Positions 1 through 64,000 of a DNA stretch of 64,000 nucleotides are shown here, one piece after another; position 1 is the stretch's first letter, and every line of letters starts with the position of its first letter. A program made the translations under genes and the position numbers. Source of the DNA: a virus. Taxonomy: Duplodnaviria; Caudoviricetes. The notes under the pieces are model-generated. The model worked only from the letters and a program-made list of their open reading frames with translations. It searched no databases and was not told the origin of the DNA. The stretch is from positions 1 to 64,000 of IMG/VR virus record IMGVR_UViG_2872728642_000001. The stretch is one strand, 5' to 3'.

Positions 1-504
1 ATGAGATGCATCTCTGTGGACTACGGCGGCACACTCTCTGCCCCGAACACACACGTCGATCCCGTGCTCGGGCAAAGGCCCGTGGACCCCCGCGCGATTA
101 TCGCGGTGCGCGAGCTGCACGATCTTGACTATGCCCTGGCCTTGTCCAGCAACAATAGGCCGGGCCAGGATCGCTCGCTTGCGCTACGGCAAGCCGGGAT
201 CGAGGACATGTTCGATGCGGTGGTGACGTCGGAGGAGGTCGGAGTCGGCAAACCTGCTCGGGAGTTCTATCGCAGGGTGATCGCCACGTTTGGCGTGCCA
301 CCAGACCAGGTGATGTCGGTCGGCAACAACCTCACCAACGACGTCGTGGGGGCGCTCCAGTACGGGTTTGGGGGCGCTGTACTGATACGCCACGACGGCG
401 CTCTACGTACGGGCGAAGTCCTGCCGGCGGGCGCCGTGATGATCACGCACATTGATGAGCTTGCCGACCTTCTGAGGAGGTCACCGTGGCCGCTGCGACC
501 ATGA
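1..504 (+). CDS. HAD-superfamily hydrolase (atypical motifs)
   Basis: Motif I-like DYGGTL, motif III GKP, motif IV-like VGNNLTND. ATGA overlap with the next gene. May extend beyond the window edge. Confidence 0.7.
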   Translation: MRCISVDYGGTLSAPNTHVDPVLGQRPVDPRAIIAVRELHDLDYALALSSNNRPGQDRSLALRQAGIEDMFDAVVTSEEVGVGKPAREFYRRVIATFGVPPDQVMSVGNNLTNDVVGALQYGFGGAVLIRHDGALRTGEVLPAGAVMITHIDELADLLRRSPWPLRP

Positions 505-1256
505 TTCGGGTAGGCACCTACAACCTGAAAGAGGGCGGCCTCGACGACGACGGCCGCGATGACTCCCGGCTCCGGCGGCAGGTTGAGATGCTGGCCGGCC
601 TCGATCTTCACGCCCTGGCGCTCCAGGAACTCAAGAACTTTCACATGAACGGGTGGCGGCGGCTCTGGCAAATCGAACAGGCCCTGGGCATGCGGGCCTG
701 GGCCGTGTCTAGTGCCCACCACGGCTGTCACCTGGCCTGGCTCGTCCGGGACCCCATCAGGGTCATCGAGGAACGCCATGACCAGGCGGGAACCTGGTGG
801 CACGCTCTCTGCGGTCTACTGGTGGAGGTCGCAGGTACGGAAGCTGTCCTGGGTAACGTCCACTTCGCGCCATCCTCACCAGACGAGCGGCGGGGAGAGG
901 CCGAGGCGTGCAGTCTGCTCTCCCAACGCGGGCGTCCAACGATCTTGTGCGGGGACATGAACGCCTTCTCCATCACGGACACGCTTCCGCCAAGCTGCAA
1001 TTCACAGCCCTTGAAGGTGCGCAAGAAGCTCGACCGGAGTCCAGCGGTCGAGTTGGAGGAAGCGGGCCTCCGCGACATGGGTGCACTGCTGGGCGATATC
1101 GTCCCGACCGTCAGCCGTCCCCTCCCTTACAGGTGTGACCGCATCCACACCAACCTGCCGCGGGAAGCGCTCATCAGCCACCACGTCGTCCAGGAGGACG
1201 AGCCGCTGTCTGACCATCGCCCCGTCGTGGGTGAAATGGAAATCGTCATGCCATGA
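501..1256 (+). CDS. Endonuclease/exonuclease/phosphatase (EEP) family protein
   Basis: TYNL, LQEL, GNVHF, CGDMN, RCDRI and SDHRPV motifs of the DNase I-like fold. ATG at 501 overlaps the HAD stop. Confidence 0.8.
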   Translation: MIRVGTYNLKEGGLDDDGRDDSRLRRQVEMLAGLDLHALALQELKNFHMNGWRRLWQIEQALGMRAWAVSSAHHGCHLAWLVRDPIRVIEERHDQAGTWWHALCGLLVEVAGTEAVLGNVHFAPSSPDERRGEAEACSLLSQRGRPTILCGDMNAFSITDTLPPSCNSQPLKVRKKLDRSPAVELEEAGLRDMGALLGDIVPTVSRPLPYRCDRIHTNLPREALISHHVVQEDEPLSDHRPVVGEMEIVMP

Positions 1257-1290
1257 ACGATGCACCTGCTACAGGGTGAAAAGCGAAAAG

Positions 1291-1326
1291 GCGCCCCGCT
1301 CCTCCCATCTGGGAGGAGCGGGGCGC
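1291..1326. terminator. Intrinsic terminator between convergent units
   Basis: GCGCCCCGCTCCTCCCA-TC-TGGGAGGAGCGGGGCGC perfect stem. The adjacent AAAAG runs give a U-tract on the - strand. Confidence 0.8.
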
Positions 1327-1344
1327 ATTCGTCAACGGCAAGAC

Positions 1345-1605
1345 CTATCGCTGGTCGGCCGGGATGTCAGGCCGCGGAGTGTGCTGGGCCTTGAAGCCGG
1401 CCACGGCCGCCAGAGCGGTCGGGACCAGCGGGAGCGCGATCGCCTCGATCCAGTCGGGAAGGAACGCGATCATGGACGGGTCGTCGGCGACCGCCTGCAG
1501 CACCGCCATACCGGCGACACCAGCGAGGTAGGCCGTCAGGCCCATGGCCTTAACCTTGGCCTCGACGGGCGGCTTGGAGTAGGTGATCTGGGGATCTGCG
1601 TGCAT
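1345..1605 (-). CDS. Putative holin
   Basis: 86 aa, two hydrophobic segments, VEAKVKA motif, AAGGAG RBS, last gene of the lysis cassette. Confidence 0.6.
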   Translation of the reverse strand: MHADPQITYSKPPVEAKVKAMGLTAYLAGVAGMAVLQAVADDPSMIAFLPDWIEAIALPLVPTALAAVAGFKAQHTPRPDIPADQR

Positions 1606-1658
1606 AGCCCCTCCTTCGGGACAGCCCGCCACCTGGGCGAGAAGCTTCAACGGGAAGA

Positions 1659-1955
1659 TCAAGCGCGGGTCGGCCACGACCACTGGCCGTGGTCGGTGCC
1701 CTGGGAGCGCGACGTGGCCCAGTAGCTGTGGTTGCCGTCGAGGAACACCTGGAGGTTGACGGCGGACCCGCTGCCCTCGTAGGTGCGAGTGATGATCGCC
1801 GGGAGGACGTCGCCGAGCTTGGCGGGAGAGCGGATGACGCTCTGGCCGCCGAACGACTGCATCGACTCCAGGTTGATCATGGAGACGTCATGGCCGGACA
1901 GCTTGTAGTGAACGATCCGGCCGATCGTCGGCGCGGTCTCAGTAGGCGTGGACAT
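1659..1955 (-). CDS. Conserved phage hypothetical (PTIGRIVHY...VNLQVF...W-WP family)
   Basis: GGAGG RBS upstream of the ATG at 1955. Resembles 21854-22117. Confidence 0.65.
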   Translation of the reverse strand: MSTPTETAPTIGRIVHYKLSGHDVSMINLESMQSFGGQSVIRSPAKLGDVLPAIITRTYEGSGSAVNLQVFLDGNHSYWATSRSQGTDHGQWSWPTRA

Positions 1956-1972
1956 GGAAATGCCTCCTGTCA

Positions 1973-1992
1973 GAAGCGGAATCGCTTTTAGC
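1973..1992. promoter_or_regulatory. Dispersed 21-bp motif, copy 1
   Basis: GAAGCGGAATCGCTTTTAGC; contains the endolysin TAA stop. Confidence 0.6.
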
Positions 1993-2950
1993 GTTGGAAC
2001 ATAGCGATCTTGGCCATGGTCACCTTCTCGACCACCGCCGCGGCGTCGGTCGGGTTGATGATCCGCAGCCGGAGCTGGTGCTTGGTGTTGAGCGCGAACT
2101 GACCGCCCACGGACTGCTCCACCCGGCCGTTGGCGTCGGCGCGGAACGACAGCCGCCAGGCGTCGTCGTCGAACGTCTTGCCGTCCCGCGAGTAGCGCGA
2201 CCAGGCCACGTCGATCTCCGTGCCCGGCTTCAGGCCGCGGACCTTGACCAGGCCGTCCACGATGCACCAGCGAGACGCCTTGGCCAGGACCGCGACTCCG
2301 TCCGCGTTGTGGCCGGGCGGATCGTCCGCGTACTCCGTGTGCCAGCGCACCGCCAGCTCGCCGCTGGCCGGGACGTCCTGGTCCTCACCGGCCCCCAGAG
2401 AGATCACCTCGGGCACGTCTTCCTCCTGCTTGATGGGCGTTCCGGGGTTCTTGATCAGCGCAGTCACCTGCGACCGGAACGAGTTCATGTTGATCGAGTG
2501 GGGGTCCACCTTGCCGGTGTTGACCTCCTTGTGGCCCTTGATCCTGTCCGCCGACAGGCCGAACTCGCGGCACAGCTCGGCGCACAGCGCGTGATAGGCG
2601 TCGAGCTGCACCTGCGGCCACGGCATGCGGCCGTCGTTCTCGGCCTCGATGCCGATGCTCGTGGAGTTCATGTGGTGGGAGCTGGTGGACGGCGCATTGT
2701 GCCAGCACCGCCCGGCGGCGACGACCCAGATCCGGCCGGTGTGCTGCAGCCAGATGTGGCTGAGCGGCCCGTCCAGGCCCGGCCTGCCGTTCACCACGAC
2801 GTGCCGATCATTGAACCCGGCGGTGTGGTGGCACACGACTCCCTCTACGGAGCCCTGCGGCCCGTGGCCACGGGTCTTCCACCCGCCGACCTCCGTCACC
2901 GGGAAGCCGGTCTTCTGCGCGACCTCCGCGAGCTGCGTCAGCCATGGCAT
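1988..2950 (-). CDS. Endolysin, N-acetylmuramoyl-L-alanine amidase (Amidase_2-like) with C-terminal domain
   Basis: VVCHHTAG, WHNA, SIGIEAEN, GHKE and KVDP zinc-amidase motifs. Confidence 0.88.
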   Translation of the reverse strand: MPWLTQLAEVAQKTGFPVTEVGGWKTRGHGPQGSVEGVVCHHTAGFNDRHVVVNGRPGLDGPLSHIWLQHTGRIWVVAAGRCWHNAPSTSSHHMNSTSIGIEAENDGRMPWPQVQLDAYHALCAELCREFGLSADRIKGHKEVNTGKVDPHSINMNSFRSQVTALIKNPGTPIKQEEDVPEVISLGAGEDQDVPASGELAVRWHTEYADDPPGHNADGVAVLAKASRWCIVDGLVKVRGLKPGTEIDVAWSRYSRDGKTFDDDAWRLSFRADANGRVEQSVGGQFALNTKHQLRLRIINPTDAAAVVEKVTMAKIAMFQR

Positions 2951-2978
2951 GGCGTTCTCCTTGGTTGGTTGCGGCTGG

Positions 2979-3317
2979 TCAGCCGCGAGTGAGCTGGATG
3001 AGCGCGATCACCGCGCCCGCCACGGCAACCAGCACAGTTACGACGGCGATGATCTGCCTGGTTCGGTCCGCGAGCTGGGACCGTGTCACGGCCTCCCGCT
3101 CCACCGTGTCCAGACGGGCCTCCAACGCGGCGTACCGAAGCTCAGCCGCAGCGCGGTCCTGCTCAACCTGTCGCGCCAACTCGGCATGCCGGTCGTCCAC
3201 CTGGTCCAAGCGCTGAAGGATCAGCGCGGTGCTGCCGTTCGTACGCTCGAATCCCACCTCGACCAGGCGGCGCAGCGTCTCCAGCGCGAGTGCCAGGTTC
3301 GGCGACTCGTCGCTCAC
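2979..3317 (-). CDS. Coiled-coil protein with C-terminal transmembrane helix (lysis cassette)
   Basis: Heptad-rich body, C-terminal IIAVVTVLVAVAGAVIALI, GTGA overlap. Confidence 0.6.
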   Translation of the reverse strand: MSDESPNLALALETLRRLVEVGFERTNGSTALILQRLDQVDDRHAELARQVEQDRAAAELRYAALEARLDTVEREAVTRSQLADRTRQIIAVVTVLVAVAGAVIALIQLTRG

Positions 3318-3979
3318 GTCACCACCTCGTTGGGCTTCATGCCCACGAACGTGGCCGGAGGCTTAACGAAGAACGAGGGCCGAGCCGGGTCCTCCGACGT
3401 CGCCCGAACCCAGTCGAGGAACGCGCGCTTGCCCGCCACACGGACCGGGTCGATCCGCGTCAGCTCCTTGATCGGGGCCAGCGGATCCACGGGCGCGATA
3501 CGGGAGGAGCCAACGTACTCCAGCGCCCCCTGCCGGTCCGTCTGCGGAGCGGCGGTAATGAGAAGTCTGTGCCGCTTCACAGCAGCGATGCGCGCGAGGC
3601 ACGCCTGGCGGCGGGTCTCATCGGCGACCCCCGGCGTAAACACGCCCGGCAGGCCGTAGGTCTCCTGCAGCACGGCCAGCGCCGCCGGGTCGTCGTGCAC
3701 CAGGGCGTCATTGCGGCTGGGCACAGCCCCTTCGTGCAGGATCACGTCCAGCAGCGTGGCCACGTCGTCCGGATCAAGCCCGTTCTCGGCGGCCCGCCAC
3801 TCGAACGCGGAGTGTGGAAAAGCCTGTACACCGTCCTCGCCAGCGGCGTTGACCAGGTAGATGCCCCACAAGGGTTCCGCTGCCCCGTCAGGGCTCCCGT
3901 CCGCGGCCTCCGCGCCTGGGCGCATGTAGGTGTGGCTGTACGCGAGTTCGGCATCCCACGTGGTCATGATCTGCGGCAC
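3314..3979 (-). CDS. Tail-tip accessory protein, copy 2 (paralog of 6920-7390)
   Basis: Shares W.I.L, P..A.E, DV.LH, R.A.L.R...KR and LAP....RIDPV with 6920-7390. Confidence 0.6.
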   Translation of the reverse strand: MPQIMTTWDAELAYSHTYMRPGAEAADGSPDGAAEPLWGIYLVNAAGEDGVQAFPHSAFEWRAAENGLDPDDVATLLDVILHEGAVPSRNDALVHDDPAALAVLQETYGLPGVFTPGVADETRRQACLARIAAVKRHRLLITAAPQTDRQGALEYVGSSRIAPVDPLAPIKELTRIDPVRVAGKRAFLDWVRATSEDPARPSFFVKPPATFVGMKPNEVVT

Positions 3980-3991
3980 TGTGTCCCCTGT

Positions 3992-6778
3992 TCAGTGTCG
4001 ATGGCTCCAGAAGTAGTACGCCTTGCTCGTGGTGGTGCTGCTCTTGGCCGTGAATCCGGTGTCGGACGACGCGATCACGCACCAGTAGGCGTTCGGGTTG
4101 AACGACGAGCTGCCGCTGTTACCAGCGGCCCCGTCGCGCATGGTGCAAACCGGCCCCATGTTGGAGGCCATCGTGGCGCCGTAGGTGAACGCCGCGAACT
4201 GGCCGGACCCGAACGTCACCGAGCCGGCGAAGACGCCCGCGGTGTTGCCCTGCTGGGTGTAGTCCCACCACTTCCCGACGTGCCTGGTCCTGCCGCTGTT
4301 GTCGAACCAGAAGTACTGCTCTCGGGCGGCGTCCTTGAAGTAGCCGTAGCGGGCGTACCCCTCGGCGATCTCCATCAGGCCGCCGTTCGGTGAGGACAGC
4401 GAGGAGTCCTTCACCTGCATCGACAAGAACCCGGCGGCGACCACCGTGGACGACGCCGCGGTCCGGCCTTGGTTCGTGCCGGAGGTGATCTCGAACGTCG
4501 CCTCGCCCGGAAACCAATCGTCGTAGGTTGCCAGGCTCGTGTAATTCGTGCCGCTACTCGGGTAGAACCGCATCTCCGGCACCGACGCGCCAGGAGGCTG
4601 CAAGTCGATGCGGCGGCCGGTCGCTGAGGTCCTGATGTTCGAGCCCGTGATGGTCTTACCGTCGATGGCCGTGGCCGCCAACTTGTTCGCCGTGATCGCC
4701 CCAGCGGCAACGGTGCCCGCTGTCACCGCGTTGGCCGCAATATGCCCGGCCTGGATAGCTCCCGCTGCGATCTTGTCGGCCTCGACGGCGTTGGCCTGGA
4801 TGTGCCCGGCCTGGATCGCGGATGCCTGAATCAGCCGGCCGGTGATGGTGTTGGCTGTTATCTTCGCGTCGCCGGGGATCGTGCCGTCGATGATGTGCTC
4901 GGCACCGTCGATGATCGCGCCGATCAAGTCGGTGTCCACCAGCGGCTGTGTCGCGATCACGGCGTGCTCAGACTCGGCCGACTCGTTGCCGCTCCGGTCC
5001 AGCGCGGTGAACCAGAACTCTCGGTCCGCCCCGTACGGCTGGCCGGGCACCACCACCGACCCGGCCGCGTCCAAGTGCCCGACCACGGCTGCCCCGGGCG
5101 CGAGCGGGTCCTGCATCCAGACCCGCATCACCGAGAAGTCGGACGGCATCGGGACATCGCCGACGCCCCGGCCGTCCCAGCCCACGTGGATCACTCCGAG
5201 GCGTGTCGTGAGCTGCGGCTGCGTCGGGACCGGCGGCGGTATCGCGTCGTCCGGGATGAGCCGCACCACCTGGCCGGAGAAGTCGCCCTTCATCCCGGCC
5301 GACGTCGCCCGCACCTTGAAGGCGTACTCGGTGCCCACCACGAGCGGGGAGAACGTCGCCGTCGTCTCGTCGGTCACGGCGATCTGCATCCACAGCGACC
5401 CAGCGGTGTTGACCCGGGCGTACAGCTCGTAGCCGTCGATGGACAACGCGACGCCCGCGACGTCGGAGTTGACCGCCGCCCAGCTCGCCGTCACCTGGCC
5501 TCGGGCGAACCCGTTCTCGTCCAGGTAGGCGACCGGATCAACGACGAGACCCTGCGGCGCGGCCGGGGTCCGGTTGTTCGTCTCCGGAGCCGGCTCACCA
5601 CCAGAACCGCCCGACCCCACCCCGCCGTCGAGAATCCCGGCGGCTTGCCTGGCCAACCTGATCTCGCGCTCCAGGAAACGATCGTTCAAGACGACGTTGC
5701 CACCGGCCTGACCGTCCGTGTCCACCGACAGAGTGATCTGCCTCAGCCGAAGGGACTCCATCGCCCCGCCGTCGCCCGGCGCGAGCACATAGTCCCCCGG
5801 CTGGTAGTGCTCGAACGGCAGCCACCGCGCGCGGTCGAACATCAGGCCGCGGGTGACCTGCACCCGTTCGCGGGCGACCCGCTCCAGGGCGTTCTCGCCC
5901 AGCAGCCTCGCCGTGCCCACATCCGAGACGCCGCTCTGCGACTGGTAGGTCTCCCAGCGACCCCACGGTGCGACGGCGGCCTCGTTGGTCACCTCGACCG
6001 ACAGGCCAGCCTCGCCGCCAATCAAGATAGCTGACACGGCGTCTTCCAGCGTCCCCGTGTCCGGAGCTTCGGTGACGTCACGGCCAAGCCGCAGGTCAAC
6101 CGGTGCTGGGCCGGACGCGCGGTCCTTGCCGAGCACCGTGTCCGGGTTGAACACCTGCAGCTCGCGGCCCTGCATCCGCCAGTCGAGCACGCCCTGCTCG
6201 CCCAAGTTGATCAGGACGCTGAGCAGGTCCTTGCCCGGCTCGATCGCCAGCGTCAGCGCCTTCGCCCACGCCTTCCCATCGCTGTCCTGCGACAGAGAGA
6301 AGTTGAATTCCAGGTGAGTCAGCGCGCCGCGCGCCTTCCCCTCCTGGATGAACGTCGCCAGGATCTCGCCCGACGACACCGCGTTGAACTGGCGCTTGCC
6401 GTCCACCATCGCGCTGTTCGGGTACAGCACGACCTTTCGCAACATCCACGCCCAGCCCGGCAGATCGTACGACCGGGAACCGGTACGATCCGTGCTGTCG
6501 CCGCTCCTCTTGATCCGCAGGAACCTCGCGTTAGGCGGCTCAACCCACGAGCCGCCGTTGGCTGCGTACTCCACCGCGACTTCGCAATGCCCCGCGATGA
6601 GGTCCGCGTTCAACCCGCCGTCCGGGTAGGTCACCTTGAGGCTGGGCACGTCGTTCAGTGGGTCGCCCAGCTCGAACCCGCTGTGCTGCGGCAGCACACC
6701 CAGCCGACCACCGTTCGGCGCGTACGCCGCCAGCCGTAGCGCGAACTCCACGGGTTCACCCGAGATGATCACCTGCAC
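3992..6778 (-). CDS. Minor tail / tail-tip protein (Tal-like N-terminus plus fibronectin-III-like domains), copy 2
   Basis: 928 aa after Dit/TMP. PAAPQGL...V.ASW...GYELY...Y.FKVRA FN3-like region and ITA..I.A repeats. Confidence 0.8.
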   Translation of the reverse strand: MQVIISGEPVEFALRLAAYAPNGGRLGVLPQHSGFELGDPLNDVPSLKVTYPDGGLNADLIAGHCEVAVEYAANGGSWVEPPNARFLRIKRSGDSTDRTGSRSYDLPGWAWMLRKVVLYPNSAMVDGKRQFNAVSSGEILATFIQEGKARGALTHLEFNFSLSQDSDGKAWAKALTLAIEPGKDLLSVLINLGEQGVLDWRMQGRELQVFNPDTVLGKDRASGPAPVDLRLGRDVTEAPDTGTLEDAVSAILIGGEAGLSVEVTNEAAVAPWGRWETYQSQSGVSDVGTARLLGENALERVARERVQVTRGLMFDRARWLPFEHYQPGDYVLAPGDGGAMESLRLRQITLSVDTDGQAGGNVVLNDRFLEREIRLARQAAGILDGGVGSGGSGGEPAPETNNRTPAAPQGLVVDPVAYLDENGFARGQVTASWAAVNSDVAGVALSIDGYELYARVNTAGSLWMQIAVTDETTATFSPLVVGTEYAFKVRATSAGMKGDFSGQVVRLIPDDAIPPPVPTQPQLTTRLGVIHVGWDGRGVGDVPMPSDFSVMRVWMQDPLAPGAAVVGHLDAAGSVVVPGQPYGADREFWFTALDRSGNESAESEHAVIATQPLVDTDLIGAIIDGAEHIIDGTIPGDAKITANTITGRLIQASAIQAGHIQANAVEADKIAAGAIQAGHIAANAVTAGTVAAGAITANKLAATAIDGKTITGSNIRTSATGRRIDLQPPGASVPEMRFYPSSGTNYTSLATYDDWFPGEATFEITSGTNQGRTAASSTVVAAGFLSMQVKDSSLSSPNGGLMEIAEGYARYGYFKDAAREQYFWFDNSGRTRHVGKWWDYTQQGNTAGVFAGSVTFGSGQFAAFTYGATMASNMGPVCTMRDGAAGNSGSSSFNPNAYWCVIASSDTGFTAKSSTTTSKAYYFWSHRH

Positions 6779-6920
6779 TGCTGGTCCCTCTCAAGTCGTT
6801 GATCTCGTCGCGCTGCTGATCGACCGCCGCCGACAGCACGGCGTTCTCGTACGTCAGCTCCTCGATACGGCGGCGCAGCACGGCGATAATCCGGCCCGGC
6901 TCGACCACCAGGTCCTCCAT
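6756..6920 (-). CDS. Small coiled-coil protein (54 aa, not in the ORF track)
   Basis: MEDLVVEPGRIIAVLRRRIEELTYENAVLSAAVDQQRDEINDL...; TGATG coupling to the upstream gene. Confidence 0.6.
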   Translation of the reverse strand: MEDLVVEPGRIIAVLRRRIEELTYENAVLSAAVDQQRDEINDLRGTSSAGDHLG

Positions 6921-7390
6921 CACGTCCCCGCCAACAGGAGCGCCCGCTGCTGCTCCAGTCGCGTGGCCGCAGCCTTCACCGGGTCGATCCTCACCCCTCG
7001 CAGCGGCGCGAGCACGTCAGCCGCCTTCCGCGCGGCCGCCGTACGAGCCTTCAGCACGGCTGTCGTGACGGTCGCGTGGTCGCGCTTGCACCGCTCGACC
7101 CGCTCCAGCACGGCGGCGCGGGCCTGCTCGCCGCTGAGCTGCCACGGGTTCGTTTCGGGCAGGTTCGGCTCGTAGATCGGGTGGACCGCGCGGTGCATCA
7201 GCACGTCGATCGCCTCGTCCGTCGAGGCCAGCGCGCACGCCACGGCGGTGGACTCGATCGCCACCTTCGGCAGGAACAGCCCGACCGTGACCCCATCGGT
7301 GGCGCGGGTCAGCGTGATCTCCCACGCCTCGACCCGCCCCGACTCGTCGGCCGTGTCGGTCACCTCCGTGACCTGCCATTCGTCCGGCAC
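6920..7390 (-). CDS. Tail-tip accessory protein, copy 1
   Basis: 156 aa directly after tail-tip copy 1; paralog of 3314-3979. Confidence 0.6.
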   Translation of the reverse strand: MPDEWQVTEVTDTADESGRVEAWEITLTRATDGVTVGLFLPKVAIESTAVACALASTDEAIDVLMHRAVHPIYEPNLPETNPWQLSGEQARAAVLERVERCKRDHATVTTAVLKARTAAARKAADVLAPLRGVRIDPVKAAATRLEQQRALLLAGT

Positions 7391-7394
7391 CGCG

Positions 7395-10112
7395 TCACCT
7401 CCAGGCCCAAATGTGGAACGTCCGCGCCGACGGCGAGGTCCCGGCGGACGGATCGAAGAAGAACAGGTCGCTGTTGGTGCGGCTGAAGAGTTGCATGGTC
7501 GTGGTCTGCTCAGCCGTGAACGTGACCTTCGGCACGCTCGGAAAGGAGAAGCCGAGCGCCACCTGGTAGTAGGTGGCGCCCCTGGACACCGAGACCGACA
7601 GCATGATCAAGCCGGAGTCGTTGGCGTACAGCCACGTCCCCCGGTGGAACGTCCCGGACTGGTCGAACACGAGGAGCTGGTCCTGCTGGCTCGGGTGCAT
7701 CCACCCGATCGACGCCTGCCCCTCGACCGCCGACACCGCGCCGCCGCGCTGCTCACCGTTCGACGGGTTCAAGATGGCCGCCTGCCAGAAGCCAGCCGCG
7801 TGGACCAGACGGCACATCGCGGTGCTCGCCTGGTTGGTGCCCGACTCCATGACCAGCGTCGCCTCCCCGGCAAAACGGGAGCCGTCGCTGTAGATGCGCG
7901 ACTGATTGATCCCGCTGCCGGGGATGAACCGGATCTCCGGAGCTGCCGCGCCCGCAGGGTTGACCACGATCCGCGCGCCGGTCACCCCGGACGCGAGCTG
8001 ACCCACGATGGACACCGCGCCCGTGGCCGCCGAGATGCTGGCGGTCTGCTGGCCGGAGCCGTTGAACGCCACCAGGCCCGAGCTGTTGAGCTCGACCCGC
8101 GCACCGGACGCGCTGCCCGCGACGACCCGCGTGGACAACGTCAGCACCGCGGCGAGCTTGTCGGCCACCACCGCGCCGGCCGTGATGTGCTCGGCCTCGA
8201 CCGTCCCGGCGGCCAGCTTGTCGGCGGTGACCGCGTTCGCGGCCAACGCGCCCGTCGTGATGCTCTCGTTCGCGGCGTCACCCCGGACAAGCTGCACCGC
8301 GGCGATCGTCGCCGACGCGGACGGGGCCGACTCGTTGCCGGACCTGTCGATGGACGTGAACCGGAACTGCCGGTCCGCGCCGTACGGCAGGCCCGGGACG
8401 AGGATCGCCCCAGCCTCGCCCAGCACGCCGATTTCCGACCAGCCGGGCGCGAGCGGATCTTGCATCCACACGCGGACGTGCAGGAAGTCCGGCGGCATCG
8501 GCACCGCACCGACGCCGAGCCCGTCCCATGTGGCCCGGACCACGCCGAGCCGCGCGGAGAGCTGCGGAGCGGTGGGCACCGGCGGCGCTTCGTCGTCGTC
8601 AGGGATCGTCACCGCCACCGGTTCGGAGAAAGCCCCGACCTTGCCGAGGTTCACCGCCCTCACCTTGAAGGCGTACGCCTCGCCGATGACGAGCGGAGAG
8701 TACGTCGCCGTGGTGTCGCCCGCCTCGGTCGAGGTGACGAGGAACCACGGTGCGCCGGTCTCGTTGATCCGCATGAACAGCTCGTAGCCGCCCACGTTCA
8801 ACGCGACCCCGCCGACGTCGGAGGTGACCGCGCCCCACGAGACCGTCACCTGCCCGTGCGGCAGGCCGTGCTCGTCGATGTACGGGAGCGGGTTCACGAC
8901 CAGCCCGGCCGGGGCCGCCGGCGTGCGCGGCTCCGGCGCTTCCGGGGCCGGTCGCGCGCCGGACCCTCCGTCAGCGGTCGAACCACCGACGATACCGGCT
9001 GTCCGCCTGGCCAGCCGAATGTCCCGCTCCAGGAACCGGTCATGCAGCACCAGCGACCCGCCGAGCACGCCCGTCGAGCTGCGCGCCAACGTCACCTGCC
9101 GGACCCGCAACGACTCCAGCGCCCCACCGTCCCCCGGCGCGAGCACCCGGTCACCAGGCCGGTAGTCCTTCAGCGGCAGCCAGCGCGCCCCGTACAAAAC
9201 GACGCCGCGCGTGCGCTGCACCCGCTCGCCTCCGGCGCGCTCGAGCGCGGACTGCGCGAGGATCGTCGCAGTGCCCTCGTCGGAGACGCCGCCCGCGCCC
9301 ACGTACTGCTCCCAGGGGCCCCACGGTTGGACGGCGGCGGGGTTGGTGAACGTCTTGACGAGCCCGTTGTCCCCGACGATGAGGACCGACGACGCCGTGT
9401 CCTCCAGCGTGCCCTCGTCGGGCGCTTCGGCGACGTCGCGCCCGTACCGCAGGTCCACCGGGCTGGGCCCGGACGCCAGGTCGCGGCTCATCGCGGTGTC
9501 GGCGTTGAACACCTGGACGGTGCGGCCGGACGTGCGGAAGTCGCACACGCCCTGCTCGGCGAGGTTCTGCAGCGCCGTGAGCGCGTCCATGCCCGGCTGG
9601 TAGTAGATCGTGATGACCTTGTCCCACTCCTGACCCGCGCTGTCCTCGTCCGGGGTGAAGTCCCATTGCAGGAGCGGCACCGCGCCCCGGCCCTTGGCCT
9701 CCCCGATAAACGTCTGCAAGATCTCCCCTGCGGTCGCGCTGAGGAACGCCCTCTTGCCGTCCACCAGCGGCGCCGCACCGGGATGGAGCACGATCTTGCG
9801 GAGCATCCACACGAGGCCCGGCAGCTCGAACCTGGCCAGCCCAGTCGTATCGGAGGCGTCGCCGCGGCGCTTGATGCGCAGGAACCGCGAGTCCGACGCT
9901 TCGGTCCACACGGTGCCGTCCGTGCTCCACTCGGTGGCGATCTCGCACGGTTGGTCGAGCATAGCCGCGCCGGTCGCTGTGGTGGTGTAGGCGATCTTCA
10001 AGCTCGGCACGTCGTTGAGCGGCCAGCCGGTCTCGACCGACAGCGGATGCGGGAGCACGCCAAGGCGGTCGCCGAAAGGCGCATAGGCCACGAGCCGTAG
10101 ATCGAAGGTCAC
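7395..10112 (-). CDS. Minor tail / tail-tip protein (Tal-like plus FN3-like), copy 1
   Basis: 905 aa, GGAGG RBS, colinear with 3992-6778 (LRL.AYAP.G.RLGVLP...PLNDVPSLK). Confidence 0.8.
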   Translation of the reverse strand: MTFDLRLVAYAPFGDRLGVLPHPLSVETGWPLNDVPSLKIAYTTTATGAAMLDQPCEIATEWSTDGTVWTEASDSRFLRIKRRGDASDTTGLARFELPGLVWMLRKIVLHPGAAPLVDGKRAFLSATAGEILQTFIGEAKGRGAVPLLQWDFTPDEDSAGQEWDKVITIYYQPGMDALTALQNLAEQGVCDFRTSGRTVQVFNADTAMSRDLASGPSPVDLRYGRDVAEAPDEGTLEDTASSVLIVGDNGLVKTFTNPAAVQPWGPWEQYVGAGGVSDEGTATILAQSALERAGGERVQRTRGVVLYGARWLPLKDYRPGDRVLAPGDGGALESLRVRQVTLARSSTGVLGGSLVLHDRFLERDIRLARRTAGIVGGSTADGGSGARPAPEAPEPRTPAAPAGLVVNPLPYIDEHGLPHGQVTVSWGAVTSDVGGVALNVGGYELFMRINETGAPWFLVTSTEAGDTTATYSPLVIGEAYAFKVRAVNLGKVGAFSEPVAVTIPDDDEAPPVPTAPQLSARLGVVRATWDGLGVGAVPMPPDFLHVRVWMQDPLAPGWSEIGVLGEAGAILVPGLPYGADRQFRFTSIDRSGNESAPSASATIAAVQLVRGDAANESITTGALAANAVTADKLAAGTVEAEHITAGAVVADKLAAVLTLSTRVVAGSASGARVELNSSGLVAFNGSGQQTASISAATGAVSIVGQLASGVTGARIVVNPAGAAAPEIRFIPGSGINQSRIYSDGSRFAGEATLVMESGTNQASTAMCRLVHAAGFWQAAILNPSNGEQRGGAVSAVEGQASIGWMHPSQQDQLLVFDQSGTFHRGTWLYANDSGLIMLSVSVSRGATYYQVALGFSFPSVPKVTFTAEQTTTMQLFSRTNSDLFFFDPSAGTSPSARTFHIWAWR

Positions 10113-10135
10113 GCGCGACCTCCTCCTACGGAAGA

Positions 10136-10321
10136 ATGTGGAGCATTGTGATCGCTTTCACCTCACGGCCCCCGATCGACGTCCAAGTGACTCCGCGTGG
10201 CCGCATCATCATGCTCCCGGCCGTGTGGCCGCCGGAGCTCGACGCCGATGACATCGAGCTCCTGGTGCAACGGCTGATCGCCGCCGCCAAGCAGAGCCGG
10301 GCACAGACCGGTCAGAGGTAG
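10136..10321 (+). CDS. Possible small antisense ORF (61 aa)
   Basis: Fills the only ~200-bp gap of the tail operon; weak RBS. Confidence 0.35.
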   Translation: MWSIVIAFTSRPPIDVQVTPRGRIIMLPAVWPPELDADDIELLVQRLIAAAKQSRAQTGQR

Positions 10322-11181
10322 GCGCGACGCGCCCTGATCTCCACCTTGGACGGGGCGTCGGTGCTCGTCGCCGAGGTCGAAACCAGTACGGCGCGGCTGA
10401 ACGGATCGGCCACCGCGACGGACGACGTCAGGTGCAGCCACCGGAACTGCGAGCCAGGGCCGATCGCGTCGATCTCCCCCGTCACGTCATCCCCGGCGGC
10501 CAGGTCCCACGTGTCCGAGGTGACGACCGCGGCCCGCATCCGGCCACAGTCGATCAGCAGCCGCTGCCCCGCCAGCAGGCCACCTGGACGCAACACCCAG
10601 CCGCCCGTGGCGACGTCCCCGATGGACAGTTGCACGGCCGGGCCGGTGAACCGTAGCAGCGCGTCCACGATGGGCCCGGTCGCCCCCGCCAGCGTGGTCA
10701 CCGCCTGGGCGAGCTGATCGGGCGCGCCCGCCCAGGTGGACTCGGAGTCGTCCCGCCACAGCGCGCCCGGCACCTCGACCACGGCCGTGATGCGGGCGGT
10801 CGCGGCCCCGGTGTTGACCTCCGGTTCGCTGGCTGCGTTGATCGTCACGTCGGCGACGCGGACGAGGTTGCCCGCCTGGTAGCGCAACTTCATCAGCCGA
10901 TGCCGGGTGCCGAGAAGCGCCGACAGCGCCTCCAGGTTGCGCTCCATCTGCTCATAGCCGCCATCAGCCCCCGAAGGGGTGGCCGAGGTGACCTTGAACG
11001 TCAGGCCAAACGTGGTGGCCTCCAGGTCAAGGCCGACGACCGGGATGTCACCGTGCCGGCCCGGCACGCTGACTTTGACGGCCCGCGCGCCGGGCAACGG
11101 CCTGCGCTGCGTCCCCTTCTTGAGTCGCCAGCAGCCGGCCGGGTGGTCGAGCGGCACCCCGTCGAGTGAGTAGCTCGGCAC
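10312..11181 (-). CDS. Distal tail protein (Dit)-like
   Basis: 289 aa right after the TMP; VSVPGRHG motif typical of siphovirus Dit N-termini. Confidence 0.7.
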   Translation of the reverse strand: MPSYSLDGVPLDHPAGCWRLKKGTQRRPLPGARAVKVSVPGRHGDIPVVGLDLEATTFGLTFKVTSATPSGADGGYEQMERNLEALSALLGTRHRLMKLRYQAGNLVRVADVTINAASEPEVNTGAATARITAVVEVPGALWRDDSESTWAGAPDQLAQAVTTLAGATGPIVDALLRFTGPAVQLSIGDVATGGWVLRPGGLLAGQRLLIDCGRMRAAVVTSDTWDLAAGDDVTGEIDAIGPGSQFRWLHLTSSVAVADPFSRAVLVSTSATSTDAPSKVEIRARRAYL

Positions 11182-11182
11182 C

Positions 11183-13555
11183 TCAGATCACCCCCATCGC
11201 GCCCACGTACTGCAGGCTGCGGTTCACCGTCACCGACGTGGGTTCGGCCTGCGGGTAGTGATTCGTCACGTTCACCACCGTCCGCGACAAGGCGCGCCCA
11301 CCGCCGAGACCGTCCGGGACGGTCACGCCCGGCACCGACAGGTCCGGCATCGCCGTCCTCGTCGCGAGCCCGGCGACCTTCTTCAGCGAGGACACGACGA
11401 GCCCGCGGCCCTTGTCCACGCCGATCGACATGCCTTGCATCATGAAGGCTCCGATCTGGGCGAACACCTTCGACGGCGACTTGATGCCGAGGGCGTCCTT
11501 GGCGCTCTTGACGATGTTGGCGAAGAAGTTGCGGACGTTGTTGTACAGGCCGCTGGCCAGCGACTGGAGTTTGTTCCAGAAGCCGGAAACGACGTCCTGG
11601 GCGATGCCCGCCATGGTCGGACCTATGGAGGACACCGCGTTTTTGATCTTGCCTGGGAGCGCCGAGAACCAGCCGATGAGCTTCGTGCCGATCCACGTGC
11701 CGATGGCGGTGACCATGTCGGGGATGATCGAATTGCCGACGAGGATGTTGTACATCCAGCGGAAGATCGCGACTCCGGCCTCGATGGCAGGTTTGATCTG
11801 CGCGACGATCTGGGCCACCTTGGCGCCCATCTGCACGAAGGCGACTCCGAGCTGAGTCACGATCGGGATGACCGGGACGACCGCAGGCAGGATGTCCTTG
11901 ATCGCCATTACAAGCAAATCGGCCAAAAGCGGAATAAGCGGTTTGACGGCATTAATCAGTTCAATAAAGGCAGGAACTAGCCCATTTAGCAGCGACGGGG
12001 CGAGCTGCAGGATCGGCGGCAGCACGGATTGCACAATTGCGCCCGCAATTTGCCCAAAAGCTGCATAAACGGGCTGCATTGCAGGTCCGAGCAGGGCAAA
12101 AGCGGACGAAATGGACGCCAAGGCAGGCTGCAGGGCGCTCGAAAAAGCGCTGATCAGCGGACCGAGCGCAGCCGAGATGTTACTCAGCGCAATGCCAAGG
12201 ACCTGGCCCAGAATGCCCGCTAATTGCGCTACCGCTGGTAGCAGCGGAGCGACTGCAACGAGAGCTGCAGAGAGCCCCTGACCGAGCATGAGCAGCCCGG
12301 ACTGCAGCTCAGGGCTCGCGAACGCTTGTGCGAGCATCTGGGCGACCACGGTCAACCCAGGCCCCAGAGCGGCCAGAGCCGGCCCGAGCGCCGAGACCGC
12401 AGCGGCGAGCCCAGGACCCAGCGCCGTCGCGATGGACGCGATATGCGGCGCGACCAACGCCAACGCGCCGCCCAGTGCCTTGAAGATGGGCATCAGGGCT
12501 GAGCCGACCTGCGACAACGCCCCGAAGATCGCGACGAGCGCTTTCTGGCCCTCCGCGCTCGCCAGGAACTGGTTCAGTTGATCAAGAAGCTGCCCGAGCA
12601 CTCCGAGAGCGTTCGACCCGCCAGCGGACATCGCCGAAAAGACCGACTTGACGATGCCGACCAGGTCGCCGCCGACCTGCCCGAGCTGCTTGAACACGTC
12701 CAGCGCACCCTGCATCCAACTAAGTGCGGTACCGCTTTTAGCGGCGTTGGACAGGAACTCTCCGAACCGCTGAGCCGCAGCCGCGATACCGGGAACCAGT
12801 CCCGACGACCAAGACGCACCGACCACGGCGATGTCGCGAAACCCAGCCAGGAGTGGTTGGATCGCGGGCTGGATCGAGGCGACCGCCGATCGCAGCGAAC
12901 TGAAGATCGACGAGATCGCTGCCACCGTCGCCGACGACGAGGCGAACCGCGCCACCTCTGCGCCGGCGAGACCGAACTCTCTGGCCACGCCCTGCATGCC
13001 GGTCCGCAGCGGCCCGACCATCGCGTCTGCCACCGCCCGGATCTGGCCCGCGAGCGGCCGGAAGAAGGCGTCTTGGACGGCGCTCTTGAGACCGTCGATC
13101 GCGGGCTTGACCGAGTGCAGCTCGCGGGCGGCTGCCTGCGCCGCAGGTGAGAGCCCTGCCAGGCTCTCCTCGAACTTTTTCGGATCATCGCCAAGGGCTG
13201 CGCCGAAGGCGTCGCCCACGTCGGCCAAAGCCACCTTGAGGACAGCCATCGCGCCGACACCGAGCGCGATCATGCCCGGAAGGGCAGCGACAATGCCGCC
13301 TGCCGGGGCCAGCGCTGCGACCAGACCGACCGCGCTCTGCGCCGCCGCAGCCATCGACGCCGCCAGGGTGGCCGCCTTCAGCGCCGCGCCGGTGAACTCG
13401 ACGCCCATCGACCCGGCGCGCTTGGCGACCGCGCCCACGTCGATGTCGATCTTCTTCGCGGCGTCGCGCATGAAGGTCATGAACCGGCGGACAACGGTCG
13501 CGCCCCGGTCCTTCACGTTGATCTCAGCGAACAGTTCGCCGACATTCAGCGCCAC
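11183..13555 (-). CDS. Tape measure protein
   Basis: 790 aa, Ala/Gly/Leu-rich amphipathic repeats, MALNVGELFAEI start, C-terminal LGIKSPSKVF. Confidence 0.9.
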   Translation of the reverse strand: MALNVGELFAEINVKDRGATVVRRFMTFMRDAAKKIDIDVGAVAKRAGSMGVEFTGAALKAATLAASMAAAAQSAVGLVAALAPAGGIVAALPGMIALGVGAMAVLKVALADVGDAFGAALGDDPKKFEESLAGLSPAAQAAARELHSVKPAIDGLKSAVQDAFFRPLAGQIRAVADAMVGPLRTGMQGVAREFGLAGAEVARFASSSATVAAISSIFSSLRSAVASIQPAIQPLLAGFRDIAVVGASWSSGLVPGIAAAAQRFGEFLSNAAKSGTALSWMQGALDVFKQLGQVGGDLVGIVKSVFSAMSAGGSNALGVLGQLLDQLNQFLASAEGQKALVAIFGALSQVGSALMPIFKALGGALALVAPHIASIATALGPGLAAAVSALGPALAALGPGLTVVAQMLAQAFASPELQSGLLMLGQGLSAALVAVAPLLPAVAQLAGILGQVLGIALSNISAALGPLISAFSSALQPALASISSAFALLGPAMQPVYAAFGQIAGAIVQSVLPPILQLAPSLLNGLVPAFIELINAVKPLIPLLADLLVMAIKDILPAVVPVIPIVTQLGVAFVQMGAKVAQIVAQIKPAIEAGVAIFRWMYNILVGNSIIPDMVTAIGTWIGTKLIGWFSALPGKIKNAVSSIGPTMAGIAQDVVSGFWNKLQSLASGLYNNVRNFFANIVKSAKDALGIKSPSKVFAQIGAFMMQGMSIGVDKGRGLVVSSLKKVAGLATRTAMPDLSVPGVTVPDGLGGGRALSRTVVNVTNHYPQAEPTSVTVNRSLQYVGAMGVI
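12722..12742. promoter_or_regulatory. Dispersed 21-bp motif, copy 2 (inside the TMP gene)
   Basis: AAGTGCGGTACCGCTTTTAGC; forces AT-rich codons GCT AAA AGC GGT ACC GCA CTT. Confidence 0.6.
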
Positions 13556-13623
13556 CGGGATTCACCTCCTGGAGTCTCGGGCGGGTGAAGCCGCGGCGGG
13601 AAAACACATGTCGAAGGCCCGCC

Positions 13624-14312
13624 TCACTGCCGCCCCTCGCCCGGGTCGAGGGCGCAGGCCAAACGCGAGTCACACGTCAGCAGCCCGTGCAGCCGCGTCC
13701 GCAGCCACCGCCACGAGCGGGTGCGCAGCACGCCGGGCTCGCCGAGGTCGATGCCGTACACCTCATGCAGGTCGGGCTCGACGAGCGCCCAGCGCGTCAG
13801 GATGTCTTGCCACGAGACGGTGCGGCCTTTCGAGACCGAGAAGCCGTCGTCTTCGTAGTAGTCACGGATCCCCGAGACCGGGTCGATGTCGCCGCCGCTG
13901 CCGTCGCCCGGCGCGTCGCCCGATTCGGGGCCTGGGCTTCCCCCGAGCCGCCCGAGGCCCAGATCTTCGCGGCGGCGTCCTTACCGGCGGCGACCCACAC
14001 CAGCGCGGTCGCGCCGACGTGCTGGATGCGAGGCCACTTCACCTTGTCGGCGTGCAGCTCGTCCCACACCGGCCCGAGGATGCGCTGGTACAGGTCGCGC
14101 TCCTCGTCGTCGTTGAGCACGACTTCAACCAGCTCGTTGAGCTTGGGGTCATCCACCGTGTCGCCCTGCTCAGCGGCCAGGCTGGCGTTCATGAGCCGCT
14201 GGCACAGCAGACCGACCTCAGCGTCGGGAGGCGGGACGACGTACCACTTCCCGCCCACCGGGAGCGGCAAGGTGTCGTCAAAGAACTCGTCGAGGTCCTG
14301 GAACTGGGTCAC
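13624..14312 (-). CDS. Tail assembly chaperone, long form via -1 frameshift
   Basis: The -1 frame after the GGGGGAA slippery site is open to the TGA at 13624 and encodes WQDIL..W..VE.DLH..YGIDL...RSWRWLR. Confidence 0.8.
13797..14312 (-). CDS. Tail assembly chaperone, short form
   Basis: GTGA overlap with the tail tube stop; lies between tube and TMP. Confidence 0.8.
   Translation of the reverse strand: MTQFQDLDEFFDDTLPLPVGGKWYVVPPPDAEVGLLCQRLMNASLAAEQGDTVDDPKLNELVEVVLNDDEERDLYQRILGPVWDELHADKVKWPRIQHVGATALVWVAAGKDAAAKIWASGGSGEAQAPNRATRRATAAAATSTRSRGSVTTTKTTASRSRKAAPSRGKTS
13938..13944 (-). other. Programmed -1 ribosomal frameshift site G GGG GAA
   Basis: TTCCCCC on the + strand; canonical tail-chaperone position. 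Confidence 0.75.
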
Positions 14313-14785
14313 GGGGTGACCACCGGGTTCTCGATCTCGACCGGCTCGCCCTGGCCCAGCAGAGTGAACGAGAACGGCTCCAGGTCGGTCACGCTGCCGC
14401 CCTTGACGAACTCGGAGACGGTGCAGACGCCTTCGTAGGCGTCGGGAGCGCCGTCCCTGCGGTACCACCTGACCTTGATGTTCGCGCCGAAGCCAACCTT
14501 GCGGGCCGCCTTCCGGATGGCCTCCTGCCCCGGGTCGGGTGTGAACACTGCGGCGTCGGTCCGCTTCCTCCGTCCCTCGGCCTCGATCTGCCAGGTCCGG
14601 CCGGTCACGACGGAGCTGCCCCAGCCTTCCTCGTCGTCGAAGTCGCCGTCGTCCTCCGTGTTGTCGTCGGTGGTCTCTTGGAAGGACGTCAAGCCCTTGA
14701 CCGACGTCCAGATGGGGTTCTCGAAGTCGGGCCCTGTATTGACGTCGAGCTTCCAGTCCTTCGCGAGCAGGGAACGCAGGCCCAT
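14309..14785 (-). CDS. Major tail (tube) protein
   Basis: AAGGAG RBS; acidic loop (DDGDFDDEEGW), W.I..EG.R, and F.FTL.GQG.P at the C-terminus. Confidence 0.8.
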   Translation of the reverse strand: MGLRSLLAKDWKLDVNTGPDFENPIWTSVKGLTSFQETTDDNTEDDGDFDDEEGWGSSVVTGRTWQIEAEGRRKRTDAAVFTPDPGQEAIRKAARKVGFGANIKVRWYRRDGAPDAYEGVCTVSEFVKGGSVTDLEPFSFTLLGQGEPVEIENPVVTP

Positions 14786-14815
14786 GATCACTCCTTGAAA
14801 GGGCATGCTGGAACA

Positions 14816-14837
14816 CTGAAAGCGGGACCGCTTTCAG
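14816..14837. promoter_or_regulatory. Dispersed motif, copy 3
   Basis: CTGAAAGCGG-GA-CCGCTTTCAG palindrome upstream of the tail tube gene. Confidence 0.7.
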
Positions 14838-14854
14838 CAGGGAAAGGGGAGAGG

Positions 14855-15301
14855 TCAGGCGTCGCGGTGCGGCGACGGCCGGTGGCACATCAGGTCGAAA
14901 GAGTCGGCCCGTTCCCACCGGCCCGAGCTGTCGCGGCCGAGCGGCGCGACCAGCGTCCGCCGCGCGAGCAGCACCTGAACGCCGGTCGAGAGCATCACGT
15001 TGGCCAGGCCGTGGATCGCGTCGAACACGCCGTCCGCCAGGTCGTCCACAACCCGCGGGTCCGTCTTCGCCCGGAACCGGGCCTGCATCTGCACGGCCGA
15101 GTCCGGCTGCTCAACGTCGTCGCCCATCTGGCCCACGCCGTACACCGCGAGCGCGATGGCCGTGTCCGGGGATGCCGGGAGACCACCGATCGTGAGCGCC
15201 GTCTGGTTGGCCGTGTAGATCCCGTTGGGATTCCACGTCGCCACACCGGCCTCGCCTAGCAGGACGGCAAACCCGGTCAGCAGATCACGAGTCCAGGTCA
15301 C
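14855..15301 (-). CDS. Tail terminator / minor capsid-3-like protein
   Basis: 148 aa in the head-tail joining block; VQMQARFR and GRWERADSF motifs. Confidence 0.7.
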   Translation of the reverse strand: MTWTRDLLTGFAVLLGEAGVATWNPNGIYTANQTALTIGGLPASPDTAIALAVYGVGQMGDDVEQPDSAVQMQARFRAKTDPRVVDDLADGVFDAIHGLANVMLSTGVQVLLARRTLVAPLGRDSSGRWERADSFDLMCHRPSPHRDA

Positions 15302-15651
15302 TTGAGCACCTGCCGGATCTGCTTGGCGATCAGCAACCTGACCACCTCGCGCTCCTCACGCACCGCGAGTTCCAAGAACTTCGCGGTCCGGCCGGGCTTG
15401 TGCTTGTAGTCGAGGTTTTCGTGCTGCGGCACCGCATACGAGCCGTCGTAGGAGACGACGCTACGCAGTTCATTCTCATCGACAACGGCCGCACCCGACC
15501 GCTCCAGCGTGCCCTCGTCATGCGGGACACGCTGATTGGACACCGACAGAACATGCTCGGTGGCATGACGGAGGCCGCGCCCGGCCGCGCGCCGGATCTC
15601 AGCCGTGATCTCCTCCGCGTTGACCTTGGCGTTGAATCTGGCTCTGGCCAT
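15298..15651 (-). CDS. Neck / tail-completion protein (HK97 gp10-like)
   Basis: VP.DEGTLERS, Y...YA..QHE.L.Y.H and AKFLE motifs. Confidence 0.75.
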   Translation of the reverse strand: MARARFNAKVNAEEITAEIRRAAGRGLRHATEHVLSVSNQRVPHDEGTLERSGAAVVDENELRSVVSYDGSYAVPQHENLDYKHKPGRTAKFLELAVREEREVVRLLIAKQIRQVLK

Positions 15652-15962
15652 CAGCGGCACACCACCTCAACGTGGTCCGGCGTCGGCAATCCGCCGCCGT
15701 CGCGGGCAAAACTCGTGATGACTGTGGTCTGCCGCCCGTTGACGGTGACCCTGCTCCCCTCCGGGCAGGTCGTGCCTGGAGGGAAGAACACGGTCGTATC
15801 GCTGACGACCTCGGCTCCCTGTGCGTCCCGCACCAGGCGCCGCTCGTCGTCCACGAGGCAGCGGGACTCGAACGGCTCCCCGTACACCGGCCCGTAGGCC
15901 CCGTCTCCCTGGAACGGCTCGATGATCGCCTTGTGGCGCAGCAGCCACTCGGGCAGCATCAC
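15651..15962 (-). CDS. Head closure protein
   Basis: G.GAYG..YG..F...C.VDD..RLVR...G.EVVS pattern; translationally coupled. Confidence 0.7.
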   Translation of the reverse strand: MMLPEWLLRHKAIIEPFQGDGAYGPVYGEPFESRCLVDDERRLVRDAQGAEVVSDTTVFFPPGTTCPEGSRVTVNGRQTTVITSFARDGGGLPTPDHVEVVCR

Positions 15963-16348
15963 CACACGCTCCCGTCGAGGATGTAGCCGGGTAGCAGCCC
16001 CGCCCGCTGCAGGATCGACGAGGCGTCCGGCGAGTACCGAGGAGGCGGCGCGTCCCCGGAGCCGCCACGCTCCAGCCGGACCGATCCGATCGCGACCCGG
16101 CCGAAGGCGGCGGCAACGCCGAACTCATCGCCCACGGCGACCGTCCACGCGACCTGCGCGCACGTCGCCCGCTTGATCGCCTCGATGTCCTCCGGCCTTG
16201 TGGGCATGCCCGCGTCGTCGGTCGGGTAGATCGAGGCGAACAGCATCTCGTCGATCCGCTCGCTCGCGCGCTCCAGCCGCCGGTCGATGTCGTCAGGCGC
16301 GGCCTTGCCGCTGTATGCCGTGAAGTCGGCAGCCGTCGCGTATGCCAT
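15959..16348 (-). CDS. Head-tail adaptor
   Basis: YAT..D, L.RASE.ID, ATCAQV and AIGSV motifs. Confidence 0.75.
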   Translation of the reverse strand: MAYATAADFTAYSGKAAPDDIDRRLERASERIDEMLFASIYPTDDAGMPTRPEDIEAIKRATCAQVAWTVAVGDEFGVAAAFGRVAIGSVRLERGGSGDAPPPRYSPDASSILQRAGLLPGYILDGSVW

Positions 16349-16351
16349 GGG

Positions 16352-16693
16352 CTACGCCGGCTGCTCGATCACACCGACCGTCAGCCCTGCCGGGGCCGCA
16401 TAGTCGATGTACACCTTGCCGTTGGCCTGCCGGTAGACGGCACTGAACGGCGGCAGCAGCAGGGAATCGTTCGCCGGGACGGCGACCGGCAGGTCCACCA
16501 CGTCCTGACCTTCGACCGTCGCAGGGATCTGCACGGTCACCGCTGCGGGCGCGCCGTTGCTGTTCTTGAGCAGCAGCATGCGCCGCGCGGTGTGGTCGAA
16601 GGCGTTGCCATCCGCGTTGGCCGCGACCAGGCCAGCGCCGAGCGCTACGCCGGTACGCGGCATGGGCCGGACGACCAGATCAGTCCTCGCCAT
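16352..16693 (-). CDS. Putative capsid decoration / virion protein
   Basis: 113-aa beta-rich protein downstream of the capsid gene. Confidence 0.5.
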   Translation of the reverse strand: MARTDLVVRPMPRTGVALGAGLVAANADGNAFDHTARRMLLLKNSNGAPAAVTVQIPATVEGQDVVDLPVAVPANDSLLLPPFSAVYRQANGKVYIDYAAPAGLTVGVIEQPA

Positions 16694-16964
16694 CTGGGGC
16701 CTCCCCGAATTCCTCGATCAGCGCGGCCTTCGACAACGCCTTGGCGTCGCTCTCGGGCATGCCGCGCGAGACCGCGTACTCGACCCACGCGGCCTTGTTG
16801 TCGTGCTCAGATGGGCGGGCCGGCCCGGCCGAAGCCGGACCGGACGCGTCGGCGGGCTCAGGCCCGCCGATGATCCGCCAGTTGTCCAACATGTCCAGGC
16901 AGGGGTCTCGCTGTTCGAGCGGAACCACCTGCCCGGTGTTGGCGTTGCGGTAGACGTAGGTCAC
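16680..16964 (-). CDS. Small head-region protein
   Basis: 94 aa, NKAAWVEYA...KAALIE helical motif, GTGA overlap with the capsid gene. Confidence 0.55.
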   Translation of the reverse strand: MTYVYRNANTGQVVPLEQRDPCLDMLDNWRIIGGPEPADASGPASAGPARPSEHDNKAAWVEYAVSRGMPESDAKALSKAALIEEFGEAPDGED

Positions 16965-17899
16965 GCCGCGACCCCGTGGATCAGCACGGCCCTGTTGGCG
17001 TCGAGGGTCTTGACGCCGTAGAGGCAGTCCACCGACACGATGTCCTGCTTTTTGGAGATGTCGTAATCCATCACCACCCTGACCCCAAACCCCTTGTAGC
17101 TCTCCACCGCAGCGTTGGCCGCACCCTGCGGAAGCACCAAGGGCCTCGTCACCAACGCGAACGCCGTCCTGTGAAAAGCCACTCCGACCTCGGTGTTCGG
17201 CTGGCCAGCGGACGGCGTACCGGTCGGCGCGTCGATGTTCTGCGTCTGGAAGGCATCGTGACCGAAAACCCGCCTACCCAACGAAGCCTCGCGGAGACCG
17301 TCCGTGTCCCCCCTGACGTCGGCCTGATGAAACAGCGGATCCGACAGCCAGAGCGCCTCGATCTCCGGGCCGATCACCAGATGACGATCCGCCGCAGGCA
17401 CGTTCCTCTGGTTGAGGACCCTGCGCGCGTCGATCGCCGTCTTCGGGTCGTCGTACGGGTGGATCACCTCGCCGGTGACGCCCGCAGGCGTCGTCCCCGG
17501 GACGCCCACCCGCTGCACGATGTCGTTCCGCAGGCTCAGGATGTCCCGGTCGATCTTCTGCGAGATCGCCTCCATCGCCGGGTTGAGGAGCTGCGTACCG
17601 AAGTCCTCGATCTCCAAGGTCAACTCTTCGGCGGTGACCGCGAAGGAGACGTCGCTGAAGTGGTTCAGCGTGATCGGCACGCTGCCCTCGGACGCGTTCT
17701 GAATCTGGATGCCCTGCGCCCTGTTGAACTCGTTCGCCTGGAACACAGCGGGCTTCCGCACGGAGATCGTGTCACCCACACGAGATACGAACTCCTGCTC
17801 ATAGTCACGGTGGACGAGCTGAGCCATCACACACGTCTCATAGAGCGTGGCGAGCGCCGCCTTGGCGATGATGCTCGGGGTCAGGAAAGTGTTAGCCAT
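16961..17899 (-). CDS. Major capsid protein (P22-coat-like family)
   Basis: MANTFLTPSIIA, VHRDYEQEF..RVGDTI.VRKP, and D.LYGVKTLD. Confidence 0.88.
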   Translation of the reverse strand: MANTFLTPSIIAKAALATLYETCVMAQLVHRDYEQEFVSRVGDTISVRKPAVFQANEFNRAQGIQIQNASEGSVPITLNHFSDVSFAVTAEELTLEIEDFGTQLLNPAMEAISQKIDRDILSLRNDIVQRVGVPGTTPAGVTGEVIHPYDDPKTAIDARRVLNQRNVPAADRHLVIGPEIEALWLSDPLFHQADVRGDTDGLREASLGRRVFGHDAFQTQNIDAPTGTPSAGQPNTEVGVAFHRTAFALVTRPLVLPQGAANAAVESYKGFGVRVVMDYDISKKQDIVSVDCLYGVKTLDANRAVLIHGVAA

Positions 17900-17924
17900 T
17901 CGGGCCTTTCACCTCTTCAGGAAG

Positions 17925-17946
17925 CTAAAAGCGGTGCCGCTTCTAG
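17925..17946. promoter_or_regulatory. Dispersed motif, copy 4
   Basis: CTAAAAGCGG-TG-CCGCTTCTAG upstream of the capsid gene. Confidence 0.7.
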
Positions 17947-17949
17947 TGA

Positions 17950-18711
17950 TTAGGACGAGGCGCGCTTCTTACGCCTGGCGCGGAACTCGTCGATGGAGGG
18001 CTCGGAACTCGACGCTCGCTCACCAGGCCCGCCGGTGAACTCGCCTCCGCTCCTGGCTGGCGGCCCCGCCTGGGTGGCCGCCTTGAACTTCGGGTTGTTC
18101 TCCACCGAGGTCGTGATGATCTCGGTGAGTGAAGTGGAGAAGTCGTCAGCGTCCGGATCCATGTCCCGGACCGCCTTCAAAAAGCTCCTGCTGTCGAGCA
18201 GGGCGTCCGGATCCGCGCCGGCCTTCTGGCTGGCACGGTGGACCGCGAGCTCGATCAGGGCGCGGCGGTGCCGCTCCCTCTCCGAGTCGCGTTCCTTGGC
18301 CGTGGTGTCCCGCTCGGCCGTCAGCGTCTCGATCACCTTCTGCGGGTCGATCGGCTTCTCTTCCTCAGCCGCCAGGCCCAGGGCCTTGGCAATCTGCTGA
18401 GCGAAGTCCGTCTTGACCTGCTGGGTGATCTCCTCCTGCGACGGCCCTTGCTGGGCGGTCGCCTCGTCGGCCGTCTTCTGCGCGTCCTTCAGCTTGGACC
18501 GCCAGTCGGCCGCCTCCGAGCGGGTGTCCTTGATGAGCTTCTGCGCCCACGGCGGAAGCTGGTCCACCCGCTTCGCGTCGGGGTTGACCGCCGTATCGTC
18601 GGTCGCCGACTGCTCGGGCGGCGTGACCTCGGCCCCAGCCGGAGGGTTCTGCTCCTGCTGCGGCTGGCCTTCGCCGCTTCCATCGGTGGTCGGCACAGTG
18701 TTTTCAGGCAT
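17950..18711 (-). CDS. Capsid scaffolding protein
   Basis: LPPWAQK.I...R.EAA, coiled coil, ALLDSRSF; precedes the capsid gene. Confidence 0.8.
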   Translation of the reverse strand: MPENTVPTTDGSGEGQPQQEQNPPAGAEVTPPEQSATDDTAVNPDAKRVDQLPPWAQKLIKDTRSEAADWRSKLKDAQKTADEATAQQGPSQEEITQQVKTDFAQQIAKALGLAAEEEKPIDPQKVIETLTAERDTTAKERDSERERHRRALIELAVHRASQKAGADPDALLDSRSFLKAVRDMDPDADDFSTSLTEIITTSVENNPKFKAATQAGPPARSGGEFTGGPGERASSSEPSIDEFRARRKKRASS

Positions 18712-18786
18712 GACGAGATCGCCCTCCTGGAGCGTGTCGTCGGAACATGGGAAAGGCCCGCGCCTGGCGAGCCCGAGAATGCGCGT

Positions 18787-20106
18787 CTATGCGCTCGAGC
18801 GGGTTTCCTGCTTGGCTGCGGCCTCGTCGCGGCGGTTCATCTCCTGCTCCAGTCGGGCCAACGCCTGCTCGTCGTGGCCGAACTTGCTGGCCAGGTCAGT
18901 GAGCTGCTTGTCGGTCAGCTCATCCAGGTCTGCGGGCGGCGCGTTGTCCTTCTCCCGCCCGGTCTTGCGCCGCAGCCCTGTTGCCTTCGCCAGTTCCTTG
19001 AGCTGCCGCTGATAGTCGGCCGTCTTGGCGTCCGCTTTCGCGCGGGCATCGTCGTCGAGCGCAACCGCCGCGCGCCGCTTGGTCTCCCGGACCTTCCGCT
19101 CCAGGTAGCGCTGCCGCTGCGACTCCCTGTAGTTGGCCTTCGACTGCACGACAGGCGCTGGCCTCGACACACCAGGGAGGTAGGCGTTCAGGCTGTGCCC
19201 ACAGTTCGGGTGCAGCAGACCCGCCAGCCGCGCTTCCGCGACCGTCCCAGCGACATGGACGAACACCTGCACGCCCGTCGCCGGGTTCTCCTCCACGCGC
19301 ATCCCGGCCGCCCCGGACAGGGCCAGCACCTCGCCCTCCCAGCGGGCGCACCGGTCGCACGTGTACGGCAGCCGCGACACGCTCACCAGGTTGATCCCGG
19401 CCTCGCGCAGCGTCGCCAGATGCCCGTCCACCGCCGCCCGCGCGGTCGCCGTCCGCATGGCCATCTCGGCGTAGCTGGCCATGCTCCATGTCCTGGGCGG
19501 GTTGGACAAGTCGGTGAAGCCCTTGATGCCTTCGGCCGTGAACCGGTCGAGTGCCCGCTGCGCCGCCTCCCGCCGAGTCTCCGCGCCGATCAACGCTCGG
19601 CTGGCCGCCTCAGCGATGACGTTGCGGTAGAGGTCGTCCACCGCACGCAGCGCGCCCTCATGCACCGACGTGACCATGCGGACGGTCTGCGCGGCCAACT
19701 CCGCAACGCCCTGGCCGGCGTTGATGCCCCGGCTCGCGCCAAGGTTCTTCGCGTCCTCCAGCACCTTGGCCAGCCGCTTCCGCACCTTCCGGTCATGGAC
19801 CTGCAGCACGGCACCGCGCACCGCGGCATCCATGCCTGCGGCCCACGTGTCCAGCACCGCGGCCTGTGCGGCTGCCCTCGAAGCGGCCTGCAGACGGCGG
19901 ACGATCGCTTCGGCTTCCTTGCGGAGCTGGGTCACCTCGGCGAGCCGCTTGTCCGCCCAGTCGTCGCCGTCGTCGTTGTCGAGGTCCTTGCCGACTCGCG
20001 CCGCGATGCGTTCCAGCAGCGCCATCTCCGCGTCGGCGTACATGGCGGCAACCTTCCGCGCTTGCTCCAGGCCCTCCTCGATAGCGGCGGCTGGAGTGAT
20101 CGACAT
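18787..20106 (-). CDS. Minor capsid protein (SPP1 gp7 / Phage_min_cap2-like)
   Basis: W....YAEMA.RT and GL.HPNC.H motifs; follows the portal. Confidence 0.8.
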   Translation of the reverse strand: MSITPAAAIEEGLEQARKVAAMYADAEMALLERIAARVGKDLDNDDGDDWADKRLAEVTQLRKEAEAIVRRLQAASRAAAQAAVLDTWAAGMDAAVRGAVLQVHDRKVRKRLAKVLEDAKNLGASRGINAGQGVAELAAQTVRMVTSVHEGALRAVDDLYRNVIAEAASRALIGAETRREAAQRALDRFTAEGIKGFTDLSNPPRTWSMASYAEMAMRTATARAAVDGHLATLREAGINLVSVSRLPYTCDRCARWEGEVLALSGAAGMRVEENPATGVQVFVHVAGTVAEARLAGLLHPNCGHSLNAYLPGVSRPAPVVQSKANYRESQRQRYLERKVRETKRRAAVALDDDARAKADAKTADYQRQLKELAKATGLRRKTGREKDNAPPADLDELTDKQLTDLASKFGHDEQALARLEQEMNRRDEAAAKQETRSSA

Positions 20107-21680
20107 CAGTCCTCGCCGGTCGCGTCAGGGATCCACGTCTCGCCCAGCGTGGCCGGGTCCGGCACGTTGAGCCCAAGCTCATCGCGAAGCCGCTCCTTCT
20201 CGGCCTGGATCTGCACGTCGTCCCAGTCGGGATGCACCCACCGGACCTTCGTGTCCAGGGACACGGCTTGCGCCCGGTTCAGCATGTCCAGGGTGCGGCC
20301 CATCGACTCCGGGTCCGGCATGACACCGTCCGGCCACTCCACGGTCGCCCGCTCGGCCACGACCTTCGTCCCGAACACGGCGTGATCGACGGCCAGCATC
20401 GCCTCCGACAGCCACGCGAGCCGCGGTGTCCAGTAACCGATCTTCCGGCCACGTGTCGAGTAGGACCGGTGCTTCTCCATGTGGATCTCGGTCGCCGTCT
20501 TGGCCTGGCCACCGCTCCCCTCTGCGAACGACTGCAGCGCATACCCGGCGCCGCGAACGATCTGCTCCACCAGGTTCTTCGACGTGTCCGCATGCTCCTG
20601 CACGCGGATCTTGAACTGGCTGAGCGTAATCATGCCGCCGGGGTTCTGCGGCGACGGCAGCATGCCGCCCAGCGGGCTGTAGATCTCCCGGTCCGGATCC
20701 CACGACGCTGCCTGCCCGCGCCCGGCCGTCGTCAAGTAGATCTCCGGGACGATGATTCGCGCCTTGCCGAGCCGCAGGTCCCGCATCCAACTCGTCCACG
20801 TCTCATCCAACGCATCGAGCAGCGGTTCGACGCCCGCATAGTCCGAGCGGCCGATCGCCGTGCCCCGGATCGAACGGTGCGGCCTCATGTTCGGGATGTA
20901 CTCGACCAGCAGGCCACGCTCGAACCCGCTGTCGAACCCGCCGTCCTCGTCCACCAGCTCGGCAAACTCGGCGGTCGCCGGGTGATCCTCCAGCGGCATC
21001 TGTCGGCCCAGATGATCCTCGTCGCCCAAGTACAGGCCGTGGAAGATGCGGCCCTGTTCGTGCTTCTCCAGGTGCCGCCACACCTCGCCCGACCGGTCGT
21101 CCTCGTACACGACCCGCCAGAACGTCACCGCCTTGAGCCGACCGTTGTGGAACTCGGGCACAGCGGCGTCCGGCGGCAGCGCGTCCACGACCGGATGGTC
21201 AGCCATCGTCGTGTCCCAGCCCACCCGCAGGTAGACGCCCCCGTACGCGGCGGCCAACTCGGCGGCCTCCAGCAGGCTGCCGTACACGCCGGCCTCGTGC
21301 AGCACCGAGTCGAGCCGCTGCTGCCCCTTCTTGCCCTTCAGCTTCAGCGTCGGGGGCTCGCTGAACAGCAGGTCGGCGCTGGTGGCGGCGATGTCGGCGG
21401 CCAGCGGGATGTGAAGCTTCGTCGCCCGCGACTGCGCCGCCGGGGTGGGCGTCCCCCAGAAGTAGCGGACCGCCCGCCCGAGGTAGCCGCCGAGGCGACC
21501 GATTGGCCGGTCCCAGCCCTTCGGGTCCATCCCCACCATCGGCGCTGCCCGGTTGCCTTCATACACCTGCGCCAGCTTGTCCGGGTCACCGCCGTACCAA
21601 GCGCCGTGAGTGTCGTAGAGCCGCATCTCCTGTCGGATCGCTGGCGGCGGCCACTCCTGATTACGCTCGGGAAGCGGCAT
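20106..21680 (-). CDS. Portal protein (SPP1/A118-like)
   Basis: 524 aa, LHIPLAADIA..SADLLF, GRSDY.G...L.DALDE and R.GK.RI.VP. Confidence 0.9.
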   Translation of the reverse strand: MPLPERNQEWPPPAIRQEMRLYDTHGAWYGGDPDKLAQVYEGNRAAPMVGMDPKGWDRPIGRLGGYLGRAVRYFWGTPTPAAQSRATKLHIPLAADIAATSADLLFSEPPTLKLKGKKGQQRLDSVLHEAGVYGSLLEAAELAAAYGGVYLRVGWDTTMADHPVVDALPPDAAVPEFHNGRLKAVTFWRVVYEDDRSGEVWRHLEKHEQGRIFHGLYLGDEDHLGRQMPLEDHPATAEFAELVDEDGGFDSGFERGLLVEYIPNMRPHRSIRGTAIGRSDYAGVEPLLDALDETWTSWMRDLRLGKARIIVPEIYLTTAGRGQAASWDPDREIYSPLGGMLPSPQNPGGMITLSQFKIRVQEHADTSKNLVEQIVRGAGYALQSFAEGSGGQAKTATEIHMEKHRSYSTRGRKIGYWTPRLAWLSEAMLAVDHAVFGTKVVAERATVEWPDGVMPDPESMGRTLDMLNRAQAVSLDTKVRWVHPDWDDVQIQAEKERLRDELGLNVPDPATLGETWIPDATGED

Positions 21681-21692
21681 CGGCCACCCTCC

Positions 21693-21857
21693 TCATGTCT
21701 TCTCGATCTCCGACAGGGCGACGGCCAGTTGCGTCCAGCCGTCGGCTATGGAGACCTTGACCTCGACCATGTCCGGGTTGGGCTCGCAGTCGGCGCGCTC
21801 CAGGACGGCAGCGGCGTGAGCGGCGGCTTGTCGCCAGGTGATCGCCTGTTGGGTCAT
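21693..21857 (-). CDS. Small hypothetical (54 aa)
   Basis: MTQQAITW...; ATGA overlap. Confidence 0.55.
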   Translation of the reverse strand: MTQQAITWRQAAAHAAAVLERADCEPNPDMVEVKVSIADGWTQLAVALSEIEKT

Positions 21858-22117
21858 CCGGCCTTCACCGGCCAGTGCCACGTGCCGGGCTCTGCGCCGA
21901 GCGCGACGTTGTACTCGTGGAACCCGCCGAGCTGGCCAGGCGTGAACACCCACAGGTGGACGTGCGACTCGTCGTCCAGCGGGGGCACTGCGCCGATCTT
22001 GACGCCCTCGGGGTCGAGCGTCGTCGTGTCCGCCGTAACGATCGCGGCGCGCACGGCGTGCAGGCCCTGCCGACCGCGATAACGGACGATATCGCCGGTG
22101 GCTGGGATGCGAAGCAT
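21854..22117 (-). CDS. Hypothetical, same family as 1659-1955
   Basis: P.TGDIVRY...AAIVT...HLWVF...GTWHWP. Confidence 0.6.
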   Translation of the reverse strand: MLRIPATGDIVRYRGRQGLHAVRAAIVTADTTTLDPEGVKIGAVPPLDDESHVHLWVFTPGQLGGFHEYNVALGAEPGTWHWPVKAG

Positions 22118-22126
22118 GAAGTCTCC

Positions 22127-22423
22127 TCAGATGACAGGGACAAGCCCGCCGGGAAGGACGGGCTTCTCGACGAGAGCGGACACCCGGACCCACGCCCGGT
22201 AGGTGCCTTCGGCCAGCGCCACCGCGCCGTCACCGCCAGGGCCAACGAGGATCTTCGCGTCAGCCCCGGCGGCGCTGTGGTTGTCCCACGTTGCGGCGTG
22301 CCAGTCCGTCTCGATCGGCTCGCCGTCCTCGTTTGTGAAAGCGACTTGCACGCCTTCACCACCGGACGGGCCCTTGACGGGGATGTACAGGAACTCCCGG
22401 CTAAGGGAGAAAATCGGTTCCAT
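22127..22423 (-). CDS. Small beta-sandwich virion protein (BppU-N/Ig-like adaptor)
   Basis: A.ILVGP.G.V.LA.GTY..WVRV....EKPV pattern; GGAGG RBS. Confidence 0.55.
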   Translation of the reverse strand: MEPIFSLSREFLYIPVKGPSGGEGVQVAFTNEDGEPIETDWHAATWDNHSAAGADAKILVGPGGDGAVALAEGTYRAWVRVSALVEKPVLPGGLVPVI

Positions 22424-22436
22424 GGGGTAGTCCTCC

Positions 22437-24437
22437 CTACGTTCGCGGTGAGCCTGCGCCCCAGTCGCGGCGCGGTTCACCAGCGGAGTACCTGCGGTAT
22501 GGGGAACCCGCCGACCAGCGGCGGTAGATCGGGCCAAGCCCGGTGACGTCCCGGCCCAGGCTTGTCACGGTGGCCGTCTCGACCAGGACCGCCGCGTCCG
22601 TCGCGGACCGGGGAGCCTCGATTACGGCCTGGTCGTCGATGAAGGCGATGTCGCCAGCCGTGATCGCGGCCTCGCCCTGGACCGTCTCGACGAGCGTTGC
22701 GCTGTCGGCCGACGCCAGGCTCAGCGCGACCAACTCGACGATCTGGGCGGAGTCGCTGGCCTGCTTGAGGACGGCCACCTCGGCGACTTCTGTCAGCGCG
22801 CCGAGGTCTCCGGTCGCCGTCGCCACCGCCAGCGCCGCGAATTCGCTCAGCAGCGCGTGGTCGCTGGAGATCGGGCCGATCGTTTCGGCGATGGCCACCG
22901 ATTCGGCCAGTGTGCCGCTGTCGCCGGTGGTCACCTGGACGCCCACCTGGGCGGTTTCGGCGAAGACCGCTTGGTCAGCACCCGACCAGCCGACCGTCAG
23001 CATCGACGTCTCGATCAACGACGCTTGATCGGCGCTGGGCTGCTCGCTGGCGATGACCGCAGCTTCCGCCAGCGCCGCCGCGTCCAACGAGGAGATGTCG
23101 GCCGTGGCCGCGGCCGTTGCGCTCAGGGTTCCGGTGTCGCTGGCCGCCTTCGGGATTCCGTCCGGCAGGACGGTGACCGCAGACGCCTCCACCACGGCCC
23201 CCGTGTCGGATGCCGACTTGGTCTCCTGCGGAGGCCCAGTGACAGCCGGGGCGATGGCTAAGGTGTAGCCGGCCCGCCACTCCACCTCATCAACCGAAGC
23301 CACGAAGTTGGCCGAGGCGGTAGCCGCGTTGGACTGCAGAGCACGCGCCGCCGCTGCCAGAACGGTGTAGGTGCGCGACTGGACCCTCGTCAACGGGGTG
23401 AGCCCGGCCGGTGAGATGAAGGTCATGGTGGCGCCGAGCGCGTAGGCCGCGACCAGCCGGACCTCCAGGTCGCTTCCCGAGTCCGGGGTTATCCCTGGTG
23501 TCGTGACGTTCAGGCCGGTACCGTCTGTCGAGCGCATGATCTTCGGGACCGCCGTCAGCGACGCGTCCTTGATGGCCACGATCAAGCAGGCGCCGTCCGA
23601 GCCGCTACCCTGCGCGAACACAAACGAGGTCGGTTCGGACGACCCGGCACGCTTCCACCACACCCGGACCGCCTGGATGACGCCCAGCCCACTGGTGCCG
23701 TCCAGCGCATCCAGCGGTTGCCAGGCGCTACCCCCGCTCGGGGTCGTCATGTTCGTGGTGGTCCCGCGATCCGCCGCCTGGACCGCAAGCAGCACATCAT
23801 TCGCGACCACACCGGCGGGAGCGGTGACGTTGTAGCTCGACGAGCCGGACGTCCCCGTTGATGTCGAGCGGACTGACGGTGGTGTGCCCGCCGCCTGCGG
23901 CTCGCCCGTCCAACGCGCCTCGACCAGACGCCCGCTGTCGCTGTTGGTCTTGGCCACCTCTGGCACGTGGGCGACGCTGGCCGCCTCGGCGAGCGCTGCG
24001 CTGTCGGTGGAACTCTTGGGCGTGCCCGTGTCGGGGACGGTGAACGACAGGTTGTCGATCCAGACCGCGTCGAAGCCAAGTGGGTCGTTGACCGAGTCGT
24101 CCTTGGTGAACTGGAAGACCACCTCGGACGCGCCGGTCACGTTGATCGTGGCCTGGGCCCACGGGATGTTGCCCGACAGGGGCTCGAACGCCTGAACCCC
24201 GTCGATCAGGACGTAGAAGTCGTCCCAATCAGGCTCAGTGGAGACTCGGTAATAGAAGGTGAGACTCGTCGCCTGGGCTGGGACGGCAACCTTGGCCTCC
24301 GTGGTGCCGAGATGGTCGATGTCGAGACTCTTCAGCGACCAAGAGCCCGAAGCCGCCGAGTCCTGAGTCCTCGCCCAGTCTCCGGTGATGGTGAGGTTGA
24401 GGGTTGCGTCCTCGAAGTCCTCCAGGATGGTCGCCAC
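22437..24437 (-). CDS. Large fibre-like protein: N-terminal sugar-binding-like domain, inserted domain and ~18-aa repeat stalk
   Basis: 666 aa with 14 S/T-x-D-x-A/G-x-L-x-E repeats; N-terminal EDFED...FYYRVSTE..WD.F...IDG...WIDNL. Confidence 0.6.
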   Translation of the reverse strand: MATILEDFEDATLNLTITGDWARTQDSAASGSWSLKSLDIDHLGTTEAKVAVPAQATSLTFYYRVSTEPDWDDFYVLIDGVQAFEPLSGNIPWAQATINVTGASEVVFQFTKDDSVNDPLGFDAVWIDNLSFTVPDTGTPKSSTDSAALAEAASVAHVPEVAKTNSDSGRLVEARWTGEPQAAGTPPSVRSTSTGTSGSSSYNVTAPAGVVANDVLLAVQAADRGTTTNMTTPSGGSAWQPLDALDGTSGLGVIQAVRVWWKRAGSSEPTSFVFAQGSGSDGACLIVAIKDASLTAVPKIMRSTDGTGLNVTTPGITPDSGSDLEVRLVAAYALGATMTFISPAGLTPLTRVQSRTYTVLAAAARALQSNAATASANFVASVDEVEWRAGYTLAIAPAVTGPPQETKSASDTGAVVEASAVTVLPDGIPKAASDTGTLSATAAATADISSLDAAALAEAAVIASEQPSADQASLIETSMLTVGWSGADQAVFAETAQVGVQVTTGDSGTLAESVAIAETIGPISSDHALLSEFAALAVATATGDLGALTEVAEVAVLKQASDSAQIVELVALSLASADSATLVETVQGEAAITAGDIAFIDDQAVIEAPRSATDAAVLVETATVTSLGRDVTGLGPIYRRWSAGSPYRRYSAGEPRRDWGAGSPRT

Positions 24438-24469
24438 CGCGTCCCCTCCCCGTCAGGCAGTCGCGTGGC

Positions 24470-25021
24470 TCAGGTCAGGGAAAGCTGCACCGTGAACACC
24501 CAGCTCGCGGCGCTGGTCTTGGTGCCAAGGCCCTCTACCTTGCGGTTGAGCATCCGCCCGCCGGACGCGCCGTTGAAGATCGCCCATTCGGCCCAGGCGA
24601 AGTTGGCCTCGCTGGTCGAGAACGTCGCCCTGAAGGTGACTGTGTTGGCGGCGGCGCCGGTGCTGTCGGTGTGCTGCGGGTATCCGGCGTCCATGCCCTT
24701 GCGGACCTTGTTGGTCCCCTGAAGGTCGGTCTGCAGCGGATCCACCGCGGCGGTGCCGTCGCCGACGCCGACCCTCGCGTTGGTCGCGTCGAACGCGGTC
24801 ACGGCAGTGCCGCCGGTGAGGCGGTGCCACAGCGCGGACACCCCGCCGTACATCAGGGCGTTGCCCTCACGCTCGATCACCTCGAACGGGACGGCGTGCG
24901 GGCCGGTGTCGTCACCGTGGAACTTCTCCAGGCGCCAGGTGCAGCGCCACCGCGCGGTGTCGCGGCGGCCCACACCGGCCGCCAGGTGGCTTCCCTCGGT
25001 CAGTCGCGCGGTCTCCCGCAT
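24470..25021 (-). CDS. Tail-collar / fibre-anchor-like protein
   Basis: GVGDGT...QTDL, F...EANFAW.EW.IFN...G.MLNRKVE.LGTK motifs. Confidence 0.6.
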   Translation of the reverse strand: MRETARLTEGSHLAAGVGRRDTARWRCTWRLEKFHGDDTGPHAVPFEVIEREGNALMYGGVSALWHRLTGGTAVTAFDATNARVGVGDGTAAVDPLQTDLQGTNKVRKGMDAGYPQHTDSTGAAANTVTFRATFSTSEANFAWAEWAIFNGASGGRMLNRKVEGLGTKTSAASWVFTVQLSLT

Positions 25022-25098
25022 AGTGCCCTCCCGGACATGCAGAAGGGCCACCCGCCGCGGATGGCCCTGACGTTGTGAAATGCACAGCGTGGCGTAGG

Positions 25099-25143
25099 CG
25101 CGGCCCCGGCCTGGTAGCCCCTCAACTACAGGGCCGGGACCGC
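25099..25143. terminator. Imperfect hairpin between terL and the fibre module
   Basis: GCGGCCCCGGCCTGGTAG...CTACAGGGCCGGGACCGC. Confidence 0.4.
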
Positions 25144-25227
25144 ACCTGGTGCTCGACGCACGCGGGTGGACGTGCGGAGCAGCGCACCCCTCAGCCCGCC
25201 ACAGAACGGGGGTGCACGATCATGAGG

Positions 25228-26514
25228 TCAGTAGACCGGCTGCAGCAGCGGCAGCCAGGCCGCTTGCGTGGTGTGCAGGCCATACCTGGCAGCGTCCAGC
25301 GCGTGATCGTCCAATTTCACCGGGACGTCATCGCCCTTCTCAGCCTTCTTGTCGTCCCACGCGTACGAGCCGACCTCGTCGAGGAACCCCGACACCGAGC
25401 TATGCACCCGCAGGTGGTCAGCGCCGAGCAGGTTGGACACGGTGCGGATACCGTCGTTGACGGAGTTGTCCCCCATCGTCGGGGTGAAGCCGTCGCGCTG
25501 GAGCTGCGTGATGAACGACGCGGCGGACGGGTCCACCACCACCCACTGCGGCCGTACCCCGCGGGTGCCAGGGCCATAGGTGTCGGGGATGTTGTCCAGC
25601 CACGCGCCGAGCTTCTGGCTGTACTCGGCGTCGGTGAGTTGCTTCCGCTCGGCGCGGGAGTCCCAGCGGAACTCGCTGGCGAGGTAGATGCGCCGCTGCC
25701 CCTGGTCGTCGGGGGTGGACACGCCGATGAGGATGGCGTCGAACGGATTGACGGTGCCATAGTCAACGCCCAAGGCCAGCCACCGCTCCATGGGCGGCAA
25801 CTCGGCGACGACGTGCCGGTCCGGGTCGAACATGTCGTAGATCGCGCCCTCGGCCATGACCCAGCGGCCCTCAATGAACCGCTTGTACCAAAGCCCGGTG
25901 TACTCGGCCTTGAGCGCCTTGACGTACGCCGGATCCAACGCCGTGTTGTCGTCCAACCGGAAGTGCCAATGCCGCAGGTCAAGCTCATACTTCCGGTCGA
26001 GAAACTGCCGCTTCAACCAGTGGTTCGGAGCATCGGGATTTGTCGTCCCAAAGAGTTTGGCGCCCGTGACGCTGAGCCGGGCCAAGAGCTGGTCCCAGAA
26101 CTCCCGCTCGATCAGCGTGATCTCATCGACGTACGCCCCAGCGCAGGTCATACCCCGCAGCCGGTTCTCCGACCGGGCGTCGTTCGACGAGATGATCTCG
26201 ATACGCCGCCCGAGGATGTTCGCCGTGGGAGCACCCCGGGTGTAGATGATCCGCCGCGCGATCGGGCCGGTGATCGCCGGGTCCTGCAGCACGTCAAAGA
26301 CGTTACGGGCGATGGTGTCGCTCGTCTTGCCCACGATCACCAACGAGCCCCCGCGCGGCGCGTTGGCGACGTACATAACCCACCGCAGCAGCGAGGCGAT
26401 CGTCTTGCCCGACCGGATCGCCCCGCTCCAGATGTTCAAGCGCGCCGTGGACTCGCCGATCGACCTCAACTGCTTAGGGGAAAGGTTCAGCGGCGTCGGC
26501 GCCGGCGTGCTCAC
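25228..26514 (-). CDS. terL: Terminase large subunit
   Basis: Walker A GAIRSGKT, Walker B YVDE, TTNPD coupling motif, nuclease GVDYG...DHALDA.RY. GTG overlaps the terS stop. Confidence 0.92.
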   Translation of the reverse strand: MSTPAPTPLNLSPKQLRSIGESTARLNIWSGAIRSGKTIASLLRWVMYVANAPRGGSLVIVGKTSDTIARNVFDVLQDPAITGPIARRIIYTRGAPTANILGRRIEIISSNDARSENRLRGMTCAGAYVDEITLIEREFWDQLLARLSVTGAKLFGTTNPDAPNHWLKRQFLDRKYELDLRHWHFRLDDNTALDPAYVKALKAEYTGLWYKRFIEGRWVMAEGAIYDMFDPDRHVVAELPPMERWLALGVDYGTVNPFDAILIGVSTPDDQGQRRIYLASEFRWDSRAERKQLTDAEYSQKLGAWLDNIPDTYGPGTRGVRPQWVVVDPSAASFITQLQRDGFTPTMGDNSVNDGIRTVSNLLGADHLRVHSSVSGFLDEVGSYAWDDKKAEKGDDVPVKLDDHALDAARYGLHTTQAAWLPLLQPVY

Positions 26515-26996
26515 AGGCCGTCCCCCGACTCGATCTCGCCGATCACCTCGGCCTCGACGATGCTGTCCGTGTCGGGGTCGGGGATGGCGTGCTTCTGCTG
26601 GATCTGGATCAGCAGGTTGCCCAGCAGCGACGCCATGTCGCCATCCGCGATGCCGTTGCGGTTGATCAGGTCCAGGCCCAGCAGAGTCGATCGCCGGTTG
26701 ATGCACTTCAGCGCCGTCTCGCAGGCCTGAACCTCGCCCTTGACTACCTTCGGCCACAGCGACGCCATGATGCGGTCGAGCCGGTCGATCTCCAGCTTGA
26801 GAAGCTGCTCGCTGGCCATCTGCTCCTGCTTGGCCGCCTTCTGCAGCGCCCGGTCGATGTCCTTCGACACCGAGGCCGCGCCCGAGTAGCCCAGCCGATC
26901 AGCGATGACCGTGGGAGACACCCCAGCGATCCGCATCTGCACGGCCTGGTAGCGCCGCTGGGAGATCTCGACCTGACGGGCCTTGCTGACGACCAT
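26511..26996 (-). CDS. terS: Terminase small subunit (HTH)
   Basis: N-terminal HTH (RIAGVSPTVIADRLGY), helical body, AGGAG RBS, coupled to terL. Confidence 0.7.
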   Translation of the reverse strand: MVVSKARQVEISQRRYQAVQMRIAGVSPTVIADRLGYSGAASVSKDIDRALQKAAKQEQMASEQLLKLEIDRLDRIMASLWPKVVKGEVQACETALKCINRRSTLLGLDLINRNGIADGDMASLLGNLLIQIQQKHAIPDPDTDSIVEAEVIGEIESGDGL

Positions 26997-27040
26997 GAGG
27001 GCAGCTCCTGATCTACTACGCTTCTCGGGTGCGGATGCGG

Positions 27041-27409
27041 ATGCTGACCGTCCGGCAGCCATGGGCGGCGTTGCTCGTCACGGGCATCAAGGACGTGGAG
27101 AACCGGAGCTGGGTCACGCCGTATCGGGGCAGGCTCCTGATCCATGCGGGCCTCAAGACCGACGCGGAAGGCTTCGAGCTGATGGAGGAGCTGGGCGTCG
27201 CCCTCGACGGGCCGCTGCTGCGCGGCGCGATCGTCGGGTCGGTGAACCTCGTCGAGATCCGCCAGGACAGCACCTCGCCATGGGCCCGCCCGGGAGAGAA
27301 TCACTGGCTGGTCACTGACGCGCGACCAGCGGTCACGCCGATGGCCGCTGTCGGCGCGCTCGGGCTACGGCCGGCTCCGGCCGGTTGGACGAAGGCTTTC
27401 GCGGCCTAG
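27041..27409 (+). CDS. ASCH-domain protein
   Basis: LTVRQPWA..L..GIKDVENR...YRGRLLIHA and GAIVGSV.L motifs. Alternative starts at 27029 and 27035. Confidence 0.85.
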   Translation: MLTVRQPWAALLVTGIKDVENRSWVTPYRGRLLIHAGLKTDAEGFELMEELGVALDGPLLRGAIVGSVNLVEIRQDSTSPWARPGENHWLVTDARPAVTPMAAVGALGLRPAPAGWTKAFAA

Positions 27410-28488
27410 CGCGGCGCCACGTACTCGAACGACACGACGCCGAGACGGCGCGGGTCGAGCGTCTGCGCGTGCATCCACTGGTGCTTGGAGCGGGTGCCGA
27501 GCTTCTTCTGGCCCTGGATCATCCGCCACCGCGGCGATCCGCTCCGGTAGGCGATCAGCGCCGGATGGCTGGACACCGATCGGTAGCGGAATCCCTGCTC
27601 GTACAGCCGCTGCCCCATCCACTCGGAGAATCGGACGCCGATACCGAGCCCCTGATAGTCCGGCAAGACCACCAACCGGTGCTCCATCTTCAGGTTCCGC
27701 GTCGCGGGGTGCTGGAAGTGGCGGTAAGCCAGGAACGCGACCGGCTCGCCGTCGATGAACCCGGCGAACTTCTTGCTGGAGCGGTGAAGCTCCGTGCTCA
27801 GATAGTGATGGCGTGCGAAGACGGGCCAGAGCTGCCCATCGACCGGCCGGATTTCGAGCCGGAGCACGGGCCGGGGTTGAACCGACCTCCACTCGAACGA
27901 GCCCGTCGAGACGTCCAGCACCCAATCCGGCTGCAGCCACTCCAGCACGTCGTAATGGCATGTCACCGCAACGAACTGGCGGTCGCTGCGCCGTACGGTC
28001 TTCTGGATCGTGTGGCTAGCGACCCGCGCGACCTGGCGGTCCACGACGCTCGTGAACTCGTCGATGACGACCAGTTCTCCCGACTCGGCCAGGGCCCGAG
28101 CGATCGTTGCCCGGAACGCTTCCCCGTTGGACAGGGTCCGGTACGGCCGGAGCCACGCCGGCGGGGAGGACAGGCCGACCGCGCCGAGGAGCGCCACGAT
28201 GTCCTTGATGGACATGTCCGCCGGGAAGTCGTCCACCAGCGACCGGTCATCGGACCAGGTGTGCGGGCTGACGATGTGGTCGGGCCACAGATGCCGCGCG
28301 ATACTGGTCTTCCCGGCTCCCGAGGGGCCGACGATCAGGCCGACGCTCCACGGCCGTTCCTCGATCGGCAGGTCCATCGCCCAGGAATTGCTCAGCCGCT
28401 CCTCCACGGGCACGTCGAACAGGCCCTGGATCTGGAGGACGCGGGCGGTCCGGTGGACCGGTGCCGACACGGTGATCTCGGCTCGCAC
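27406..28488 (-). CDS. ABC-type ATPase fused to a GNAT (Mom-like) acetyltransferase
   Basis: Walker A GPSGAGKT, signature LSNGE, Walker B IDEF, H-loop TCH; FARHHYL and HRLVVLPDYQGLGIG acetyl-CoA motif. Confidence 0.82.
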   Translation of the reverse strand: MRAEITVSAPVHRTARVLQIQGLFDVPVEERLSNSWAMDLPIEERPWSVGLIVGPSGAGKTSIARHLWPDHIVSPHTWSDDRSLVDDFPADMSIKDIVALLGAVGLSSPPAWLRPYRTLSNGEAFRATIARALAESGELVVIDEFTSVVDRQVARVASHTIQKTVRRSDRQFVAVTCHYDVLEWLQPDWVLDVSTGSFEWRSVQPRPVLRLEIRPVDGQLWPVFARHHYLSTELHRSSKKFAGFIDGEPVAFLAYRHFQHPATRNLKMEHRLVVLPDYQGLGIGVRFSEWMGQRLYEQGFRYRSVSSHPALIAYRSGSPRWRMIQGQKKLGTRSKHQWMHAQTLDPRRLGVVSFEYVAPR

Positions 28489-28522
28489 AGCACGACCTTC
28501 CAAGGGGTAGCGGGCGGCGGGG

Positions 28523-29164
28523 TTACATCAGGGCGCGGGCGCTCCAGCCCTGACCGGCGAGCTGGTTGAGGAGCTGCACCTGCTGCGCTTCGCTGTCGCA
28601 GGTGACCACCACGCCCCAGACGACGGGCCGCGTATGGGTCTCGGCGTCGCCCGGTTCGGGCAACTCCTCCTCGTCGTCGGTGCCAGCCTGGTCGGCGCGG
28701 CCACCGCCCGGAGCCGGAGCGCGGTCGGGGGAAAGCGCCACCGCGTTGTCGGCGGCGATGGCGTCGGCCAGGTCGTCGAGATCCTGCTCCGTCCAGCCGG
28801 TGCCGTCGAGGTCGTCGAGGCTGCGCAGCAGCTCGGCAAGGGCCTGGTCGTCGTACCCGCCGATCTCGGCGGTGCGGTTGTCGGCGAGGAGGATGCGCAG
28901 CGCGGCGGCGTCGTCCACGTCGAGGATCAGCGCGGGCACCTGGCCCAGACCCTTGGCCTTCGCGCCCCGCCAGCGGTGCTCACCGGCGATGATCCGCATC
29001 CGGGACTTCTGGACCAGGATCGTGCCGTAGAAGCCGTTCTTCTCGATCGACTTGGCGATCACGTCCACGTCGCCCTGGTGCGGGTTGTCCGGGTGCGGTT
29101 CGAGATCGGCGACCGGCACCATGCGGTAGGTCTGGGAAACGATGGCGGGCATGGACGCGCTCAC
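28523..29164 (-). CDS. ParB/Srx-domain protein
   Basis: DL.PHP.NP, SI...GF...ILV, IIAGEHRW.GA, ILLADNRTAE. Confidence 0.85.
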   Translation of the reverse strand: MSASMPAIVSQTYRMVPVADLEPHPDNPHQGDVDVIAKSIEKNGFYGTILVQKSRMRIIAGEHRWRGAKAKGLGQVPALILDVDDAAALRILLADNRTAEIGGYDDQALAELLRSLDDLDGTGWTEQDLDDLADAIAADNAVALSPDRAPAPGGGRADQAGTDDEEELPEPGDAETHTRPVVWGVVVTCDSEAQQVQLLNQLAGQGWSARALM

Positions 29165-30219
29165 CCGCCTTCCTCGGCCCGAGGCCGGTAGCCGTTCCGG
29201 GTCCGCATCTGCGACATCTTCGCGCCAAGCGCGATCAGCGCGGCGACCTGCCACGTGCCCTTCTCAACCACCTCGTCATCGACCTCGACGGACCACGAGT
29301 CGATCGAGCGGCCCTCCCGGTACGGGATGCCGGGGGTGGCCGTCCACTGCACCGACCAGGACAGGCGGTCGCGCCACCGCAGCCGCGGCCGGCCGAGTCG
29401 TTCCCGCTGAAGCTGCAGACGCACCTCGTGTTGATCGCCCTCGGGCATCCGCACGACGCCCACCTGCTCGTCGCCGACCGGCTCGTAGCTGTACCGCTTG
29501 GGCCCAAACAGGCGCTCCATCAGGTCGAAGCTGGCGTAACCCTGCTGCCACCACGGGGCGGCGCTGTCCCAGTATCCGCTGCGGCCCCAGAGAGCCCACC
29601 GGTACTGCCACTCGCCGATGGCCAGGCGGACCTCGCGCGACTCATATCCGGTCGGGTTGAGTCGGCGCTGCACCCACCTGCCGTATCCCTCGGTGTGCAC
29701 GTAGATGGCCAGCAGTCGGCCGAGCCGCAGGTGTGCGTCCAGCATGTGATCGCTGCCTGCGTTGCCGACCTCGAACCCGATCGAGAAGCCGGGAAGAGCT
29801 CGACTGCCGACGACGACCTGTCCACCGATGGCGCCCCGCGGGCTTTCCGGATACGGGCCGGGCTTGCCCTTGTCGGCATCGTGGACGGGCGCGGTGCGTA
29901 GTCCGAGCATCGCCATCCACGCGTCGGCCGCCAGTACCCGTGTGAGCGGGATCCACGGCCCGCTGTACGGGTCGCCCACCTGGTACTTCGCGGGGTCGAG
30001 CGACCCTTGCGGGCTGGGCCGGACTCCGCACCGGTCGCAGACGATCCAGCGGGCCGCGTGCAGGCCGGGCTCGCACGGGCCATAGCCGTCCACGACCGGC
30101 CGGTGGCCGCGCAGGCGGCAGATGAGCATGAGGCGGGGCAGGTCCGACAGCCACCACCCGCGATCGACGAGTGATTGGCTGTCGTCCTCTGCCTTGTAGT
30201 TGACGCTGTGCCAGCGCAC
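29161..30219 (-). CDS. Hypothetical protein (352 aa, Trp/Arg-rich)
   Basis: Long ORF with GTGA overlap onto parB. Confidence 0.6.
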   Translation of the reverse strand: MRWHSVNYKAEDDSQSLVDRGWWLSDLPRLMLICRLRGHRPVVDGYGPCEPGLHAARWIVCDRCGVRPSPQGSLDPAKYQVGDPYSGPWIPLTRVLAADAWMAMLGLRTAPVHDADKGKPGPYPESPRGAIGGQVVVGSRALPGFSIGFEVGNAGSDHMLDAHLRLGRLLAIYVHTEGYGRWVQRRLNPTGYESREVRLAIGEWQYRWALWGRSGYWDSAAPWWQQGYASFDLMERLFGPKRYSYEPVGDEQVGVVRMPEGDQHEVRLQLQRERLGRPRLRWRDRLSWSVQWTATPGIPYREGRSIDSWSVEVDDEVVEKGTWQVAALIALGAKMSQMRTRNGYRPRAEEGG

Positions 30220-30379
30220 GCCAGTGACCTCCGAGGGGTGAGAGGGGGAAACCCGGTCCCCGCCGGAAGCAGCGGGCCAGGACAGTGTTCTGTTACCTCA
30301 CAGGCGGTAACGCGCCTTCTACCAGACATGATTACGTAGTGGAGTCATTTGAATACACTTCGCTGCTAGCCGGAGGATC

Positions 30380-31084
30380 ATGGGTTTCCTGCGTCGGCCC
30401 TCACTTCTCATCACCGCCGCAATCATGAGCGCGATAACTTCCACGCCCGTCTACACGTCTCCCGCCCTCGCCAAGCCAGCCGCCGAACAGGCACCGCCAC
30501 CCCTGCTCCTGTGGGACGCGGTCACTGAACTGCCAGCAGCAACCGAGAGCCGCGACGGCTACAAACGCACCAGCTTCCACAAGACCCCATCGGCGCGCCT
30601 ATGGATCGACCTCGATCACGATGGCTGCGATACCCGCCGCGAGGTCCTCATCGCCGAGGCCGTCACCGCACCCGAGATCGGCCAGAAATGCACGCTCACC
30701 GGCGGCATCTGGCGCTCCTACTACGACGGCATCACCGTGGACAGCGCCGACAAACTCGACATCGACCACGTCGTCCCGCTGGCCGAAGCCTGGGACTCCG
30801 GCGCCTCGGCGTGGACCGTCGAACGGCGCGTCGCCTACGCCAATGACCTAAACGCCGAACACCACCTGGTGGCCGTCACCCAGCGCAGCAACCGGCAGAA
30901 GGCCGACCGGGACCCCGCCGAGTGGCTACCCCCGGACGAGCCGGTGCGCTGCCGGTACGTGGCCGAATGGACCGCGATCAAACGCCGCTGGCAGCTCACT
31001 GTGGACGACCGGGAGAAGGAGACCCTGGAGGCAATCGCCCGCGGCTGCCCCAATGTACCCCTGGACGAACAGCCCACCCCTTGA
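30380..31084 (+). CDS. Secreted HNH-type nuclease (DUF1524-like)
   Basis: Signal peptide (ALA-KP), CDTR.EVL, LDIDHVVPLAEAW.SGA, N..K.D.DP..WLP. Confidence 0.82.
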   Translation: MGFLRRPSLLITAAIMSAITSTPVYTSPALAKPAAEQAPPPLLLWDAVTELPAATESRDGYKRTSFHKTPSARLWIDLDHDGCDTRREVLIAEAVTAPEIGQKCTLTGGIWRSYYDGITVDSADKLDIDHVVPLAEAWDSGASAWTVERRVAYANDLNAEHHLVAVTQRSNRQKADRDPAEWLPPDEPVRCRYVAEWTAIKRRWQLTVDDREKETLEAIARGCPNVPLDEQPTP

Positions 31085-31208
31085 TCGCTTGCCATCTCGG
31101 CATCACAACCCCCGCCACCGGAGGAGCTGTCAGCCATCCGGCGATCGGGCCCCATCCTCCTCCGCCATCCGAGGCAGTACGCCTTCCCGAGGACCCATGG
31201 AGGTCATC

Positions 31209-31550
31209 ATGTCCCTTACTCGCCGCGTTCTGGCCAGCCTGACCAGCGCCGCAGCCCTCACCTTTGCTGCGGGAGTCGCGCAGCCCGCCGCCGCTGCAGT
31301 GCCCAGCCATCGATGCGCTCAGGGCTACGTCTGCTTCTGGACCGGAGACGGCTTCCAGGGAGAGGTGTTCTTCTACCAGCCCGTCTCCGACTGGTGCGAC
31401 GTCACTCCCACCCAGCCAGCCCGCACGATCTACAACAACACCAACAGGCCGTGGGCTTTCTACCGGGACACCCAATGCGGCGCGCTGGACGCCACCCTCG
31501 CGCCGGGCACGTGGAAGACCGGCCTGGAGTCCTACAGTTGGCGGTCGTAA
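31209..31550 (+). CDS. Secreted peptidase-inhibitor I36 / beta-gamma-crystallin-like protein
   Basis: Tat-like TRRVL signal, C..GYVCFW.G..FQG, SI.NN-like TIYNNT, FY.D..C.G; GGAGG RBS. Confidence 0.7.
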   Translation: MSLTRRVLASLTSAAALTFAAGVAQPAAAAVPSHRCAQGYVCFWTGDGFQGEVFFYQPVSDWCDVTPTQPARTIYNNTNRPWAFYRDTQCGALDATLAPGTWKTGLESYSWRS

Positions 31551-31558
31551 CGGACCCA

Positions 31559-31723
31559 TCACCAGACGCGCGTCAGCCGGTACTGTTCCACGTCCTCGGC
31601 GTGCCCCACCGAGTACCGGCAGCCGCCGCACAGCGCACGGTCGGTCCACGTGCCCAGGTTGACCGCGCCGCAGTGGTGCAGCCACGCCGTCTTGTCCAGT
31701 GCGCTCGTTCTCGACCTGGGCAC
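31559..31723 (-). CDS. Small Cys/His protein (54 aa, not in the ORF track)
   Basis: MPRSRTSALDKTAWLHHCGAVN...LCGGCRY; GGAGG RBS overlaps the recombinase stop. Confidence 0.55.
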   Translation of the reverse strand: MPRSRTSALDKTAWLHHCGAVNLGTWTDRALCGGCRYSVGHAEDVEQYRLTRVW

Positions 31724-31732
31724 GTGACCCTC

Positions 31733-32701
31733 CTACTCCAGTAGCGACGCCACCACCTGAGAGGCGTCCTTCTCCAGCCGATCCCGGCTGTGCAGATATA
31801 TCTCCGTCGTGGACACGTCGGCGTGGTTGAGGTCGAGCTGGATCTGCCGCATCGCCACGCCGGCCTCCTGCGCCAGCGACGCATAGGTGTGCCTGCACGA
31901 GTGCGGCCCCACCTTCGACGTGATGCCCGCCTGCATGGCGATGCGCCGCACCAGCTCGAACGCCTTCGACCTGCTCCAGCTCTGGCCGGTCGAGGTCGCG
32001 AACAGCGGACCCGTCAGGTCCTGCAGCTCGATCCCTTCGCGGCGCGCCCGCTCAGCGAGGTAGATGTCCAGCGTGTGCGTCGTCTCCACCGGCAGACGTC
32101 GGGTGATCGTGTCGCCGCCCTTCACCGTGATGCGCAGCGTCCGGTACCCGCGGGCGAACCCGAGGTCGTCGATCTGCGCGTTGATTGCCTCGGAGATGCG
32201 GATCCCGGTCTGCAGCAGCAGCCGGATCAGCGCCGCGGTGCGCAGCCGTTCCCGGCCGTGGTCGGCGTCGGCCGCCCGGAGGAAATCCTGCGCCTCTCCC
32301 TTGGTGAGCGCGACCGTCTCGGAGTGCTTGCGCGGGATCTTCGGCCGCCGCGTCTTCTTGAACCGGTTGGCGTCGAGGGCTTCGGTCTCGTGCAGGTACT
32401 CGTACCAGGACGACACCGACGACAGCACCTGAGCGACCGTCTTCGGCTTTGGCGGCCGGCGGGCCGTCTCCTGGTACCAGCGGGAGAACACGTCGCCGTG
32501 CGGCTTGCGTGCCTCCAGCGGGTCGAGGCCGGTCTCCGCGCAGAACTGGAACCAGCGCCGGATGTTCCGCTCGTACGCTTCGCGGGTGTGCGGCGAGTCA
32601 TACGACCACAGCCACGCCCGGGTCAGGTCGAGGATGATCGGCGGGAGGTCGAGCGGGAGCGCGAGGTCGCCGCGCGGCGCCTGGACCAGCTCGCCGGTCA
32701 T
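31733..32701 (-). CDS. Tyrosine recombinase (Xer/integrase family)
   Basis: TGIRISE (R), VKGG (K), PHSCRH (HxxR), LNH...TTEIY (H, Y); N-terminal SAM-like domain. Confidence 0.92.
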   Translation of the reverse strand: MTGELVQAPRGDLALPLDLPPIILDLTRAWLWSYDSPHTREAYERNIRRWFQFCAETGLDPLEARKPHGDVFSRWYQETARRPPKPKTVAQVLSSVSSWYEYLHETEALDANRFKKTRRPKIPRKHSETVALTKGEAQDFLRAADADHGRERLRTAALIRLLLQTGIRISEAINAQIDDLGFARGYRTLRITVKGGDTITRRLPVETTHTLDIYLAERARREGIELQDLTGPLFATSTGQSWSRSKAFELVRRIAMQAGITSKVGPHSCRHTYASLAQEAGVAMRQIQLDLNHADVSTTEIYLHSRDRLEKDASQVVASLLE

Positions 32702-32982
32702 CCCTCACCGCCGAAGTGCTCGCACGCCTCTTCGACGCTCGCGCGGATCGACAGCTTGGCGCATACCAGCGACAGGATCGCGTCGAGGTCGTCCGCCGTG
32801 TACTCGGGATGCTCGCGGGCCTGGCGGATCACCGCGCTGAGGACAGCCGCGGTGATGGACGCCGAGCGCAGGTCGATGCCCTCGTACTGGGCGATGATGT
32901 CGCTCAGCCGCTCGGAGGTGTGCTCGCGGCGGGCGTGCTCGGGCTCGTCCTGGCGGAAGAGGTCGGAGTAGTCGATGCTCAC
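32698..32982 (-). CDS. Hypothetical, coupled to the recombinase
   Basis: ATGA overlaps at both ends. Confidence 0.6.
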   Translation of the reverse strand: MSIDYSDLFRQDEPEHARREHTSERLSDIIAQYEGIDLRSASITAAVLSAVIRQAREHPEYTADDLDAILSLVCAKLSIRASVEEACEHFGGEG

Positions 32983-33218
32983 CGAGTACCGCCATGCGAG
33001 AGTTCGTCGAGGAGCGCCCGCAGAGTTGGGTTGCCGACGGCGAGCGCTTCCAGCTCGGGACGAGCGTGCGCGTACAGCTCGGGGAGGAGCGGGTCGCGGG
33101 ACTGCAGGGCGGCGGCGACTCCTTCGCCGGTCGCGTCGGGCCAGCGGAACCGGACACGAGCGATCAGGGTGTCGAACGCGGCGGCCGGGTGGAGCCGGTC
33201 ACTGCTGGGGTTGCTCAT
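32979..33218 (-). CDS. Hypothetical, first gene of the recombinase operon
   Basis: AAAGGTG RBS; ATGA overlap. Confidence 0.6.
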   Translation of the reverse strand: MSNPSSDRLHPAAAFDTLIARVRFRWPDATGEGVAAALQSRDPLLPELYAHARPELEALAVGNPTLRALLDELSHGGTR

Positions 33219-33269
33219 GAGAGCACCTTTCACGAGGGATGTGGATCACTCGTGACGGTACCACGCAGA

Positions 33270-33297
33270 GCGGAACATAACGTGAATTATGTTCCCA
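33270..33297. other. dif-like site-specific recombination site (11-6-11)
   Basis: GCGGAACATAA-CGTGAA-TTATGTTCCCA; 9-bp perfect inverted arms around a 6-bp spacer. Confidence 0.7.
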
Positions 33298-33433
33298 TCT
33301 CAGCGATCTTGGCCGCACCGTCAGACCGTAATGCGATCTCACCGAAGCCGGGACCCGTCCCGCCAGGAGCCACGAAGATAGGCGCATGGTCTTTTGGTTT
33401 GGGCATACCCGGAGTTGGCGTGGCGCTGCAGGA

Positions 33434-33808
33434 ATGAGCACCTGGCAGTTCGGCGTCCTCCACCTAGGGGCGGTCATCGGGTTGGGAGCGGCCACGGCCG
33501 AACTGCAACTGCAGCATGCACTCTGGTGGTCTGCCCTGTTGTATGCGGTGTTGGGCTGGCTGTCCGGCGGGAAAGTGGTCTCGGAGCTGAGATGGGTACG
33601 CCCTCTGCCCAAGTCGAGACGCACCCGGGCAGTAAAGCTCGTGCTCGCCATCCCTGCTGCCACGCTGGGTCTTTGGGTCAACCCGGTTACCTTCTTCAGC
33701 CGGACGTTGGGGGTCGTCGAGCTGCAATTCATGCTGTGGGGGCCGATCGCCCTCTTCGGGCTGTGCATTGCTGCGGCCAGTTGGTACTTCTTCCGGGACT
33801 TTCGGTAA
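33434..33808 (+). CDS. Small multi-pass membrane protein
   Basis: 124 aa with about 4 hydrophobic helices; opposite strand to its neighbours. Confidence 0.6.
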   Translation: MSTWQFGVLHLGAVIGLGAATAELQLQHALWWSALLYAVLGWLSGGKVVSELRWVRPLPKSRRTRAVKLVLAIPAATLGLWVNPVTFFSRTLGVVELQFMLWGPIALFGLCIAAASWYFFRDFR

Positions 33809-33836
33809 GGGCGGCCGACTGCCCCGATTAGCTAGA

Positions 33837-34058
33837 TCACTCGCTGACCGCCGCAAGCGCGCGGGCCAGCCTCTGCTTACCGCCCCGCGGCCGCAGCGGC
33901 GCCCCCGCCTCCTCCAGCAGCCGGTGAACGAACCCGTACGAGCGGCCCGTCGAGAGCGACAGCCCCCGGATCGACTCCCCGTCCAGGTACCGGCGCTTCA
34001 GCTCCGCCTTCAGCGTCTCGCGCTCGGCACCGGACACCCGCTGATACTTCCGAACCAT
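33837..34058 (-). CDS. Small actinobacterial HTH regulator
   Basis: LKRRY..GESIR.L...TGRSYGFVHRLL.EAG..LR.RGG. Confidence 0.8.
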   Translation of the reverse strand: MVRKYQRVSGAERETLKAELKRRYLDGESIRGLSLSTGRSYGFVHRLLEEAGAPLRPRGGKQRLARALAAVSE

Positions 34059-34083
34059 CACAGCCACCCCTGTCTGATTGCTC

Positions 34084-34353
34084 TCACGCAGCCGCCGCCA
34101 GCCGAACCCGCAACGCATCCCGGCCCTCCGGCGTCTCGGGCACTTCGTCGCCCCGCCAGATGCAGCCCTCGATCGTCGCCAAGTCGGCGAAGTCGTACAC
34201 GACCTCGCGGCCAACCCGGCCCAGCACCCGGACGCCATACCTGCGCGCCCACTGCCGGATCGTCACCGCCTCCCGGCCCAGCCGGACAGCAGCGGTCTTC
34301 GCCGTCGCAGGGGACACCAACACCCCCCGAACAGCGGAAAGCCCCCGAACCAT
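34084..34353 (-). CDS. MerR/Xis-like HTH protein
   Basis: AAVRLGR..VTIRQWARR...VVYDFADL; start uncertain. Confidence 0.55.
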   Translation of the reverse strand: MVRGLSAVRGVLVSPATAKTAAVRLGREAVTIRQWARRYGVRVLGRVGREVVYDFADLATIEGCIWRGDEVPETPEGRDALRVRLAAAA

Positions 34354-34530
34354 GATCGGTCCGAGGGCACAAGTCTCTCCGTCGCTTGGAAGTGTTACAC
34401 AGCCGCATCACCAGGCGCAAGCCGACAGCGGAACCGCAATCAGCGAGGATTGCGAGGGCCCCCCGCTGCAACAGGGAGCCCTCTTCCAACCTGGTCCTCA
34501 AAGGACATGGACAACACTAGCCCCCGAGGT

Positions 34531-35265
34531 TCAGCGCGCACCGCCAACACGCACACTCCCGCTACCTGCCTCCTCCTCAACCCGCCCCGACACCTCCCGC
34601 TCCGAAACGTGCGTCCCACACGACGCGCACACGTAGAAGCCTGCCTTCACGTCCCAGCGGAACGACCGCTCGCCACACCGGCACCGCGCCGGCGTCCACG
34701 CAGGCGGCTCATCCCCCACCATCCGTTCGAGCACCAGCCGCCACGACAAGACGAAGTCCACCAGGCCCACCAGGTCCTCACGAACGAGGACGCTCTCCAG
34801 CCGACCCGACTCCGACAGCCAACCCACCGCCCGCGACCGAGCAACCGCCGACCGGACCCCGCTCGGACGCGGCCCCGCCCGCAGCCACACCCGCGCCCGA
34901 TCCTCGAAGTCGAGCAGCCCGCCCGTCAGCTTCTCCAGCAGTTCCCCCACCGGCGACACCGCAGGCTTCGGCCTCGACCCCGACACCCTCGACCACTTCG
35001 ACGGCGGCCGGAACCCATCCGCCTCCCGAGCGAGCTGCGCAGCGAACCCATCCACCTCCAACAGCGCTGCCCGAACCGACGCCGTACACCGACCGCACAC
35101 CAGCGGAGCCCCCGGCCGCCAACGCAACTCCGGAACCTCCGGCTCGGCAGGCGGCTCACCGGCCTCGCCCTTCCTCACCCACTCGTCCACCAGGTCCGCA
35201 TGCTCATCGCGCGCCCGCTCGAAAGCAGCCCACGCCCGACGCTGACGCCCATTACACGGGCCCAT
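34531..35265 (-). CDS. Zn-finger-containing hypothetical (possible late activator)
   Basis: C..., CGRC, CRCG and CASC motifs; lies upstream of the packaging region. Confidence 0.55.
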   Translation of the reverse strand: MGPCNGRQRRAWAAFERARDEHADLVDEWVRKGEAGEPPAEPEVPELRWRPGAPLVCGRCTASVRAALLEVDGFAAQLAREADGFRPPSKWSRVSGSRPKPAVSPVGELLEKLTGGLLDFEDRARVWLRAGPRPSGVRSAVARSRAVGWLSESGRLESVLVREDLVGLVDFVLSWRLVLERMVGDEPPAWTPARCRCGERSFRWDVKAGFYVCASCGTHVSEREVSGRVEEEAGSGSVRVGGAR

Positions 35266-35480
35266 ACACGCGCCCCGAACCATCGACACCCCAGAAGCAA
35301 GACCAGACACGGCACCCCCGACCCCGAGACGAAAACGCCCACCAGGCTACAAGATCAAATTCTTTTCGCAGGCACCAAGCCGAATGCAGCACTGGCCGGC
35401 CCCGATCCGGGGTACCCCCAGGGGCATGCGAAAGCGCCGAACCGCGCGATGCGGTCCGGCGCTGGTCGGCGCGGTGCGCG

Positions 35481-36173
35481 CTACGCGTTCGCCTTCACGT
35501 GATCGCGCAGCTTGCGAGCGCGGTCTGTGTCGTGCTCAATCTCGTGCCACGCCTTGCGCTGCACGTGAGACCGGATCGTCTGCAAGAGCCAGAGCGCCGC
35601 GCCAATGTACTGGCCGGATGCGTCGCCGCCCTGGTTAACCGCTCGACGCTCGGCACGGGCGTAGTCCGATGAGGTCCACGACAAGTAGATCTTCCCGGCG
35701 TCGCTCATGCTCACGGTTGGGTCAAGGTGCACGACGTAGTGCGCGAGCACTTCGGCGCACGGCTCAACGGCACGCTTCACGGCTCGCATGTGCTCGCGTC
35801 GCTGCGCTTCGACGCTGCTTAGTGCGATGCTGGGGAGACTGGCCGTGATCCGGGCAAGGCCGTTCGTGGCGAGCGTGTATCCCGACCAGGGGGCGCGTGA
35901 GGCGAGCCCGGCGACCAGCCACACGCGGTCCCGGTAGCGGGCGACATGCCCGGTGTAGATCACGGTGCTGCCGACCGGGAGGTAAGCGGCCAGGGCATCC
36001 GCAGCTTCCTTGCCGATCTTGACTGCGCCGCTCTGCAACATGCCGCCAAGCTCGCACGGAACGCCTTCCGTCTGGCACTTCCGGCATGTGGCCTGGTGAT
36101 CGGTCGCGCTACGGTGCGCGTTCATGGCGTGGTCGCGGGCGTTCTCGGCCTGGTCTCGGGTGACGGTGAACAT
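35481..36173 (-). CDS. Hypothetical protein
   Basis: 230 aa with H...CxxC....C motif; GGGAG RBS. Confidence 0.6.
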   Translation of the reverse strand: MFTVTRDQAENARDHAMNAHRSATDHQATCRKCQTEGVPCELGGMLQSGAVKIGKEAADALAAYLPVGSTVIYTGHVARYRDRVWLVAGLASRAPWSGYTLATNGLARITASLPSIALSSVEAQRREHMRAVKRAVEPCAEVLAHYVVHLDPTVSMSDAGKIYLSWTSSDYARAERRAVNQGGDASGQYIGAALWLLQTIRSHVQRKAWHEIEHDTDRARKLRDHVKANA

Positions 36174-36216
36174 GGGGGCTCCCTGCGGCGCTGCGGTGTT
36201 GGTTGGTGAGGGGTGG

Positions 36217-36247
36217 GGAGCGCGCCCGTGGTGGCGACACGGGCGCG
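36217..36247. terminator. Hairpin
   Basis: GCGCGCCCGTG-gtggcga-CACGGGCGCGC just after the 36258 stop; coordinates approximate. Confidence 0.5.
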
Positions 36248-36257
36248 CCCGGTGCTG

Positions 36258-36896
36258 CTAGGCGTCGGCGCTCTCGGCGGCCTTGACCTCGGAGTCAGCC
36301 TTCAGAAGCGCAATGGTCGCCTTGACCTGGTCGAACGACAGGCCACGATCTTCCATGACCTCCGCGTACGTCTCTTCGTTGTGCGGGGCCTTGAACTTCT
36401 CGGCGAACTTCCACACGAGGCGGACGGCGGCCGTGTCGGCGGCGGTCTTCGCGGCGGCCTTCTTCCGGGCCTCGATTTCCTTGCGGTACTCGGCCATCTC
36501 GGGAAGCTCAGACAGGAAGTTCTGGACCTTGGTGGCGCTGGTACCGGGGACCTTGCCTAGCTCGGTGAGAGTCGCCTGACCGAACCCAACCTGAGCGGCT
36601 GCGTGCATGCCGATCAGGGCATAGGTGGTGAACTTGACCGCGCTCTTGCCGGTGCCGCGCGTGGCGATGCACTCGGCGGGAAGGTCCTTCAGCTCATCCC
36701 CGGTCATGATCCGGTCGGCCACGCTGCCCTCAGCGCTGGCGGCGGCCAGTTCGTCAAGGCGGCCGGTTGCGGCGAGACCGATCACGGCGAAGCCGGTCGG
36801 GCGGGAGATGCCCTGCCGGGAGAACGTGGCCTTGTGGGCGATGGTCACGCGCTCGATGGCGTCGTAGATCTCGGCGGGGTTGGTGCTGATCTTCAT
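36258..36896 (-). CDS. Hypothetical protein (Ala/Lys-rich, helical)
   Basis: 212 aa; AAAGG RBS. Confidence 0.65.
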   Translation of the reverse strand: MKISTNPAEIYDAIERVTIAHKATFSRQGISRPTGFAVIGLAATGRLDELAAASAEGSVADRIMTGDELKDLPAECIATRGTGKSAVKFTTYALIGMHAAAQVGFGQATLTELGKVPGTSATKVQNFLSELPEMAEYRKEIEARKKAAAKTAADTAAVRLVWKFAEKFKAPHNEETYAEVMEDRGLSFDQVKATIALLKADSEVKAAESADA

Positions 36897-36923
36897 TGGT
36901 GGTGCCTTTCGTGGTGTTGGGTG

Positions 36924-36946
36924 CCCGCCCGGACAGTCCGGGCGGG
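36924..36946. repeat. Perfect palindrome
   Basis: CCCGCCCGGAC-A-GTCCGGGCGGG. Confidence 0.7.
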
Positions 36947-36953
36947 CGGTTCG

Positions 36954-37787
36954 TTAGAGCTGCTGCGTGCCGTCGATAGCGGTACCGCTTTCAGCAGGCT
37001 GAGCAGCGGTTTCGCTGGTATGCCTGCGCTTGCGGCGTCGCCATCTGATCAGCAGTCCGAGCGTTGCGGCTCCGACTGCCAGTAGGGCGGCGGCCCATGC
37101 GGACCACACAGTTACGGGGTCGCCGGTGGCGGTGTTCGCCGCGTTGAGCTTGCCGGGATCGCCTGTGTCGGCCGTGCTGGGGTCGCCCTGGTCGCCCTTG
37201 GGTCCGGGCGATCCTGGCTTGCCGGACGGTCCGGCGGTTCCGTCGCGCCCGGCGGGCCCTGCGGCTCCGGTCGGTCCGGGCTCACCGGTACCAGCGGGGC
37301 CGGTCGGTCCGGTGGGTCCGGCGCTCCCGGTGGGGCCGGGGTCGCCCTGCGGTCCGGTCGGTCCGGGGTCGCCCTTGGGGCCGGTGCCGCCCTGCTCGCC
37401 CTGGGGTCCGGTGTCGCCCTTGTCACCCTTGGGTCCGGGGACCGGTACGGCGGTGACGGTCGCCGTTGGGCCGGGGTTGCCCTGGGGTCCGGGCGGGCCG
37501 GAAGGTCCGGGGGTTCCCATCGGCCCGGGGTCGCCCTGCGGTCCGGGAGGTCCGGTGACTCCGGGGTCGCCCTGGTCTCCCTTTGGTCCGACCGGTCCGG
37601 GGTCGCCTTGCGGGCCCTGCGGTCCGGGCGGTCCGGGCGGACCGCTGACGGTGACGGTTGCGGTTGGTTCGTCCGCTACCAGCGTTGCCGTGGCCACATC
37701 CCCTCCTGCCTGCGTGTTCGCTACCAGGAACGCGAGCGCCGCTACTGCGGTGAGCCACGCGAGCCGTTCGCTTGTTCGTATCTGCAC
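36954..37787 (-). CDS. Collagen-like surface protein with signal peptide and sortase-like anchor
   Basis: 20 + 28 Gly-X-Y triplets; NTATGD, then a TM helix, then RWRRRKRR. Confidence 0.85.
36975..36995. promoter_or_regulatory. Dispersed motif, copy 5
   Basis: GATAGCGGTACCGCTTTCAGC. Confidence 0.7.
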
Positions 37788-37895
37788 ATGACAAAGAGTA
37801 GGGCGATAATGACCTTTAAGGGGGTGGATTTTGGTAACAGTTTTCCGGCGGATTTATAACGATTATGTCACAAAACGGGGCGGCCTGGAGGCAAA

Positions 37896-37911
37896 TCGAA
37901 TACACGTTCGA
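37896..37911. promoter_or_regulatory. Putative actinobacterial LexA (SOS) box
   Basis: TCGAAT-ACAC-GTTCGA, one mismatch to TCGAAC-N4-GTTCGA, in an AT-rich intergenic region. Confidence 0.55.
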
Positions 37912-38112
37912 CTGATCGTCAGCGAGGCTGATCGTCTGCATTGGCACCTATTCGCCAGGTTCGCCGACTAGCGACGCATAGCCCACCCCCGGCTCGCATT
38001 TCGCGATCTTGATATCGCTAGAACGCTCTCAGATCTACGCAGAGCGCTTCACTTCCAAGGGGGCACTCCATGTACCGGACACGCGGTGATCGTCGCTCAG
38101 CGTCGCTCTCAG

Positions 38113-38159
38113 AGACGCACAGGATGCGTCTCATCTTCTGCGGTGCGTCAGATGCGTCA
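38113..38159. repeat. GACGCA/TGCGTC cluster
   Basis: GAGACGCA-cagga-TGCGTCTC, then TGCGTCA at 38144 and 38153. Confidence 0.5.
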
Positions 38160-38272
38160 AAGGCGTCTCCAGGGACATGCGAAAACCCATCAGCGACGAG
38201 GAGGTGTGCTCGGCTCGTGCTGATGGGTTTCCGGCTCGTTTTGGCTGCTCTGGGGGTTGTTTTCGCGTGGTT

Positions 38273-38443
38273 TCAGGCCTGCGGCTCGTGGTTGTTTTCG
38301 GCATTTGCGCTGGTCACAGGGTTGTGTGGTGTGCCAACGCGGGTGAGGGCTTCGAGTGTGGCCATGTGCGCGGCGAGTTGTTCACCGGTCCAGTGGTGGA
38401 TCTCGTCCCAGCATTGGGTGTGCTGGTCCAGGTGGTGGATCAC
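38273..38443 (-). CDS. Small hypothetical (56 aa)
   Basis: GTGA overlap with the initiator stop. Confidence 0.45.
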   Translation of the reverse strand: MIHHLDQHTQCWDEIHHWTGEQLAAHMATLEALTRVGTPHNPVTSANAENNHEPQA

Positions 38444-39411
38444 GTGTGGTCCTTCCTGGCCTTGGCGTCGGCTGCGCACCCGATGCAGGGCAGCGTCTGG
38501 AAGTGGATGTGGCATCGGCCGGCCGGGCGGGTGGTCCGCGCGGCCTTGGTCTGCTCCTGCGCTTCCTGGTTTCGCGTGGTCTCGCGCCAGCCTCGGAGGT
38601 CTGCTGCGGGGATGCCTGCGACGTACAGGTGCAGGGCTTTGCGGACGTGGTTGTCGCGGGCGATCGTCTGGGCGATCCGCTCGGCTTCGTCCAGGGGGCA
38701 TCCGATGCGTTTGGTGATCACTCTGGCGGCGCGGCTGGGGGTGTTGGGGTTGTCGTCCTCCTTGTTGATCTTTTCGTCGTCTTCTGGGTGGTGGTCGGCG
38801 GCCGGTCGGGTCGGTTCCTCCTCGACCCCGTACGGAGATGAAGAGGATTGAAGTTGAGGAGTGGAGAGAGGATTGGGGGGAAGTCCAGACTTCCCCCTTT
38901 TGCCTCCAAACTTCCCCTTTTGCGGTCCAGACTTCCCCCTTTCAGTCCCGGAAACGGGGAAGCCTGGACTTCCCCCTTTTCCACCGGCCTCCCGGTCGTC
39001 CACAGCGTCATCCACAGGAGAAACGGGGAAGTCTGGACTTCCCCGTTTCGGGTCGCGCGGCACCGATACGGGGAAGTCCGAAGGTCCCGCTTCGAGCTCC
39101 AGATCGAGGGGACGCGGCGGCTGCCCCGGCAAGTACCCGGGCATCGGAGGGATGTAGAACACGGTCGCCTTCCGGCGGCCGCCCCCGGTTTCGAGCACGA
39201 CGAGCAGCCCAGCCTCGACCAGCCGCTCCCGCATCGCCTTGACCGACCGCACGTCGATCCTCGCCCAGTGGGCGATCTCCTCACGGGTCAGCCAGCCGGT
39301 ACGAGTCGCGTCGTTGATCCGCCGGGCGATGGCGATCAGCGCGAGCAGATCCCTCGGCGGGGTCGCTTTCGGCGCGTTGATCGCCACCTCGTCGGCCAAC
39401 TTGTAACCCAT
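38440..39411 (-). CDS. HTH replication initiator (lambda O / DnaD-like organisation)
   Basis: N-terminal wHTH (LLALIAIARRIND..RTGWLTREEIA...LVEAGLL), repeat-encoded linker, C-terminal C..H..C..C. Confidence 0.75.
   Translation of the reverse strand: MGYKLADEVAINAPKATPPRDLLALIAIARRINDATRTGWLTREEIAHWARIDVRSVKAMRERLVEAGLLVVLETGGGRRKATVFYIPPMPGYLPGQPPRPLDLELEAGPSDFPVSVPRDPKRGSPDFPVSPVDDAVDDREAGGKGGSPGFPVSGTERGKSGPQKGKFGGKRGKSGLPPNPLSTPQLQSSSSPYGVEEEPTRPAADHHPEDDEKINKEDDNPNTPSRAARVITKRIGCPLDEAERIAQTIARDNHVRKALHLYVAGIPAADLRGWRETTRNQEAQEQTKAARTTRPAGRCHIHFQTLPCIGCAADAKARKDHT
38877..39084. repeat. Iteron array (putative origin)
   Basis: GGGGAAGTC-CA/TG-GACTTCCCC full or half copies at ~38877, 38905, 38925, 38955, 39021 and 39068. 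Confidence 0.75.
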
Positions 39412-39470
39412 CAGGCCCCTTACGTGCTGGTTTTCCAAGGGAGCCACCGAGGGAAGAGGCGTCCCGCAAC

Positions 39471-39491
39471 GATAGCGGTACCGCTTTTAGC
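39471..39491. promoter_or_regulatory. Dispersed motif, copy 6
   Basis: GATAGCGGTACCGCTTTTAGC upstream of the initiator. Confidence 0.75.
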
Positions 39492-39493
39492 TG

Positions 39494-40018
39494 TCATCCG
39501 GCTCGTGGTGGCCGCCCCGTCAGGTCGTACGTCTGCCGCAGGCGTGGGTCGGACAGGACGTGATACGCGTCCCCGATTTCCTGGAACCGCCCGGCCACCT
39601 CCGGGTCGGGGTTGACGTCGGGGTGGAGTTGGCGGGCCAGCCTGCGGTACGCCTTCTTGATGTCGTCCGGGGTCGCCGTGCTGGCGACGCCGAGCAGGTC
39701 ATACAGCCGCCCGGCCGGGGCGTGTCTGCGCGGGGGCCGCGGTGGCGGCGGGGTCTGGGCGCGCGGTCGTCCGGCGCAGGTGGCGGCGTGTGGCATCATC
39801 CGCTTCTCCCACGGGGCGATCGGCTCGTCCTCGGTGATGCGCCGTGACCGGAGCACCCTGTGGACGTCCCTCCACACGGCGGTGTTGCCGTCCGGGTGCG
39901 GGGCGGGGTCCACAGCGAGCTGGGCACCGCTCGCTGCGCGAGTCCACCGAACCTTCTTGCCGCAGGGCATCGTGGTCTTGCTGCCCTGGCACGGCTTGAG
40001 GTCAGAAGGAGACAGCAT
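39494..40018 (-). CDS. J-domain protein fused to an N-terminal Cys/His phage domain
   Basis: LYDLLGV...AT..DIKKAYRRLARQLHPDVN...FQEI..AY.VLSD...R..YD; N-terminal C..C...H..TC. Confidence 0.9.
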   Translation of the reverse strand: MLSPSDLKPCQGSKTTMPCGKKVRWTRAASGAQLAVDPAPHPDGNTAVWRDVHRVLRSRRITEDEPIAPWEKRMMPHAATCAGRPRAQTPPPPRPPRRHAPAGRLYDLLGVASTATPDDIKKAYRRLARQLHPDVNPDPEVAGRFQEIGDAYHVLSDPRLRQTYDLTGRPPRAG

Positions 40019-40051
40019 CCTGCCCCTCCGTGTCCCGATCGGACAGTTCGA

Positions 40052-41212
40052 TCACGCGGTACCTCCGTTGTACCGGGCGAACACGGCGTTGATGGCGTCG
40101 AGCTCCGTCTTCACCTGGTCGCGGTCGGCCTTCATCTCGTCCAGCTCGACGAGGAGGTCGGCGTGGGCGGCGCGGGCCTCGTCGCGCTGGGTGCGGGCCT
40201 CGTCGCGTTCGCGGATGGCCTGGTCCCGCTCGGCCTCGGTCCGCTGGATGGCCTGCTCGAATCCGAGGAGTGCCCGCAGCGCGGGGCCTGCGGTGGCCGG
40301 CGGCGTGATCCCAACGGCCGGGGCGAGCGCGGCAGTCTTTCCGCTGGTCTTCCGCTCGGGTGTCTTCACTCCGGCCGCAGCCGCGACGGTGCGGGGATCG
40401 GGCTTCGGCGTGGTCTTGGTGATGGTGAGTCCGCCGTCGTTCCAATCCAGCGCGATCCACCAGACGGGCGGGTTGGCGCGGGGCCGGTGGCAGCGGGTGT
40501 GCTCGGTCCGGTTGAGGTACTGCCGGACTTCCTGCTCGTGCATGGTGTCCCAGTCGGGGCAGGCGGTCTTGATGATCTGGGAGAGGGCTCCCTGCCATTG
40601 CACGCCGACGACACCGCCGTTGGTCAGCCGCTCGTCTCCCTGCTCGCGGGCCGCGTCGCGGAGGAGTCCCCAGAGGGCTTCGGCGTCGGCGAAGATGTCG
40701 CGGGGCTTGGTCCTGACGACGGTGGCGGTGTCGCCGATCTTCGGCACGGTGGTGTCTCCTTCGGTGGTGGCGGTGGTGGTGTTCTTGGTGAGGTAGGCGA
40801 TTACCTCGGCCTCGCGGGCGTGCAGCATGTCCGCGTACGACTTGGACTCGACGGGGCCGGGGGTGTGGAGGAGTCCTCCTGACACGTACGGCTTGATGCC
40901 GTTCGCGAGGGCTGCGCCGACGAGTTCGTCAACGCTCCACCAGGTGTCACGGGGCATGGTGTCGGCTTTCTGAGTGGCGGGGTCGGTGGCGGCGACCATG
41001 GGTGAGGGTTTCGTGGGGTGGTCGTTCAGCAGGGATCGGATCTTGGTTTTGTAGTTGTCGAGGCCGCGGCCCATGGCCTGCAGCGGGATCTCGCCGGTGC
41101 GGCCGTTCTCCGGGTTGGTGATCAGGAACTTGCCGTTGGCGAGCTGCATCGTGAAGCCGAGGCGTTCCGTCTCGGCCTCGACGAGCTTCTTGACGTCGGA
41201 CTTGTTGGTCAT
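40052..41212 (-). CDS. Multidomain hypothetical with C-terminal coiled coil
   Basis: 386 aa, ATGA overlap, ERDQA.RERDEA heptads. Confidence 0.65.
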   Translation of the reverse strand: MTNKSDVKKLVEAETERLGFTMQLANGKFLITNPENGRTGEIPLQAMGRGLDNYKTKIRSLLNDHPTKPSPMVAATDPATQKADTMPRDTWWSVDELVGAALANGIKPYVSGGLLHTPGPVESKSYADMLHAREAEVIAYLTKNTTTATTEGDTTVPKIGDTATVVRTKPRDIFADAEALWGLLRDAAREQGDERLTNGGVVGVQWQGALSQIIKTACPDWDTMHEQEVRQYLNRTEHTRCHRPRANPPVWWIALDWNDGGLTITKTTPKPDPRTVAAAAGVKTPERKTSGKTAALAPAVGITPPATAGPALRALLGFEQAIQRTEAERDQAIRERDEARTQRDEARAAHADLLVELDEMKADRDQVKTELDAINAVFARYNGGTA

Positions 41213-41754
41213 CTGGCGGGCTCCTTCCGGATGCGCAGCCCGAGGTGGTCGGCGTACGCGGCGGTCCCCGCTGCCCCCTTGCTGGCGGGGTGCAGGTGGG
41301 CCAGGACCTCGAAGGCGCCCCCGCGGCCGGCGGCGAGCCCGAGCATGAACCCGTTGCGGTACGGTCCGGCGGATTTGGCCAGCTCGGGGATGTGCCAGGG
41401 CGCGGGGTGCGTCTCGACGGTGACGCCGGGCGTGTAGTTGGCCCATTCGTACGTCCACCGGTCGCCGCCGGGTGGGTCGTCGGTGTCGGGGTTGTAGCCG
41501 ACGATCACGTGGAGGCGTCCGCCGGCTCGCGCCAGCGTGGACTCGAGGTCGGCTCGGACTCTGTGACGGGCGGCGCCCCGCCACCCGGTGTAGACCAGGG
41601 TGGCGGGGCGCAGGCTGACGAGGGTTTCGAGCTGGGTCCGGAAGTGCTGCCGGACGTGGTCGGCGGCTTCGGGCGGGACGAGCTGGTCGTCGAGGCTGCG
41701 TTTGAGCATGACGAGCAGGACGGCGCGCTCGCTCGGCGTCAAGTGGTCGAGCAT
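41209..41754 (-). CDS. SLOG-superfamily (DUF2493/YspA-like) protein
   Basis: YTG.R, GGD.W...WA, E.HPA.W, AGP.RNG.M and SKG motifs. Confidence 0.7.
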   Translation of the reverse strand: MLDHLTPSERAVLLVMLKRSLDDQLVPPEAADHVRQHFRTQLETLVSLRPATLVYTGWRGAARHRVRADLESTLARAGGRLHVIVGYNPDTDDPPGGDRWTYEWANYTPGVTVETHPAPWHIPELAKSAGPYRNGFMLGLAAGRGGAFEVLAHLHPASKGAAGTAAYADHLGLRIRKEPAR

Positions 41755-42191
41755 CAGCCGTCCCTGTGGGTGCAGGTGGCGACGGTGATGTTCTGGATGA
41801 TCTCGATGACCGCAGGCTTGAGCTCGCCGACCTCGTAGACCGGCCTGCCCAGCTCGTCGTGAACGAGGCGGCCCTGCTCGTCCTGGACGAGAGTGCTGTC
41901 GGCTCGGCCGAAGTTGCGGGAGCCCAGCCCGGTCGGCTGGACCTTGACCTTGGTGACAATGCGGCCGTCCGGCTTGGCGGCTTCGGCCTGGTGCTTGGGG
42001 TTGGCCGGGTCGAACCGGACCCATCGCCACTTGCCGTACTCGTATACGGCGTCCCAGATGTCGATGACGACGCCCTCTTGGATCTCGCACGACCGGTCGG
42101 ACATGCGCGGGTAGAAGACGGTGGTGCCGACCGTGTACGGGTTGCCCCGCCAGTCGGTCAGGGTGCGCGCTTCGGCCTGCTCGCTGGTCAT
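41754..42191 (-). CDS. Hypothetical (SH3-like N-terminus)
   Basis: DWRGNP..VG..V.YP; coupled at both ends. Confidence 0.6.
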   Translation of the reverse strand: MTSEQAEARTLTDWRGNPYTVGTTVFYPRMSDRSCEIQEGVVIDIWDAVYEYGKWRWVRFDPANPKHQAEAAKPDGRIVTKVKVQPTGLGSRNFGRADSTLVQDEQGRLVHDELGRPVYEVGELKPAVIEIIQNITVATCTHRDG

Positions 42192-42652
42192 GACGCCTTT
42201 CTCCTTCGGGTCTCCCAACCGCGCCGTGTCGCCTCGGAGCGGCACTCGCGGCATCGCGCACGGTCGTCCCCGTGCTGGCAGGGCACTGCCTCTGGCACGT
42301 ACGAGAGCCACGAGGTCAGTGCGCGATCGAACTGCTGGCGCTTCGCCGGCCCGAGCCACGTCCACATGACGACGCCCGTGTGCTGCACGTACTCGAAGGT
42401 GTTCACGGCCCACTGGTGGAACGGCTTGGCTCGCTCGTTCCGGCTGTTGTAGGGGCCGTTCACCTTGCCGACGCCAATCACGGCAGCGAACCTGTCGAGA
42501 CGTTCGCGGTCGGACTGAGCGATGGAAATTCCGATCCGCCGGTACGGCGTGCCGCCCTCGGTTCGGCGGGTCACTCCGTAGTGGACATGGCCCTCACCGT
42601 CGAAGAAGCCCGCTGCCCAGGCCAGGGATTCGCGATCCACTCCGATGGCCAT
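42188..42652 (-). CDS. Single-motif LAGLIDADG homing endonuclease, free-standing
   Basis: LAWAAGFFDGEG, I.IAQ.D...L and G.GKV.GPY; short C-terminal C.H...C..C. Confidence 0.8.
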   Translation of the reverse strand: MAIGVDRESLAWAAGFFDGEGHVHYGVTRRTEGGTPYRRIGISIAQSDRERLDRFAAVIGVGKVNGPYNSRNERAKPFHQWAVNTFEYVQHTGVVMWTWLGPAKRQQFDRALTSWLSYVPEAVPCQHGDDRARCRECRSEATRRGWETRRRKAS

Positions 42653-43224
42653 CAGACCTGCACCTCCCGTCCGGTGGTCGGCGCCTGATCGTCGTCGGCC
42701 GGCCCGAGGTAGCTCAGCCCGTAGTTCTCGCCTCGCTTCACCACGTGCCAGCGGCCGGTAACCGTGCCCCGGCTGACGGTGGTGGCGTTGAGCATCGTGC
42801 AGAGGTCCTTGAGGAACATGGGGAACTCGTGGTCGTCCTGGTCGGCTAGGAAGAACCGTGCTGCCGACCGGCCGCGCTCCCACCCGGTGATGCGCAGCGT
42901 GGCGGTGAACGGCTCATTGGGTCGCCACTCGGCGTTGCGCTTCGGGTAGTGCATGAGGTTGCCCCGCTCGTCGTAGGGGGCTTCAGTGACGGGCATGTCG
43001 GTCCTTTCGGGGGCGGGCCACTTCGTGGCCTCGTCGATGATCACGTGAGAGGCGCGCTGGCCCTGCATGGTCCGGCGCGCCTTCATGCGCTGCTTGATCT
43101 GGTCTTGCGTCGGCGGGGCGTAGCGATGGAAGCCGACTTCTCGGGACCACCGCTGGAAGTGGTCGTATTGCGCCAGCCCGCACCAGCGGCATCCGGACGG
43201 CTGCGCCAGCACCCGCTCAGTCAT
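42652..43224 (-). CDS. Hypothetical; probable fusion with an internal start at 42996
   Basis: N-terminal CRWC; AAAGGA-N5-ATG at 42996; C-terminal half resembles 43217-43582. Confidence 0.6.
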   Translation of the reverse strand: MTERVLAQPSGCRWCGLAQYDHFQRWSREVGFHRYAPPTQDQIKQRMKARRTMQGQRASHVIIDEATKWPAPERTDMPVTEAPYDERGNLMHYPKRNAEWRPNEPFTATLRITGWERGRSAARFFLADQDDHEFPMFLKDLCTMLNATTVSRGTVTGRWHVVKRGENYGLSYLGPADDDQAPTTGREVQV

Positions 43225-43582
43225 GGCCGCGCCGCACCTGACGTCGTTCCCGCCGCGACATGTACAGCTGAATGCCGTACGCGCCGCCGCGGCGGTGGGC
43301 GATCCACTCGGCTTCGACGTGGCCGCCGGGTTCGACGCCGACCGTGCGGACGGTCTCGACGAATTCCGTCATGGACATGGGGAACATGCGGCTCTCGTCG
43401 TCGAGCCACACGACGTAGCCGGCGGCGCGGCCGCGCGCGAACTGGCCGAGCTGGAGTCGTGCGGTGAACGGCTCCGGAGCGCGCCACACGATCTCGCCTT
43501 CCGGGGTCCATGCGGCGCGCAGGAGGTTGCCGAACTCGTCGAACGGCACCAACGCCTTGTCGTCGTCGAGGTCATCGGCCAT
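43217..43582 (-). CDS. Hypothetical, paralog of the 42652-42996 domain
   Basis: P.DE.GNL...WR..EPFTA.L...RGR.A...FPM...W....RG..YG. Confidence 0.65.
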   Translation of the reverse strand: MADDLDDDKALVPFDEFGNLLRAAWTPEGEIVWRAPEPFTARLQLGQFARGRAAGYVVWLDDESRMFPMSMTEFVETVRTVGVEPGGHVEAEWIAHRRGGAYGIQLYMSRRERRQVRRGHD

Positions 43583-43832
43583 CGCCGTCTCCCCTGCCGA
43601 TCTGGGCCAGGGCTTGGCGGGCGATGGCTGGACCGTGGAGCCCGCTCGGAGGTGCGGGGGGCGCGGGCTTGACGGCTGGAGGGATGTGGTCCCATCCGTT
43701 GGCGCGGAGCCAGACGATGAACTCGAACGCGAAATCCGTAGTGCTGTCCCGTTCCTCGGGATCGGTGCGGTCACGGTCGTAGATGCGCTGTGTGAGCGCT
43801 TCCATCGCCCTCTCGGCTGCCTTGGTCAGCAT
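43572..43832 (-). CDS. Hypothetical
   Basis: AAGGAG RBS; 86 aa. Confidence 0.6.
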   Translation of the reverse strand: MLTKAAERAMEALTQRIYDRDRTDPEERDSTTDFAFEFIVWLRANGWDHIPPAVKPAPPAPPSGLHGPAIARQALAQIGRGDGDGR

Positions 43833-44122
43833 GGGGTTCTCCTTTCTCGTGCTGCTTTGCGCTGCAGGCGGCGCCGGTAGGCGCTGCGCTCGTCTTCGTC
43901 GAGGCCTCCGGCGACGCCGTATTGCGCTGCGCTGGCCTGCAGATGGAAGTCCAGACATTCGGTCAGGACGGGGCAGGTGCGGCAGAACTGCTTGGCCCGC
44001 TCGATGCGGGCTTCCTTCTGCTTGGGGGTCTCGCGGGGTTCGCCTTCGCCTGGGCCGAAGAACAGGGCGAGGTTCTGGCCCCGGCAGGCGGCGCTGTTCC
44101 GCCACCCCTTGTGGGCGGACAT
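43826..44122 (-). CDS. whiB-like: WhiB-family Fe-S transcription regulator
   Basis: W...AAC, LFF, AK..CRTCPV..EC and YGVAGG. Confidence 0.9.
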   Translation of the reverse strand: MSAHKGWRNSAACRGQNLALFFGPGEGEPRETPKQKEARIERAKQFCRTCPVLTECLDFHLQASAAQYGVAGGLDEDERSAYRRRLQRKAARERRTPC

Positions 44123-44418
44123 CAACGCCTCCGCTCGGTGAGCCCCATTTCGCGCGCGGCGGCGCTGTACCGTTCGACCTGGCGTAGCGACATCCGCGTC
44201 TCAGCGGCGATCTGCTGCAGCGTCTTGCCGGTGTTGATCAGCTCTGCGACGCGTTGCGCTTTGGCGAGGCTCCTCGGCGTGACGGGGATCCAGGCCGGCG
44301 CGGATTCGGGCCGGATGACTCGGTATCCCGCGTTGCCGAGCGCGTCGAGGATGTCGGTGGCGTTGGGGGCGGCGGACGTGAGGGCGTCGGTGATGACCTC
44401 GGTCGCCGTGTTACTCAT
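44122..44418 (-). CDS. HTH DNA-binding protein
   Basis: GKTLQQIAAETRMSLRQVERY. Confidence 0.75.
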   Translation of the reverse strand: MSNTATEVITDALTSAAPNATDILDALGNAGYRVIRPESAPAWIPVTPRSLAKAQRVAELINTGKTLQQIAAETRMSLRQVERYSAAAREMGLTERRR

Positions 44419-44443
44419 GGGCCTTTCTCCTGCTCATCCGCTT

Positions 44444-44464
44444 GATTGCGGTACCGCTGTCGGC
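44444..44464. promoter_or_regulatory. Dispersed motif, copy 7
   Basis: GATTGCGGTACCGCTGTCGGC. Confidence 0.6.
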
Positions 44465-45391
44465 TCATGCTGTCTGGCGCAGCTTGCCGAGGTTGAGCTC
44501 CGCCCGGATCAGGAGGCGTTCCAGGGCTGCCCAGGTGGTGCCGAGCCGTTCAGCGAGTCGTTCTCCGTCGATCTGCTGCGTGTTCGGGTTGATCGGCGGG
44601 TCGGTGGCGAGGATGAACCGGGCGTCCTCGAGGAGGGCCTGGGTGTTACGCATGAGGCGGGCCCCGTCGAGGGTGCCTCTCTTCTGGAGCAGCTTGAGGT
44701 GGGTGTCGCACAGCAGGCGTTCGTCCTTCGACCCGTTGATGCAGGTCGGGTAGGAGCAGCGAACGACTTGCCACGGTTTGGCCTCGGGGTCGTCGATGAC
44801 GTCGGCCCACGCTGCCGCTGGATACCAGCCGCTCGCGGCTGCCTGAGTGCTGGTGCTGGTCACAACAGCAGGGCGGCAGTGCTCGTACGGGTCGAGACCA
44901 ACCAGCTCCTCATACGTCTCCCGCAGTTGGCGCGCGGTCCGGAGGAGGACCGTTGTTCTCTCACCGCGTCGGAGCTGCTTCTGGCTGTCCCAACTGGCTC
45001 CCATGTGGTCGGCCACGTGGCGCACGGGCCAGCCTGCGACGGAGAGCGCGCGCAGGCGTCTCATCGATCCCACCGCGTTGATCAGGTGGTGGTCCGGCAG
45101 GTCGTCCACAGTGACCGTGAGGATTGCGTCGGACGTCCGCGCCGAGATCCGAGCTGGTGGAGGGAGCTTCCGGTATGCGCTTCCCTCGATGATGTGGCGA
45201 ACAGCCGTGTGGGTCAGCCCGGCTAGTTGGCCGATGGCCTCATAGCTGATGAGCCAGGTCCTGTGCAGTTGCAACACGTGCTGGCGTGCCTGCTGAGCAT
45301 CGACAAGGCCCCGCCAGGTGCCCGCCTTCACTTTCTTGTCGCGTTCCTGCCCATAGCGGCGGCGTGCTTCGGCGACCGCGTCCCGGCTCAC
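44465..45391 (-). CDS. Protein with two XRE-like HTH repeats and a C-terminal Zn motif
   Basis: VDAQQARQHV..L and INAVGSMRRLRAL...GW repeats; C...C...LC..H. Confidence 0.6.
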   Translation of the reverse strand: MSRDAVAEARRRYGQERDKKVKAGTWRGLVDAQQARQHVLQLHRTWLISYEAIGQLAGLTHTAVRHIIEGSAYRKLPPPARISARTSDAILTVTVDDLPDHHLINAVGSMRRLRALSVAGWPVRHVADHMGASWDSQKQLRRGERTTVLLRTARQLRETYEELVGLDPYEHCRPAVVTSTSTQAAASGWYPAAAWADVIDDPEAKPWQVVRCSYPTCINGSKDERLLCDTHLKLLQKRGTLDGARLMRNTQALLEDARFILATDPPINPNTQQIDGERLAERLGTTWAALERLLIRAELNLGKLRQTA

Positions 45392-45948
45392 TGGGTCATC
45401 TCCGGCCACGTCAGCTTGTCCAGCGCGGCGCGGTGCGCCTTCGGCATGTCCGCGAGCGGGTGCCCGAGGTGGTCGGAACCCAGCGCGGCCAGCGTCGCGG
45501 CGTCGGCCATGTTGTGGTCGCCCCCGGTGACGAACATCGGCAGACGGCGGGCGATCGAATCGACGATCTCGCCCTTGCTGCCGCTGCCTTTTCCGAGCGC
45601 GTACGTCTTCAGCGTGGCCTGCGGCACCTCGACGACGGGCACCCCGGCCTCCGCGATGATGCCCATCGTCCGGTAGTAGAGGTACGAGCGTTCACCGGCG
45701 CCGCCGCGGCCACCGTCCTGCCGGTTGAACACCAGCTTCTCGACGAGGACGAGGTGGGCGTGCTCGGCCCTGGTGAGCACGATGATGCGACTGGCCAGGT
45801 CGTTGAGCGTCCGGTACTTGGTGAGCAGGGGCATGTTGGTGATGCCGTCTCGGCCGACCTTTTCGCACCAGCCGAGGCCGTTGGCCATGCCGGTGGCGGT
45901 GAGGGAGAGGTCGAGGCCGACGACGTGGAAGGGGATCACGGTTTCCAT
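45388..45948 (-). CDS. RuvC-like Holliday junction resolvase
   Basis: VVGLDLSLTATG, VLVE, LKTYALGKG..SK, N.ADA. Confidence 0.82.
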   Translation of the reverse strand: METVIPFHVVGLDLSLTATGMANGLGWCEKVGRDGITNMPLLTKYRTLNDLASRIIVLTRAEHAHLVLVEKLVFNRQDGGRGGAGERSYLYYRTMGIIAEAGVPVVEVPQATLKTYALGKGSGSKGEIVDSIARRLPMFVTGGDHNMADAATLAALGSDHLGHPLADMPKAHRAALDKLTWPEMTQ

Positions 45949-46169
45949 TCCTTCGGGGTTCTGAGGACCTTGTGTAGGTCGTGGTCAAGGAAGAAGTCGG
46001 ACCACAATGCGGGGTTGGCGGCGACTTGCTCGGCCGGCCGGGCGGCCCGCTGGTCGCGGTTGCTGCGGGAGCGTCGCCGCTCAGCGCGATGGGCGAGGAG
46101 TGAGAGGACGACGATCCCGGCGGCGGCCAGCACGGTGAGCGCGCCGATCGCCGCCAGGACGTCTTTCAC
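45936..46169 (-). CDS. Small membrane protein
   Basis: N-terminal TM helix; GTGA overlap. Confidence 0.55.
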   Translation of the reverse strand: MKDVLAAIGALTVLAAAGIVVLSLLAHRAERRRSRSNRDQRAARPAEQVAANPALWSDFFLDHDLHKVLRTPKEWKP

Positions 46170-46549
46170 GTGGTGCCGCCCTCGCGGGCGTCGAGCTTGG
46201 CGCGCAGCGCGGTCTTCTCTGCGGCGGTGGCGAGCAGGTCACGCTCGGCCGATTCGGCCCGCTGCACCTGCCCGCTCAGCTCCTCGTTCAGCTTGTAAGC
46301 CAGCTCGGACGCGGCTTCGTACTGGGCTCGGAGCCCGATCATCTCGGTCTCGATGTCGCGTCGCATCATCTCGGCGCCGACGATCAGCCCAAGGAGGATG
46401 CCGACAAACATGCAGACGGTCGCGATGACCAGCGCCCACACACCGCCGAAGACGACCAGGCCGCCGAAGAACGCGACGAACACGCCGAGCACGAAGTACT
46501 TCTGGTACGGCTCAACCTTCGCGACGGCGATCTCGAACCTGGTCTTCAC
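46166..46549 (-). CDS. Membrane protein with C-terminal coiled coil
   Basis: Two TM helices then heptads. Confidence 0.6.
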   Translation of the reverse strand: MKTRFEIAVAKVEPYQKYFVLGVFVAFFGGLVVFGGVWALVIATVCMFVGILLGLIVGAEMMRRDIETEMIGLRAQYEAASELAYKLNEELSGQVQRAESAERDLLATAAEKTALRAKLDAREGGTT

Positions 46550-46899
46550 TTCGTGACCTCGCCCTCGATACTGAGGATGTTGGGGTAGGACGAGGTGACT
46601 TCGACGCGCCACCCGTTGACCTTGAGCCGGTAGGTGCGGCCGGGCTTGATCGCGCCGTAGATGTCGGAGCTGTCGAACTTCAAGCTCAGCCAGGCGTCCG
46701 TGTTCTCATACACGCCCCGATCCGTGAAGATGAGGTACCTGCACGAGCGGCTGCTGTCGCAGACCCGCTCCTTCGACTCCACGGTGGCGGTCTCGATGCG
46801 GCCGGTGCCGGTCTTCGCCACCGCGACGCCGATGATGATCGCGAGGATGAGCGCGAAGAAGATGAGCCCGCCGATGACCTCGACGTCGTGGCGCCTCAT
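46546..46899 (-). CDS. Membrane-anchored OB-fold-like phage protein
   Basis: TM helix then V..KER.C...YLIFT..G..EN.D......KFDSSD.Y...GWR. Confidence 0.65.
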   Translation of the reverse strand: MRRHDVEVIGGLIFFALILAIIIGVAVAKTGTGRIETATVESKERVCDSSRSCRYLIFTDRGVYENTDAWLSLKFDSSDIYGAIKPGRTYRLKVNGWRVEVTSSYPNILSIEGEVTK

Positions 46900-47279
46900 C
46901 GGCCACCGCCCTGGAGAGCGACGTCGATGCGCGCCTGCTGGTCGGCGGGGACGTACGGCCTCGTCATCTCGGCGATGAGCTTGGTCGCGGGCCGGCCCGC
47001 GAAGCTCTCCCCTTCGCCCGGTTTGTCCACGCGTAGCGCTTCCACGGTGAAGGGAGGGATCTCGACGCCGTGCTTGCGGAGCGCGGTGGCGAGGGATTCG
47101 ACGTCGGGCAGCTCGCATGGGGTGTATCCGATCCAGAAGACCTCGACGTCCTCCCCGTCGATGGAGGCGGGAGGGTCGAACGCCGTGGCCCAGTAAGTGT
47201 TGAGAGGTGCATCCCAGCCGACCGTGATGACGCGGTCTTCGGGTGAGTCGGGCGGGTTGGGGATGGTGTAGCGGCTCAT
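46896..47279 (-). CDS. Hypothetical
   Basis: VGWD.PL.TYWA motif; AAGGA RBS. Confidence 0.65.
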   Translation of the reverse strand: MSRYTIPNPPDSPEDRVITVGWDAPLNTYWATAFDPPASIDGEDVEVFWIGYTPCELPDVESLATALRKHGVEIPPFTVEALRVDKPGEGESFAGRPATKLIAEMTRPYVPADQQARIDVALQGGGR

Positions 47280-47327
47280 GACTTCCTTAGTGGTCGGTGT
47301 CGGCGCGGGCCGGTCACGATGCTGAGG

Positions 47328-47582
47328 TCAGATGGCGGCGTTTTCGCGGGCGTACCGCTCGTTGTCGAGCTTCTGCAGCGAGGCCACGATGTCGCCGCGC
47401 CAGCCGACGACGGCGCCGGACAGCTTGTCGGCGATCTGCAGGGCCTCCAGGAGGGCGGCCCGGTCATTTAGCGCCGCGGGGTAGCGGCGGTTCCCCATCG
47501 CGAGGACGGTTTCCTGGTCGGTCAGCCGATGTTCGACCGTGGCGGGGGTGACGTCGTCGTACTCGACGGTGATGGACTTCAT
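47328..47582 (-). CDS. Hypothetical
   Basis: AAGGAG RBS; 84 aa. Confidence 0.6.
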   Translation of the reverse strand: MKSITVEYDDVTPATVEHRLTDQETVLAMGNRRYPAALNDRAALLEALQIADKLSGAVVGWRGDIVASLQKLDNERYARENAAI

Positions 47583-47639
47583 GGGGACTCCTTGAGGGGC
47601 GGACCCGTCGTCGGCAGTGCAACGCCGGGCCGAGGTTGA

Positions 47640-48059
47640 TCAGATGAAGTAGTCGGGCTTGAGCGGGGTGTACGGGTCCTCGACCTCCTCGCCGTGCCAG
47701 GCGTTGGCGAGGCGGACGAGGACGACCCACGCGGCGTCGTGGACAGTGCGGGCCAGCGGCGTTCCGAGACGAGCGGCTTCGGACAGGTTCTGGTGCACGT
47801 CGCGGATCCGCTCCAGGCGCTCCCGCTGCTCGTCGAGCTGGTGACGGATGTTGGCGTAGTCCTCGCGAACGGTAGGTTCGGGTATGTACTCGACGAGCAG
47901 CCGGAACGCTTTGCAGAGCAGGCAGTTGCGGCGGTCTTGGCACGTTCCTGCGTGGTGCGCGATCTCGGCGAAAGTGGTGGCACGCCGCTCACGCTCGCGC
48001 TTGTCTCGGGTGAGTCGGTCAGCGCGGAGTGCCGCACGCTGGTCGTTGGTCAGGCGCAT
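47640..48059 (-). CDS. Hypothetical with a H..C..C..C motif
   Basis: TGATG coupling. Confidence 0.6.
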   Translation of the reverse strand: MRLTNDQRAALRADRLTRDKRERERRATTFAEIAHHAGTCQDRRNCLLCKAFRLLVEYIPEPTVREDYANIRHQLDEQRERLERIRDVHQNLSEAARLGTPLARTVHDAAWVVLVRLANAWHGEEVEDPYTPLKPDYFI

Positions 48060-49771
48060 CACTGGCCGCCGTCCGGGGTGACTTCTCCGTCGCTGAGCTT
48101 CTGAAGGAAGGCAGCGAAGTCAGCGTTTGATGCCCCACCAACTGGCGTCTCTATGGCCTGCTCGAACGCGGCGGGCAACTGCTGGTTGGTGCCGCCGAGG
48201 TCGGACCACACGGCGGCGATGCGCTGCTGCAGGTCCTTGCGGCGGGCGGCGGCCTGCTGCATGAGCAGCTTGACCCCGTCGTTCACCTGGGCGGCGTTGA
48301 GCTCCTTCGTCGAGGTGACGGTGACGCCCATGTGCTCGGTGATCCAGGCGAATCGAGCTTCGTCGTTCTTCGCGGCCGACCCCTTGCCGGTGTGGCCCGT
48401 AACTCCTGCCTCGCCGAACCACACGCCGAGGTCGCGCAGCGCCTTGGCGGTGGGCTTCGGCTGCTCCTCGTCCTCGACGACCACCGCGTCCACGATGTCG
48501 TCGCCGTCGTCGGCCGGCGCCGCGGTGTTCTGCGCGCGGGCGGCCTCGAGGAGCGCTTCGGCGCGTTCGGACGCCTTGCGGGGTTCGTCCGCGATCGGAC
48601 CTGCGGCGGGCTGGCCGAGCTGGTCGGCGAACTGCTGGAGCTGCTGCAGGGTCGCGTTCTTCATGGTGGTGCCGGTGCGGTCGCGGAACGCGGTGTGGAG
48701 CTGGCTCGTCGTTCCCGCCCACGCGGTCATGATGTGCTGGCGGATCCGGTCCGCTTCGGGGTCACTCGCCGCCGGCGGCGCGTCCGAGGCTGGCGCCGGG
48801 CTGTGCGGAGGGTCCTCGCGCGGAGCATTGCGCTCGTCCGGCTGTGCAGCGGCCGAGGCGGGTTGTCCCTGTGGGGCGTTCTTGTCCGGCGGCGGGGGGA
48901 AGGTGGCGACGCGGGCCTTGGCCGCGGCCTCGACTTCCTCTCCTCGTCCCTGCCAGGCGGGGTCGAGCTTGGAGGTCCTCCAGACGGCCACGACCGCATC
49001 TCGGTCAGTGGCGGCCTCGATCATCGCAAGGTAGTCGGTCGCGGGCGCGGCCTCGATCGCCCGCTGACCGCCACCACCGCGGCCCAGCTCGGCGCGGCGC
49101 GCGACCTCGCCCGACATCAGCTCGTCGAAGCCGATACCCTCGATCGTCAGGCCGGGCACCATGTACGTGGTCGCCTTGACCACGTTGTCCTTCGGGTCGA
49201 GGAACGAGCCGGTGCGCTCGGCCACGTACAGCCAGGCGTCCACGTACGTCCCCGCGTGGGCCAGGAACTCGGCGGCGTTGGGCAGCTCGGCTGCGGCGTT
49301 GCCGCCCTTGCTGTCCAGCCGCCACAGGCCCAGGCTGGGCACTTCCTTGAGGAAGACACCGAGTCGGGTGTGGGGCTTGCACGGCCGCCTCTTGAGTTCG
49401 ACGTCCGCCCCGCACAGGCACGGGCCGACGAACGGAGCCTGCATCGCGACGCCAGTGCAGCGGCGGATGCACAGCTTGCCGTCCCAGAGCTCCATGTTCT
49501 GGCTCAGGCCGTTGGGCGGGACGATGACGGGGATGCGCTGCGCGTTGGTGATGACCTCGAACTGCGGTCCCTGCGGCGACTTCCATGGCTTGACCTCGCC
49601 GCCGTACTTCTCGGCGACGCCCCGGATCATGTCCTCGGACGGCGACGTGAACCGGAACGTGTCGATCTTGCTGGGATACTCCTTGCCGTTCCGGCTGATC
49701 TTCTTGATGCCGAGGCGGATCCGGCCGTCCTGCCAGTGGCGGCGCTGCAGTACGGAGGGGTCGATGGGCAT
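48059..49771 (-). CDS. phiC31 gp3-like (recombination-directionality-factor-like) protein with a long C-terminal tail
   Basis: GRIRLG, FRFTS, GG..KPW, CIRRC, C.C, CKP.TRL.V.L, G.W.L.SKG.NAA.EL. Confidence 0.7.
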   Translation of the reverse strand: MPIDPSVLQRRHWQDGRIRLGIKKISRNGKEYPSKIDTFRFTSPSEDMIRGVAEKYGGEVKPWKSPQGPQFEVITNAQRIPVIVPPNGLSQNMELWDGKLCIRRCTGVAMQAPFVGPCLCGADVELKRRPCKPHTRLGVFLKEVPSLGLWRLDSKGGNAAAELPNAAEFLAHAGTYVDAWLYVAERTGSFLDPKDNVVKATTYMVPGLTIEGIGFDELMSGEVARRAELGRGGGGQRAIEAAPATDYLAMIEAATDRDAVVAVWRTSKLDPAWQGRGEEVEAAAKARVATFPPPPDKNAPQGQPASAAAQPDERNAPREDPPHSPAPASDAPPAASDPEADRIRQHIMTAWAGTTSQLHTAFRDRTGTTMKNATLQQLQQFADQLGQPAAGPIADEPRKASERAEALLEAARAQNTAAPADDGDDIVDAVVVEDEEQPKPTAKALRDLGVWFGEAGVTGHTGKGSAAKNDEARFAWITEHMGVTVTSTKELNAAQVNDGVKLLMQQAAARRKDLQQRIAAVWSDLGGTNQQLPAAFEQAIETPVGGASNADFAAFLQKLSDGEVTPDGGQ

Positions 49772-50745
49772 CAGGCGGCGTCCTTCCTGGTGGTCTTGCT
49801 CGGGGGCTGAATGGGCTTGTGGCCGCGCATTTCGAGCCCGTGGACGTAGTGCGCGAGCGGCAGCAGCCCGCAGAACGCGTCGAACGCGTCACGGTCGGCC
49901 GGGAGCGGCACGAAGCCGTAGCCGTTCGTACGGAGGTTGAGAATCGCTGCGCCCGCAAACTCCGGAACGGGGAACTCGTGGCTGGCGTCGTGGTCGTCGG
50001 TCTCGCCGTACCTGCACGACGGCGGGCACACCAGGGCAACCTCTGCGTTCCGCAGCGCTGCGAGTTGCAGGAGGTAGTCGTCATAGACGGCGCTGGCTGG
50101 CTTGGTCAGCGAGGTCTTCATATCGATGAGCCACAGCCCGGACGGGGTCGGGATCGGGTCTGCTGGGACCGCGCGCGGCTTGAACTTCGGCGCAATCGGC
50201 GACGTCGGGCCGGGGAACCGCAAGCGGGCCCAGATGTCGCTCGTACCGCCGTACGGGATCGTGCGGTTGAGCACCGTGCACTCGGCCGTCATGATGTCGC
50301 GACGCAGGTCCACCCCGAAGTCGGCGAGGAACTGGCGGTAGGACTCGACGAACGGTTCGGCTTCCTCGTCAGGGATGTACGCCTTGCCGAGATTGATCGC
50401 TTCGCCGATGGCGTGGACGCGAGAGCCGAGGTCAGCCTTCTTGTCCCACTGGACTCGGTACTGCGCCTTGGCCAGCTTGATGAACGCTTCCATGTCGTCG
50501 GGGTCGGCGGCCGCGCGGTTCGCGGCGGGGAGGTTGTCCATCAGCCAGATCGCGGTGTCCCTCGCGGCGGCGGGGGCCAGGGCCTCGATCATGTGCTGGT
50601 CGATGGCGTTGGTGACGGAGATCTTCATCCGGTTGGGGTCGTCCGGGGCAAGCATCGGGTCGCAGTAGTAGCGGCCTGCGCTGGTGGGGACGGCGTGGCT
50701 CGGGTCGTACTCGTCGCGCTCGTCCTCGCGGATGGTGATGCTCAC
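49771..50745 (-). CDS. PD-(D/E)XK exonuclease (RecB/Cas4-like)
   Basis: ISVT, G..VH...E, E, YGGT.D, LIDMKT and Y..QLAA. Confidence 0.85.
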   Translation of the reverse strand: MSITIREDERDEYDPSHAVPTSAGRYYCDPMLAPDDPNRMKISVTNAIDQHMIEALAPAAARDTAIWLMDNLPAANRAAADPDDMEAFIKLAKAQYRVQWDKKADLGSRVHAIGEAINLGKAYIPDEEAEPFVESYRQFLADFGVDLRRDIMTAECTVLNRTIPYGGTSDIWARLRFPGPTSPIAPKFKPRAVPADPIPTPSGLWLIDMKTSLTKPASAVYDDYLLQLAALRNAEVALVCPPSCRYGETDDHDASHEFPVPEFAGAAILNLRTNGYGFVPLPADRDAFDAFCGLLPLAHYVHGLEMRGHKPIQPPSKTTRKDAA

Positions 50746-50945
50746 GCACCACCGCCGAGGTGCCCGTCATAGTCGGCCTGGCCGAACCAGCCGAACCGGT
50801 ATTCGTCCTCGGTCATCGGGTCGAGGGCGGGCCCGCCGCGGTAGCTCGGTCGGCTTGGCGTGAGCTGGGGGTCGTCGGTATTGAGAGCGCCGAGGTAGGC
50901 GGTCAGCTCCGCTTCGGTGGGGAGCGCAGGGCTCGGTGGGGTCAC
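50742..50945 (-). CDS. Small hypothetical
   Basis: GTGA overlaps at both ends. Confidence 0.5.
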   Translation of the reverse strand: MTPPSPALPTEAELTAYLGALNTDDPQLTPSRPSYRGGPALDPMTEDEYRFGWFGQADYDGHLGGGA

Positions 50946-51148
50946 TGGGGGTCCTCTTCGTATTCGGCGGCCAGAAGCTTTCGGCCGGTCTCCTCGACGA
51001 GCTGATAGGCGGCGTCGTAGTCGCCGAGGACGTCGGCGAGCAGACGGGTGAGCGCGGACTTGGCGTCGGAGTTCCAGTGCTCGGCAGCTCTTGTGGCGAT
51101 GAGCTGCGCCAGGTCGTCGGGAGGCGGCGCTTGCGTGATGTTGGTCAT
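50942..51148 (-). CDS. Small hypothetical
   Basis: 68 aa; starts 4 bp from motif copy 8. Confidence 0.5.
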   Translation of the reverse strand: MTNITQAPPPDDLAQLIATRAAEHWNSDAKSALTRLLADVLGDYDAAYQLVEETGRKLLAAEYEEDPQ

Positions 51149-51151
51149 GCT

Positions 51152-51172
51152 GAATGCGGCACCGCTGTTAGC
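51152..51172. promoter_or_regulatory. Dispersed motif, copy 8
   Basis: GAATGCGGCACCGCTGTTAGC; contains the TAA stop of 51168-51467. Confidence 0.65.
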
Positions 51173-51467
51173 GGGGGACGTACTGGACGTGGACGAGGAC
51201 AGCCTTGCCGCCTCCGTCCTTGGTGATGGTGCGGGTAACGGCTTGGAACGTTCCGCTGTCGTCGTTGCGGAAGCCGCGGTAGCCGTTCTTGACTGCGTTG
51301 TACAGGCGGTTGGCGTCACGCCTGCCTTCAGGGGTGTCGGGAGTTTCTGCGACGACAGCCCATCGGTTGGGGTTCTTCTGGAGTTCGGCGGCGATCGGCT
51401 CGTACTCCTTGTTGGTGGGGGTTTTGACAGGCGCCGGGTCTTCCCAGCGAAGGATGCCGTTGGGCAT
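51168..51467 (-). CDS. First early gene, divergent from the repressor
   Basis: 99 aa, WEDP...IA..L..NP..WA; GGAG RBS. Confidence 0.65.
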   Translation of the reverse strand: MPNGILRWEDPAPVKTPTNKEYEPIAAELQKNPNRWAVVAETPDTPEGRRDANRLYNAVKNGYRGFRNDDSGTFQAVTRTITKDGGGKAVLVHVQYVPR

Positions 51468-51576
51468 GGCGATATGACGCTCCGTGGCTTGGGGGTTTGG
51501 TTTGCCGGGTGTTCATCTGTGCGTTCCCGTTTCGGTCGCACACGATCACACCGACATAACCGACACTATCGCGTCC

Positions 51577-51720
51577 TGACGCACCACGCAACGTCTGACG
51601 CGTCTTATGCGTCATCGCAGCTACCTCGCGTATGTCACGCTATGTAATCAGCAACTTCGCGATGACATATCACGCGTTGACGCGTCAGTTGATACCGTTG
51701 CGCCAGACTCGTATGACGCA
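51577..51720. promoter_or_regulatory. TGACGC(A/G) operator-like repeats in the immunity switch region
   Basis: Copies at 51577, 51596, 51608 (reverse), 51678 (palindrome TGACGCGTCA) and 51714. Confidence 0.6.
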
Positions 51721-51751
51721 TCAAACACCCTGAAGGGACACCCAACTCGCC

Positions 51752-52276
51752 GTGGCCGACCTCAATCAGCCCTCAGAAGTAGTTCAGTACCTCATTGATC
51801 GTCGCAAGAATCCCGGAGGGCTCAAGCGAGGCATCCCCACCCGCGCCGCCGCCGCACGCGCAAAGGAACTGGCCCGCGAAGCGATGTCCGAACCCACCTG
51901 GCGACGCATCGAATCGGGCGAGAGGATCCCGGAAGACCGGGAACTCGTGCTCATGGCAGCCGCGATCAACGACCTGGCGGGCGAGCCTCTCGTCACGCCA
52001 GACGACTTGTACGAGCGGAGCCGGCCAATGGCGGCCGAACTGTTCCGCGAGTGGATCCGTGAGCGCACTGCGGCCGACCCAGCGCTTGCGGACATCGACC
52101 CGAAGCTCGCTCCCGACTCCCTGCAGCAGATACTTCAGAAGATGCTTGGCGAAATCCGCGCGCTACGTGGCGTTACAGCCGCCGAGAAGGCCGAGATGGA
52201 GAAGATCCTGCTGTCGAACGTTGAGTCAACGCTGAAGGCGTACGGCGCCCAATTGCGCATCTTCCGACGCAAGTAG
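51752..52276 (+). CDS. XRE-type HTH repressor (immunity repressor candidate)
   Basis: RAAAAR..KE....MSEPTWRRIESG; divergent from the early operon. Confidence 0.7.
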   Translation: MADLNQPSEVVQYLIDRRKNPGGLKRGIPTRAAAARAKELAREAMSEPTWRRIESGERIPEDRELVLMAAAINDLAGEPLVTPDDLYERSRPMAAELFREWIRERTAADPALADIDPKLAPDSLQQILQKMLGEIRALRGVTAAEKAEMEKILLSNVESTLKAYGAQLRIFRRK

Positions 52277-52373
52277 CGGTCGTTCATCCAGTGGCGCAAC
52301 GCCTAGGCACCAAGCTGGAACTACGCGGAGACCCCGCACGCCAACGTCTTCCCCAGCGGCTTGACAACCATTC

Positions 52374-52661
52374 TCACCGCAGGCTAGTGATCTCCTCAGC
52401 AAAGCCTCGAACGGCCGTGCGTTGTTTCTGGCCGAGCGCGAGCACTCGGCGAACGGTGCGCACGCGCCGCCAGCCCGAGATGGCGTGGAACGTTACTGGT
52501 GCAGATACAGCCATGATCCACGCCAGCAGCAGCACCGCCGCCTGGCCGGTCAGTTTGTCCATGTCGATCAGGATGAGAAGGCAAGACGCCGTCGCCACCC
52601 AGCTCACGACCGACATAGTCGCCATGCTGAGCAGCCACACGCGCGCCTCGTAACTGATCAT
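52374..52661 (-). CDS. Small 2-TM membrane protein
   Basis: Two hydrophobic helices and a basic tail. Confidence 0.5.
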   Translation of the reverse strand: MISYEARVWLLSMATMSVVSWVATASCLLILIDMDKLTGQAAVLLLAWIMAVSAPVTFHAISGWRRVRTVRRVLALGQKQRTAVRGFAEEITSLR

Positions 52662-52965
52662 GAAGTTGGTCCCCGTCCTCTCCGCCGCCGACGTCACATA
52701 CCGCCGATGTGCACGGACGGATCCAGTCCGAACACCTCTTAGTACCCCCGCATCGGGCTCCGACTCAGCAGGAGAAAAGACCGGCGACGGAGGCTGGCAA
52801 GCTTGTCGGCTGGCTTACTGCCAGAGCAAACGATCTTTCCCGCAGAGATGAATATTGTCAACTGACGGCTACCATTCCTGCCGGTCGTGTACCGTTGGCA
52901 ATCAGGCTTAATGTAGGCGAACGGCGTCCGAATAGGGCAAGCCGGGCGTGAGGAATGGGGTGGCT

Positions 52966-53382
52966 GTGGCGACCTTCGCCGAGCGGCTAGAAGAAGCGTT
53001 GAAGGACAAGGGCTGGTCCGCCCGTCAAGCCCAGCGCGAAATGAAGCGCACCCATCCGGATCTGGCCATCACCCACGCCTACATCAGCGGTCTGCGGAGG
53101 GGCAAGCGCACCAACCCTTCAACCGAGGTCGTAATCGCGCTAGCGCAGTTGTTTGACGTGTCGGTCAGTTGGCTTCTCGGTGAGGACCCGCCCCCACCGC
53201 AGCTCAGCGCAGAGGACCAGCAACGACACCAAACGGTCCGCGAGGGCCTGGCCGAACTCGGCGTGCAGAACATCGCCGAGCGCATGGTCGGCCTGTCCCC
53301 GCTTTCGCTGGAGGCCATCGAGAAGATGGTCGAGGCGATGCGCCAAGCCGAGCAACTCCACGGCAACACAGACGTGCAGTAG
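52966..53382 (+). CDS. XRE-family HTH regulator
   Basis: FAERL, ITHAYISGLRRGKRTNPS..V..ALAQLF.V...WL. Alternative start at 52948. Confidence 0.88.
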   Translation: MATFAERLEEALKDKGWSARQAQREMKRTHPDLAITHAYISGLRRGKRTNPSTEVVIALAQLFDVSVSWLLGEDPPPPQLSAEDQQRHQTVREGLAELGVQNIAERMVGLSPLSLEAIEKMVEAMRQAEQLHGNTDVQ

Positions 53383-53433
53383 GCGATCCGATCACGGGCG
53401 CGGGTAGCCTGTCGCAGGCCTGACCGAAAGGTT

Positions 53434-53928
53434 GTGATATTGCCGTCCCCCACGCTACTGGCTGCCCTATCAACGGCGCCGCTCCCGCAGCCGTTCACCC
53501 TGGATGCTTTCATCGCTCGAATCCGGGCCGTACGGAAGCGCCCCCTGCACATGCTCGACCTGCCCGCCGAGGCCGCCAGCGCCGTATCCGGGATATGGGT
53601 CGCGACGACGAAGGCCGACCACATCTTCGTCGCTCCCGGTGCCGCCGGGCTGCTGCGTGTCAACATCGTCTTGCATGAGGTCTCCCACATGCTTCTCGGC
53701 CACGGCAAGGTCGGCGGTGATGTCGAGGAGGCCATGCGCCGACTCCTCGGGCTCTCGGTGACGGGAATGGCAGCACGCAGCCGATACGAGACCGTCGAGG
53801 AGCGCGACGCCGAGAAGCTCGCCACGCTCATCCTGACGCGCGCCCACACCCCGCCCGAAGGCGGCGACGAGGGCCTGCGCAAGATCGGCAAAACATTCGG
53901 ATACGACCTTGGAGGCGACGACGCGTGA
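53434..53928 (+). CDS. ImmA/IrrE-like metallopeptidase ('regulator component')
   Basis: SGIW...D.IF, IVLHEVSHMLLGH (HExxH), R..Y...EE..AE..A. Confidence 0.8.
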   Translation: MILPSPTLLAALSTAPLPQPFTLDAFIARIRAVRKRPLHMLDLPAEAASAVSGIWVATTKADHIFVAPGAAGLLRVNIVLHEVSHMLLGHGKVGGDVEEAMRRLLGLSVTGMAARSRYETVEERDAEKLATLILTRAHTPPEGGDEGLRKIGKTFGYDLGGDDA

Positions 53929-55031
53929 GCGTTGTGGACTGGATTGCCCTCGTGCTGCTGTGGGGGGCGTCGATCTCCCGCATACGGTCCGCCCGGCATT
54001 CATTCGAGCAGCGAATGCTGTGGGCCGCGTTTACTGCCCTCGCTTTATCCAGGGTGTTCTCAGCGGCACCCGTTGTCGAATGGATGGACACCACCACTGG
54101 CACCGAGTTGGCTACTCTGCTCCGCCACGTCACCGGCCTAGCCTCAGCGGCGTGTTTGCTGGCGTATGTAGAGGCGATCACCCGCCGGGATCGGCCGTCC
54201 CGGGCTCGCTGGGTCTGGCCGACCGCGCTGGCCGTCATTGTCTTGCTGTTCGTGATGTTTCTTTCGCGCGGGGGCCGCATCTACTGGGCGGACGGCGCGA
54301 CCGGACCCGGGGAAACCGCCATTCAGGGCCGCATCTACCTGGTTGCGTTCGACGCGTGGCTGATGACGTGCGGATGCGCCGCGGCTTGGATGTTCGCCCA
54401 GCATGCGCGGCTTGCACCGCCGCTCCTGCGGTTCGGGCTGATCTTGTCCACCATCGGGAACCTCGCCGGCGTGGTCAACCGTGGCCACGTCATGGTGGTG
54501 AACGTGGCGCACCTGATCAACCCGGCCACCACCTGGCGGGAAATCCTGGTGCTGCACAAGACGTCGTTCCTCATCTGCATCGTGTTCATCACGGCGGGCA
54601 CGTCAATTCCAGCCTGGCGCGCAGCGACCACCCGCCTGCGGCAACGGGCCGAACTGCGGGAACTGCAGCCCCTGTGGGAGGCGATCGTCCGCCAGTACCC
54701 AACCGTGTCGCTCGGTATGAAGGGCTCACTGCAGACCCGTCTCGTGCGCCGAATGGTGGAGATCCAGGACGGGATGCTGAACCTCACTTCGGTCCACGAA
54801 CCGCCTGCGAACGGCGATCCCGCCGAGGTGGCCCAGTGGGTTGCCGAGGCATTGAAAGCCGCCCGCGCCGGTCAAGAGTCGGGGGTGCCGACTGGACGGA
54901 TCCCTGGTCCGGATCTCACTGGCGAAGAAGACAGCACGGACAAGGTGAGCAGGGAGGCGGCATGGCTGCGTCAGGTCTCGGCACAGTTCAAGAAGATCAG
55001 CGCCGAGAGAGCCGCACAGCTCGCGTCTTGA
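53925..55031 (+). CDS. MAB_1171c/DUF6545-like 7-TM membrane protein with soluble C-terminal domain
   Basis: About 7 TM helices, L.PLW..I...YP.V.L and RR.VEI.DG.L; GTGA overlap. Confidence 0.75.
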   Translation: MSVVDWIALVLLWGASISRIRSARHSFEQRMLWAAFTALALSRVFSAAPVVEWMDTTTGTELATLLRHVTGLASAACLLAYVEAITRRDRPSRARWVWPTALAVIVLLFVMFLSRGGRIYWADGATGPGETAIQGRIYLVAFDAWLMTCGCAAAWMFAQHARLAPPLLRFGLILSTIGNLAGVVNRGHVMVVNVAHLINPATTWREILVLHKTSFLICIVFITAGTSIPAWRAATTRLRQRAELRELQPLWEAIVRQYPTVSLGMKGSLQTRLVRRMVEIQDGMLNLTSVHEPPANGDPAEVAQWVAEALKAARAGQESGVPTGRIPGPDLTGEEDSTDKVSREAAWLRQVSAQFKKISAERAAQLAS

Positions 55032-55359
55032 CGAAGCTTTTCGTAACCGCACATCTGCTGTAGGCCGGAACGTCCCCTGCTTGATCCTGCCAGCACCACT
55101 GCGAGTGCTCGCTGTCGGCGCCGTCGTGGTGGCGTTGATCGGATGGGCTCGCACGGAGATCCGCGACCACACGCCTGCTCAGGTGCTCGCGCGTACCGCG
55201 ACCGGGGCGGCGGCCACCTGGGCGACGCTCGTAATTTTGCTGTGAGACGTTAAATCGGCGTCCGACGTCAACCATAGCCAGTACAAGATCGTCATACCAT
55301 TAACGATTCTTGATGCCGACGCACTGCGGAGGCGCAACGAGAGGTAATGGGACTAGATC

Positions 55360-55596
55360 ATGACACGAGCGATGGCAGCAATCGCGCTGGTCTTTGTCGT
55401 GGGCACGGTGACGTTTGCGGTGTTTCTCGTCCATGCCGTCGGGTCCCGTGAAGTCGAGGGCCTAGACGTGGCCTTCATGGTGGCGGCCGGGCTAATCGTC
55501 GCTGTCAGCGCGCTGGCGGCTGTGCGCCGGCGCCCCGCAGCGTCAATCGTCGATGTTTACGCGATGGATGGCGGATACGAGCGCGTCGAGCGTTGA
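55360..55596 (+). CDS. Small 2-TM protein
   Basis: Two hydrophobic helices. Confidence 0.5.
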   Translation: MTRAMAAIALVFVVGTVTFAVFLVHAVGSREVEGLDVAFMVAAGLIVAVSALAAVRRRPAASIVDVYAMDGGYERVER

Positions 55597-55674
55597 GAAA
55601 CACATGGAGCCGGACAGGTCACAATCTGCCCGGCTCCATGCCCGTAATCGCAAACGCGGACACAACCCCGCAGG

Positions 55675-56160
55675 TCAACGGATATTCGGCCATTTATCGC
55701 GGCTTGTGACGAACGTTCCGATCGCGGGCACGGTGTATACCCATCCCTGCTCACGGAGCAAAGCCACGGCGGCACTGGCGGTCTTCTTGGCCACGCCGTA
55801 CTGCTCGATCAACTCCAACTGCGAGGGCAGCACCTGATCCGGCCCGTAGTCACCCCGCTTGATGCCCTCTGCGAGGTCGGCGGCGATCTTCTCGAACTCA
55901 CGCGGCTCGCGGATCTGCGGAGCGTCGCGCGGTCCGACGTAGGAGCCATCGGCACGGATGGTGTAGATGACGTCTGCCTCGCGCAGCACCTCCAGGGCTC
56001 TGCGCACTGTCAGCCGTGACGCCTGGTGGGTCGCGCACATTTCGGCTTCCGTGAGGAGTGCCTGGCCGGGCTTAAGTTTGCCGGCGGCGATGTCGTCCTT
56101 GATGGCGTTGACGATCACCTGGTAGATCGGCACTGGACCCCGTGGGCCTCGCTTCGTCAT
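55675..56160 (-). CDS. Tandem double GntR winged-HTH regulator
   Basis: Two GntR domains (Y..I...I...I..G.L.PG..L...; F..IA..L...I..G.Y.P...LPS) and no effector domain. Confidence 0.85.
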   Translation of the reverse strand: MTKRGPRGPVPIYQVIVNAIKDDIAAGKLKPGQALLTEAEMCATHQASRLTVRRALEVLREADVIYTIRADGSYVGPRDAPQIREPREFEKIAADLAEGIKRGDYGPDQVLPSQLELIEQYGVAKKTASAAVALLREQGWVYTVPAIGTFVTSRDKWPNIR

Positions 56161-56239
56161 GGCCGAAGTATACATACCGGGAACCTTTATAGACATTAGG
56201 GGTCTGCCGATCGGGCGGGAAGGCGACGAGCCGAAGACT

Positions 56240-56275
56240 GGGGAGCCCCGGCGCCAAACGGCACCGGGGCTCCCC
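56240..56275. terminator. Hairpin
   Basis: GGGGAGCCCCGG...CCGGGGCTCCCC. Confidence 0.6.
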
Positions 56276-56337
56276 GCGTATTTGTGCAGATACGCGCGAC
56301 CAGCTTACGCCGGGCCGCCCGTCAGCATCGCCTACCG

Positions 56338-56538
56338 TCAGGCAGACCCGTCCTGTTCGATCTGCTTCCACACCTTGGCGCCGGTCTCGACCAGATCGTC
56401 CTCGTTCTCGAAGTGGTCAAGGGCCCACCACAACGTGTTGAACTTGAGGTCGGCGGCGGCACAGACCGCCGCGCCGAGCTTGAAGAGGTCGCGCGCCTGA
56501 TCGTCGGTGACGCCAAGGTGGCTGAAGTCAACGGCCAT
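56338..56538 (-). CDS. Small hypothetical
   Basis: TGATG coupling. Confidence 0.55.
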   Translation of the reverse strand: MAVDFSHLGVTDDQARDLFKLGAAVCAAADLKFNTLWWALDHFENEDDLVETGAKVWKQIEQDGSA

Positions 56539-56753
56539 CACTTTTCACTGCCCTGCGCGGGCTCGCGCCCGGCCGGCTGGTCGGCGGCCAGCTCGGTGAC
56601 CCAGTTGCCCATGACGAGCATCGCGACCAGGCCCAGACCGAGGATCCACGTGATCAGGCCGGTGTCCTTCATCAGATAGGCGAAGGTGAGCCACATCGCC
56701 AGCATGAGCAGCAGCGCGACGAGGCAGACGACGACGCGGATGGTGGGCTTCAT
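56538..56753 (-). CDS. Small 2-TM membrane protein
   Basis: AAGGA RBS; two TM helices. Confidence 0.6.
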   Translation of the reverse strand: MKPTIRVVVCLVALLLMLAMWLTFAYLMKDTGLITWILGLGLVAMLVMGNWVTELAADQPAGREPAQGSEK

Positions 56754-56803
56754 GAGGGGGTTCCTTTCGGTGGAGGTGGGGATGGAGAGATTGTCGTGCG
56801 CGC

Positions 56804-57133
56804 TCACGCCTGCCTCCGGGTGTAGGCCAGGCATGAACCCTTGGAGCAGGTGGGCAGCGGCTCCCGCCCTGCGAGCTTGCGCAGTGCGGGGATAAACGGC
56901 TGGAGGTACCAGATGGACGCCTCGATCAGGACCTGCAGCGCGCCGCCGACGGGGCCCATGACGTCGTAGACCATGGCGTCCTGCTTGACGTGCCTGCGCT
57001 CGTCGCGGCAGCCCTGGCACAGGTCGATCGGGTCGCAGGTGGTGATGAGGGACCACCGCTTGAGGATGCGCGGCGCGGTGTGGGCGACGCCGACCGCCCA
57101 GATCAGGGACAAGACGTCCCACGAGGAGATCAC
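56804..57133 (-). CDS. Hypothetical with C...C..C and C...C motifs
   Basis: GTGA overlap. Confidence 0.5.
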   Translation of the reverse strand: MISSWDVLSLIWAVGVAHTAPRILKRWSLITTCDPIDLCQGCRDERRHVKQDAMVYDVMGPVGGALQVLIEASIWYLQPFIPALRKLAGREPLPTCSKGSCLAYTRRQA

Positions 57134-57528
57134 TGCGGCCGCATCTCGTATGGCGTCAGCCCGTACCGGGTACTGAGCGTGCGGACGATCTCGATGGCCA
57201 CGCGCCGGTCTTCGGCCTCGTCGTAGTCCTCAGGGTGGCTGTAGATCGGCTGGTCCTCGTCGTCGTATTCGAGGTCGAACAGCTCGGGCCGGTTGGGCAT
57301 GTGGAGTTCCCAGGTGCCGCCGTAGTGGTCGGCGTCCCTCCGGGCTTCATCTCGGACTTCCTGCACCTCGACCCAGGCTCGGGTGAGGGTGAGGGCGTTC
57401 TCGTACTGCCCCTCGACGGCGGTGGCCTGGACGGATGCGGTTTCGGCCGACTCGCCGGGCTTGGCGCACAGCAGTCCGGCCACCTGGGCGATCTCGTCGC
57501 GAGTGATGTAGCCAGAGATGCTGGTCAT
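57130..57528 (-). CDS. Acidic hypothetical
   Basis: ATGA overlap. Confidence 0.6.
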   Translation of the reverse strand: MTSISGYITRDEIAQVAGLLCAKPGESAETASVQATAVEGQYENALTLTRAWVEVQEVRDEARRDADHYGGTWELHMPNRPELFDLEYDDEDQPIYSHPEDYDEAEDRRVAIEIVRTLSTRYGLTPYEMRPQ

Positions 57529-58229
57529 CGGCTGCACCGGATCGCGTCGTACACATCGCGGTCGAGGCGGGCGTCCCCGAGCGCGGTGTGCTTGGTGCCC
57601 GCGTCCTGGGCGACGCCAACGATCTCCCAGGACGGGCTGTCCATGTAGCCGCCCAGCCAGTCCTCAACGTACGGCACGGCCTCGGCTCCGAACGCCTCGT
57701 CCACCTTGCCGTCGTAGGCGGACAGTCGGCCGTCTACGTAGCCGATCAGCAGGGCGCGGATGTCGATCATGCGGTGGTGGGCGGTGAGGAGCTGCCCGTT
57801 GGCCCGCAGGAACTTGTCCACGAACTTCCGGTCGTGGGTCGGGTTGTTGGCGACGATGGTGGCACCGTCCAGCTCTCGGGCGATCGTGGCGGCGATGCTT
57901 CCGGCGCTGGCCTGCATGTACCAGTCGCCCTCTGCCGGGGGCTCGCCGGTGTACTCGTGGATCCACGGACTGCCGAGGTTGATGGCGGGCGAGAGCTTCC
58001 GGCCAGCGCCGATGGGCGAGCGCCTGACGCGGCACCGCTCGTAGTACCGGCCGACCTTCAGGGCGTTGGGGTCGGCGAGCGTCAGGTCCGGGCGGACCTG
58101 CCACCAGTGTTCGATGTCGGTCCTGATCGGCTGGCGCAGGTCACGCATGATGAGGCCGATCTCCCAAAGGTCGCCGTGGCGTTCGTCGAGGGAGGTCGTT
58201 TCAAGGTCGAGGAAGGCGAGTTTCTTCAC
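57525..58229 (-). CDS. DEDDh 3'-5' exonuclease (DnaQ-like)
   Basis: FLDLETT, N...D..F and HTALGDA. Confidence 0.85.
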   Translation of the reverse strand: MKKLAFLDLETTSLDERHGDLWEIGLIMRDLRQPIRTDIEHWWQVRPDLTLADPNALKVGRYYERCRVRRSPIGAGRKLSPAINLGSPWIHEYTGEPPAEGDWYMQASAGSIAATIARELDGATIVANNPTHDRKFVDKFLRANGQLLTAHHRMIDIRALLIGYVDGRLSAYDGKVDEAFGAEAVPYVEDWLGGYMDSPSWEIVGVAQDAGTKHTALGDARLDRDVYDAIRCSR

Positions 58230-58282
58230 GTGCTTCTCCCGTGTGAGGGGGGAGCTTCCCCGCCCGGGCGGGCGAGGAAGCT

Positions 58283-58303
58283 GATTGTGTTAGCGCTTTT
58301 AGC
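58283..58303. promoter_or_regulatory. Dispersed motif, copy 9 (degenerate)
   Basis: GATTGTGTTAGCGCTTTTAGC, 17/21 to copy 6; contains a TAA stop; hairpin at 58253-58282 follows. Confidence 0.5.
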
Positions 58304-58658
58304 GGAGATAACCAGGGCCTTTGTCGCCGCCGTGCATGCGAACTCGGAACTCTTCCTCGGACGTGAGGGCGAGCGCGGGAAGCGTTTCGATCCCCTCGCG
58401 CCTGGCCTTCCAGATGCGGTGCCAGCCGTCGATGGGGATGTTCCCGGTACCCTCGAAGGGGACGAGGATCAGGGGACGGGTCAGGTCCACGGTGGCGGCG
58501 TGGGCCTTATTGACGTAGACCAGCCACAGCAGCGCGGCGGCCCTTTCTACCTGGATGCAGTCGGGCTCGCGGCCCTCGACGATGCGCATGGCGGCGGTGA
58601 CGTTCCATGCGTAGAAGCCGAGGCGGAACGTCTCTCGCACACGTTGCTGCCCGGTCAC
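58299..58658 (-). CDS. Small ParB/Srx-like protein
   Basis: PLILV...IDGWHRIWKA...G...LPA. Confidence 0.65.
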   Translation of the reverse strand: MTGQQRVRETFRLGFYAWNVTAAMRIVEGREPDCIQVERAAALLWLVYVNKAHAATVDLTRPLILVPFEGTGNIPIDGWHRIWKARREGIETLPALALTSEEEFRVRMHGGDKGPGYLR

Positions 58659-59140
58659 GCCCACTTCTCTTCCTCGATGGCGTCGGTGAGGCTGTTGATG
58701 AGCCCCAGAGCCTCTTCGAGGGTGATCCTTTCGAGACTGCCCTCGACGGTGCGACTGCCGGGCAGGGCGGCGATCTCGATGATGTTGCTGCCGTCCGCAC
58801 GGAGGACTGCGACGGGCGAGCCTGCGCAGGTGTACTCGTGCGGTTCGGGCGTGGGCAGGAGGACCCAGCCTTCGGCGTCGTGCTCCTTCCAGGTGGTTTC
58901 GAGGAAGTCGGGCAGCGGTCCGTCCAACGTGTCCGAGTAGATGTCCGCGAGGCACAGCACGTCCACGTCGTCGTAGTAGTCGTGGTTGGCGAAGAAGTCG
59001 GCCGGAGCCTCTGTCCCCCAGAAGTGGGTCTGGAAGACGGGGCCGATCTCGTCGGGCCGGGCGTTGGGGATGATCTCGTAGTGCTTGATTTCGATCTGGC
59101 CGTTGTTGGGGTTGGTGCGGGTGTAGAGCCGGGTTTCCAT
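58655..59140 (-). CDS. Acidic hypothetical
   Basis: 161 aa; first gene after an AT-rich promoter region. Confidence 0.6.
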   Translation of the reverse strand: METRLYTRTNPNNGQIEIKHYEIIPNARPDEIGPVFQTHFWGTEAPADFFANHDYYDDVDVLCLADIYSDTLDGPLPDFLETTWKEHDAEGWVLLPTPEPHEYTCAGSPVAVLRADGSNIIEIAALPGSRTVEGSLERITLEEALGLINSLTDAIEEEKWA

Positions 59141-59382
59141 GCGAACGCCCTTCGGGTTGCAGTGTTGGTGCCGGTAGCGGCGTGCCACCAGGTTGCGTAA
59201 GAAAATGATCATGCGCATTGCGATCACTCTTATATTACATTAAGTAGGGCGATATGGATAACTAGGAGGGTTGCACTTGTGAGCTTGGGAAATGAGCAGC
59301 AGGGGACGCTACACGCGACACGCGCGACACGGACCCCGTACGGTGAGATCAAACGCCACAGCACAGCCACAGGAAGCCACAC

Positions 59383-59916
59383 ATGTCGCACACCCCGGAG
59401 CCGTCGCAGGACTCGCACCTCGCCCTGTTCGATGACCTCACCACCGAGCAGCAGCAAGAAGCGGGGCCGCAATCAACACGCCGATCTGGGTCACGGCGGG
59501 TTCGAGCAGTCCGATGGACCGGCCTCGCCCCCACTAGCATCTACCTGTACCAGCACCTCGACGACCGCCTCACCACGGCTCTTGAAGAAGACGGTCGGGG
59601 TCCGCAAGAAGCTTGGGAGCTGGCGATCAACGCGTACTGCGACGCGCTGCAGCCGCCCATCAAGACCGAGTTTCCTGAACCGATCAAGAAGGCCGACCTC
59701 GCGCTGCCGCGCGACCCCAGCCAGATGCCCGGCACACCTCGCGCATACCCCGTCGCGCCCCTTGCCACGGTCCGGCTCAAGCGGAACACGAGGGCCAGGC
59801 TCGCCGCCGCGTGCAGACAGGAAGCGATGGGCGGAATGGCCGTCCTCAACGACGCCATGGAGGCATACCTCGACGAGCGCGACCTGGTCAATGTGGACGA
59901 GGACGACTCCGAGTAA
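59383..59916 (+). CDS. Putative tandem ribbon-helix-helix DNA-binding protein
   Basis: Two beta-helix-helix units (TSIYL...DRL..A...AINAY; TVRL...ARL..A...AMEAY). Confidence 0.5.
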   Translation: MSHTPEPSQDSHLALFDDLTTEQQQEAGPQSTRRSGSRRVRAVRWTGLAPTSIYLYQHLDDRLTTALEEDGRGPQEAWELAINAYCDALQPPIKTEFPEPIKKADLALPRDPSQMPGTPRAYPVAPLATVRLKRNTRARLAAACRQEAMGGMAVLNDAMEAYLDERDLVNVDEDDSE

Positions 59917-59929
59917 CTGAGCCGCTGCC

Positions 59930-60517
59930 TCATCCACGCCAGCGGCGCTGTCGCTCTCCGGCCGTCCCCGCGGGCATGCTGAAGCCGTAGTCGGCGGCCT
60001 TGCTGCGCCAGCGTTCAAGGGTCTTCTCCGGGTTCGCGGCGGGCCGGTTCTCCTGCACGTACTCCTTCAGGGTGCGCCGGAAGTTCGGGTCGTCGAACCG
60101 CTGCTTGAGACGTCCGAGCTGCTCGGCGTCGAGCGGGTCCGGCTTGCCGACGTCGAGGGACTGCGCGAGCAGCGCGTGCCCCTCTGCGTCCGGCAGCAGC
60201 CCTTCCTCGGGCCGGCAGCCGTACGGGCACGGCATCGACTCGACCGCGCCCCAGAGGTGACAGGACATCGGCCGGACGTCGTACACGCTGCACTGCCCGT
60301 CCTTCAGCGCAGGACAGGTGTAGTCGCCGGTCTCGATGAGCTGGGCCAGCGCGTCCCGGTGGTGCGGAATCTTCACGCCTCGCTCCCGGATTCGCTGGTG
60401 CTCGCGCGGGTTCATCCCGACCGGGCCGCAGCTATCGACGCACAAGCCCTTGCAGCCTGGCTGCGGCACCGCGGCGTACAGCTCGTCGAGGGCGGCGTCC
60501 ATGTCAGATCGCTTCAC
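59930..60517 (-). CDS. YkgJ-family (CxxCxxCC-like) cysteine-cluster protein
   Basis: CKGLCVDSCG, CPAL..GQCSVY.VRP..C.LWG. Confidence 0.8.
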   Translation of the reverse strand: MKRSDMDAALDELYAAVPQPGCKGLCVDSCGPVGMNPREHQRIRERGVKIPHHRDALAQLIETGDYTCPALKDGQCSVYDVRPMSCHLWGAVESMPCPYGCRPEEGLLPDAEGHALLAQSLDVGKPDPLDAEQLGRLKQRFDDPNFRRTLKEYVQENRPAANPEKTLERWRSKAADYGFSMPAGTAGERQRRWRG

Positions 60518-60540
60518 GTGGTGTCCTTCGCAAATGGAAA

Positions 60541-60577
60541 CGTCGGCGGTCCGCGCCCCCGCAGCGGACCGCCGACG
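60541..60577 (-). terminator. Hairpin after the HU gene
   Basis: CGTCGGCGGTCCGC-N9-GCGGACCGCCGACG. Confidence 0.7.
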
Positions 60578-60585
60578 AGCTGGTG

Positions 60586-60864
60586 TTACTTGTTGACGGC
60601 GGCCTTGACCTTCGTGGCCGCCTTGAACCGCATGACCCACTTGCCGGGCACCTCGACCACCTCGTTGGTGTTCGGGTTCCGGCGGGCCGTGGCCTTGTGA
60701 TAGCTGCGGTCGAACACGCCGAGCCCGCCGACGCGGGCCTCACCACCGGCGGCGACGGTGCCGACGATGATGTCGATGAACGCCTGGACGCCCCGCGCCG
60801 CGGCGGCGCGGGACGGCGCGTTGGTCCGCTGGCGGAACTCCTCGATGATGTCTGCCTTGTTCAC
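60586..60864 (-). CDS. hup: HU/IHF-family DNA-binding protein
   Basis: MNKADII, GLG.F, RNP.T.E..EVP and F.A...VK.AV. Confidence 0.9.
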   Translation of the reverse strand: MNKADIIEEFRQRTNAPSRAAAARGVQAFIDIIVGTVAAGGEARVGGLGVFDRSYHKATARRNPNTNEVVEVPGKWVMRFKAATKVKAAVNK

Positions 60865-61222
60865 GCTGCACTCCCCCGAGAGTGACGATGGATTGACACG
60901 AGACCGTAGAGTACGCGCCAGACGCATATGACACATCATTCGCGCCAGTTGCGCAACCGTGAGCGCTCTACCGGCTCCACAGGGCACGGGTTCCCATTGC
61001 TGCCGATCTGCCTACTGCGGGCGAGAGAGTTGGCCCTAGTCAGGCCAGAACCTCTTCTGCGCGATGATGCGGCATCCCACCACACAGGCTGACGCCACCG
61101 GGCGTATCGACCAGCAACAGGCCGTTGCGTATCACTCCATCGACTCGTCGACAGTCGTAACGATGTGACGCCTGGCCGCGACACACAAAGTGGCCAGTTT
61201 TCCTAGCAAGGTGGTGGCCAAG

Positions 61223-62239
61223 ATGGGAAGCGTTGTTTTAGATCTCGCCGTTAGCCTCGTCGCAGCCTTTGTGATCCTTTCGCTGGTGGTGTACGGAATC
61301 AGCGAGGCAATATTCGCAGCGTTCTCCACACGCCCCAAATTTCTGTGGGCATACTTACGCGACACTCTAGATGGCGGAATTGCTACCGGCGAAGGCTGGC
61401 TACCAGTCTCCACGGCCAGCACCGTTCGCATCTTGCGCTTCACCAGGGATCCGCGCCCAGCGTATTCAGACGAGCCTCCGCCGCCTTTGCCTGATGCGTC
61501 CAAACTCCCCAACTGCACGTTCACCGAGCTACTATACGAGCGCATTCGCGAAATGGACCATGCTAGAGGCAGGCGTACCAGCATTAGTCACATTCCAGCT
61601 AAGCGCTTCGCCTTAGCGATCAGCGAAATTTCTGAGGCTTTCAGTAGCGTGGAACAGATGCTCGATTCTATGAAAGCCAGGCACAGTCCAGCGCATGCGC
61701 CGTTAAGTGCACTCTGGGCAGGCTCGCAAGGCGACTACGATCGGTTCCAGCGAGGAGTAGAAGAGTGGTTCGTGGCCGAGATGCAGCAGTTGAACAGGCT
61801 TTATCGCCGCCACACCCGGGGCCCGTTGATGGTGCTCAGTACACTACTGACAATTTTCTTTACAATAGACTCATTTGAATACGTCCAAGCAATTATCGAC
61901 GATAACGCCCTCCGAAGCCTGCTATCTGCTAACGACACAATCGCCGAACCGCTTGCCGCAAGGTGCCGCCTAGAAGAGGGCGGATCCTACTGCCTCAGCC
62001 AACCACCGATCATCCAGGTATTCGGCAATGCACCGATCAGCATGTCGTTCTCTACTGGCCCGCCAACTGCACACTGGAACGGCGTAGAGTGGATGGAGCG
62101 ACTTATCACTCCTCCTCACTGGTTAGGCTTTATTGCGACAATCGTAGCCCTTATGTTCGGGGCTCCCTTTTGGTGGGACCGGCTCATGTCGGCCATCGGC
62201 CTCGGAGGGGCAAATACTGAAAAAGCCTCCACGTTTTGA
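61223..62239 (+). CDS. Lower-GC membrane protein (moron)
   Basis: LDLAVSL...F..LSL, WF...M......YRR, GF..T..A..FGAPFWWD.L; many A/T-ending codons. Confidence 0.7.
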   Translation: MGSVVLDLAVSLVAAFVILSLVVYGISEAIFAAFSTRPKFLWAYLRDTLDGGIATGEGWLPVSTASTVRILRFTRDPRPAYSDEPPPPLPDASKLPNCTFTELLYERIREMDHARGRRTSISHIPAKRFALAISEISEAFSSVEQMLDSMKARHSPAHAPLSALWAGSQGDYDRFQRGVEEWFVAEMQQLNRLYRRHTRGPLMVLSTLLTIFFTIDSFEYVQAIIDDNALRSLLSANDTIAEPLAARCRLEEGGSYCLSQPPIIQVFGNAPISMSFSTGPPTAHWNGVEWMERLITPPHWLGFIATIVALMFGAPFWWDRLMSAIGLGGANTEKASTF

Positions 62240-62282
62240 TCGATGCGGCATGGACAGAGCGTTTAGCCGCGTGCGACTTCCT

Positions 62283-62558
62283 TTAATGAGCCCATATGTG
62301 GCCGTCGATGAGCGCGCGGGCCTGCTCGTACGCTTCGTCCACGGTGATGCTGTAGTTCTGGGCGACGATGAGGTCCACCAAGTCGTTGACCGCGCGGGCG
62401 GCGTCCCACGCGGACACAGTCTGCACGGCCTGGTCGTCGGATTCGGCGGCGAGCGCGGCGAAGCCGATCTCCTTGACCGCCTTGTCGGTAGCGTCCTGCA
62501 GCAGGGCGCGCCTGCACTGGTCGAGCGGTTCACGGCAGTGGAAGCACATAACGGACAT
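62283..62558 (-). CDS. Small hypothetical with CxxC...C
   Basis: 91 aa; AAAGGGG RBS. Confidence 0.55.
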   Translation of the reverse strand: MSVMCFHCREPLDQCRRALLQDATDKAVKEIGFAALAAESDDQAVQTVSAWDAARAVNDLVDLIVAQNYSITVDEAYEQARALIDGHIWAH

Positions 62559-62571
62559 CAGAGGGCCCCTT

Positions 62572-63330
62572 TCAGATCAGGGTGAGTTGTACGGGTTCGG
62601 GCGCGTGGGCGGGGGTGCGCGGTGGAGCCGTGACCGGGCGTGTGGAGGCGAGGTCGTAGCGGCCGTCGTACGGGTCGTGGACCAGCTCGCACGCGTCGAT
62701 CAGCGACGGCGCTTTCTCAAGCAGCAGTTGCCACGTCCAGCGCAGAACGGACGGCAGGTGCTTGTCTGGGCCGTTGGCGAGGAGTGTCCCGTCAGCGGAG
62801 TCGGCGTCCATCGCCGCCGCGGCGTACCGCATCCGCTTGAACGAGTTGACCCGCCCGACGTGGACCCACAGCCCGGCAGCGCACGCGGCGCGCGCGAGCA
62901 CGGCGGCTGCGGGGCTGAGCTTCCAGGACGTTGATCCGCCGATGAACAGGCAGTCGAAGTCCTCCCAGGCCCACCAGTCGCAGAATTCGAGGTAGTCCTG
63001 GGCGACCATCGCGACCGGGTATCCCATTCGCCGGATGCGGTCGAGGTACGGGTATGAGCGGTTCACGGTGGCGAACGCGTTGAAGGGGAGGTCGGGCGCG
63101 GTCGCGAACAAGCACCGGTCGGCGAACGGCGCGCGTTCCTCCAGCCACTCCATGTACGCCTCGTCGCCGACGTACGTGCTGCCGAAGATGCCAGAGTCGG
63201 CGGCCCACCAGCCCTCCTCGGGGACGCGGTTGCCCGAGGAGGGGGTGAGGATGGCGCCGAGCCGGCGCGCGTGGACGTGCTCCCGGATCCGCGCGGTGGA
63301 CGGCGGCGCCAGATACAGCGGCGCGTACAT
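62572..63330 (-). CDS. TGT/DpdA-like base-exchange transglycosylase
   Basis: TGT-like motifs in the right order: ADSGIF, APD, AQD, FIGGS, VHVGRVN, DSADGT. TGATG coupling. Confidence 0.65.
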   Translation of the reverse strand: MYAPLYLAPPSTARIREHVHARRLGAILTPSSGNRVPEEGWWAADSGIFGSTYVGDEAYMEWLEERAPFADRCLFATAPDLPFNAFATVNRSYPYLDRIRRMGYPVAMVAQDYLEFCDWWAWEDFDCLFIGGSTSWKLSPAAAVLARAACAAGLWVHVGRVNSFKRMRYAAAAMDADSADGTLLANGPDKHLPSVLRWTWQLLLEKAPSLIDACELVHDPYDGRYDLASTRPVTAPPRTPAHAPEPVQLTLI

Positions 63331-64000
63331 CAGTAGCAAGCCGCCGCGGTGTCGAACAGACTCGGCTGCCGGACCTTCTTGCGACGACGGACCAGCCCGG
63401 CCTCATACCGGCGGCGCAGCTCCGCGAGCGTCAGCGGGTATTTGACCCCGGCGACAGTCTCGGTGAGGATCGCCACGTCCTTGTCGTGCGTGACGCGGAA
63501 CTTCTCCTCCAGTTCCTCGGCGTAGGCGTACCGCTCCGGGAACTTCTCCAGCGTGAGCAGCCATTGCTCGCGCCCGGCTCGGACGCACAGGCCGCCGCAG
63601 TTGTTGTGTTCGTAGCCCAGCTCGTACAGACGAGGCACCGCGATGCCGAGCGCCCTGCACTCGTCGAGCATGCGGTCCTTGCCCCAGTGCGGCTCGTCGC
63701 ACATGGGGAACTCGACTTGCCACGGCGACCAGCCGGCCACGGTGCCCGGCAGGCGTCGAGTCTCTGCGTGGTCGAATCCGACGTAGGCGATGGTGTGGTC
63801 GGGGTCGCAGTGCTCGGTCATCCATTTCCGGCACGGCACCTGCTTGAGGTGCTTGCTGCAGGGCGCGAGCCGCGAGTTGCCGAGCCACTTGACGTCGAAA
63901 AACACCTCGAACGGCGTTCTGCCGTCCGCGACGATGGTCGGTGCGACGCCCAGGTGGGCGCTGGCGTCGTCCATGAACCGGTAGAGGTCTTCGTCCTCGG
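63330..64000 (-). CDS. PAPS-reductase-like (PP-loop) protein, 5' end outside the window
   Basis: EDEDLYRF, CS..LK..P, VGFD..E..R, P.LY..G..HNNCGG.CV.AG. Confidence 0.75.
   Translation of the reverse strand, partial: EDEDLYRFMDDASAHLGVAPTIVADGRTPFEVFFDVKWLGNSRLAPCSKHLKQVPCRKWMTEHCDPDHTIAYVGFDHAETRRLPGTVAGWSPWQVEFPMCDEPHWGKDRMLDECRALGIAVPRLYELGYEHNNCGGLCVRAGREQWLLTLEKFPERYAYAEELEEKFRVTHDKDVAILTETVAGVKYPLTLAELRRRYEAGLVRRRKKVRQPSLFDTAAACY

Follow-up and report, generated by a model that had tools for sequence, protein, structure and literature searches.

In this study, we found that a 24-bp palindrome repeated through a large actinomycete prophage is most likely the binding site of a silencing phage protein, since its copies are specific to the element, follow stop codons in the lytic gene rows and occupy the same junctions in related prophages. 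The first-pass annotation of the window, the whole stretch of 64,000 nucleotides that was analysed, had proposed a global operator, roadblock or activator network. Dispersed, element-specific and putatively protein-binding sites at early and late genes agree with this proposal, and a repressor or roadblock role fits them; the activator or promoter role does not. Judged from sequence comparison, the chances are about even that the copies are operators and elongation roadblocks for a phage-encoded repressor, comparable to stoperators.

Form and distribution of the palindrome

The element had been described as a 21-mer in nine copies. This 21-mer is the core of a 24-bp palindrome, in which one 12-bp consensus is common to both halves. 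The form found in related prophages is GCTGATAGCGGTACCGCTATCAGC, and in this prophage one half is frequently GCTAAAAGCGGT. All 13.77 Mb of the genome were scanned with a symmetric PWM at a cut-off of at least 20 bits. Seventeen sites were obtained, every one within C2:6451381-6546010 (11 in the window and 6 in its flanks), and all are contained in a single 98.4-kb integrated prophage bounded by a 17-bp att repeat. The scan gave no site of at least 20 bits in the remaining 13.7 Mb, so the comparison with host chromosome and shuffled sequence that had been suggested earlier spoke clearly for the element. Because the sites are specific to the prophage, a host factor with its own regulon is an unlikely reader.

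Seven of the nine positions listed earlier matched the 21-mer with at most three mismatches (0 expected, 100 shuffles). The other two, 1973 and 17925, were weaker and were detected only when the motif was modelled as a 24-bp palindrome. Two copies in the window, at 12219 in the tape-measure gene and at 34421, were absent from that list. The copies in the window are as follows.

1969..1992, minus strand: between the endolysin gene, whose TAA stop is inside the motif, and a 98-aa gene
12219..12242, minus strand: within the tape-measure gene, with five synonymous changes to rare A/T-ending codons compared to relatives
12719..12742, minus strand: second copy in the tape-measure gene, common to G045 and Nonomuraea basaltis
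14815..14838, minus strand: 29 nt 5' of the major tail protein gene; orthologous position in G303, G045, G013 and G263
17924..17947, minus strand: 2 nt past the stop of a scaffold-like gene and 24 nt 5' of the major head gene
34421..34444, minus strand: half-site order reversed; directly adjoins the -35 hexamer of a promoter-like site that is conserved
36972..36995, minus strand: last codons of a collagen-like gene, followed by a G+C-rich hairpin
39468..39491, minus strand: fills the spacer of a sigma-70-like promoter 5' of the O-like replication initiator gene
44441..44464, minus strand: immediately past the upstream stop codon and 22 nt ahead of a 98-aa HTH_23 gene
51149..51172, minus strand: occupies the whole 19-nt gap between genes 1 and 2 of the leftward early operon
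58280..58303, minus strand: weakest core; includes the upstream TAA stop and is followed by a hairpin and then an exonuclease-like gene

All 17 strong sites belong to gene rows on the minus strand, which is the lytic direction, with the right-end early operon at one end of their range and the lysis genes and left arm at the other. The plus-strand blocks contain no strong site; the sole near match there is a 5-mismatch site within one plus-strand gene.

Placement at stop codons and conservation in relatives

Most copies had been reported to sit at gene junctions. This was borne out, as 12 of the 17 sites are intergenic while intergenic DNA makes up 13% (P = 8e-8). The downstream genes named earlier were also recovered with PHROGs and Pfam (major head, major tail, O-like replication initiator, HTH protein and exonuclease-like protein). 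Most copies begin 0-3 nt past the stop codon of the upstream gene or include that stop. Among 138 sites from 16 elements, 83 had a clear upstream ORF end, and the stop codon was within the motif or 0-3 nt before it at 62 of these. The motif stands 0 to about 75 nt from the start codon, and its position is fixed with respect to the upstream stop codon instead. At 51149..51172, the upstream TAA is inside the motif and the next ATG follows directly. The three TAA stops said to be supplied by the motif were confirmed at window positions 1988, 51168 and 58299, and a fourth was found outside the window.

The tape-measure copies use A/T-ending rare codons, in line with the earlier claim, and the same codons at 12719..12742 are without the motif in G303, G159 and G013. 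In contrast, the statement that all asymmetric copies point the same way was reduced to a trend. In this prophage the upstream half was the better one at 12 of 18 sites; over five elements, with orthologous sites that are not independent of each other, it was the better one at 40 of 64. Reversed order is seen in the capsid copy and in the two leftmost copies. Uniform orientation is thus weakly supported.

The relation of the sites to promoters and terminators was then considered. Only site 39468 overlaps a sigma-70-type pattern (-35/-10, 16-18 nt spacing). It lies between -35-like and -10-like hexamers, and 11 relatives retain the TAnnnT -10 hexamer, in two versions of the sequence. The promoter-like site at 34421..34444, together with a leader hairpin, precedes a 60-aa MerR/Xis-like gene and an HTH_58 gene. 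In several cases 0-13 nt lie between the end of the copy and a start codon or ribosome-binding site; this leaves no space for a transcription start, and the option of an activator or phage promoter therefore does not fit. Strong G+C-rich hairpins stand within about 10-35 nt after 5 of the 17 sites, and the other 12 have none. The first site is about 200 nt past the right-end early promoter region, before the first gene, and has a hairpin after it.

Syntenic prophages were found in at least 15 other Streptosporangiaceae genomes, with the motif at orthologous junctions (capsid, tail tube and early operons). The position of the copy at 17924..17947 is orthologous in all relatives checked. At orthologous junctions the motif is kept and the flanks have diverged, and this comparison shows that the sites are under selection. 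The lineage was found in Nonomuraea, Thermocatellispora, Sphaerimonospora and related genera, and in G007 a related element is represented by its left part alone, which has two sites. When all species genomes were scanned for the exact pattern, matches outside Streptosporangiaceae were mostly chance singletons. No close relative was found in the phage collection by megablast and blastn with the window as query. The nearest isolated phages by capsid protein are Streptomyces Hiyaa-like and some Gordonia phages (48-64% identity). A literature search for the core sequence returned cloning primers only.

DNA or RNA, and rival explanations

A position at the stop codon would also suit a transcript hairpin at the 3' end of the upstream cistron, with a role in processing, stability or translational coupling, and the consensus of the relatives is a perfect palindrome with a possible 10-bp stem. 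However, for sense and antisense RNA alike, cognate halves were no more complementary than shuffled partners (7.97 versus 8.02 of 10, p = 0.87), and position 7/18 was less complementary than expected by chance. No compensatory pairing or covariation between the halves was seen. Of 8 copies tested, those at the capsid and tail-tube genes fold well into the palindromic hairpin (z = -4.4 and -5.2), but 5 did no better than their shuffles, with z -0.6 to -1.7, and another copy (z -2.8) takes a fold other than the palindromic hairpin. No Rfam family matched within the window. These results show that the motif acts as DNA, not RNA, and we regard the transcript hairpin as very unlikely. The hairpins after five sites bear on a further possibility, that an early protein times expression during lytic growth by early shut-off, attenuation or the loading of a read-through factor onto RNA polymerase. 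The first site resembles a promoter-nut-terminator layout, and the gene of the HTH_23 candidate, which is part of the early operon, has a site at its start. Yet processive antitermination requires one or two loading sites and not 17, no hairpin follows 12 of the sites, the motif does not behave as a nut-type RNA hairpin, and the site in the initiator promoter spacer holds a repressing position. Such a timing role is unlikely, although the G+C-rich hairpins would also suit termination or antitermination.

Sites of ParB, Noc and KorB are 13-16 bp palindromes scattered over a replicon, and the scattered palindromes described here look like them. Genes for a ParB_N protein (window 28523-29164) and for an HU-family protein (60586-60864) are also present in the element. 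The motif could then serve in DNA organisation, through ParB-like or HU-like binding or loading that leads to condensation, segregation of the excised circle, or spreading and silencing as by KorB or Noc. We consider this quite improbable. The C-terminal half of the ParB-like protein, where the site-reading domain is expected, is not kept in G159 and G263, and the motif is unchanged there; this variable C-terminus argues against the ParB-like protein as binder. Its gene adjoins the terminase genes, as those of actinophage ParB-like nuclease-domain proteins often do, and sequence reading by HU proteins is rare. DNA organisation also gives no reason for the tight placement after stop codons or for the site in a promoter spacer. 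That identical sequence stands at many gene borders of mosaic relatives would be expected if the copies were recombination linkers, short common border sequences that promote module exchange between related phages. But the indels between relatives (window 41754-42652, 46546-46899, 56338-57537 and 29161-31550) are without flanking motif copies, linkers would not need a palindrome, and building one inside a gene at the cost of rare codons is not expected. This last explanation appears extremely unlikely.

Immunity region, candidate binders and known systems

The features of the immunity region and the gene of one candidate binder are listed below.

51474..51723, no strand: TGACGC/GCGTCA repeat cluster in the divergent region that separates the CI-like gene from the early operon
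51752..52276, plus strand: CI-like repressor gene (XRE-type HTH, 174 aa), with a recognition helix nearly invariant in relatives
55675..56160, minus strand: double-GntR gene (two GntR-type winged helices, about 161 aa), candidate binder

The divergent region at 51468-51751 holds five or six TGACGC-type repeats, which are conserved in G303, G159, G263 and G013, and contains no copy of the 24-bp motif. These repeats are likely the operators of the main repressor. Since the immunity region has the TGACGCGTCA-type repeat and no motif copy, the 24-bp sites are probably not the operators of that repressor. The motif is probably a second regulatory layer beside the immunity switch.

We next examined which protein may read the motif. 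Among the proteins concerned, Pfam and PHROGs gave XRE, GntR, HTH_23, HTH_58 and MerR-like domains only. Four or five proteins are candidate binders: the double-GntR protein, the MerR/Xis-like protein of 60 aa (34084-34266), the HTH_58 protein (33837-34118), the HTH_23 protein (44122-44418), whose gene lies inside the early operon, and as a possible fifth the CI-like protein. A strong terminator stands before the double-GntR gene's own leaderless-type promoter, and the gene lies convergent to its neighbour, the CI-like gene; its promoter region contains no full copy of the motif. An Arg/Ser variant in the second GntR recognition helix did not track the A-rich versus G/T outer variants of the motif, and the column-by-column co-variation test is confounded by shared ancestry. 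Host paralogues of the protein adjoin a GTCTAGAC-type palindrome and not the 24-bp motif. Two other groups were rejected as binder: tblastn found no match to the XRE/peptidase/7-TM trio in G159 or G263, and none to the left-arm WhiB and HutC-type GntR proteins in the stretch of G303 that was examined.

In the preferred explanation, a prophage-encoded DNA-binding protein with two-fold or nearly two-fold symmetry would read the motif as a double-stranded DNA operator, and the bound protein would repress the lytic gene rows. The protein binding, the repression by binding and the identity of the binder are what we infer. At site 39468 the protein would sit in the promoter-like spacer of the initiator, a classical position for repression, and the site abutting a -35 element may provide a second promoter context. 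At most sites, which lie in the very short gap past a stop codon within long co-directional operons, the bound protein would stop or slow elongating RNA polymerase. The CI-like repressor presumably acts through the TGACGCGTCA-type operators, which stand at three promoter regions, and the 98-kb prophage would then have two silencing layers. A symmetric dimer leaves unexplained why the upstream half is somewhat better conserved (40:24). Roadblocks before the capsid and tail genes would need to be lifted in lytic growth, and no mechanism for this is visible. A more specific form of the proposal is that the two layers are independent, with CI-like protein at the three TGACGC-type promoter regions and a second protein, at best guess the double-GntR protein made in the lysogen from its insulated gene, clamping 17 stop-codon roadblocks. 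We hold this form to be rather unlikely. If it were true, blocked transcripts of the upstream genes would be without a stop codon.

L5-type and R4-type phages provide a precedent for dispersed repressor sites in short gaps between genes (PMC9283540, PMC10276819). The stoperators of Cluster A mycobacteriophages (L5 gp71, TipsytheTRex repressor) and of relatives of Streptomyces phage R4 resemble the present sites in that they occur in many phage-specific copies at early and late genes, in short intergenic gaps of co-directional operons and also at a promoter. However, they are 13-bp asymmetric sequences read by a two-domain monomer, whereas the motif here is a 24-bp palindrome. They are also strictly orientation-dependent, in contrast to the weak polarity observed here. 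The Cluster A/R4 stoperator doubles as the early-promoter operator beside the repressor gene, a position where this prophage has another repeat.

The conserved inverted repeats (CIRs) of Streptomyces phage phiC31, about 17 bp long, are bound by the c repressor isoforms. They are alike in being an inverted repeat that recurs at well over ten loci of a temperate actinophage, many of which are not at promoters, but they differ in sequence and length and are sites of the main repressor. The different repeat at the immunity switch here argues against the main repressor as reader of the 24-bp motif, unlike in phiC31. The operators of IncP KorB and the sites of ParB and Noc are likewise a palindrome repeated over a mobile element, about a dozen times, in one global regulon. 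Their reader is a ParB-family protein with an HTH domain, whereas the ParB-like protein here is without a conserved second domain, and placement at stop codons is seen here and is not known from those systems. Start-associated sequences of Cluster K and 17-bp palindromes of Cluster O mycobacteriophages are also conserved short repeats at gene borders within structural operons, with unproven function. In the start-associated sequences, the ribosome-binding site is part of the repeat and its distance to the start codon is constant, whereas the start distance varies here and the relation to the stop is fixed. The kind of system is thus known, and the palindromic version found here was previously undescribed.

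Dispersed repressor sites that stop elongation have so far been found in a few actinophage groups, where they are read by the main immunity repressor. The prophage described here, large at 98 kb, belongs to an uncharacterised lineage with a palindromic version of such sites. The features that stand out are their unusually faithful retention, their apparent separation from the operators of the immunity switch, and selection that overrides codon choice in a structural gene. The system could address how prophages of such length are silenced and why the sites stand at stop codons. In addition, the motif can serve as a practical marker to find and delimit prophages of this lineage.

A 24-bp palindrome within a 98.4-kb prophage

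The first-pass annotation had described a 21-bp semi-palindromic element in nine copies. Seven of the nine listed positions matched the 21-mer with at most three mismatches, and two places beyond those listed also matched. The copies at 1969 and 17924 were weaker. When all copies were aligned on their centres, the unit proved to be a 24-bp palindrome of two 12-bp half-sites, and both weaker copies were recovered once this palindrome was used. No 21-mer match is expected in shuffles. A symmetric weight matrix with a threshold of at least 20 bits was run over the whole host genome (13.77 Mb in four contigs, 72% G+C), in which the window spans C2:6471381-6535380. It returned 17 sites, 11 in the window and 6 just outside, all within C2:6451381-6546010. 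The rest of the genome held no site of at least 20 bits (best score, 17 bits), and a similar density in the host chromosome was thus not found. The core 12-bp palindrome with any two central bases had 42 matches in the host genome versus 196 for the reversed pattern, and is the rarer of the two.

From -20 kb to +76 kb of the window, nearly all genes lie on the minus strand. A 17-bp direct repeat, CTACGACGTGTGACGGC, bounds a 98.4-kb prophage and marks attL and attR, with all 17 sites inside. One repeat copy lies at the 3' end of a 474-aa host gene, the integration site, and the other just past a tyrosine integrase gene.

C2:6451195-6451211 and C2:6549586-6549602 (window -20186 and 78206), copies of the 17-bp direct repeat
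Window 76889-78163, tyrosine integrase gene

In the related genome G007, the same host gene adjoins a related left arm. PHROGs and Pfam identified structural and lysis genes (major head, major tail, tape measure, endolysin), O-like initiators, a DnaJ-domain protein, a Gp3-like domain, ParB-like and HU-like proteins and several HTH proteins. The Gp3-like domain, that of the recombination directionality factor of serine integrases, is in a 570-aa early protein (window 48059-49771), yet both integrases seen in the element (31733-32701 and 76889-78163) belong to the tyrosine type. A weak LAGLIDADG-like ORF (window 42188-42652) lies in a two-gene insert absent from relatives, and a plus-strand gene with a GmrSD_C domain (type IV restriction endonuclease family; window 30380-31084) lies in a variable region.

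Position of the sites relative to genes

Placement at gene junctions, as originally proposed, was confirmed: 12 of the 17 sites are intergenic, versus 13% intergenic DNA in the element (P = 8e-8). Every one of the 17 is in a minus-strand gene row, and the plus-strand blocks hold a single weak match (5 mismatches) within a plus-strand gene. Read along the direction of transcription, nine of the 17 contain the upstream stop codon or begin 0-3 nt past it. Of the 138 sites found in 16 elements, 83 had a clear upstream ORF end; the stop codon lay at motif positions 3-5 in 30 of these, at positions 6-8 in 6 and 0-3 nt ahead of the motif in 26. The orientation previously taken as uniform proved to be only a trend (40:24). 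G+C-rich hairpins lie downstream of 5 copies.

The gap between the motif and the next start codon ranged from 0 to about 75 nt. At several copies there is no space for a transcript start before the ribosome-binding site, which speaks against promoter or activator function and disfavours the activator option of the first-pass annotation. Promoter-like sequences were found at 39468, which occupies the 17-nt spacer between -35-like and -10-like hexamers upstream of the initiator gene; a TAnnnT hexamer at this position is kept, in two different versions, in 11 of 11 relatives examined. The copy at 34421, with reversed half-site order, adjoins a conserved -35-like hexamer, followed by a conserved leader hairpin and two small DNA-binding genes. 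The best-supported reading is the global operator or roadblock network already suggested, in which a putative element-encoded protein would act at the motif sites. Judged from sequence, with sites confined to the element and placed at gene junctions, we give it about an even chance.

Downstream of 34421, five relatives conserve the nucleotide sequence of window 34270-34420 (minus strand). This stretch contains a -35/-10-like pair, then a hairpin with an 11-bp stem and a U-rich tail, then the 60-aa MerR/Xis-like gene, and looks like a leader attenuator or small RNA.

Conservation in relatives and reading on DNA

Scanning 401 genomes of the same family for the pattern gave motif clusters in G303, G013, G045, G159 and G007. 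The motif occurred in Sphaerimonospora mesophila and Thermocatellispora tengchongensis (both among the clustered genomes), Nonomuraea basaltis and other Nonomuraea; G263 and nine more Nonomuraea genomes also bear it. These motif-bearing relatives are syntenic prophages with 35-95% protein identity. Their consensus is a perfect palindrome, whereas in the studied element A is frequent at positions 4 and 6 of the upstream half. The orthologous junctions that carry the motif are those preceding the capsid gene and the tail-tube gene, that at the start of the right-end early operon and the counterparts of window 70220, 64164, 58280, 51149, 44441, 39468, 36972 and 34421. In spacer alignments, the motif is a conserved block between diverged flanks.

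A palindrome could also act as an RNA hairpin. Folding of 8 copies gave a hairpin with a clear z-score in the capsid and tail-tube copies only, and no Rfam family matched in the window. No compensatory pattern was found between positions i and 25-i, and position 7/18 was complementary less often than chance. Within each element, in both sense and antisense RNA readings, cognate halves paired no better than halves from different sites (7.97 versus 8.02 of 10, p = 0.87). These results indicate that the symmetry stems from two similar half-sites that are read on double-stranded DNA, and RNA-level action is largely excluded. The tape-measure copies do lie in AT-rich codons, as the first reading held for one of them. 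At 12219, the peptide is nearly as in relatives (one residue differs), and five A/T-ending rare codons together form the motif. The 12719 copy is common to G045 and N. basaltis, and G303, G159 and G013 have ordinary G+C-rich codons there. The codon comparison indicates that the DNA sequence itself is under selection, with sites gained in some lineages.

A second operator family and candidate binding proteins

Between the CI-like gene (window 51752-52276, plus strand; the presumed main repressor) and the leftward early operon, the divergent region contains five or six TGACGC/GCGTCA repeats but no 24-mer copy. TGACGC/GCGTCA clusters were found in three regions, which are A+T-richer and promoter-like, and the repeats often form a 10-bp palindrome.

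Window 51474-51723, divergent immunity region
L007:10830-10940, upstream of the right-end early operon
L007:12690-12720, upstream of a 354-aa initiator-like gene adjoining the integrase

G303, G159, G263 and G013 all conserve the divergent region with its repeats, and also the recognition helix of the CI-like protein. On the simplest reading, the CI-like repressor uses the TGACGC/GCGTCA sites and the 24-mer belongs to another protein. The immunity repressor of phiC31 owns the dispersed sites of that phage, whereas the 24-mer is apparently apart from the CI-like repressor. The dispersed sites of L5 and R4 are likewise read by the immunity repressor (PMC9283540, PMC10276819); that the 24-mer is apparently another protein's is the main difference. 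The kind of system is already known, and its palindromic, stop-codon-anchored, apparently CI-independent form in a new prophage lineage is apparently new.

With no site in the host chromosome, the putative binder is expected to be encoded by the element. The double-GntR protein may be this binder. Its gene (window 55675-56160, minus strand) adjoins the CI-like gene and is served by a leaderless-type promoter of its own, downstream of a strong terminator; this arrangement would fit a protein made in the lysogen. Among 401 family genomes sampled, close orthologues (E below 1e-45) occurred only in G045, G013, G303, G263 and G159; all five also hold motif clusters, a pattern that any gene of the lineage should show. 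Testing the second GntR helix against the motif variants for co-variation gave a negative result, and ancestry confounded a broader column-by-column test. The very conserved 60-aa MerR/Xis-like protein, the HTH_58 protein and the HTH_23 protein, whose gene has a site at its own start, may also be candidates. Several other proteins were excluded or are unlikely as binders. For the XRE/peptidase/7-TM trio, tblastn gave no match in G159 or G263, and for the left-arm WhiB and HutC-type GntR it gave none in the part of G303 that was examined. The C-terminal half of the ParB-like protein is not conserved in G159 and G263, and the HU-like protein would have little sequence specificity.

Homologues place the double-GntR start 27 nt upstream of the initial gene call, giving about 161 aa. 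Upstream of the gene, window 56134-56300 (minus strand) has a 22-bp imperfect palindrome and a very strong G+C-rich terminator hairpin, and a TAnnnT hexamer lies about 6 nt ahead of the ATG. This bacterial family has many genes that encode proteins with two GntR winged helices, and they often occur as neighbouring pairs; one host pair, C2:7743912-7744890, adjoins a GTGTCTAGACAC palindrome.

Follow-up and report, generated by a model that had tools for sequence, protein, structure and literature searches.

Siphovirus tails normally carry one Tal, phages of this type normally have one gene for it, and textbook gene maps likewise show one central hub (Tal) gene. The Tal hub nucleates siphophage tail assembly, and there is a single three-fold site for it per tail. 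The DNA analyzed here (the window, a stretch of 64,000 nucleotides of IMG/VR record IMGVR_UViG_2872728642_000001) belongs to a siphovirus-type prophage whose host is the soil actinomycete Nonomuraea, and its tail-tip region codes for two such proteins. How could one phage use two hubs? The first-pass annotation of this DNA had reported a tandemly duplicated tail-tip module, and its four open reading frames were confirmed at their positions, all on the minus strand. We refer to the two Tal proteins as A and B and to the small genes downstream of them as a and b. On the minus strand the gene order is tape measure, Dit-like, A, a, a 54-aa ORF, B, b, a 112-aa membrane protein and endolysin:

11183..13555, minus strand: tape measure protein, 790 aa, which starts the tail-tip gene run (PHROG tape-measure families, best E 3.8e-69)
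10312..11181, minus strand: putative Dit-like distal tail protein, 289 aa (position and size)
7395..10112, minus strand: Tal A, 905 aa (hub fold model, FN3 and central-fibre matches, orthologue dN/dS)
8968..10112, minus strand: hub (gp27-like) N-terminal domain of A, the part of A whose fold was modelled
6920..7390, minus strand: partner gene a, 156 aa, paralog of b (hhalign of family profiles)
6756..6920, minus strand: small conserved coiled-coil ORF, 54 aa (conservation across loci)
3992..6778, minus strand: Tal B, 928 aa (identity to A, kept hub residues, dN/dS, tip model)
3314..3979, minus strand: partner gene b, 221 aa, paralog of a (sequence and profile match to a)
2979..3317, minus strand: 112-aa coiled-coil protein with a C-terminal membrane helix (PHROG 5225, function unknown)
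1988..2950, minus strand: endolysin (Amidase_2), which ends the tail module (Pfam PF01510, E 2.9e-22; PHROG endolysin)

The Dit-like gene lies directly after the tape measure gene. Searches of Pfam, PHROG, NCBIfam and PDB sequences gave no match for its 289-aa product; orthologues of 287-297 aa occupy the same position in all related loci, and their length is equal in loci with tandem and with single Tal genes. The 54-aa ORF, which the first-pass annotation had missed, lies between a and B. Its ATG overlaps the stop codon of a by one base, and at its other end 23 nt are shared with the start of B, so that it couples a to B. It is present in 13 other loci from several genera (48-86% identity), always just upstream of B, and was not found in loci having only B; it belongs to the unit formed by A, a and the small ORF itself. 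Between the A unit and the B unit the genes overlap tightly and a terminator is absent; judged from the sequence, the tail-tip genes are translationally coupled. The 112-aa gene, which is not homologous to the 54-aa ORF (hhalign probability 0.2%), sits between the tip genes and the endolysin gene and also follows the single Tal of an outgroup locus (L034). It is probably a member of the lysis cassette, outside the duplicated unit.

The proposal that both large proteins are of the Tal type is supported. In A, a hub (residues 1-380) is followed by two FN3 domains (~400-605) and then by a fibre stalk rich in alanine (~610-710); the C-terminal tip is variable. When residues 1-381 were modelled with AF2 (pLDDT 93.3), they displayed a complete gp27-like baseplate hub/Tal fold, with VIA Z scores of 19-22 over residues 1-370 (22.4 to 9h4p_BD, 21.9 to 8zdo_s, 20.9 to 9d93_Oa and 20.8 to 6v8i_AE) and Foldseek matches to phage hub/Tal chains at E values from 6e-18 to 1e-12. 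The location of the gene downstream of tape measure and Dit is likewise that of a Tal/gp27-like hub. B has the same architecture but is extended by 9 residues at the N-terminus, has a longer stalk and ends in a different tip. Its hub domain is 56% identical to that of A, and the conserved residues at 51 hub-family sites are kept to 96.7% in the A clade and to 97.3% in the B clade. We infer from this identity and from the kept residues that B, too, is a hub-plus-fibre protein. Searches of Pfam, PHROG and NCBIfam revealed no catalytic or lytic domain in A or B, the matches being to FN3 and tail-fibre families only, and therefore the 'lysin' part of the family name does not apply to either copy. 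A lysin domain is carried by only some Tal proteins and is not required by the structural family.

A and B are paralogs: they align from the first residues and are 50% identical over 862 columns (E = 0). Mean identity is 0.5-0.6 up to about residue 650, the divergence being evenly spread along the hub, and falls to 0.10-0.27 across the last ~150 residues. The earlier description of divergence lying mainly in the last ~150 aa is thus roughly right, except that divergence already begins near residue 650. At the DNA level the two genes are about 70% identical, with dS of about 0.8. Both units are intact and in direct orientation, as described before. Both copies are under purifying selection (dN/dS 0.14-0.39). 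Among orthologues of A, dN/dS is 0.14-0.35 over the whole length, tip included; for B it is 0.31-0.39 overall and 0.13-0.21 in the hub. These values contradict relaxed selection on one copy, which the first-pass annotation had named as a way in which its proposal could fail.

The small downstream genes, also claimed to be paralogous, share only 28% identity when the two sequences are compared directly (E 8e-7). The profiles of the a-family and b-family orthologues match with 98.4% probability in hhalign (E 7.4e-15, 131 columns), and on this ground a and b are true paralogs. Each lies just downstream of a fibre gene, as expected of a tail-fibre assembly chaperone or a tip-bound partner. The tips of both A and B are hypervariable among orthologues, and the partner genes vary with them. 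The identity of a follows that of the A tip across loci, and a is missing where A is reduced to the hub. Similarly, b is present in loci with a well-matching B-type tip, including those having only B, and was not found in loci whose B carries a different distal part. Where the B tip is replaced, b is replaced with it, and the hub of B stays 82-92% identical; dS in the distal part of B is ~1.4-2.8 times that of the hub, which also points to tip replacement. No family match was found for a in Pfam, PHROG or NCBIfam, and neither a nor b matched any named chaperone family in the family-database searches. Homologues of b are all annotated as 'hypothetical', and a Pfam YCII match to b is below threshold. 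Each partner gene may act for the tip that it accompanies, by helping it to fold or assemble or by binding to it as a subunit; the co-variation of partners and tips gives indirect support, and no more, to the matched chaperones suggested in the first-pass annotation. As for the tip itself, the model of B residues 690-928 (pLDDT 83.6) shows a beta-meander region followed by a small terminal beta-sandwich. The end of B may resemble the H-type-lectin-like knobs of tailspikes and R-pyocin fibres with middling scores (VIA Z 7-8.6): for the last ~80 residues, Z is 8.2 to 7eea_A (rmsd 2.0, 67 residues), 7.4 to 4ru4_A, 7.1 to 2ccv and 7.0-7.1 to 6cl6/6cu2, all of them middling, and the Foldseek E values of the tip model are all at or above 2e-3.

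The A/B pair extends well beyond this genome. Usually as the full cassette of five genes, it occurs in Nonomuraea prophages and in those of at least seven further genera of the family. The tandem pair was found in 11 other Nonomuraea loci. Of 300 genomes sampled across the family, 14 matched, and 8 of these have the pair in tandem, seven of the eight belonging to other genera; runs of locus tags in public annotations are consistent with five adjacent genes. In phylogenetic trees A and B form separate, well-supported clades (support 100/99 for A and 100/100 for B; 100/98 for the A side in a second tree), and the two subtrees are alike, which indicates co-inheritance. The pair stems from one old event. 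The duplicated tail-tip module is real, but it is an ancient, family-wide architecture and not a duplication local to this genome. The related claim, that the duplicated unit is a Tal gene plus its partner, is supported by single-copy outgroups, although the unit ahead of B consists of three genes (A, a and the small coiled-coil ORF). Single-Tal relatives have tape measure, Dit and one Tal, followed in two of the three outgroups by one partner of ~200 aa; that of L036 gives weak matches to the a family.

The two copies differ in how they are retained. B is present in every locus examined and loci with B only exist, whereas no A-only locus was seen among them. The B-only prophages fall both at the base of and within the B clade, and their Dit is of the same size. 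In four loci A is reduced to a hub-only gene of about 385 aa. The hub-only form evolves faster (branch length 0.71-0.73) and keeps 87.7% of conserved hub sites compared with 97%, yet it is still under purifying selection (dN/dS 0.23). The junction between Dit and A is loose and a hotspot for inserted genes, while in single-Tal loci Dit abuts Tal. B may be viewed as the putative resident Tal, with A, a and the small ORF as an add-on that could be lost or reduced to the hub. The natural variants of the cassette comprise B-only loci, hub-only A and swapped tips; its genes are adjacent and few in number, and the host bacteria are non-pathogenic. Among isolated phages, none of the 35 records matching A has a second hub-bearing copy; one record matched A at two places, in the FN3/stalk region only. 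Our literature search found no paper describing tandem Tal paralogs.

How might two hubs work? The reading that we tentatively favor, without giving it an even chance, is that A and B form alternative homotrimeric tips. A hub trimer would nucleate the tail on the C-terminus of the tape measure protein and the Dit ring, a site available once per tail, and A3 and B3 would compete for it. One burst would then hold two kinds of virions, whose central fibres end in different receptor-binding tips, and host range would be spread constitutively, without a switch. Competition between A3 and B3 is suggested because the hub residues are kept in both, the divergence along the hub is even, and Dit has the same size as in single-Tal relatives. 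Two observations sit uneasily with simple alternative tips. A hub-only A would give fibreless tails, which looks costly; such a gene is easier to reconcile with an A hub that has a structural role next to B. Furthermore, the model gives the conserved small coiled-coil ORF no role.

Both observations would be accommodated if A and B were present in every tail, as a mixed A/B hub or as a second hub trimer below or beside the first, an arrangement that we consider somewhat unlikely. The retention of an intact hub-only A under purifying selection beside full-length B in four loci suggests a fibre-independent structural job for the A hub, and a linker function is conceivable for the conserved 54-aa coiled-coil ORF that goes with the A unit. 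There are also partial precedents. The lactococcal 936-group phage Phi4.2 has two adjacent, related adhesion genes, whose products were both detected in its baseplate as dual RBPs (PMC6315561). Those duplicated proteins, however, are peripheral RBPs with many docking sites, whereas here it is the central hub, with a single three-fold site, that is duplicated. A hetero-hexamer of paralogous Dit-like proteins has been predicted in ceduoviruses (PMC12474359). On the other hand, B-only prophages with a same-sized Dit imply that B builds a tip without A, and in tandem loci neither Dit nor the hubs show an extra docking domain. The folds of the fibre stalk and spike look trimeric, which disfavors mixed trimers with different or missing C-termini, and no solved tail among the matches listed is described as having two stacked gp27-like hubs, as judged from the entry titles and from what is known of these structures. 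If A and B did share a tail, every virion would bear two kinds of receptor-binding tips, a siphophage tail-tip arrangement without solved precedent; this would explain both the hub-only A beside full B and the small coiled-coil gene that always accompanies the A unit.

It is less probable still that B alone is the working virion Tal and that A, a and the small ORF are kept for another role, for example as a spare recombination cassette, as a lysogen-made hub-like protein interfering with related phages, or as an assembly factor. The asymmetry described above agrees with such a division: B is universal among the loci examined and A is not, A has been cut to a faster-evolving hub in some lineages, and the Dit-A junction is loose. 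Against it, full-length A is under clear purifying selection along its whole length, tip included, A stands first in its late operon and is preceded by a strong ribosome-binding site, and a co-varies with the A tip, as would be expected for a working receptor-binding fibre.

Finally, it is highly improbable that the pair reflects an assembly artefact, as the first-pass annotation had named for a second way to fail, that it is a duplication of recent date nearing collapse, or that it acts as a recombination or inversion switch between tips. The sole point in favor is that two similar genes stand in direct tandem, while the same arrangement and clade split recur across many independent assemblies, single-contig genomes included, dS between A and B is about 0.8, and positions 3300-10200 have neither meaningful inverted repeats, such as flank Gin/Cin-type switches, nor long identical DNA (best direct repeats 71-72% identical). 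A recombination-based switch, one of the options raised in the first-pass annotation, is further disfavored by the stability of the arrangement across genera.

Comparison with known systems puts the unusual feature into perspective. Tal stands for tail-associated lysin/tip, and examples from siphophages of Gram-positive bacteria are 80alpha gp59 (6v8i), SPP1 gp21 and TP901-1 Tal. Like A and B, they follow tape measure and Dit and have a C-terminal extension that makes the central fibre, and gp59 shares the gp27-like hub fold of the N-terminal ~380 residues of A (VIA Z 20.8). These phages have one Tal gene, as do the solved structures matched by the A hub in general, whereas the Nonomuraea prophage has a pair of paralogs that are each accompanied by a partner. 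Mycobacteriophages Douge (8zdo, gp18) and Bxb1 (9d93), also phages of actinobacterial hosts, are among the best matches of the A hub (Z 21.9 and 20.9, respectively). Douge makes its hub and its central fibre as two distinct proteins, and extra BppU proteins surround its Dit (PMC13033339); in the Nonomuraea prophage one protein combines hub and fibre, and this fusion protein is encoded twice in full. Single-Tal relatives are the Streptomyces BE-cluster phages, which have one copy of an A/B homologue (Frankenweenie gp69, Satis gp62; 29-31% identity), and the metagenomic or prophage loci L034-L036, whose one Tal has a hub 54-59% identical to those of A and B. All of them share the order tape measure, Dit, Tal, small genes and lysis. 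Two or more alternative receptor-binding tips per phage genome are likewise found with the Mu G segment/Gin, the P1 C segment/Cin and the BPP-1 DGR. Those phages switch by invertase or reverse transcriptase; in the Nonomuraea prophage, by contrast, there are no inverted repeats around the genes, and both copies are intact, point the same way and are coupled within a single operon.

A prophage lineage spanning Nonomuraea and at least seven other genera has long kept two diverged, selected hub copies with matched partners. If A and B are alternatives, such phages would release two host specificities per infection without a switch, and would do so at the level of the hub, not of side fibres. If they are co-assembled, this would be a new tail-tip architecture. 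Either outcome bears on the evolution of host range and on how tail assembly picks its initiator.

The genome around the window measures 13.8 Mb at 68% G+C, and the public proteins nearest to those of the window come nearly all from Nonomuraea and other Streptosporangiaceae. Pfam and PHROG matches define a siphovirus late module on the minus strand. The features considered here, in minus-strand order, are:

within 2,000-22,000, minus: portal, minor capsid protein and P22-type coat protein
within 2,000-22,000, minus: tail terminator, major tail protein and DUF7426 chaperone region
late module, minus: tape measure protein, 790 aa
10312-11181, minus: 289-aa gene without family match at the Dit position (Dit-like gene)
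7395-10112, minus: A, first Tal-type hub-fibre gene, 905 aa
6920-7390, minus: a, partner gene of A, 156 aa
6756-6920, minus: small coiled-coil ORF, 54 aa
3992-6778, minus: B, second Tal-type hub-fibre gene, 928 aa
3314-3979, minus: b, partner gene of B, 221 aa
2979-3317, minus: 112-aa protein (long coiled coil, C-terminal membrane helix)
immediately downstream of the 112-aa gene, minus: Amidase_2 endolysin

Sequence searches alone do not reveal the nature of A and B: Pfam gave only weak FN3 matches, PHROGs returned 'tail protein' and 'central tail fiber J' families, and PDB searches with either sequence found FN3 domains only, to which a profile search added central-fibre proteins from phage T1 and from F2 pyocin. 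The hub domain became recognizable only once its structure was predicted. The AlphaFold2 model of A residues 1-381, built from an alignment with 55 diverse relatives (mean pLDDT 93.3), matches phage baseplate hub/Tal chains along its entire length, with Foldseek E-values as low as 6e-18. The VIA Z-scores are 22.4 for the HFTV1 chain 9h4p_BD, 21.9 for the Douge chain 8zdo_s (which we take to be the baseplate hub protein), 20.9 for the Bxb1 tail-tip chain 9d93_Oa, 20.8 for the 80alpha chain 6v8i_AE (presumably Tal) and 19-20 for Mu gp44 and Listeria gp18. The hub is followed by two FN3 domains and an Ala-rich stalk, which the profile search places beside the T1 and F2 pyocin fibres. The model of B residues 690-928 (pLDDT 83.6) comprises a beta-meander region and a terminal beta-sandwich of ~80 residues; judging by middling structural matches (Z 7-8.6, Foldseek E of at least 2e-3), this sandwich may resemble the lectin-type knobs that end tailspikes and R-pyocin fibres. 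No lytic domain was found in A or B.

An exhaustive search recovered 1,281 representative clusters holding the hub domain. In many distant relatives (hub proteins P0074, P0131, P0142, P0147, P0148 and others) the hub begins 300-600 residues into a protein of 1,300-1,700 aa, and one of these long proteins carries a PG_binding_1 domain. Such proteins may be fusions of Dit and Tal, or hubs preceded by a wall-binding or lytic module.

The duplication of tail-tip genes in tandem, noticed in the first-pass annotation, was confirmed. Aligned from their N-termini, A and B share 50% identity over 862 residues (56% between the hubs). Across 19 orthologues the fraction of identical residues lies at 0.5-0.6 as far as about residue 650 and at 0.10-0.27 in the last ~150 residues. 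The partners a and b, proposed to be paralogs as well, share only 28% identity as single sequences, while their orthologue profiles match with 98.4% probability (hhalign, E 7.4e-15). Apart from a sub-threshold YCII match, neither matches a family in Pfam, PHROG or NCBIfam, and ESM Atlas returned nothing usable for b. Both copies are intact and in the same orientation. At the DNA level A and B are ~70% identical, and positions 3300-10200 contain no meaningful inverted repeats and no long identical tracts.

The 54-aa ORF between a and B was absent from the first-pass gene list. Its ATG shares one base with the stop codon of a, its 3' end overlaps the start of B, and it is kept in 13 other loci. 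That it is the remnant of a second copy of the 112-aa gene was rejected (hhalign probability 0.2%, despite one pairwise match with E 0.04). Neither a regulatory RNA (fold z-score 0.31) nor a terminator was found in the a-to-B spacer, which is this coding ORF. The 112-aa gene itself is kept in nearly all related loci and has a homologue after the single Tal of an outgroup locus (L034); its product is probably a membrane protein of the lysis cassette rather than a tail protein.

The tandem pair recurs in 11 other Nonomuraea prophages among 60 related genomes searched. In a sample of 300 genomes of the same family the hub occurs in 14, eight of which have the pair, seven of these eight being in other genera. 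The order Dit, gap, A, a, small ORF, B, b, 112-aa gene, lysin is complete in most fetched loci, and locus-tag runs in public annotations are compatible with five adjacent genes. These comparative data, together with ~70% DNA identity lacking long identical tracts, contradict an assembly artefact.

In maximum-likelihood hub trees the first copies form one group (support 100/99 in one tree, 100/98 in the tree that includes in-family single-copy loci). The second copies form one group (100/100) in the tree with distant outgroups, where A and B are sisters with moderate support (89/76). The similarity of the A and B subtrees indicates joint inheritance. Addition of in-family single-copy loci yields three groups, namely A, B with loci L038-L040, and the other singles. 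The pair may have arisen by duplication in place, with A later lost from some lineages, or equally by insertion of a related cassette. The nearest outgroups (P0125, P0126 and P0129) come from single-Tal loci, two of the three having one ~200-aa partner before the lysis genes; in BLAST the a family is weakly matched by the partner in L036 and not at all by that in L035. A single homologue lies directly after Dit in Streptomyces BE-cluster phages and in two metagenomic phages. Among 35 isolated-phage records matching A we found no second hub-bearing copy; one record matched A at two places, in the FN3/stalk region only.

Relaxed selection on one copy, raised as a possibility at first pass, does not agree with dN/dS between orthologues, which is low for both A (0.14-0.35) and B (0.31-0.39) and is 0.13-0.28 for either hub. 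Tips are the most variable part in both clades, and dS in the distal part of B is roughly 1.4-2.8 times that of the hub. Compared with the window, two related loci (L020 and L024) show 82-92% identity in the B hub, 43-49% in the B tip and 48-53% in b, indicating that tip and partner were replaced together by recombination. In L024 (G028:C5, 6752-9510) the A orthologue consists of two overlapping ORFs split at about residue 442, through either a frameshift or a sequencing error; B, a and b are intact there.

The two units are not equivalent. In three prophages of the family the sole Tal is of B type, carries a B-type tip and comes with b, and Dit abuts it; B-only Tals lie at the base of, or within, the B group (99/95). 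No A-only locus was found among the loci examined. In four loci A is a hub-only gene of ~385 aa without a, on a long branch and still under purifying selection (dN/dS 0.23, one pair). The 51 family-conserved hub positions are retained at 97.3% in the B clade, 96.7% in A, 98.2% in single-copy relatives and 87.7% in hub-only A. A is full-length in locus L027, which lacks a, and b was not found where B has a different distal part. In L030 (G010:C39) and L041 (G152:C75) a hub-only A stands beside a B that stops after the first FN3 domains, and behind this B lie separate ORFs that resemble FN3 and stalk regions; the fibre here may be divided among several genes, or may be broken.

Between Dit and A the spacing is loose (170-1,650 bp), and this junction is a hotspot for gene insertion, with different genes inserted in different loci. 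In the window the 200-bp gap holds an opposite-strand ORF of 61 aa (10136-10321, plus), without a Pfam match, conserved at 86% in L024 and 75% in L026 and partly kept in L021. The gaps of 600-1,650 bp in other relatives contain signal-peptide proteins (L022, L024), a 325-aa reverse-strand ORF (L021), a 181-189-aa forward ORF (L025, L027) or a membrane protein (L028). The window's own genome also carries a second, degraded cassette (L031, G000:C2:3929000-3947000), in which the A-like gene (7919-10602) is interrupted by a TAG stop near its 5' end and the B-like gene retains only its first ~70 codons (start ~11494-11730). This cassette and two short hub fragments (G000:C1:74849-75315 and C2:3227547-3227887) are remnants of related prophages.

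Tal-type hub-fibre proteins are already known; the tandem paralogous arrangement appears undescribed, as our literature searches for tandem or paralogous Tal/hub genes turned up no description of it. The two nearest precedents are the dual peripheral receptor-binding proteins of lactococcal phage Phi4.2 (PMC6315561), unlike the doubled hub-fibre protein here, and, in ceduoviruses, the hetero-hexamer predicted for paralogous Dit-like proteins (PMC12474359). In mycobacteriophage Douge hub and central fibre are separate, each a single-copy protein (PMC13033339).

The window thus encodes two hub-fibre genes, both intact, in the same orientation and translationally coupled, each with a matched partner; the arrangement is old and selected. 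In the simplest reading, which we favor tentatively, there would be one hub site per tail, and A3 and B3 would compete for the same initiator complex; the conserved hub residues in both A and B, the evenly spread divergence and the unchanged size of Dit are in line with it. Co-assembly of A and B in one tail would better fit the retained hub-only A genes and the small coiled-coil gene, and we consider it the less probable of the two. A non-virion role of the A unit is more doubtful still. The paralogous hub-fibre genes and partners of the first-pass interpretation stand; its recombination-based switch, like an artefact, is highly improbable given the repeat search and the comparative data. If A3 and B3 do compete for one initiator complex, two virion types would be released per burst.

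Follow-up and report, generated by a model that had tools for sequence, protein, structure and literature searches.

Organization of the module

We analysed a stretch of 64,000 nucleotides from a Caudoviricetes virus (hereafter the window; positions 1 to 64,000 of IMG/VR record IMGVR_UViG_2872728642_000001). It belongs to a prophage of an actinomycete with a large genome, and the module described here lies just before the DNA-packaging genes. The gene order on the minus strand is a parB-like gene (28523–29164; PF02195, 1.6e-12; phrog_723, 5e-42), a gene encoding a 365-aa ABC-ATPase/GNAT fusion (27406–28503; PF00005, PF00583 and phrog_11143), terS (ORF 26511–27062, likely start at 26996; phrog_645-type small terminase match and HTH) and terL (25228–26757; PF03237, 2.6e-10; phrog_2, 2.6e-44). 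Within the fusion gene, the ABC-type ATPase half covers residues ~1–200 (27904–28503, minus strand; PF00005, 1.6e-7) and the GNAT half covers residues ~201–365 plus the stop codon (27406–27903, minus strand; PF00583, 9e-6; PF13508). A gene for a 126-aa ASCH protein is inserted in the opposite orientation between the fusion gene and terS (27029–27409, plus strand; PF04266, 4.8e-6; phrog_3193, 1e-35). Its start is separated by only ~38–44 bp from that of terS, whose ATG at 26996 is preceded by an AGGAG 8 nt upstream. Positions 27400–27409 read cgcggcctag, so that the ASCH stop codon TAG (27407–27409) and the GNAT stop codon, the complement of CTA (27406–27408), are interlocked on the two strands in a single CTAG (27406–27409). 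An earlier note, made from the letters alone, had placed parB and the ATPase-GNAT gene directly upstream of terS, with an inverted ASCH gene sharing this CTAG; the layout was confirmed by the domain and PHROG matches, and the interlocked stops are read directly in the sequence.

The parB, fusion and ASCH ORFs are more than chance reading frames: they have GC3 values of 0.88–0.89, each has a clear family match, and their order is repeated in diverged phages. Over a minus-strand run of ~29 kb, the GC3-filtered ORF map shows ASCH as the sole opposite-strand ORF that combines strong coding signal with a match to a family. Alternative starts may be used at 28488 for the fusion gene (the database cluster representative has 360 aa), at the ATG at 29152 for parB, and at the ATG at 27035 or 27041 for ASCH. 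Scans for promoters, terminators and inverted repeats around the module gave nothing above the shuffled expectation. PADLOC returned only partial ATPase matches (mad3) for the module, which thus belongs to no known defence system. We also considered the gene upstream of parB (29161–30219, 352 aa) and dropped it from the module, as none of the 40 loci compared yielded a counterpart, not even relatives with 90–96% identity in the fusion protein; this gene had no Pfam, PHROG, NCBIfam or PADLOC match and no similarity to Jace gp84.

The ABC-ATPase/GNAT fusion protein

Judging from sequence similarity, the fusion protein belongs over its full length to the phrog_11143 family, which corresponds to the ABC ATPase-GNAT family of Iyer and Aravind: it matched phrog_11143 over residues 9–363 (3.5e-104) and showed 36% identity to the protein of Tenacibaculum phage pT24 (tblastn, 2e-52). 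Across 49 diverse homologues, the invariant positions comprised Walker A (G59-K65), the signature (L124-S125-x-G127), Walker B (D148-E149) and H183 in the ATPase half, and H233-Y234, R276 and motif A (Q284-G285-x-G287) in the GNAT half. This invariance of the ATPase and CoA-binding motifs would be expected of an acylating enzyme.

The ATPase half was modelled with a pLDDT of 92.5 (AF2). A Foldseek search with the whole fusion protein retrieved ABC transporter nucleotide-binding domains only, which the ATPase half resembles more than it does DNA-acting ABC proteins, and nothing on the GNAT half; the GNAT domain was therefore modelled alone. That model (pLDDT 89) gave Z values of 14–15 to RimI, Naa50 and other solved GNATs, and structure searches with it recovered GNATs of a generic kind, among which RimI, Naa50 and IAA acetyltransferase shared the top rank, so that these model-based matches hold no clue to the substrate. 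When the GNAT-domain profile was compared with PDB sequences, only motif-A matches were found, among them a 28-residue match to NAT10 whose E-value of 0.04–0.1 is not meaningful.

Two family assignments were rejected. Membership of the Mom family found no support in hhalign of the GNAT-domain profile against Mu Mom (probability 0.14%, E 0.41), nor was there a match to a Mom PHROG. The TmcA/NAT10 family was discarded on its domain content, since Pfam recovered ABC_tran and Acetyltransf_1/7 only, with no TmcA helicase, GNAT_acetyltr_2 or tRNA-binding domain.

The ParB-like protein

The ParB-like protein is acidic (pI 4.3); in it, a ParB/Srx N-terminal NTP-binding domain is joined through an acidic linker to a short C-terminal domain. 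ParB_N was its sole domain at E≤0.01, and no HTH was detected. The conserved motifs were N.R, SI..G, GH.R and ADN, and the C-terminal ~30 aa are common to ParB-ABC-GNAT fusion proteins. We rejected a canonical partition ParB, given that the protein has no HTH, scores 38.9 bits against TIGR00180 (cut-off 58.45) and has no adjacent ParA.

A ParB ORF lies directly 5' of the fusion gene in ~29 of 40 IMG/VR loci, and 11 of the 150 cluster representatives carry ParB and ABC-GNAT as one in-frame fusion. The family also includes members that have no ParB nearby, namely L028, L029, L035–L037 and L039 among the loci, and phage phiE255.

Experiments have established that a phage ParB activates an enzyme which modifies dsDNA after replication (PMC13229309). 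The ParB-dependent thymine dioxygenases (5mYOX176/ParB176, PNAS 2026) resemble our module in that a short phage ParB, with NTP-binding and C-terminal domains and no obvious DNA-binding domain, is encoded beside a post-replicative DNA-modifying enzyme, often near the terminase. They differ in the partner, which is a dioxygenase whose activation by ParB was demonstrated experimentally, while the partner in the module is an ATPase-GNAT known from sequence.

The ASCH protein and its association with the fusion gene

The ASCH protein is basic (pI 9.5), and its residues 19–26, GIKDVENR, form an octapeptide of the GKER type, GxKxxExR (G19-K21-E24-R26). Positions K21, E24, R26 and W28 are invariant among the ASCH proteins linked to the fusion gene. 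A YqfB-type protein (GKTR, GxKxxTxR) was rejected, as the fourth motif position is Glu24 and no YqfB appeared among the solved structures at E≤1; the best solved relative was the ASCH domain of TRIP4 (2e-10). The earlier note had added, as a caveat, that this motif is ASC-1-like rather than YqfB-like. The motif assignment holds, but the caveat has lost weight, because GKER-type ASCH proteins, TRIP4 included, have been reported to remove N4-acetylcytidine (ac4C), with K and E being essential (2026 preprint).

ASCH was present in 8 of 34 dereplicated fusion-gene loci, compared with 0.28% of phage records (binomial p 7e-14), and the enrichment was retained under a 20-fold higher background (p 5e-4). 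The earlier note had made its proposal depend on ASCH and the operon occurring together, and they proved strongly correlated. In prophage 315.4 of S. pyogenes, the module contains an ASCH gene of a second, different subfamily. Approximately three quarters of the fusion-gene loci, including most members of one whole family clade, have no ASCH, which makes ASCH an accessory of the module.

The tail-to-tail overlap of ASCH and the fusion gene was also found at other loci (L002–L005, L013, L022, L080, L094/095 and L111). Its placement nevertheless differs among sister lineages: ASCH is convergent in L111, on the same strand at 4 nt in L119, and 13 kb away in LE3. The proposal in the earlier note that the convergent overlap serves as antisense control is not borne out by these changes of orientation. 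ASCH genes of this type also adjoin ParB-methyltransferase and ParB-DUF4417 genes at places where the fusion gene is missing. An ad hoc ParB HMM matched 47 of 82 ASCH loci, a soft figure, as Pfam confirmed 5 of 10 sampled loci; those 5 had ParB_N or a ParB-associated partner (methyltransferase, DUF4417), and ParB_N itself was present in 3.

We considered whether ASCH is an independent gene of lysogeny or early infection that tends to land in this recombination-prone junction, in which case it would act as a reader or hydrolase against modified nucleic acids of other phages or of the host and its overlap would carry no regulatory meaning. Its isolated position in the late run, the variable orientation and distance in L111, L119 and LE3, the same-type genes beside other ParB partners and the lack of ASCH at most fusion-gene loci agree with this explanation. 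The large enrichment beside the fusion gene, repeated over deep branches and in two ASCH subfamilies, argues against it, as do the GNAT-EVE operons, in which GNAT is likewise paired with ASCH, nearly always so (PMC7641849). We regard an unlinked origin as doubtful, although not negligible.

The ASCH findings also bear on whether the target is RNA, mainly tRNA. Under this alternative, the ATPase-GNAT would be a functional analogue of TmcA acting on host or phage tRNA or rRNA, for instance to escape anticodon nucleases, and ASCH would be a tRNA deacylase. TmcA indeed couples an ATPase to a GNAT for ac4C formation (PMC13219725), all 19 ASCH proteins assayed in the 2026 preprint (19/19) removed ac4C from tRNA, and phage Jace carries tRNA genes near its module. 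The domain content speaks against it, with an ABC-type ATPase and none of the TmcA-specific domains named above; furthermore, the constant partner has a ParB fold, which in known phage cases accompanies DNA-modifying enzymes, and the module is placed late, beside the terminase. An RNA target seems to us the least probable of the alternatives.

Distribution of the family and neighbouring genes

The fusion family comprises 707 clusters (50% identity, E≤1e-30) from phages of Actinobacteria, Firmicutes, Bacteroidetes, Proteobacteria and spirochaetes, S. pyogenes prophages included. In a phylum sample of 400 genomes, with scoring limited to 5 candidates per genome, there were 0 further matches at 1e-30, which speaks for rarity at most.

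Both terS and terL are kept beside the module in L002–L004, and at many loci a TerL or TerS gene lies within 2.6 kb downstream of the fusion gene. We also found two fusions, each on a single contig, one with TerL and the other with a TerS-like region as the partner of the fusion protein. In phiE255, PX29 and pT24 the fusion gene is not located beside the terminase.

Lineage-specific accessory genes of acyl metabolism directly follow the fusion gene in several relatives. In Jace they encode PanD and a CoA-transferase-III-like protein, and L046 has an orthologue; the others are Amidoligase_2 in L011, an SDR in L114 and a formyltransferase in phiE255, a phage with a Mu-like genome whose Mom-like right end holds the fusion gene. 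These genes suggest acyl groups other than acetyl in the relatives.

The proximity to the terminase raises the possibility of a protein acetyltransferase associated with the packaging or late machinery, whose GNAT would act on a protein of the phage or the host (terminase, portal, RNA polymerase or a defence protein), with ParB and the ATPase as regulators and ASCH mechanistically unlinked. Besides the terminase genes downstream and the two terminase fusions, this is in line with the closeness of the GNAT-only model to RimI and Naa50-type protein N-acetyltransferases, and with phage GNATs known to acetylate host proteins, such as Rac (PMC7824862). Likeness among GNAT structures, however, says nothing of the substrate, and the fusion gene lies away from the terminase in the three phages mentioned. 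A protein target also makes it hard to explain why ParB is fused, why dedicated acyl-donor enzymes (PanD, CoA-transferase-like protein, amidoligase and formyltransferase) are encoded and why ASCH is enriched; we consider such a target unlikely.

Proposed function

Our preferred explanation, held with modest confidence, is that the module is a late-operon nucleic-acid acylation system whose most likely target is phage DNA. The GNAT half would use acyl-CoA to acylate a base at an exocyclic amine. The donor in this prophage would be a host acyl-CoA, e.g. acetyl-CoA, because no donor-synthesis gene adjoins the module. The fused ABC ATPase is predicted to dimerise on ATP and to power the engaging or deforming of the duplex, while the acidic, HTH-less ParB-like protein may act as a nucleotide-dependent activator or loader, by analogy with the ParB-dependent thymine dioxygenases. 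The basic GKER-type ASCH protein would bind the same acyl-base and probably hydrolyse the acyl group, resetting incoming or off-target acylation (RNA, nucleotide or host DNA). With ASCH oriented opposite to the late operon in this prophage, the peaks of writer and eraser should fall at different times.

The ParB adjacency and fusions, the ASCH enrichment and the acyl-CoA-type accessory genes of relatives support, at the level of comparative genomics, the idea of DNA acylation, and the basic charge predicted for the fusion and ASCH proteins (pI 9.7 and 9.5) fits a nucleic-acid substrate. Several findings weigh against the preferred explanation: among solved structures the GNAT model appears closest to protein N-alpha-acetyltransferases (RimI, Naa50), with no special likeness to NAT10/TmcA or Mom; the ATPase is transporter-like; the evidence for ASCH as a deacetylase comes from a preprint on RNA and nucleosides; and some family members have no ParB. 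The earlier note had proposed a packaging-linked acylation of phage DNA with ASCH as reader or eraser. Of this, the ParB, ATPase-GNAT and ASCH system agrees with a published prediction and is backed by the comparative evidence, whereas the link to packaging amounts to position plus the two single-contig fusions.

We also propose, tentatively and as a minority possibility, a more specific version. The ATPase-GNAT and the GKER-type ASCH would be a writer/eraser pair for an N-acyl DNA mark, the first in any virus, with an acyl group that varies by phage (acetyl here; beta-alanyl-type where PanD and the CoA-transferase-like protein are present), and the convergent overlap would be a transcriptional toggle that silences the eraser while the late operon writes before packaging.

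Comparison with known systems

The idea of a writer is itself an already published computational prediction, and the locus is a further member of the phrog_11143 family. The ABC ATPase-GNAT was predicted to acyl-modify a DNA base (Iyer, Zhang, Burroughs, Aravind, NAR 2013), at least as the prediction is given with the pT24 example (PMC7824862). Our module shares with that system the family, the ABC-then-GNAT architecture and the ParB association, with no family-level difference. We found in the literature no experimental paper on acylation by the module and no modified base demonstrated for any phage that carries it.

That dsDNA can be a GNAT substrate is proven by Mom, which is itself a GNAT and uses Gly-tRNA to aminoacylate adenine at N6 in dsDNA (PMC13219725). 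Mu Mom is a late GNAT-fold modifier of an exocyclic amine of phage DNA and serves in restriction evasion, a type of role that is predicted here. Unlike the module, it has a single domain, uses a charged-tRNA donor and works without an ATPase or ParB, and the two share no sequence kinship beyond the fold. The module keeps a CoA-type motif A, and the CoA-transferase-like neighbours in relatives suggest an acyl-CoA donor.

TmcA/NAT10 together with YqfB or GKER-type ASCH offer a parallel of another kind, in which ATP-coupled base acylation by a GNAT is opposed by an ASCH amidohydrolase with an essential Lys and Glu/Thr. The module differs from TmcA/NAT10 in its ATPase class (ABC-type, not TmcA helicase), in having no tRNA-binding domain and in its predicted substrate, DNA; and its ASCH is of the GKER (ASC-1/TthASCH-like) type, while YqfB is GKTR. 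The (PIN)-GNAT-EVE operons (Bell et al. 2020, PMC7641849) likewise combine a GNAT, an ATPase (AAA_17) and ASCH, and DNA-base acetylation has been proposed for them too. They are, in contrast, cellular and defence or toxin-antitoxin-like, with GNAT fused to EVE/PIN, another ATPase class and no ParB or terminase context.

If the prediction is correct, a GNAT powered by ATP would use acyl-CoA to produce N-acylated bases, which would extend the natural DNA modifications by a further class, and enzyme activation would be a second role of phage ParB proteins; where ASCH is present, the mark on the DNA would also have its own erasing enzyme. The window itself contributes a further example of a module for which a prediction was already in print. 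The cultivable carriers that could serve as test cases are the Rhodococcus/Gordonia phage Jace (PanD and CoA-transferase-like protein), phiE255 (formyltransferase), Leptospira phage LE3, Arthrobacter phage EastWest and Lactococcus phage P335, and since their accessory genes differ, different adducts would be expected among them.

Organisation of the ParB/ABC-GNAT/ASCH module

The window is a prophage region of 67% GC, located at 6.47–6.53 Mb of contig C2 in a four-contig host genome of 13.8 Mb. This genome carries a single copy of the module, which comprises genes for ParB, the ABC-ATPase/GNAT fusion protein (hereafter AG) and an ASCH protein; the closest database relatives of the module proteins were from Nonomuraea. 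Nearly all the well-supported ORFs between 1.3 and 30.2 kb of the window were on the minus strand. In order of transcription, they included the gene of a 352-aa protein without family match (29161–30219), parB (28523–29164), AG (27406–28503), terS (likely 26511–26996) and, last, terL (25228–26757), while the ASCH gene (126 aa, 27029–27409) runs along the plus strand and separates AG from terS. The TAG of the ASCH gene and the stop codon of AG interlock in one CTAG (27406–27409). The layout with interlocking stops described in the earlier note was thus confirmed by the ORFs, the family matches and this tetranucleotide. The start codons of ASCH and terS were about 40 bp apart, so that a parB-AG-terS transcript must traverse ASCH in antisense. 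The sequence around the module showed no consensus of a promoter or terminator. The 352-aa protein is rich in Trp and Arg, and its stop overlaps the GTG start of parB; it had no match in Pfam, PHROGs, NCBIfam or PADLOC, and was not found in three viral contigs (L002–L004) with AG proteins 90–96% identical to that of the window.

The fusion protein and its ParB partner

The phrog_11143 match covered AG from end to end (3.5e-104), which places it in the family predicted to acylate phage DNA (Iyer/Aravind 2013; e.g. Tenacibaculum phage pT24). The earlier note's proposal of DNA acylation is, therefore, a re-derivation of this published prediction, and the window module is an additional member of a computationally predicted kind. 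We found no experimental follow-up of the prediction in the literature. The family comprised 707 clusters at 50% identity (E<=1e-30) and was present in 69 cultured phage records, with hosts such as Gordonia, Arthrobacter, Streptococcus, Lactococcus, Oenococcus, Porphyromonas, Burkholderia, Aeromonas, Leptospira and Tenacibaculum, among others.

In an alignment of 49 homologues (35–94% identity), the ABC set (Walker A G59–K65; signature L124-S125-x-G127; Walker B D148-E149; H183) and the GNAT motifs (H233-Y234; R276; Q284-G285-x-G287) were invariant; each half looks competent for catalysis. The AF2 model was confident (pLDDT 92.5), and its ATPase half resembled transporter nucleotide-binding domains. 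Modelled alone, the other half was a standard GNAT (pLDDT 89), whose nearest solved relatives were RimI, Naa50 and similar enzymes (Z 14–15); this modelled likeness does not identify the substrate. AG is not a TmcA/NAT10 protein, and no kinship with Mom was detectable past the common fold. Separately, one homologue of 715 aa (P0180) contained an intein (Hint and LAGLIDADG homing endonuclease) inside the ATPase half, and two others (P0153 and P0261) may have similar insertions.

In about 29 of the 40 IMG/VR loci found with AG, the next ORF 5' of the AG gene was that of a ParB, and 11 out of 150 cluster representatives were single-chain ParB-ABC-GNAT proteins. The window ParB (pI 4.3) consists only of an N-terminal ParB/Srx domain, an acidic linker and a C-terminal domain of about 30 aa, the latter shared with the fusion proteins; no HTH was detected in it. 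In phages, fusions of ParB folds with DNA methyltransferases are frequent, and a phage ParB of this reduced architecture activates a thymine dioxygenase that acts after replication, specifically on dsDNA (PMC13229309). The ParB link is the best argument for DNA as the substrate of the module.

Terminase genes were located at most 2.6 kb downstream of AG in many loci, with at least 11 TerL and 5 TerS matches among 108 neighbours. This proximity is positional, and fits late expression before packaging; that AG instead acetylates proteins connected with late functions seems unlikely. We also identified continuous ORFs joining AG to TerL (P0183, 856 aa, L129:817–3387) and to a TerS-like region (P0240, 570 aa, L130:4001–5713). 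Each was found on one contig only, so they may be real fusions or assembly/frameshift artefacts.

ASCH as a partner of AG

ASCH genes of the window subfamily were present within 10 kb of AG in 11 of the 40 loci (8 of 34 after dereplication), against a background of 144 in 50,697 phage records (binomial p 7e-14, and 5e-4 even with a 20-fold higher background). From the ASCH side, AG was present in 14 of 82 loci. In the AG tree, the ASCH-linked loci clustered mainly in a single subclade, and L022 was the one case that fell in the other major clade. The convergent overlap recurred in the group of the window and L002, and in L005, L013, L022, L080, L094/095 and L111; in L119, sister to L111, ASCH is on the same strand, 4 nt downstream of AG, as it is also same-strand in L010–L012 and L046, and in LE3 it lies 13 kb away. 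Given this linkage, tree distribution and varied orientation, ASCH is a genuine but optional partner of AG, and the antisense arrangement, suggested earlier as a control, is at most a lineage-specific refinement. A functionally independent ASCH gene, which would be compatible with DNA acylation, is rather unlikely.

In Streptococcus pyogenes prophage 315.4 (L126:5492–7496, SpyM3_1236 to SpyM3_1233), the order is ParB_N, ABC, GNAT, ASCH and terminase. Its ASCH belongs to a different subfamily, missed by the window-type profile, and also has G-x-K-x-x-E-x-R; its GNAT is a separate or under-annotated ORF, and the annotation of its ATPase reads ABC transporter. In Firmicutes phages, the ATPase and the GNAT commonly occur as split ORFs. 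An independent parallel is provided by cellular GNAT-EVE operons, in which an ASCH gene is nearly always present and an ATPase frequent (PMC7641849).

The octapeptide of the window ASCH, GIKDVENR, is of the GKER type, and its best solved relative was the TRIP4 ASCH domain (2e-10); K21, E24 and R26 were invariant among AG-linked homologues. By the offset of a weak 1wk2 match (residues 6–42 against chain 8–44), they would correspond to K23, E26 and R28 of TthASCH. According to a 2026 preprint, not peer reviewed and concerning tRNA rather than DNA, all 19 ASCH proteins tested removed N4-acetylcytidine, including the GKER-type TthASCH, EOLA1 and TRIP4 domain; the reaction required the Lys and Glu of the motif. 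The earlier caveat that the motif is ASC-1-like rather than YqfB-like is weakened by these results; given these activities and the residue correspondence, an amidohydrolase (eraser) role is as plausible as that of a pure reader. RNA acylation by AG is quite unlikely in our estimation, and we consider it most likely, with modest confidence, that a ParB-assisted, ATP-driven GNAT acylates phage DNA bases, with ASCH as the cognate hydrolase or reader.

In phages without AG, window-subfamily ASCH genes were also found at distances of a few kb to genes for ParB-methyltransferase, N6/N4 methylase and ParB-DUF4417 proteins (L101:5658–7076, L082:12695–14173, L064:15235–16353).

Accessory genes in related loci

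Directly after AG the window has ASCH and terS, whereas in relatives this position is taken by genes for small-molecule enzymes. In Jace, a Rhodococcus/Gordonia phage, an aspartate 1-decarboxylase (gp87, 2e-33) and a truncated CoA-transferase-III-like protein (gp88, 2.2e-8, with a weak PDB match to acyl-CoA racemase; hypothetical in GenBank) are encoded within L001:6110–7221, between AG and ASCH. A gp88 orthologue (59% identical) occupied the same position in metagenomic relative L046 (L046:8576–9475), and the gene pair suggests a donor of beta-alanyl-CoA type. Directly downstream of AG, other metagenomic phages encoded an Amidoligase_2 (L011:11019–12107) or a short-chain dehydrogenase (L114:14429–15592). 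In the Mu-like Burkholderia phage phiE255 (gp29–gp30, L125:8010–9742), AG is followed by a formyltransferase and lies after the tail-fibre genes, the position of mom in Mu; no ParB was detected nearby. DNA hypermodification clusters follow the same pattern of a conserved core with variable donor-making and tailoring enzymes. The accessory genes point to acyl-CoA donors that vary from phage to phage, so that "acetylation" may be too narrow a name for the reaction of AG.
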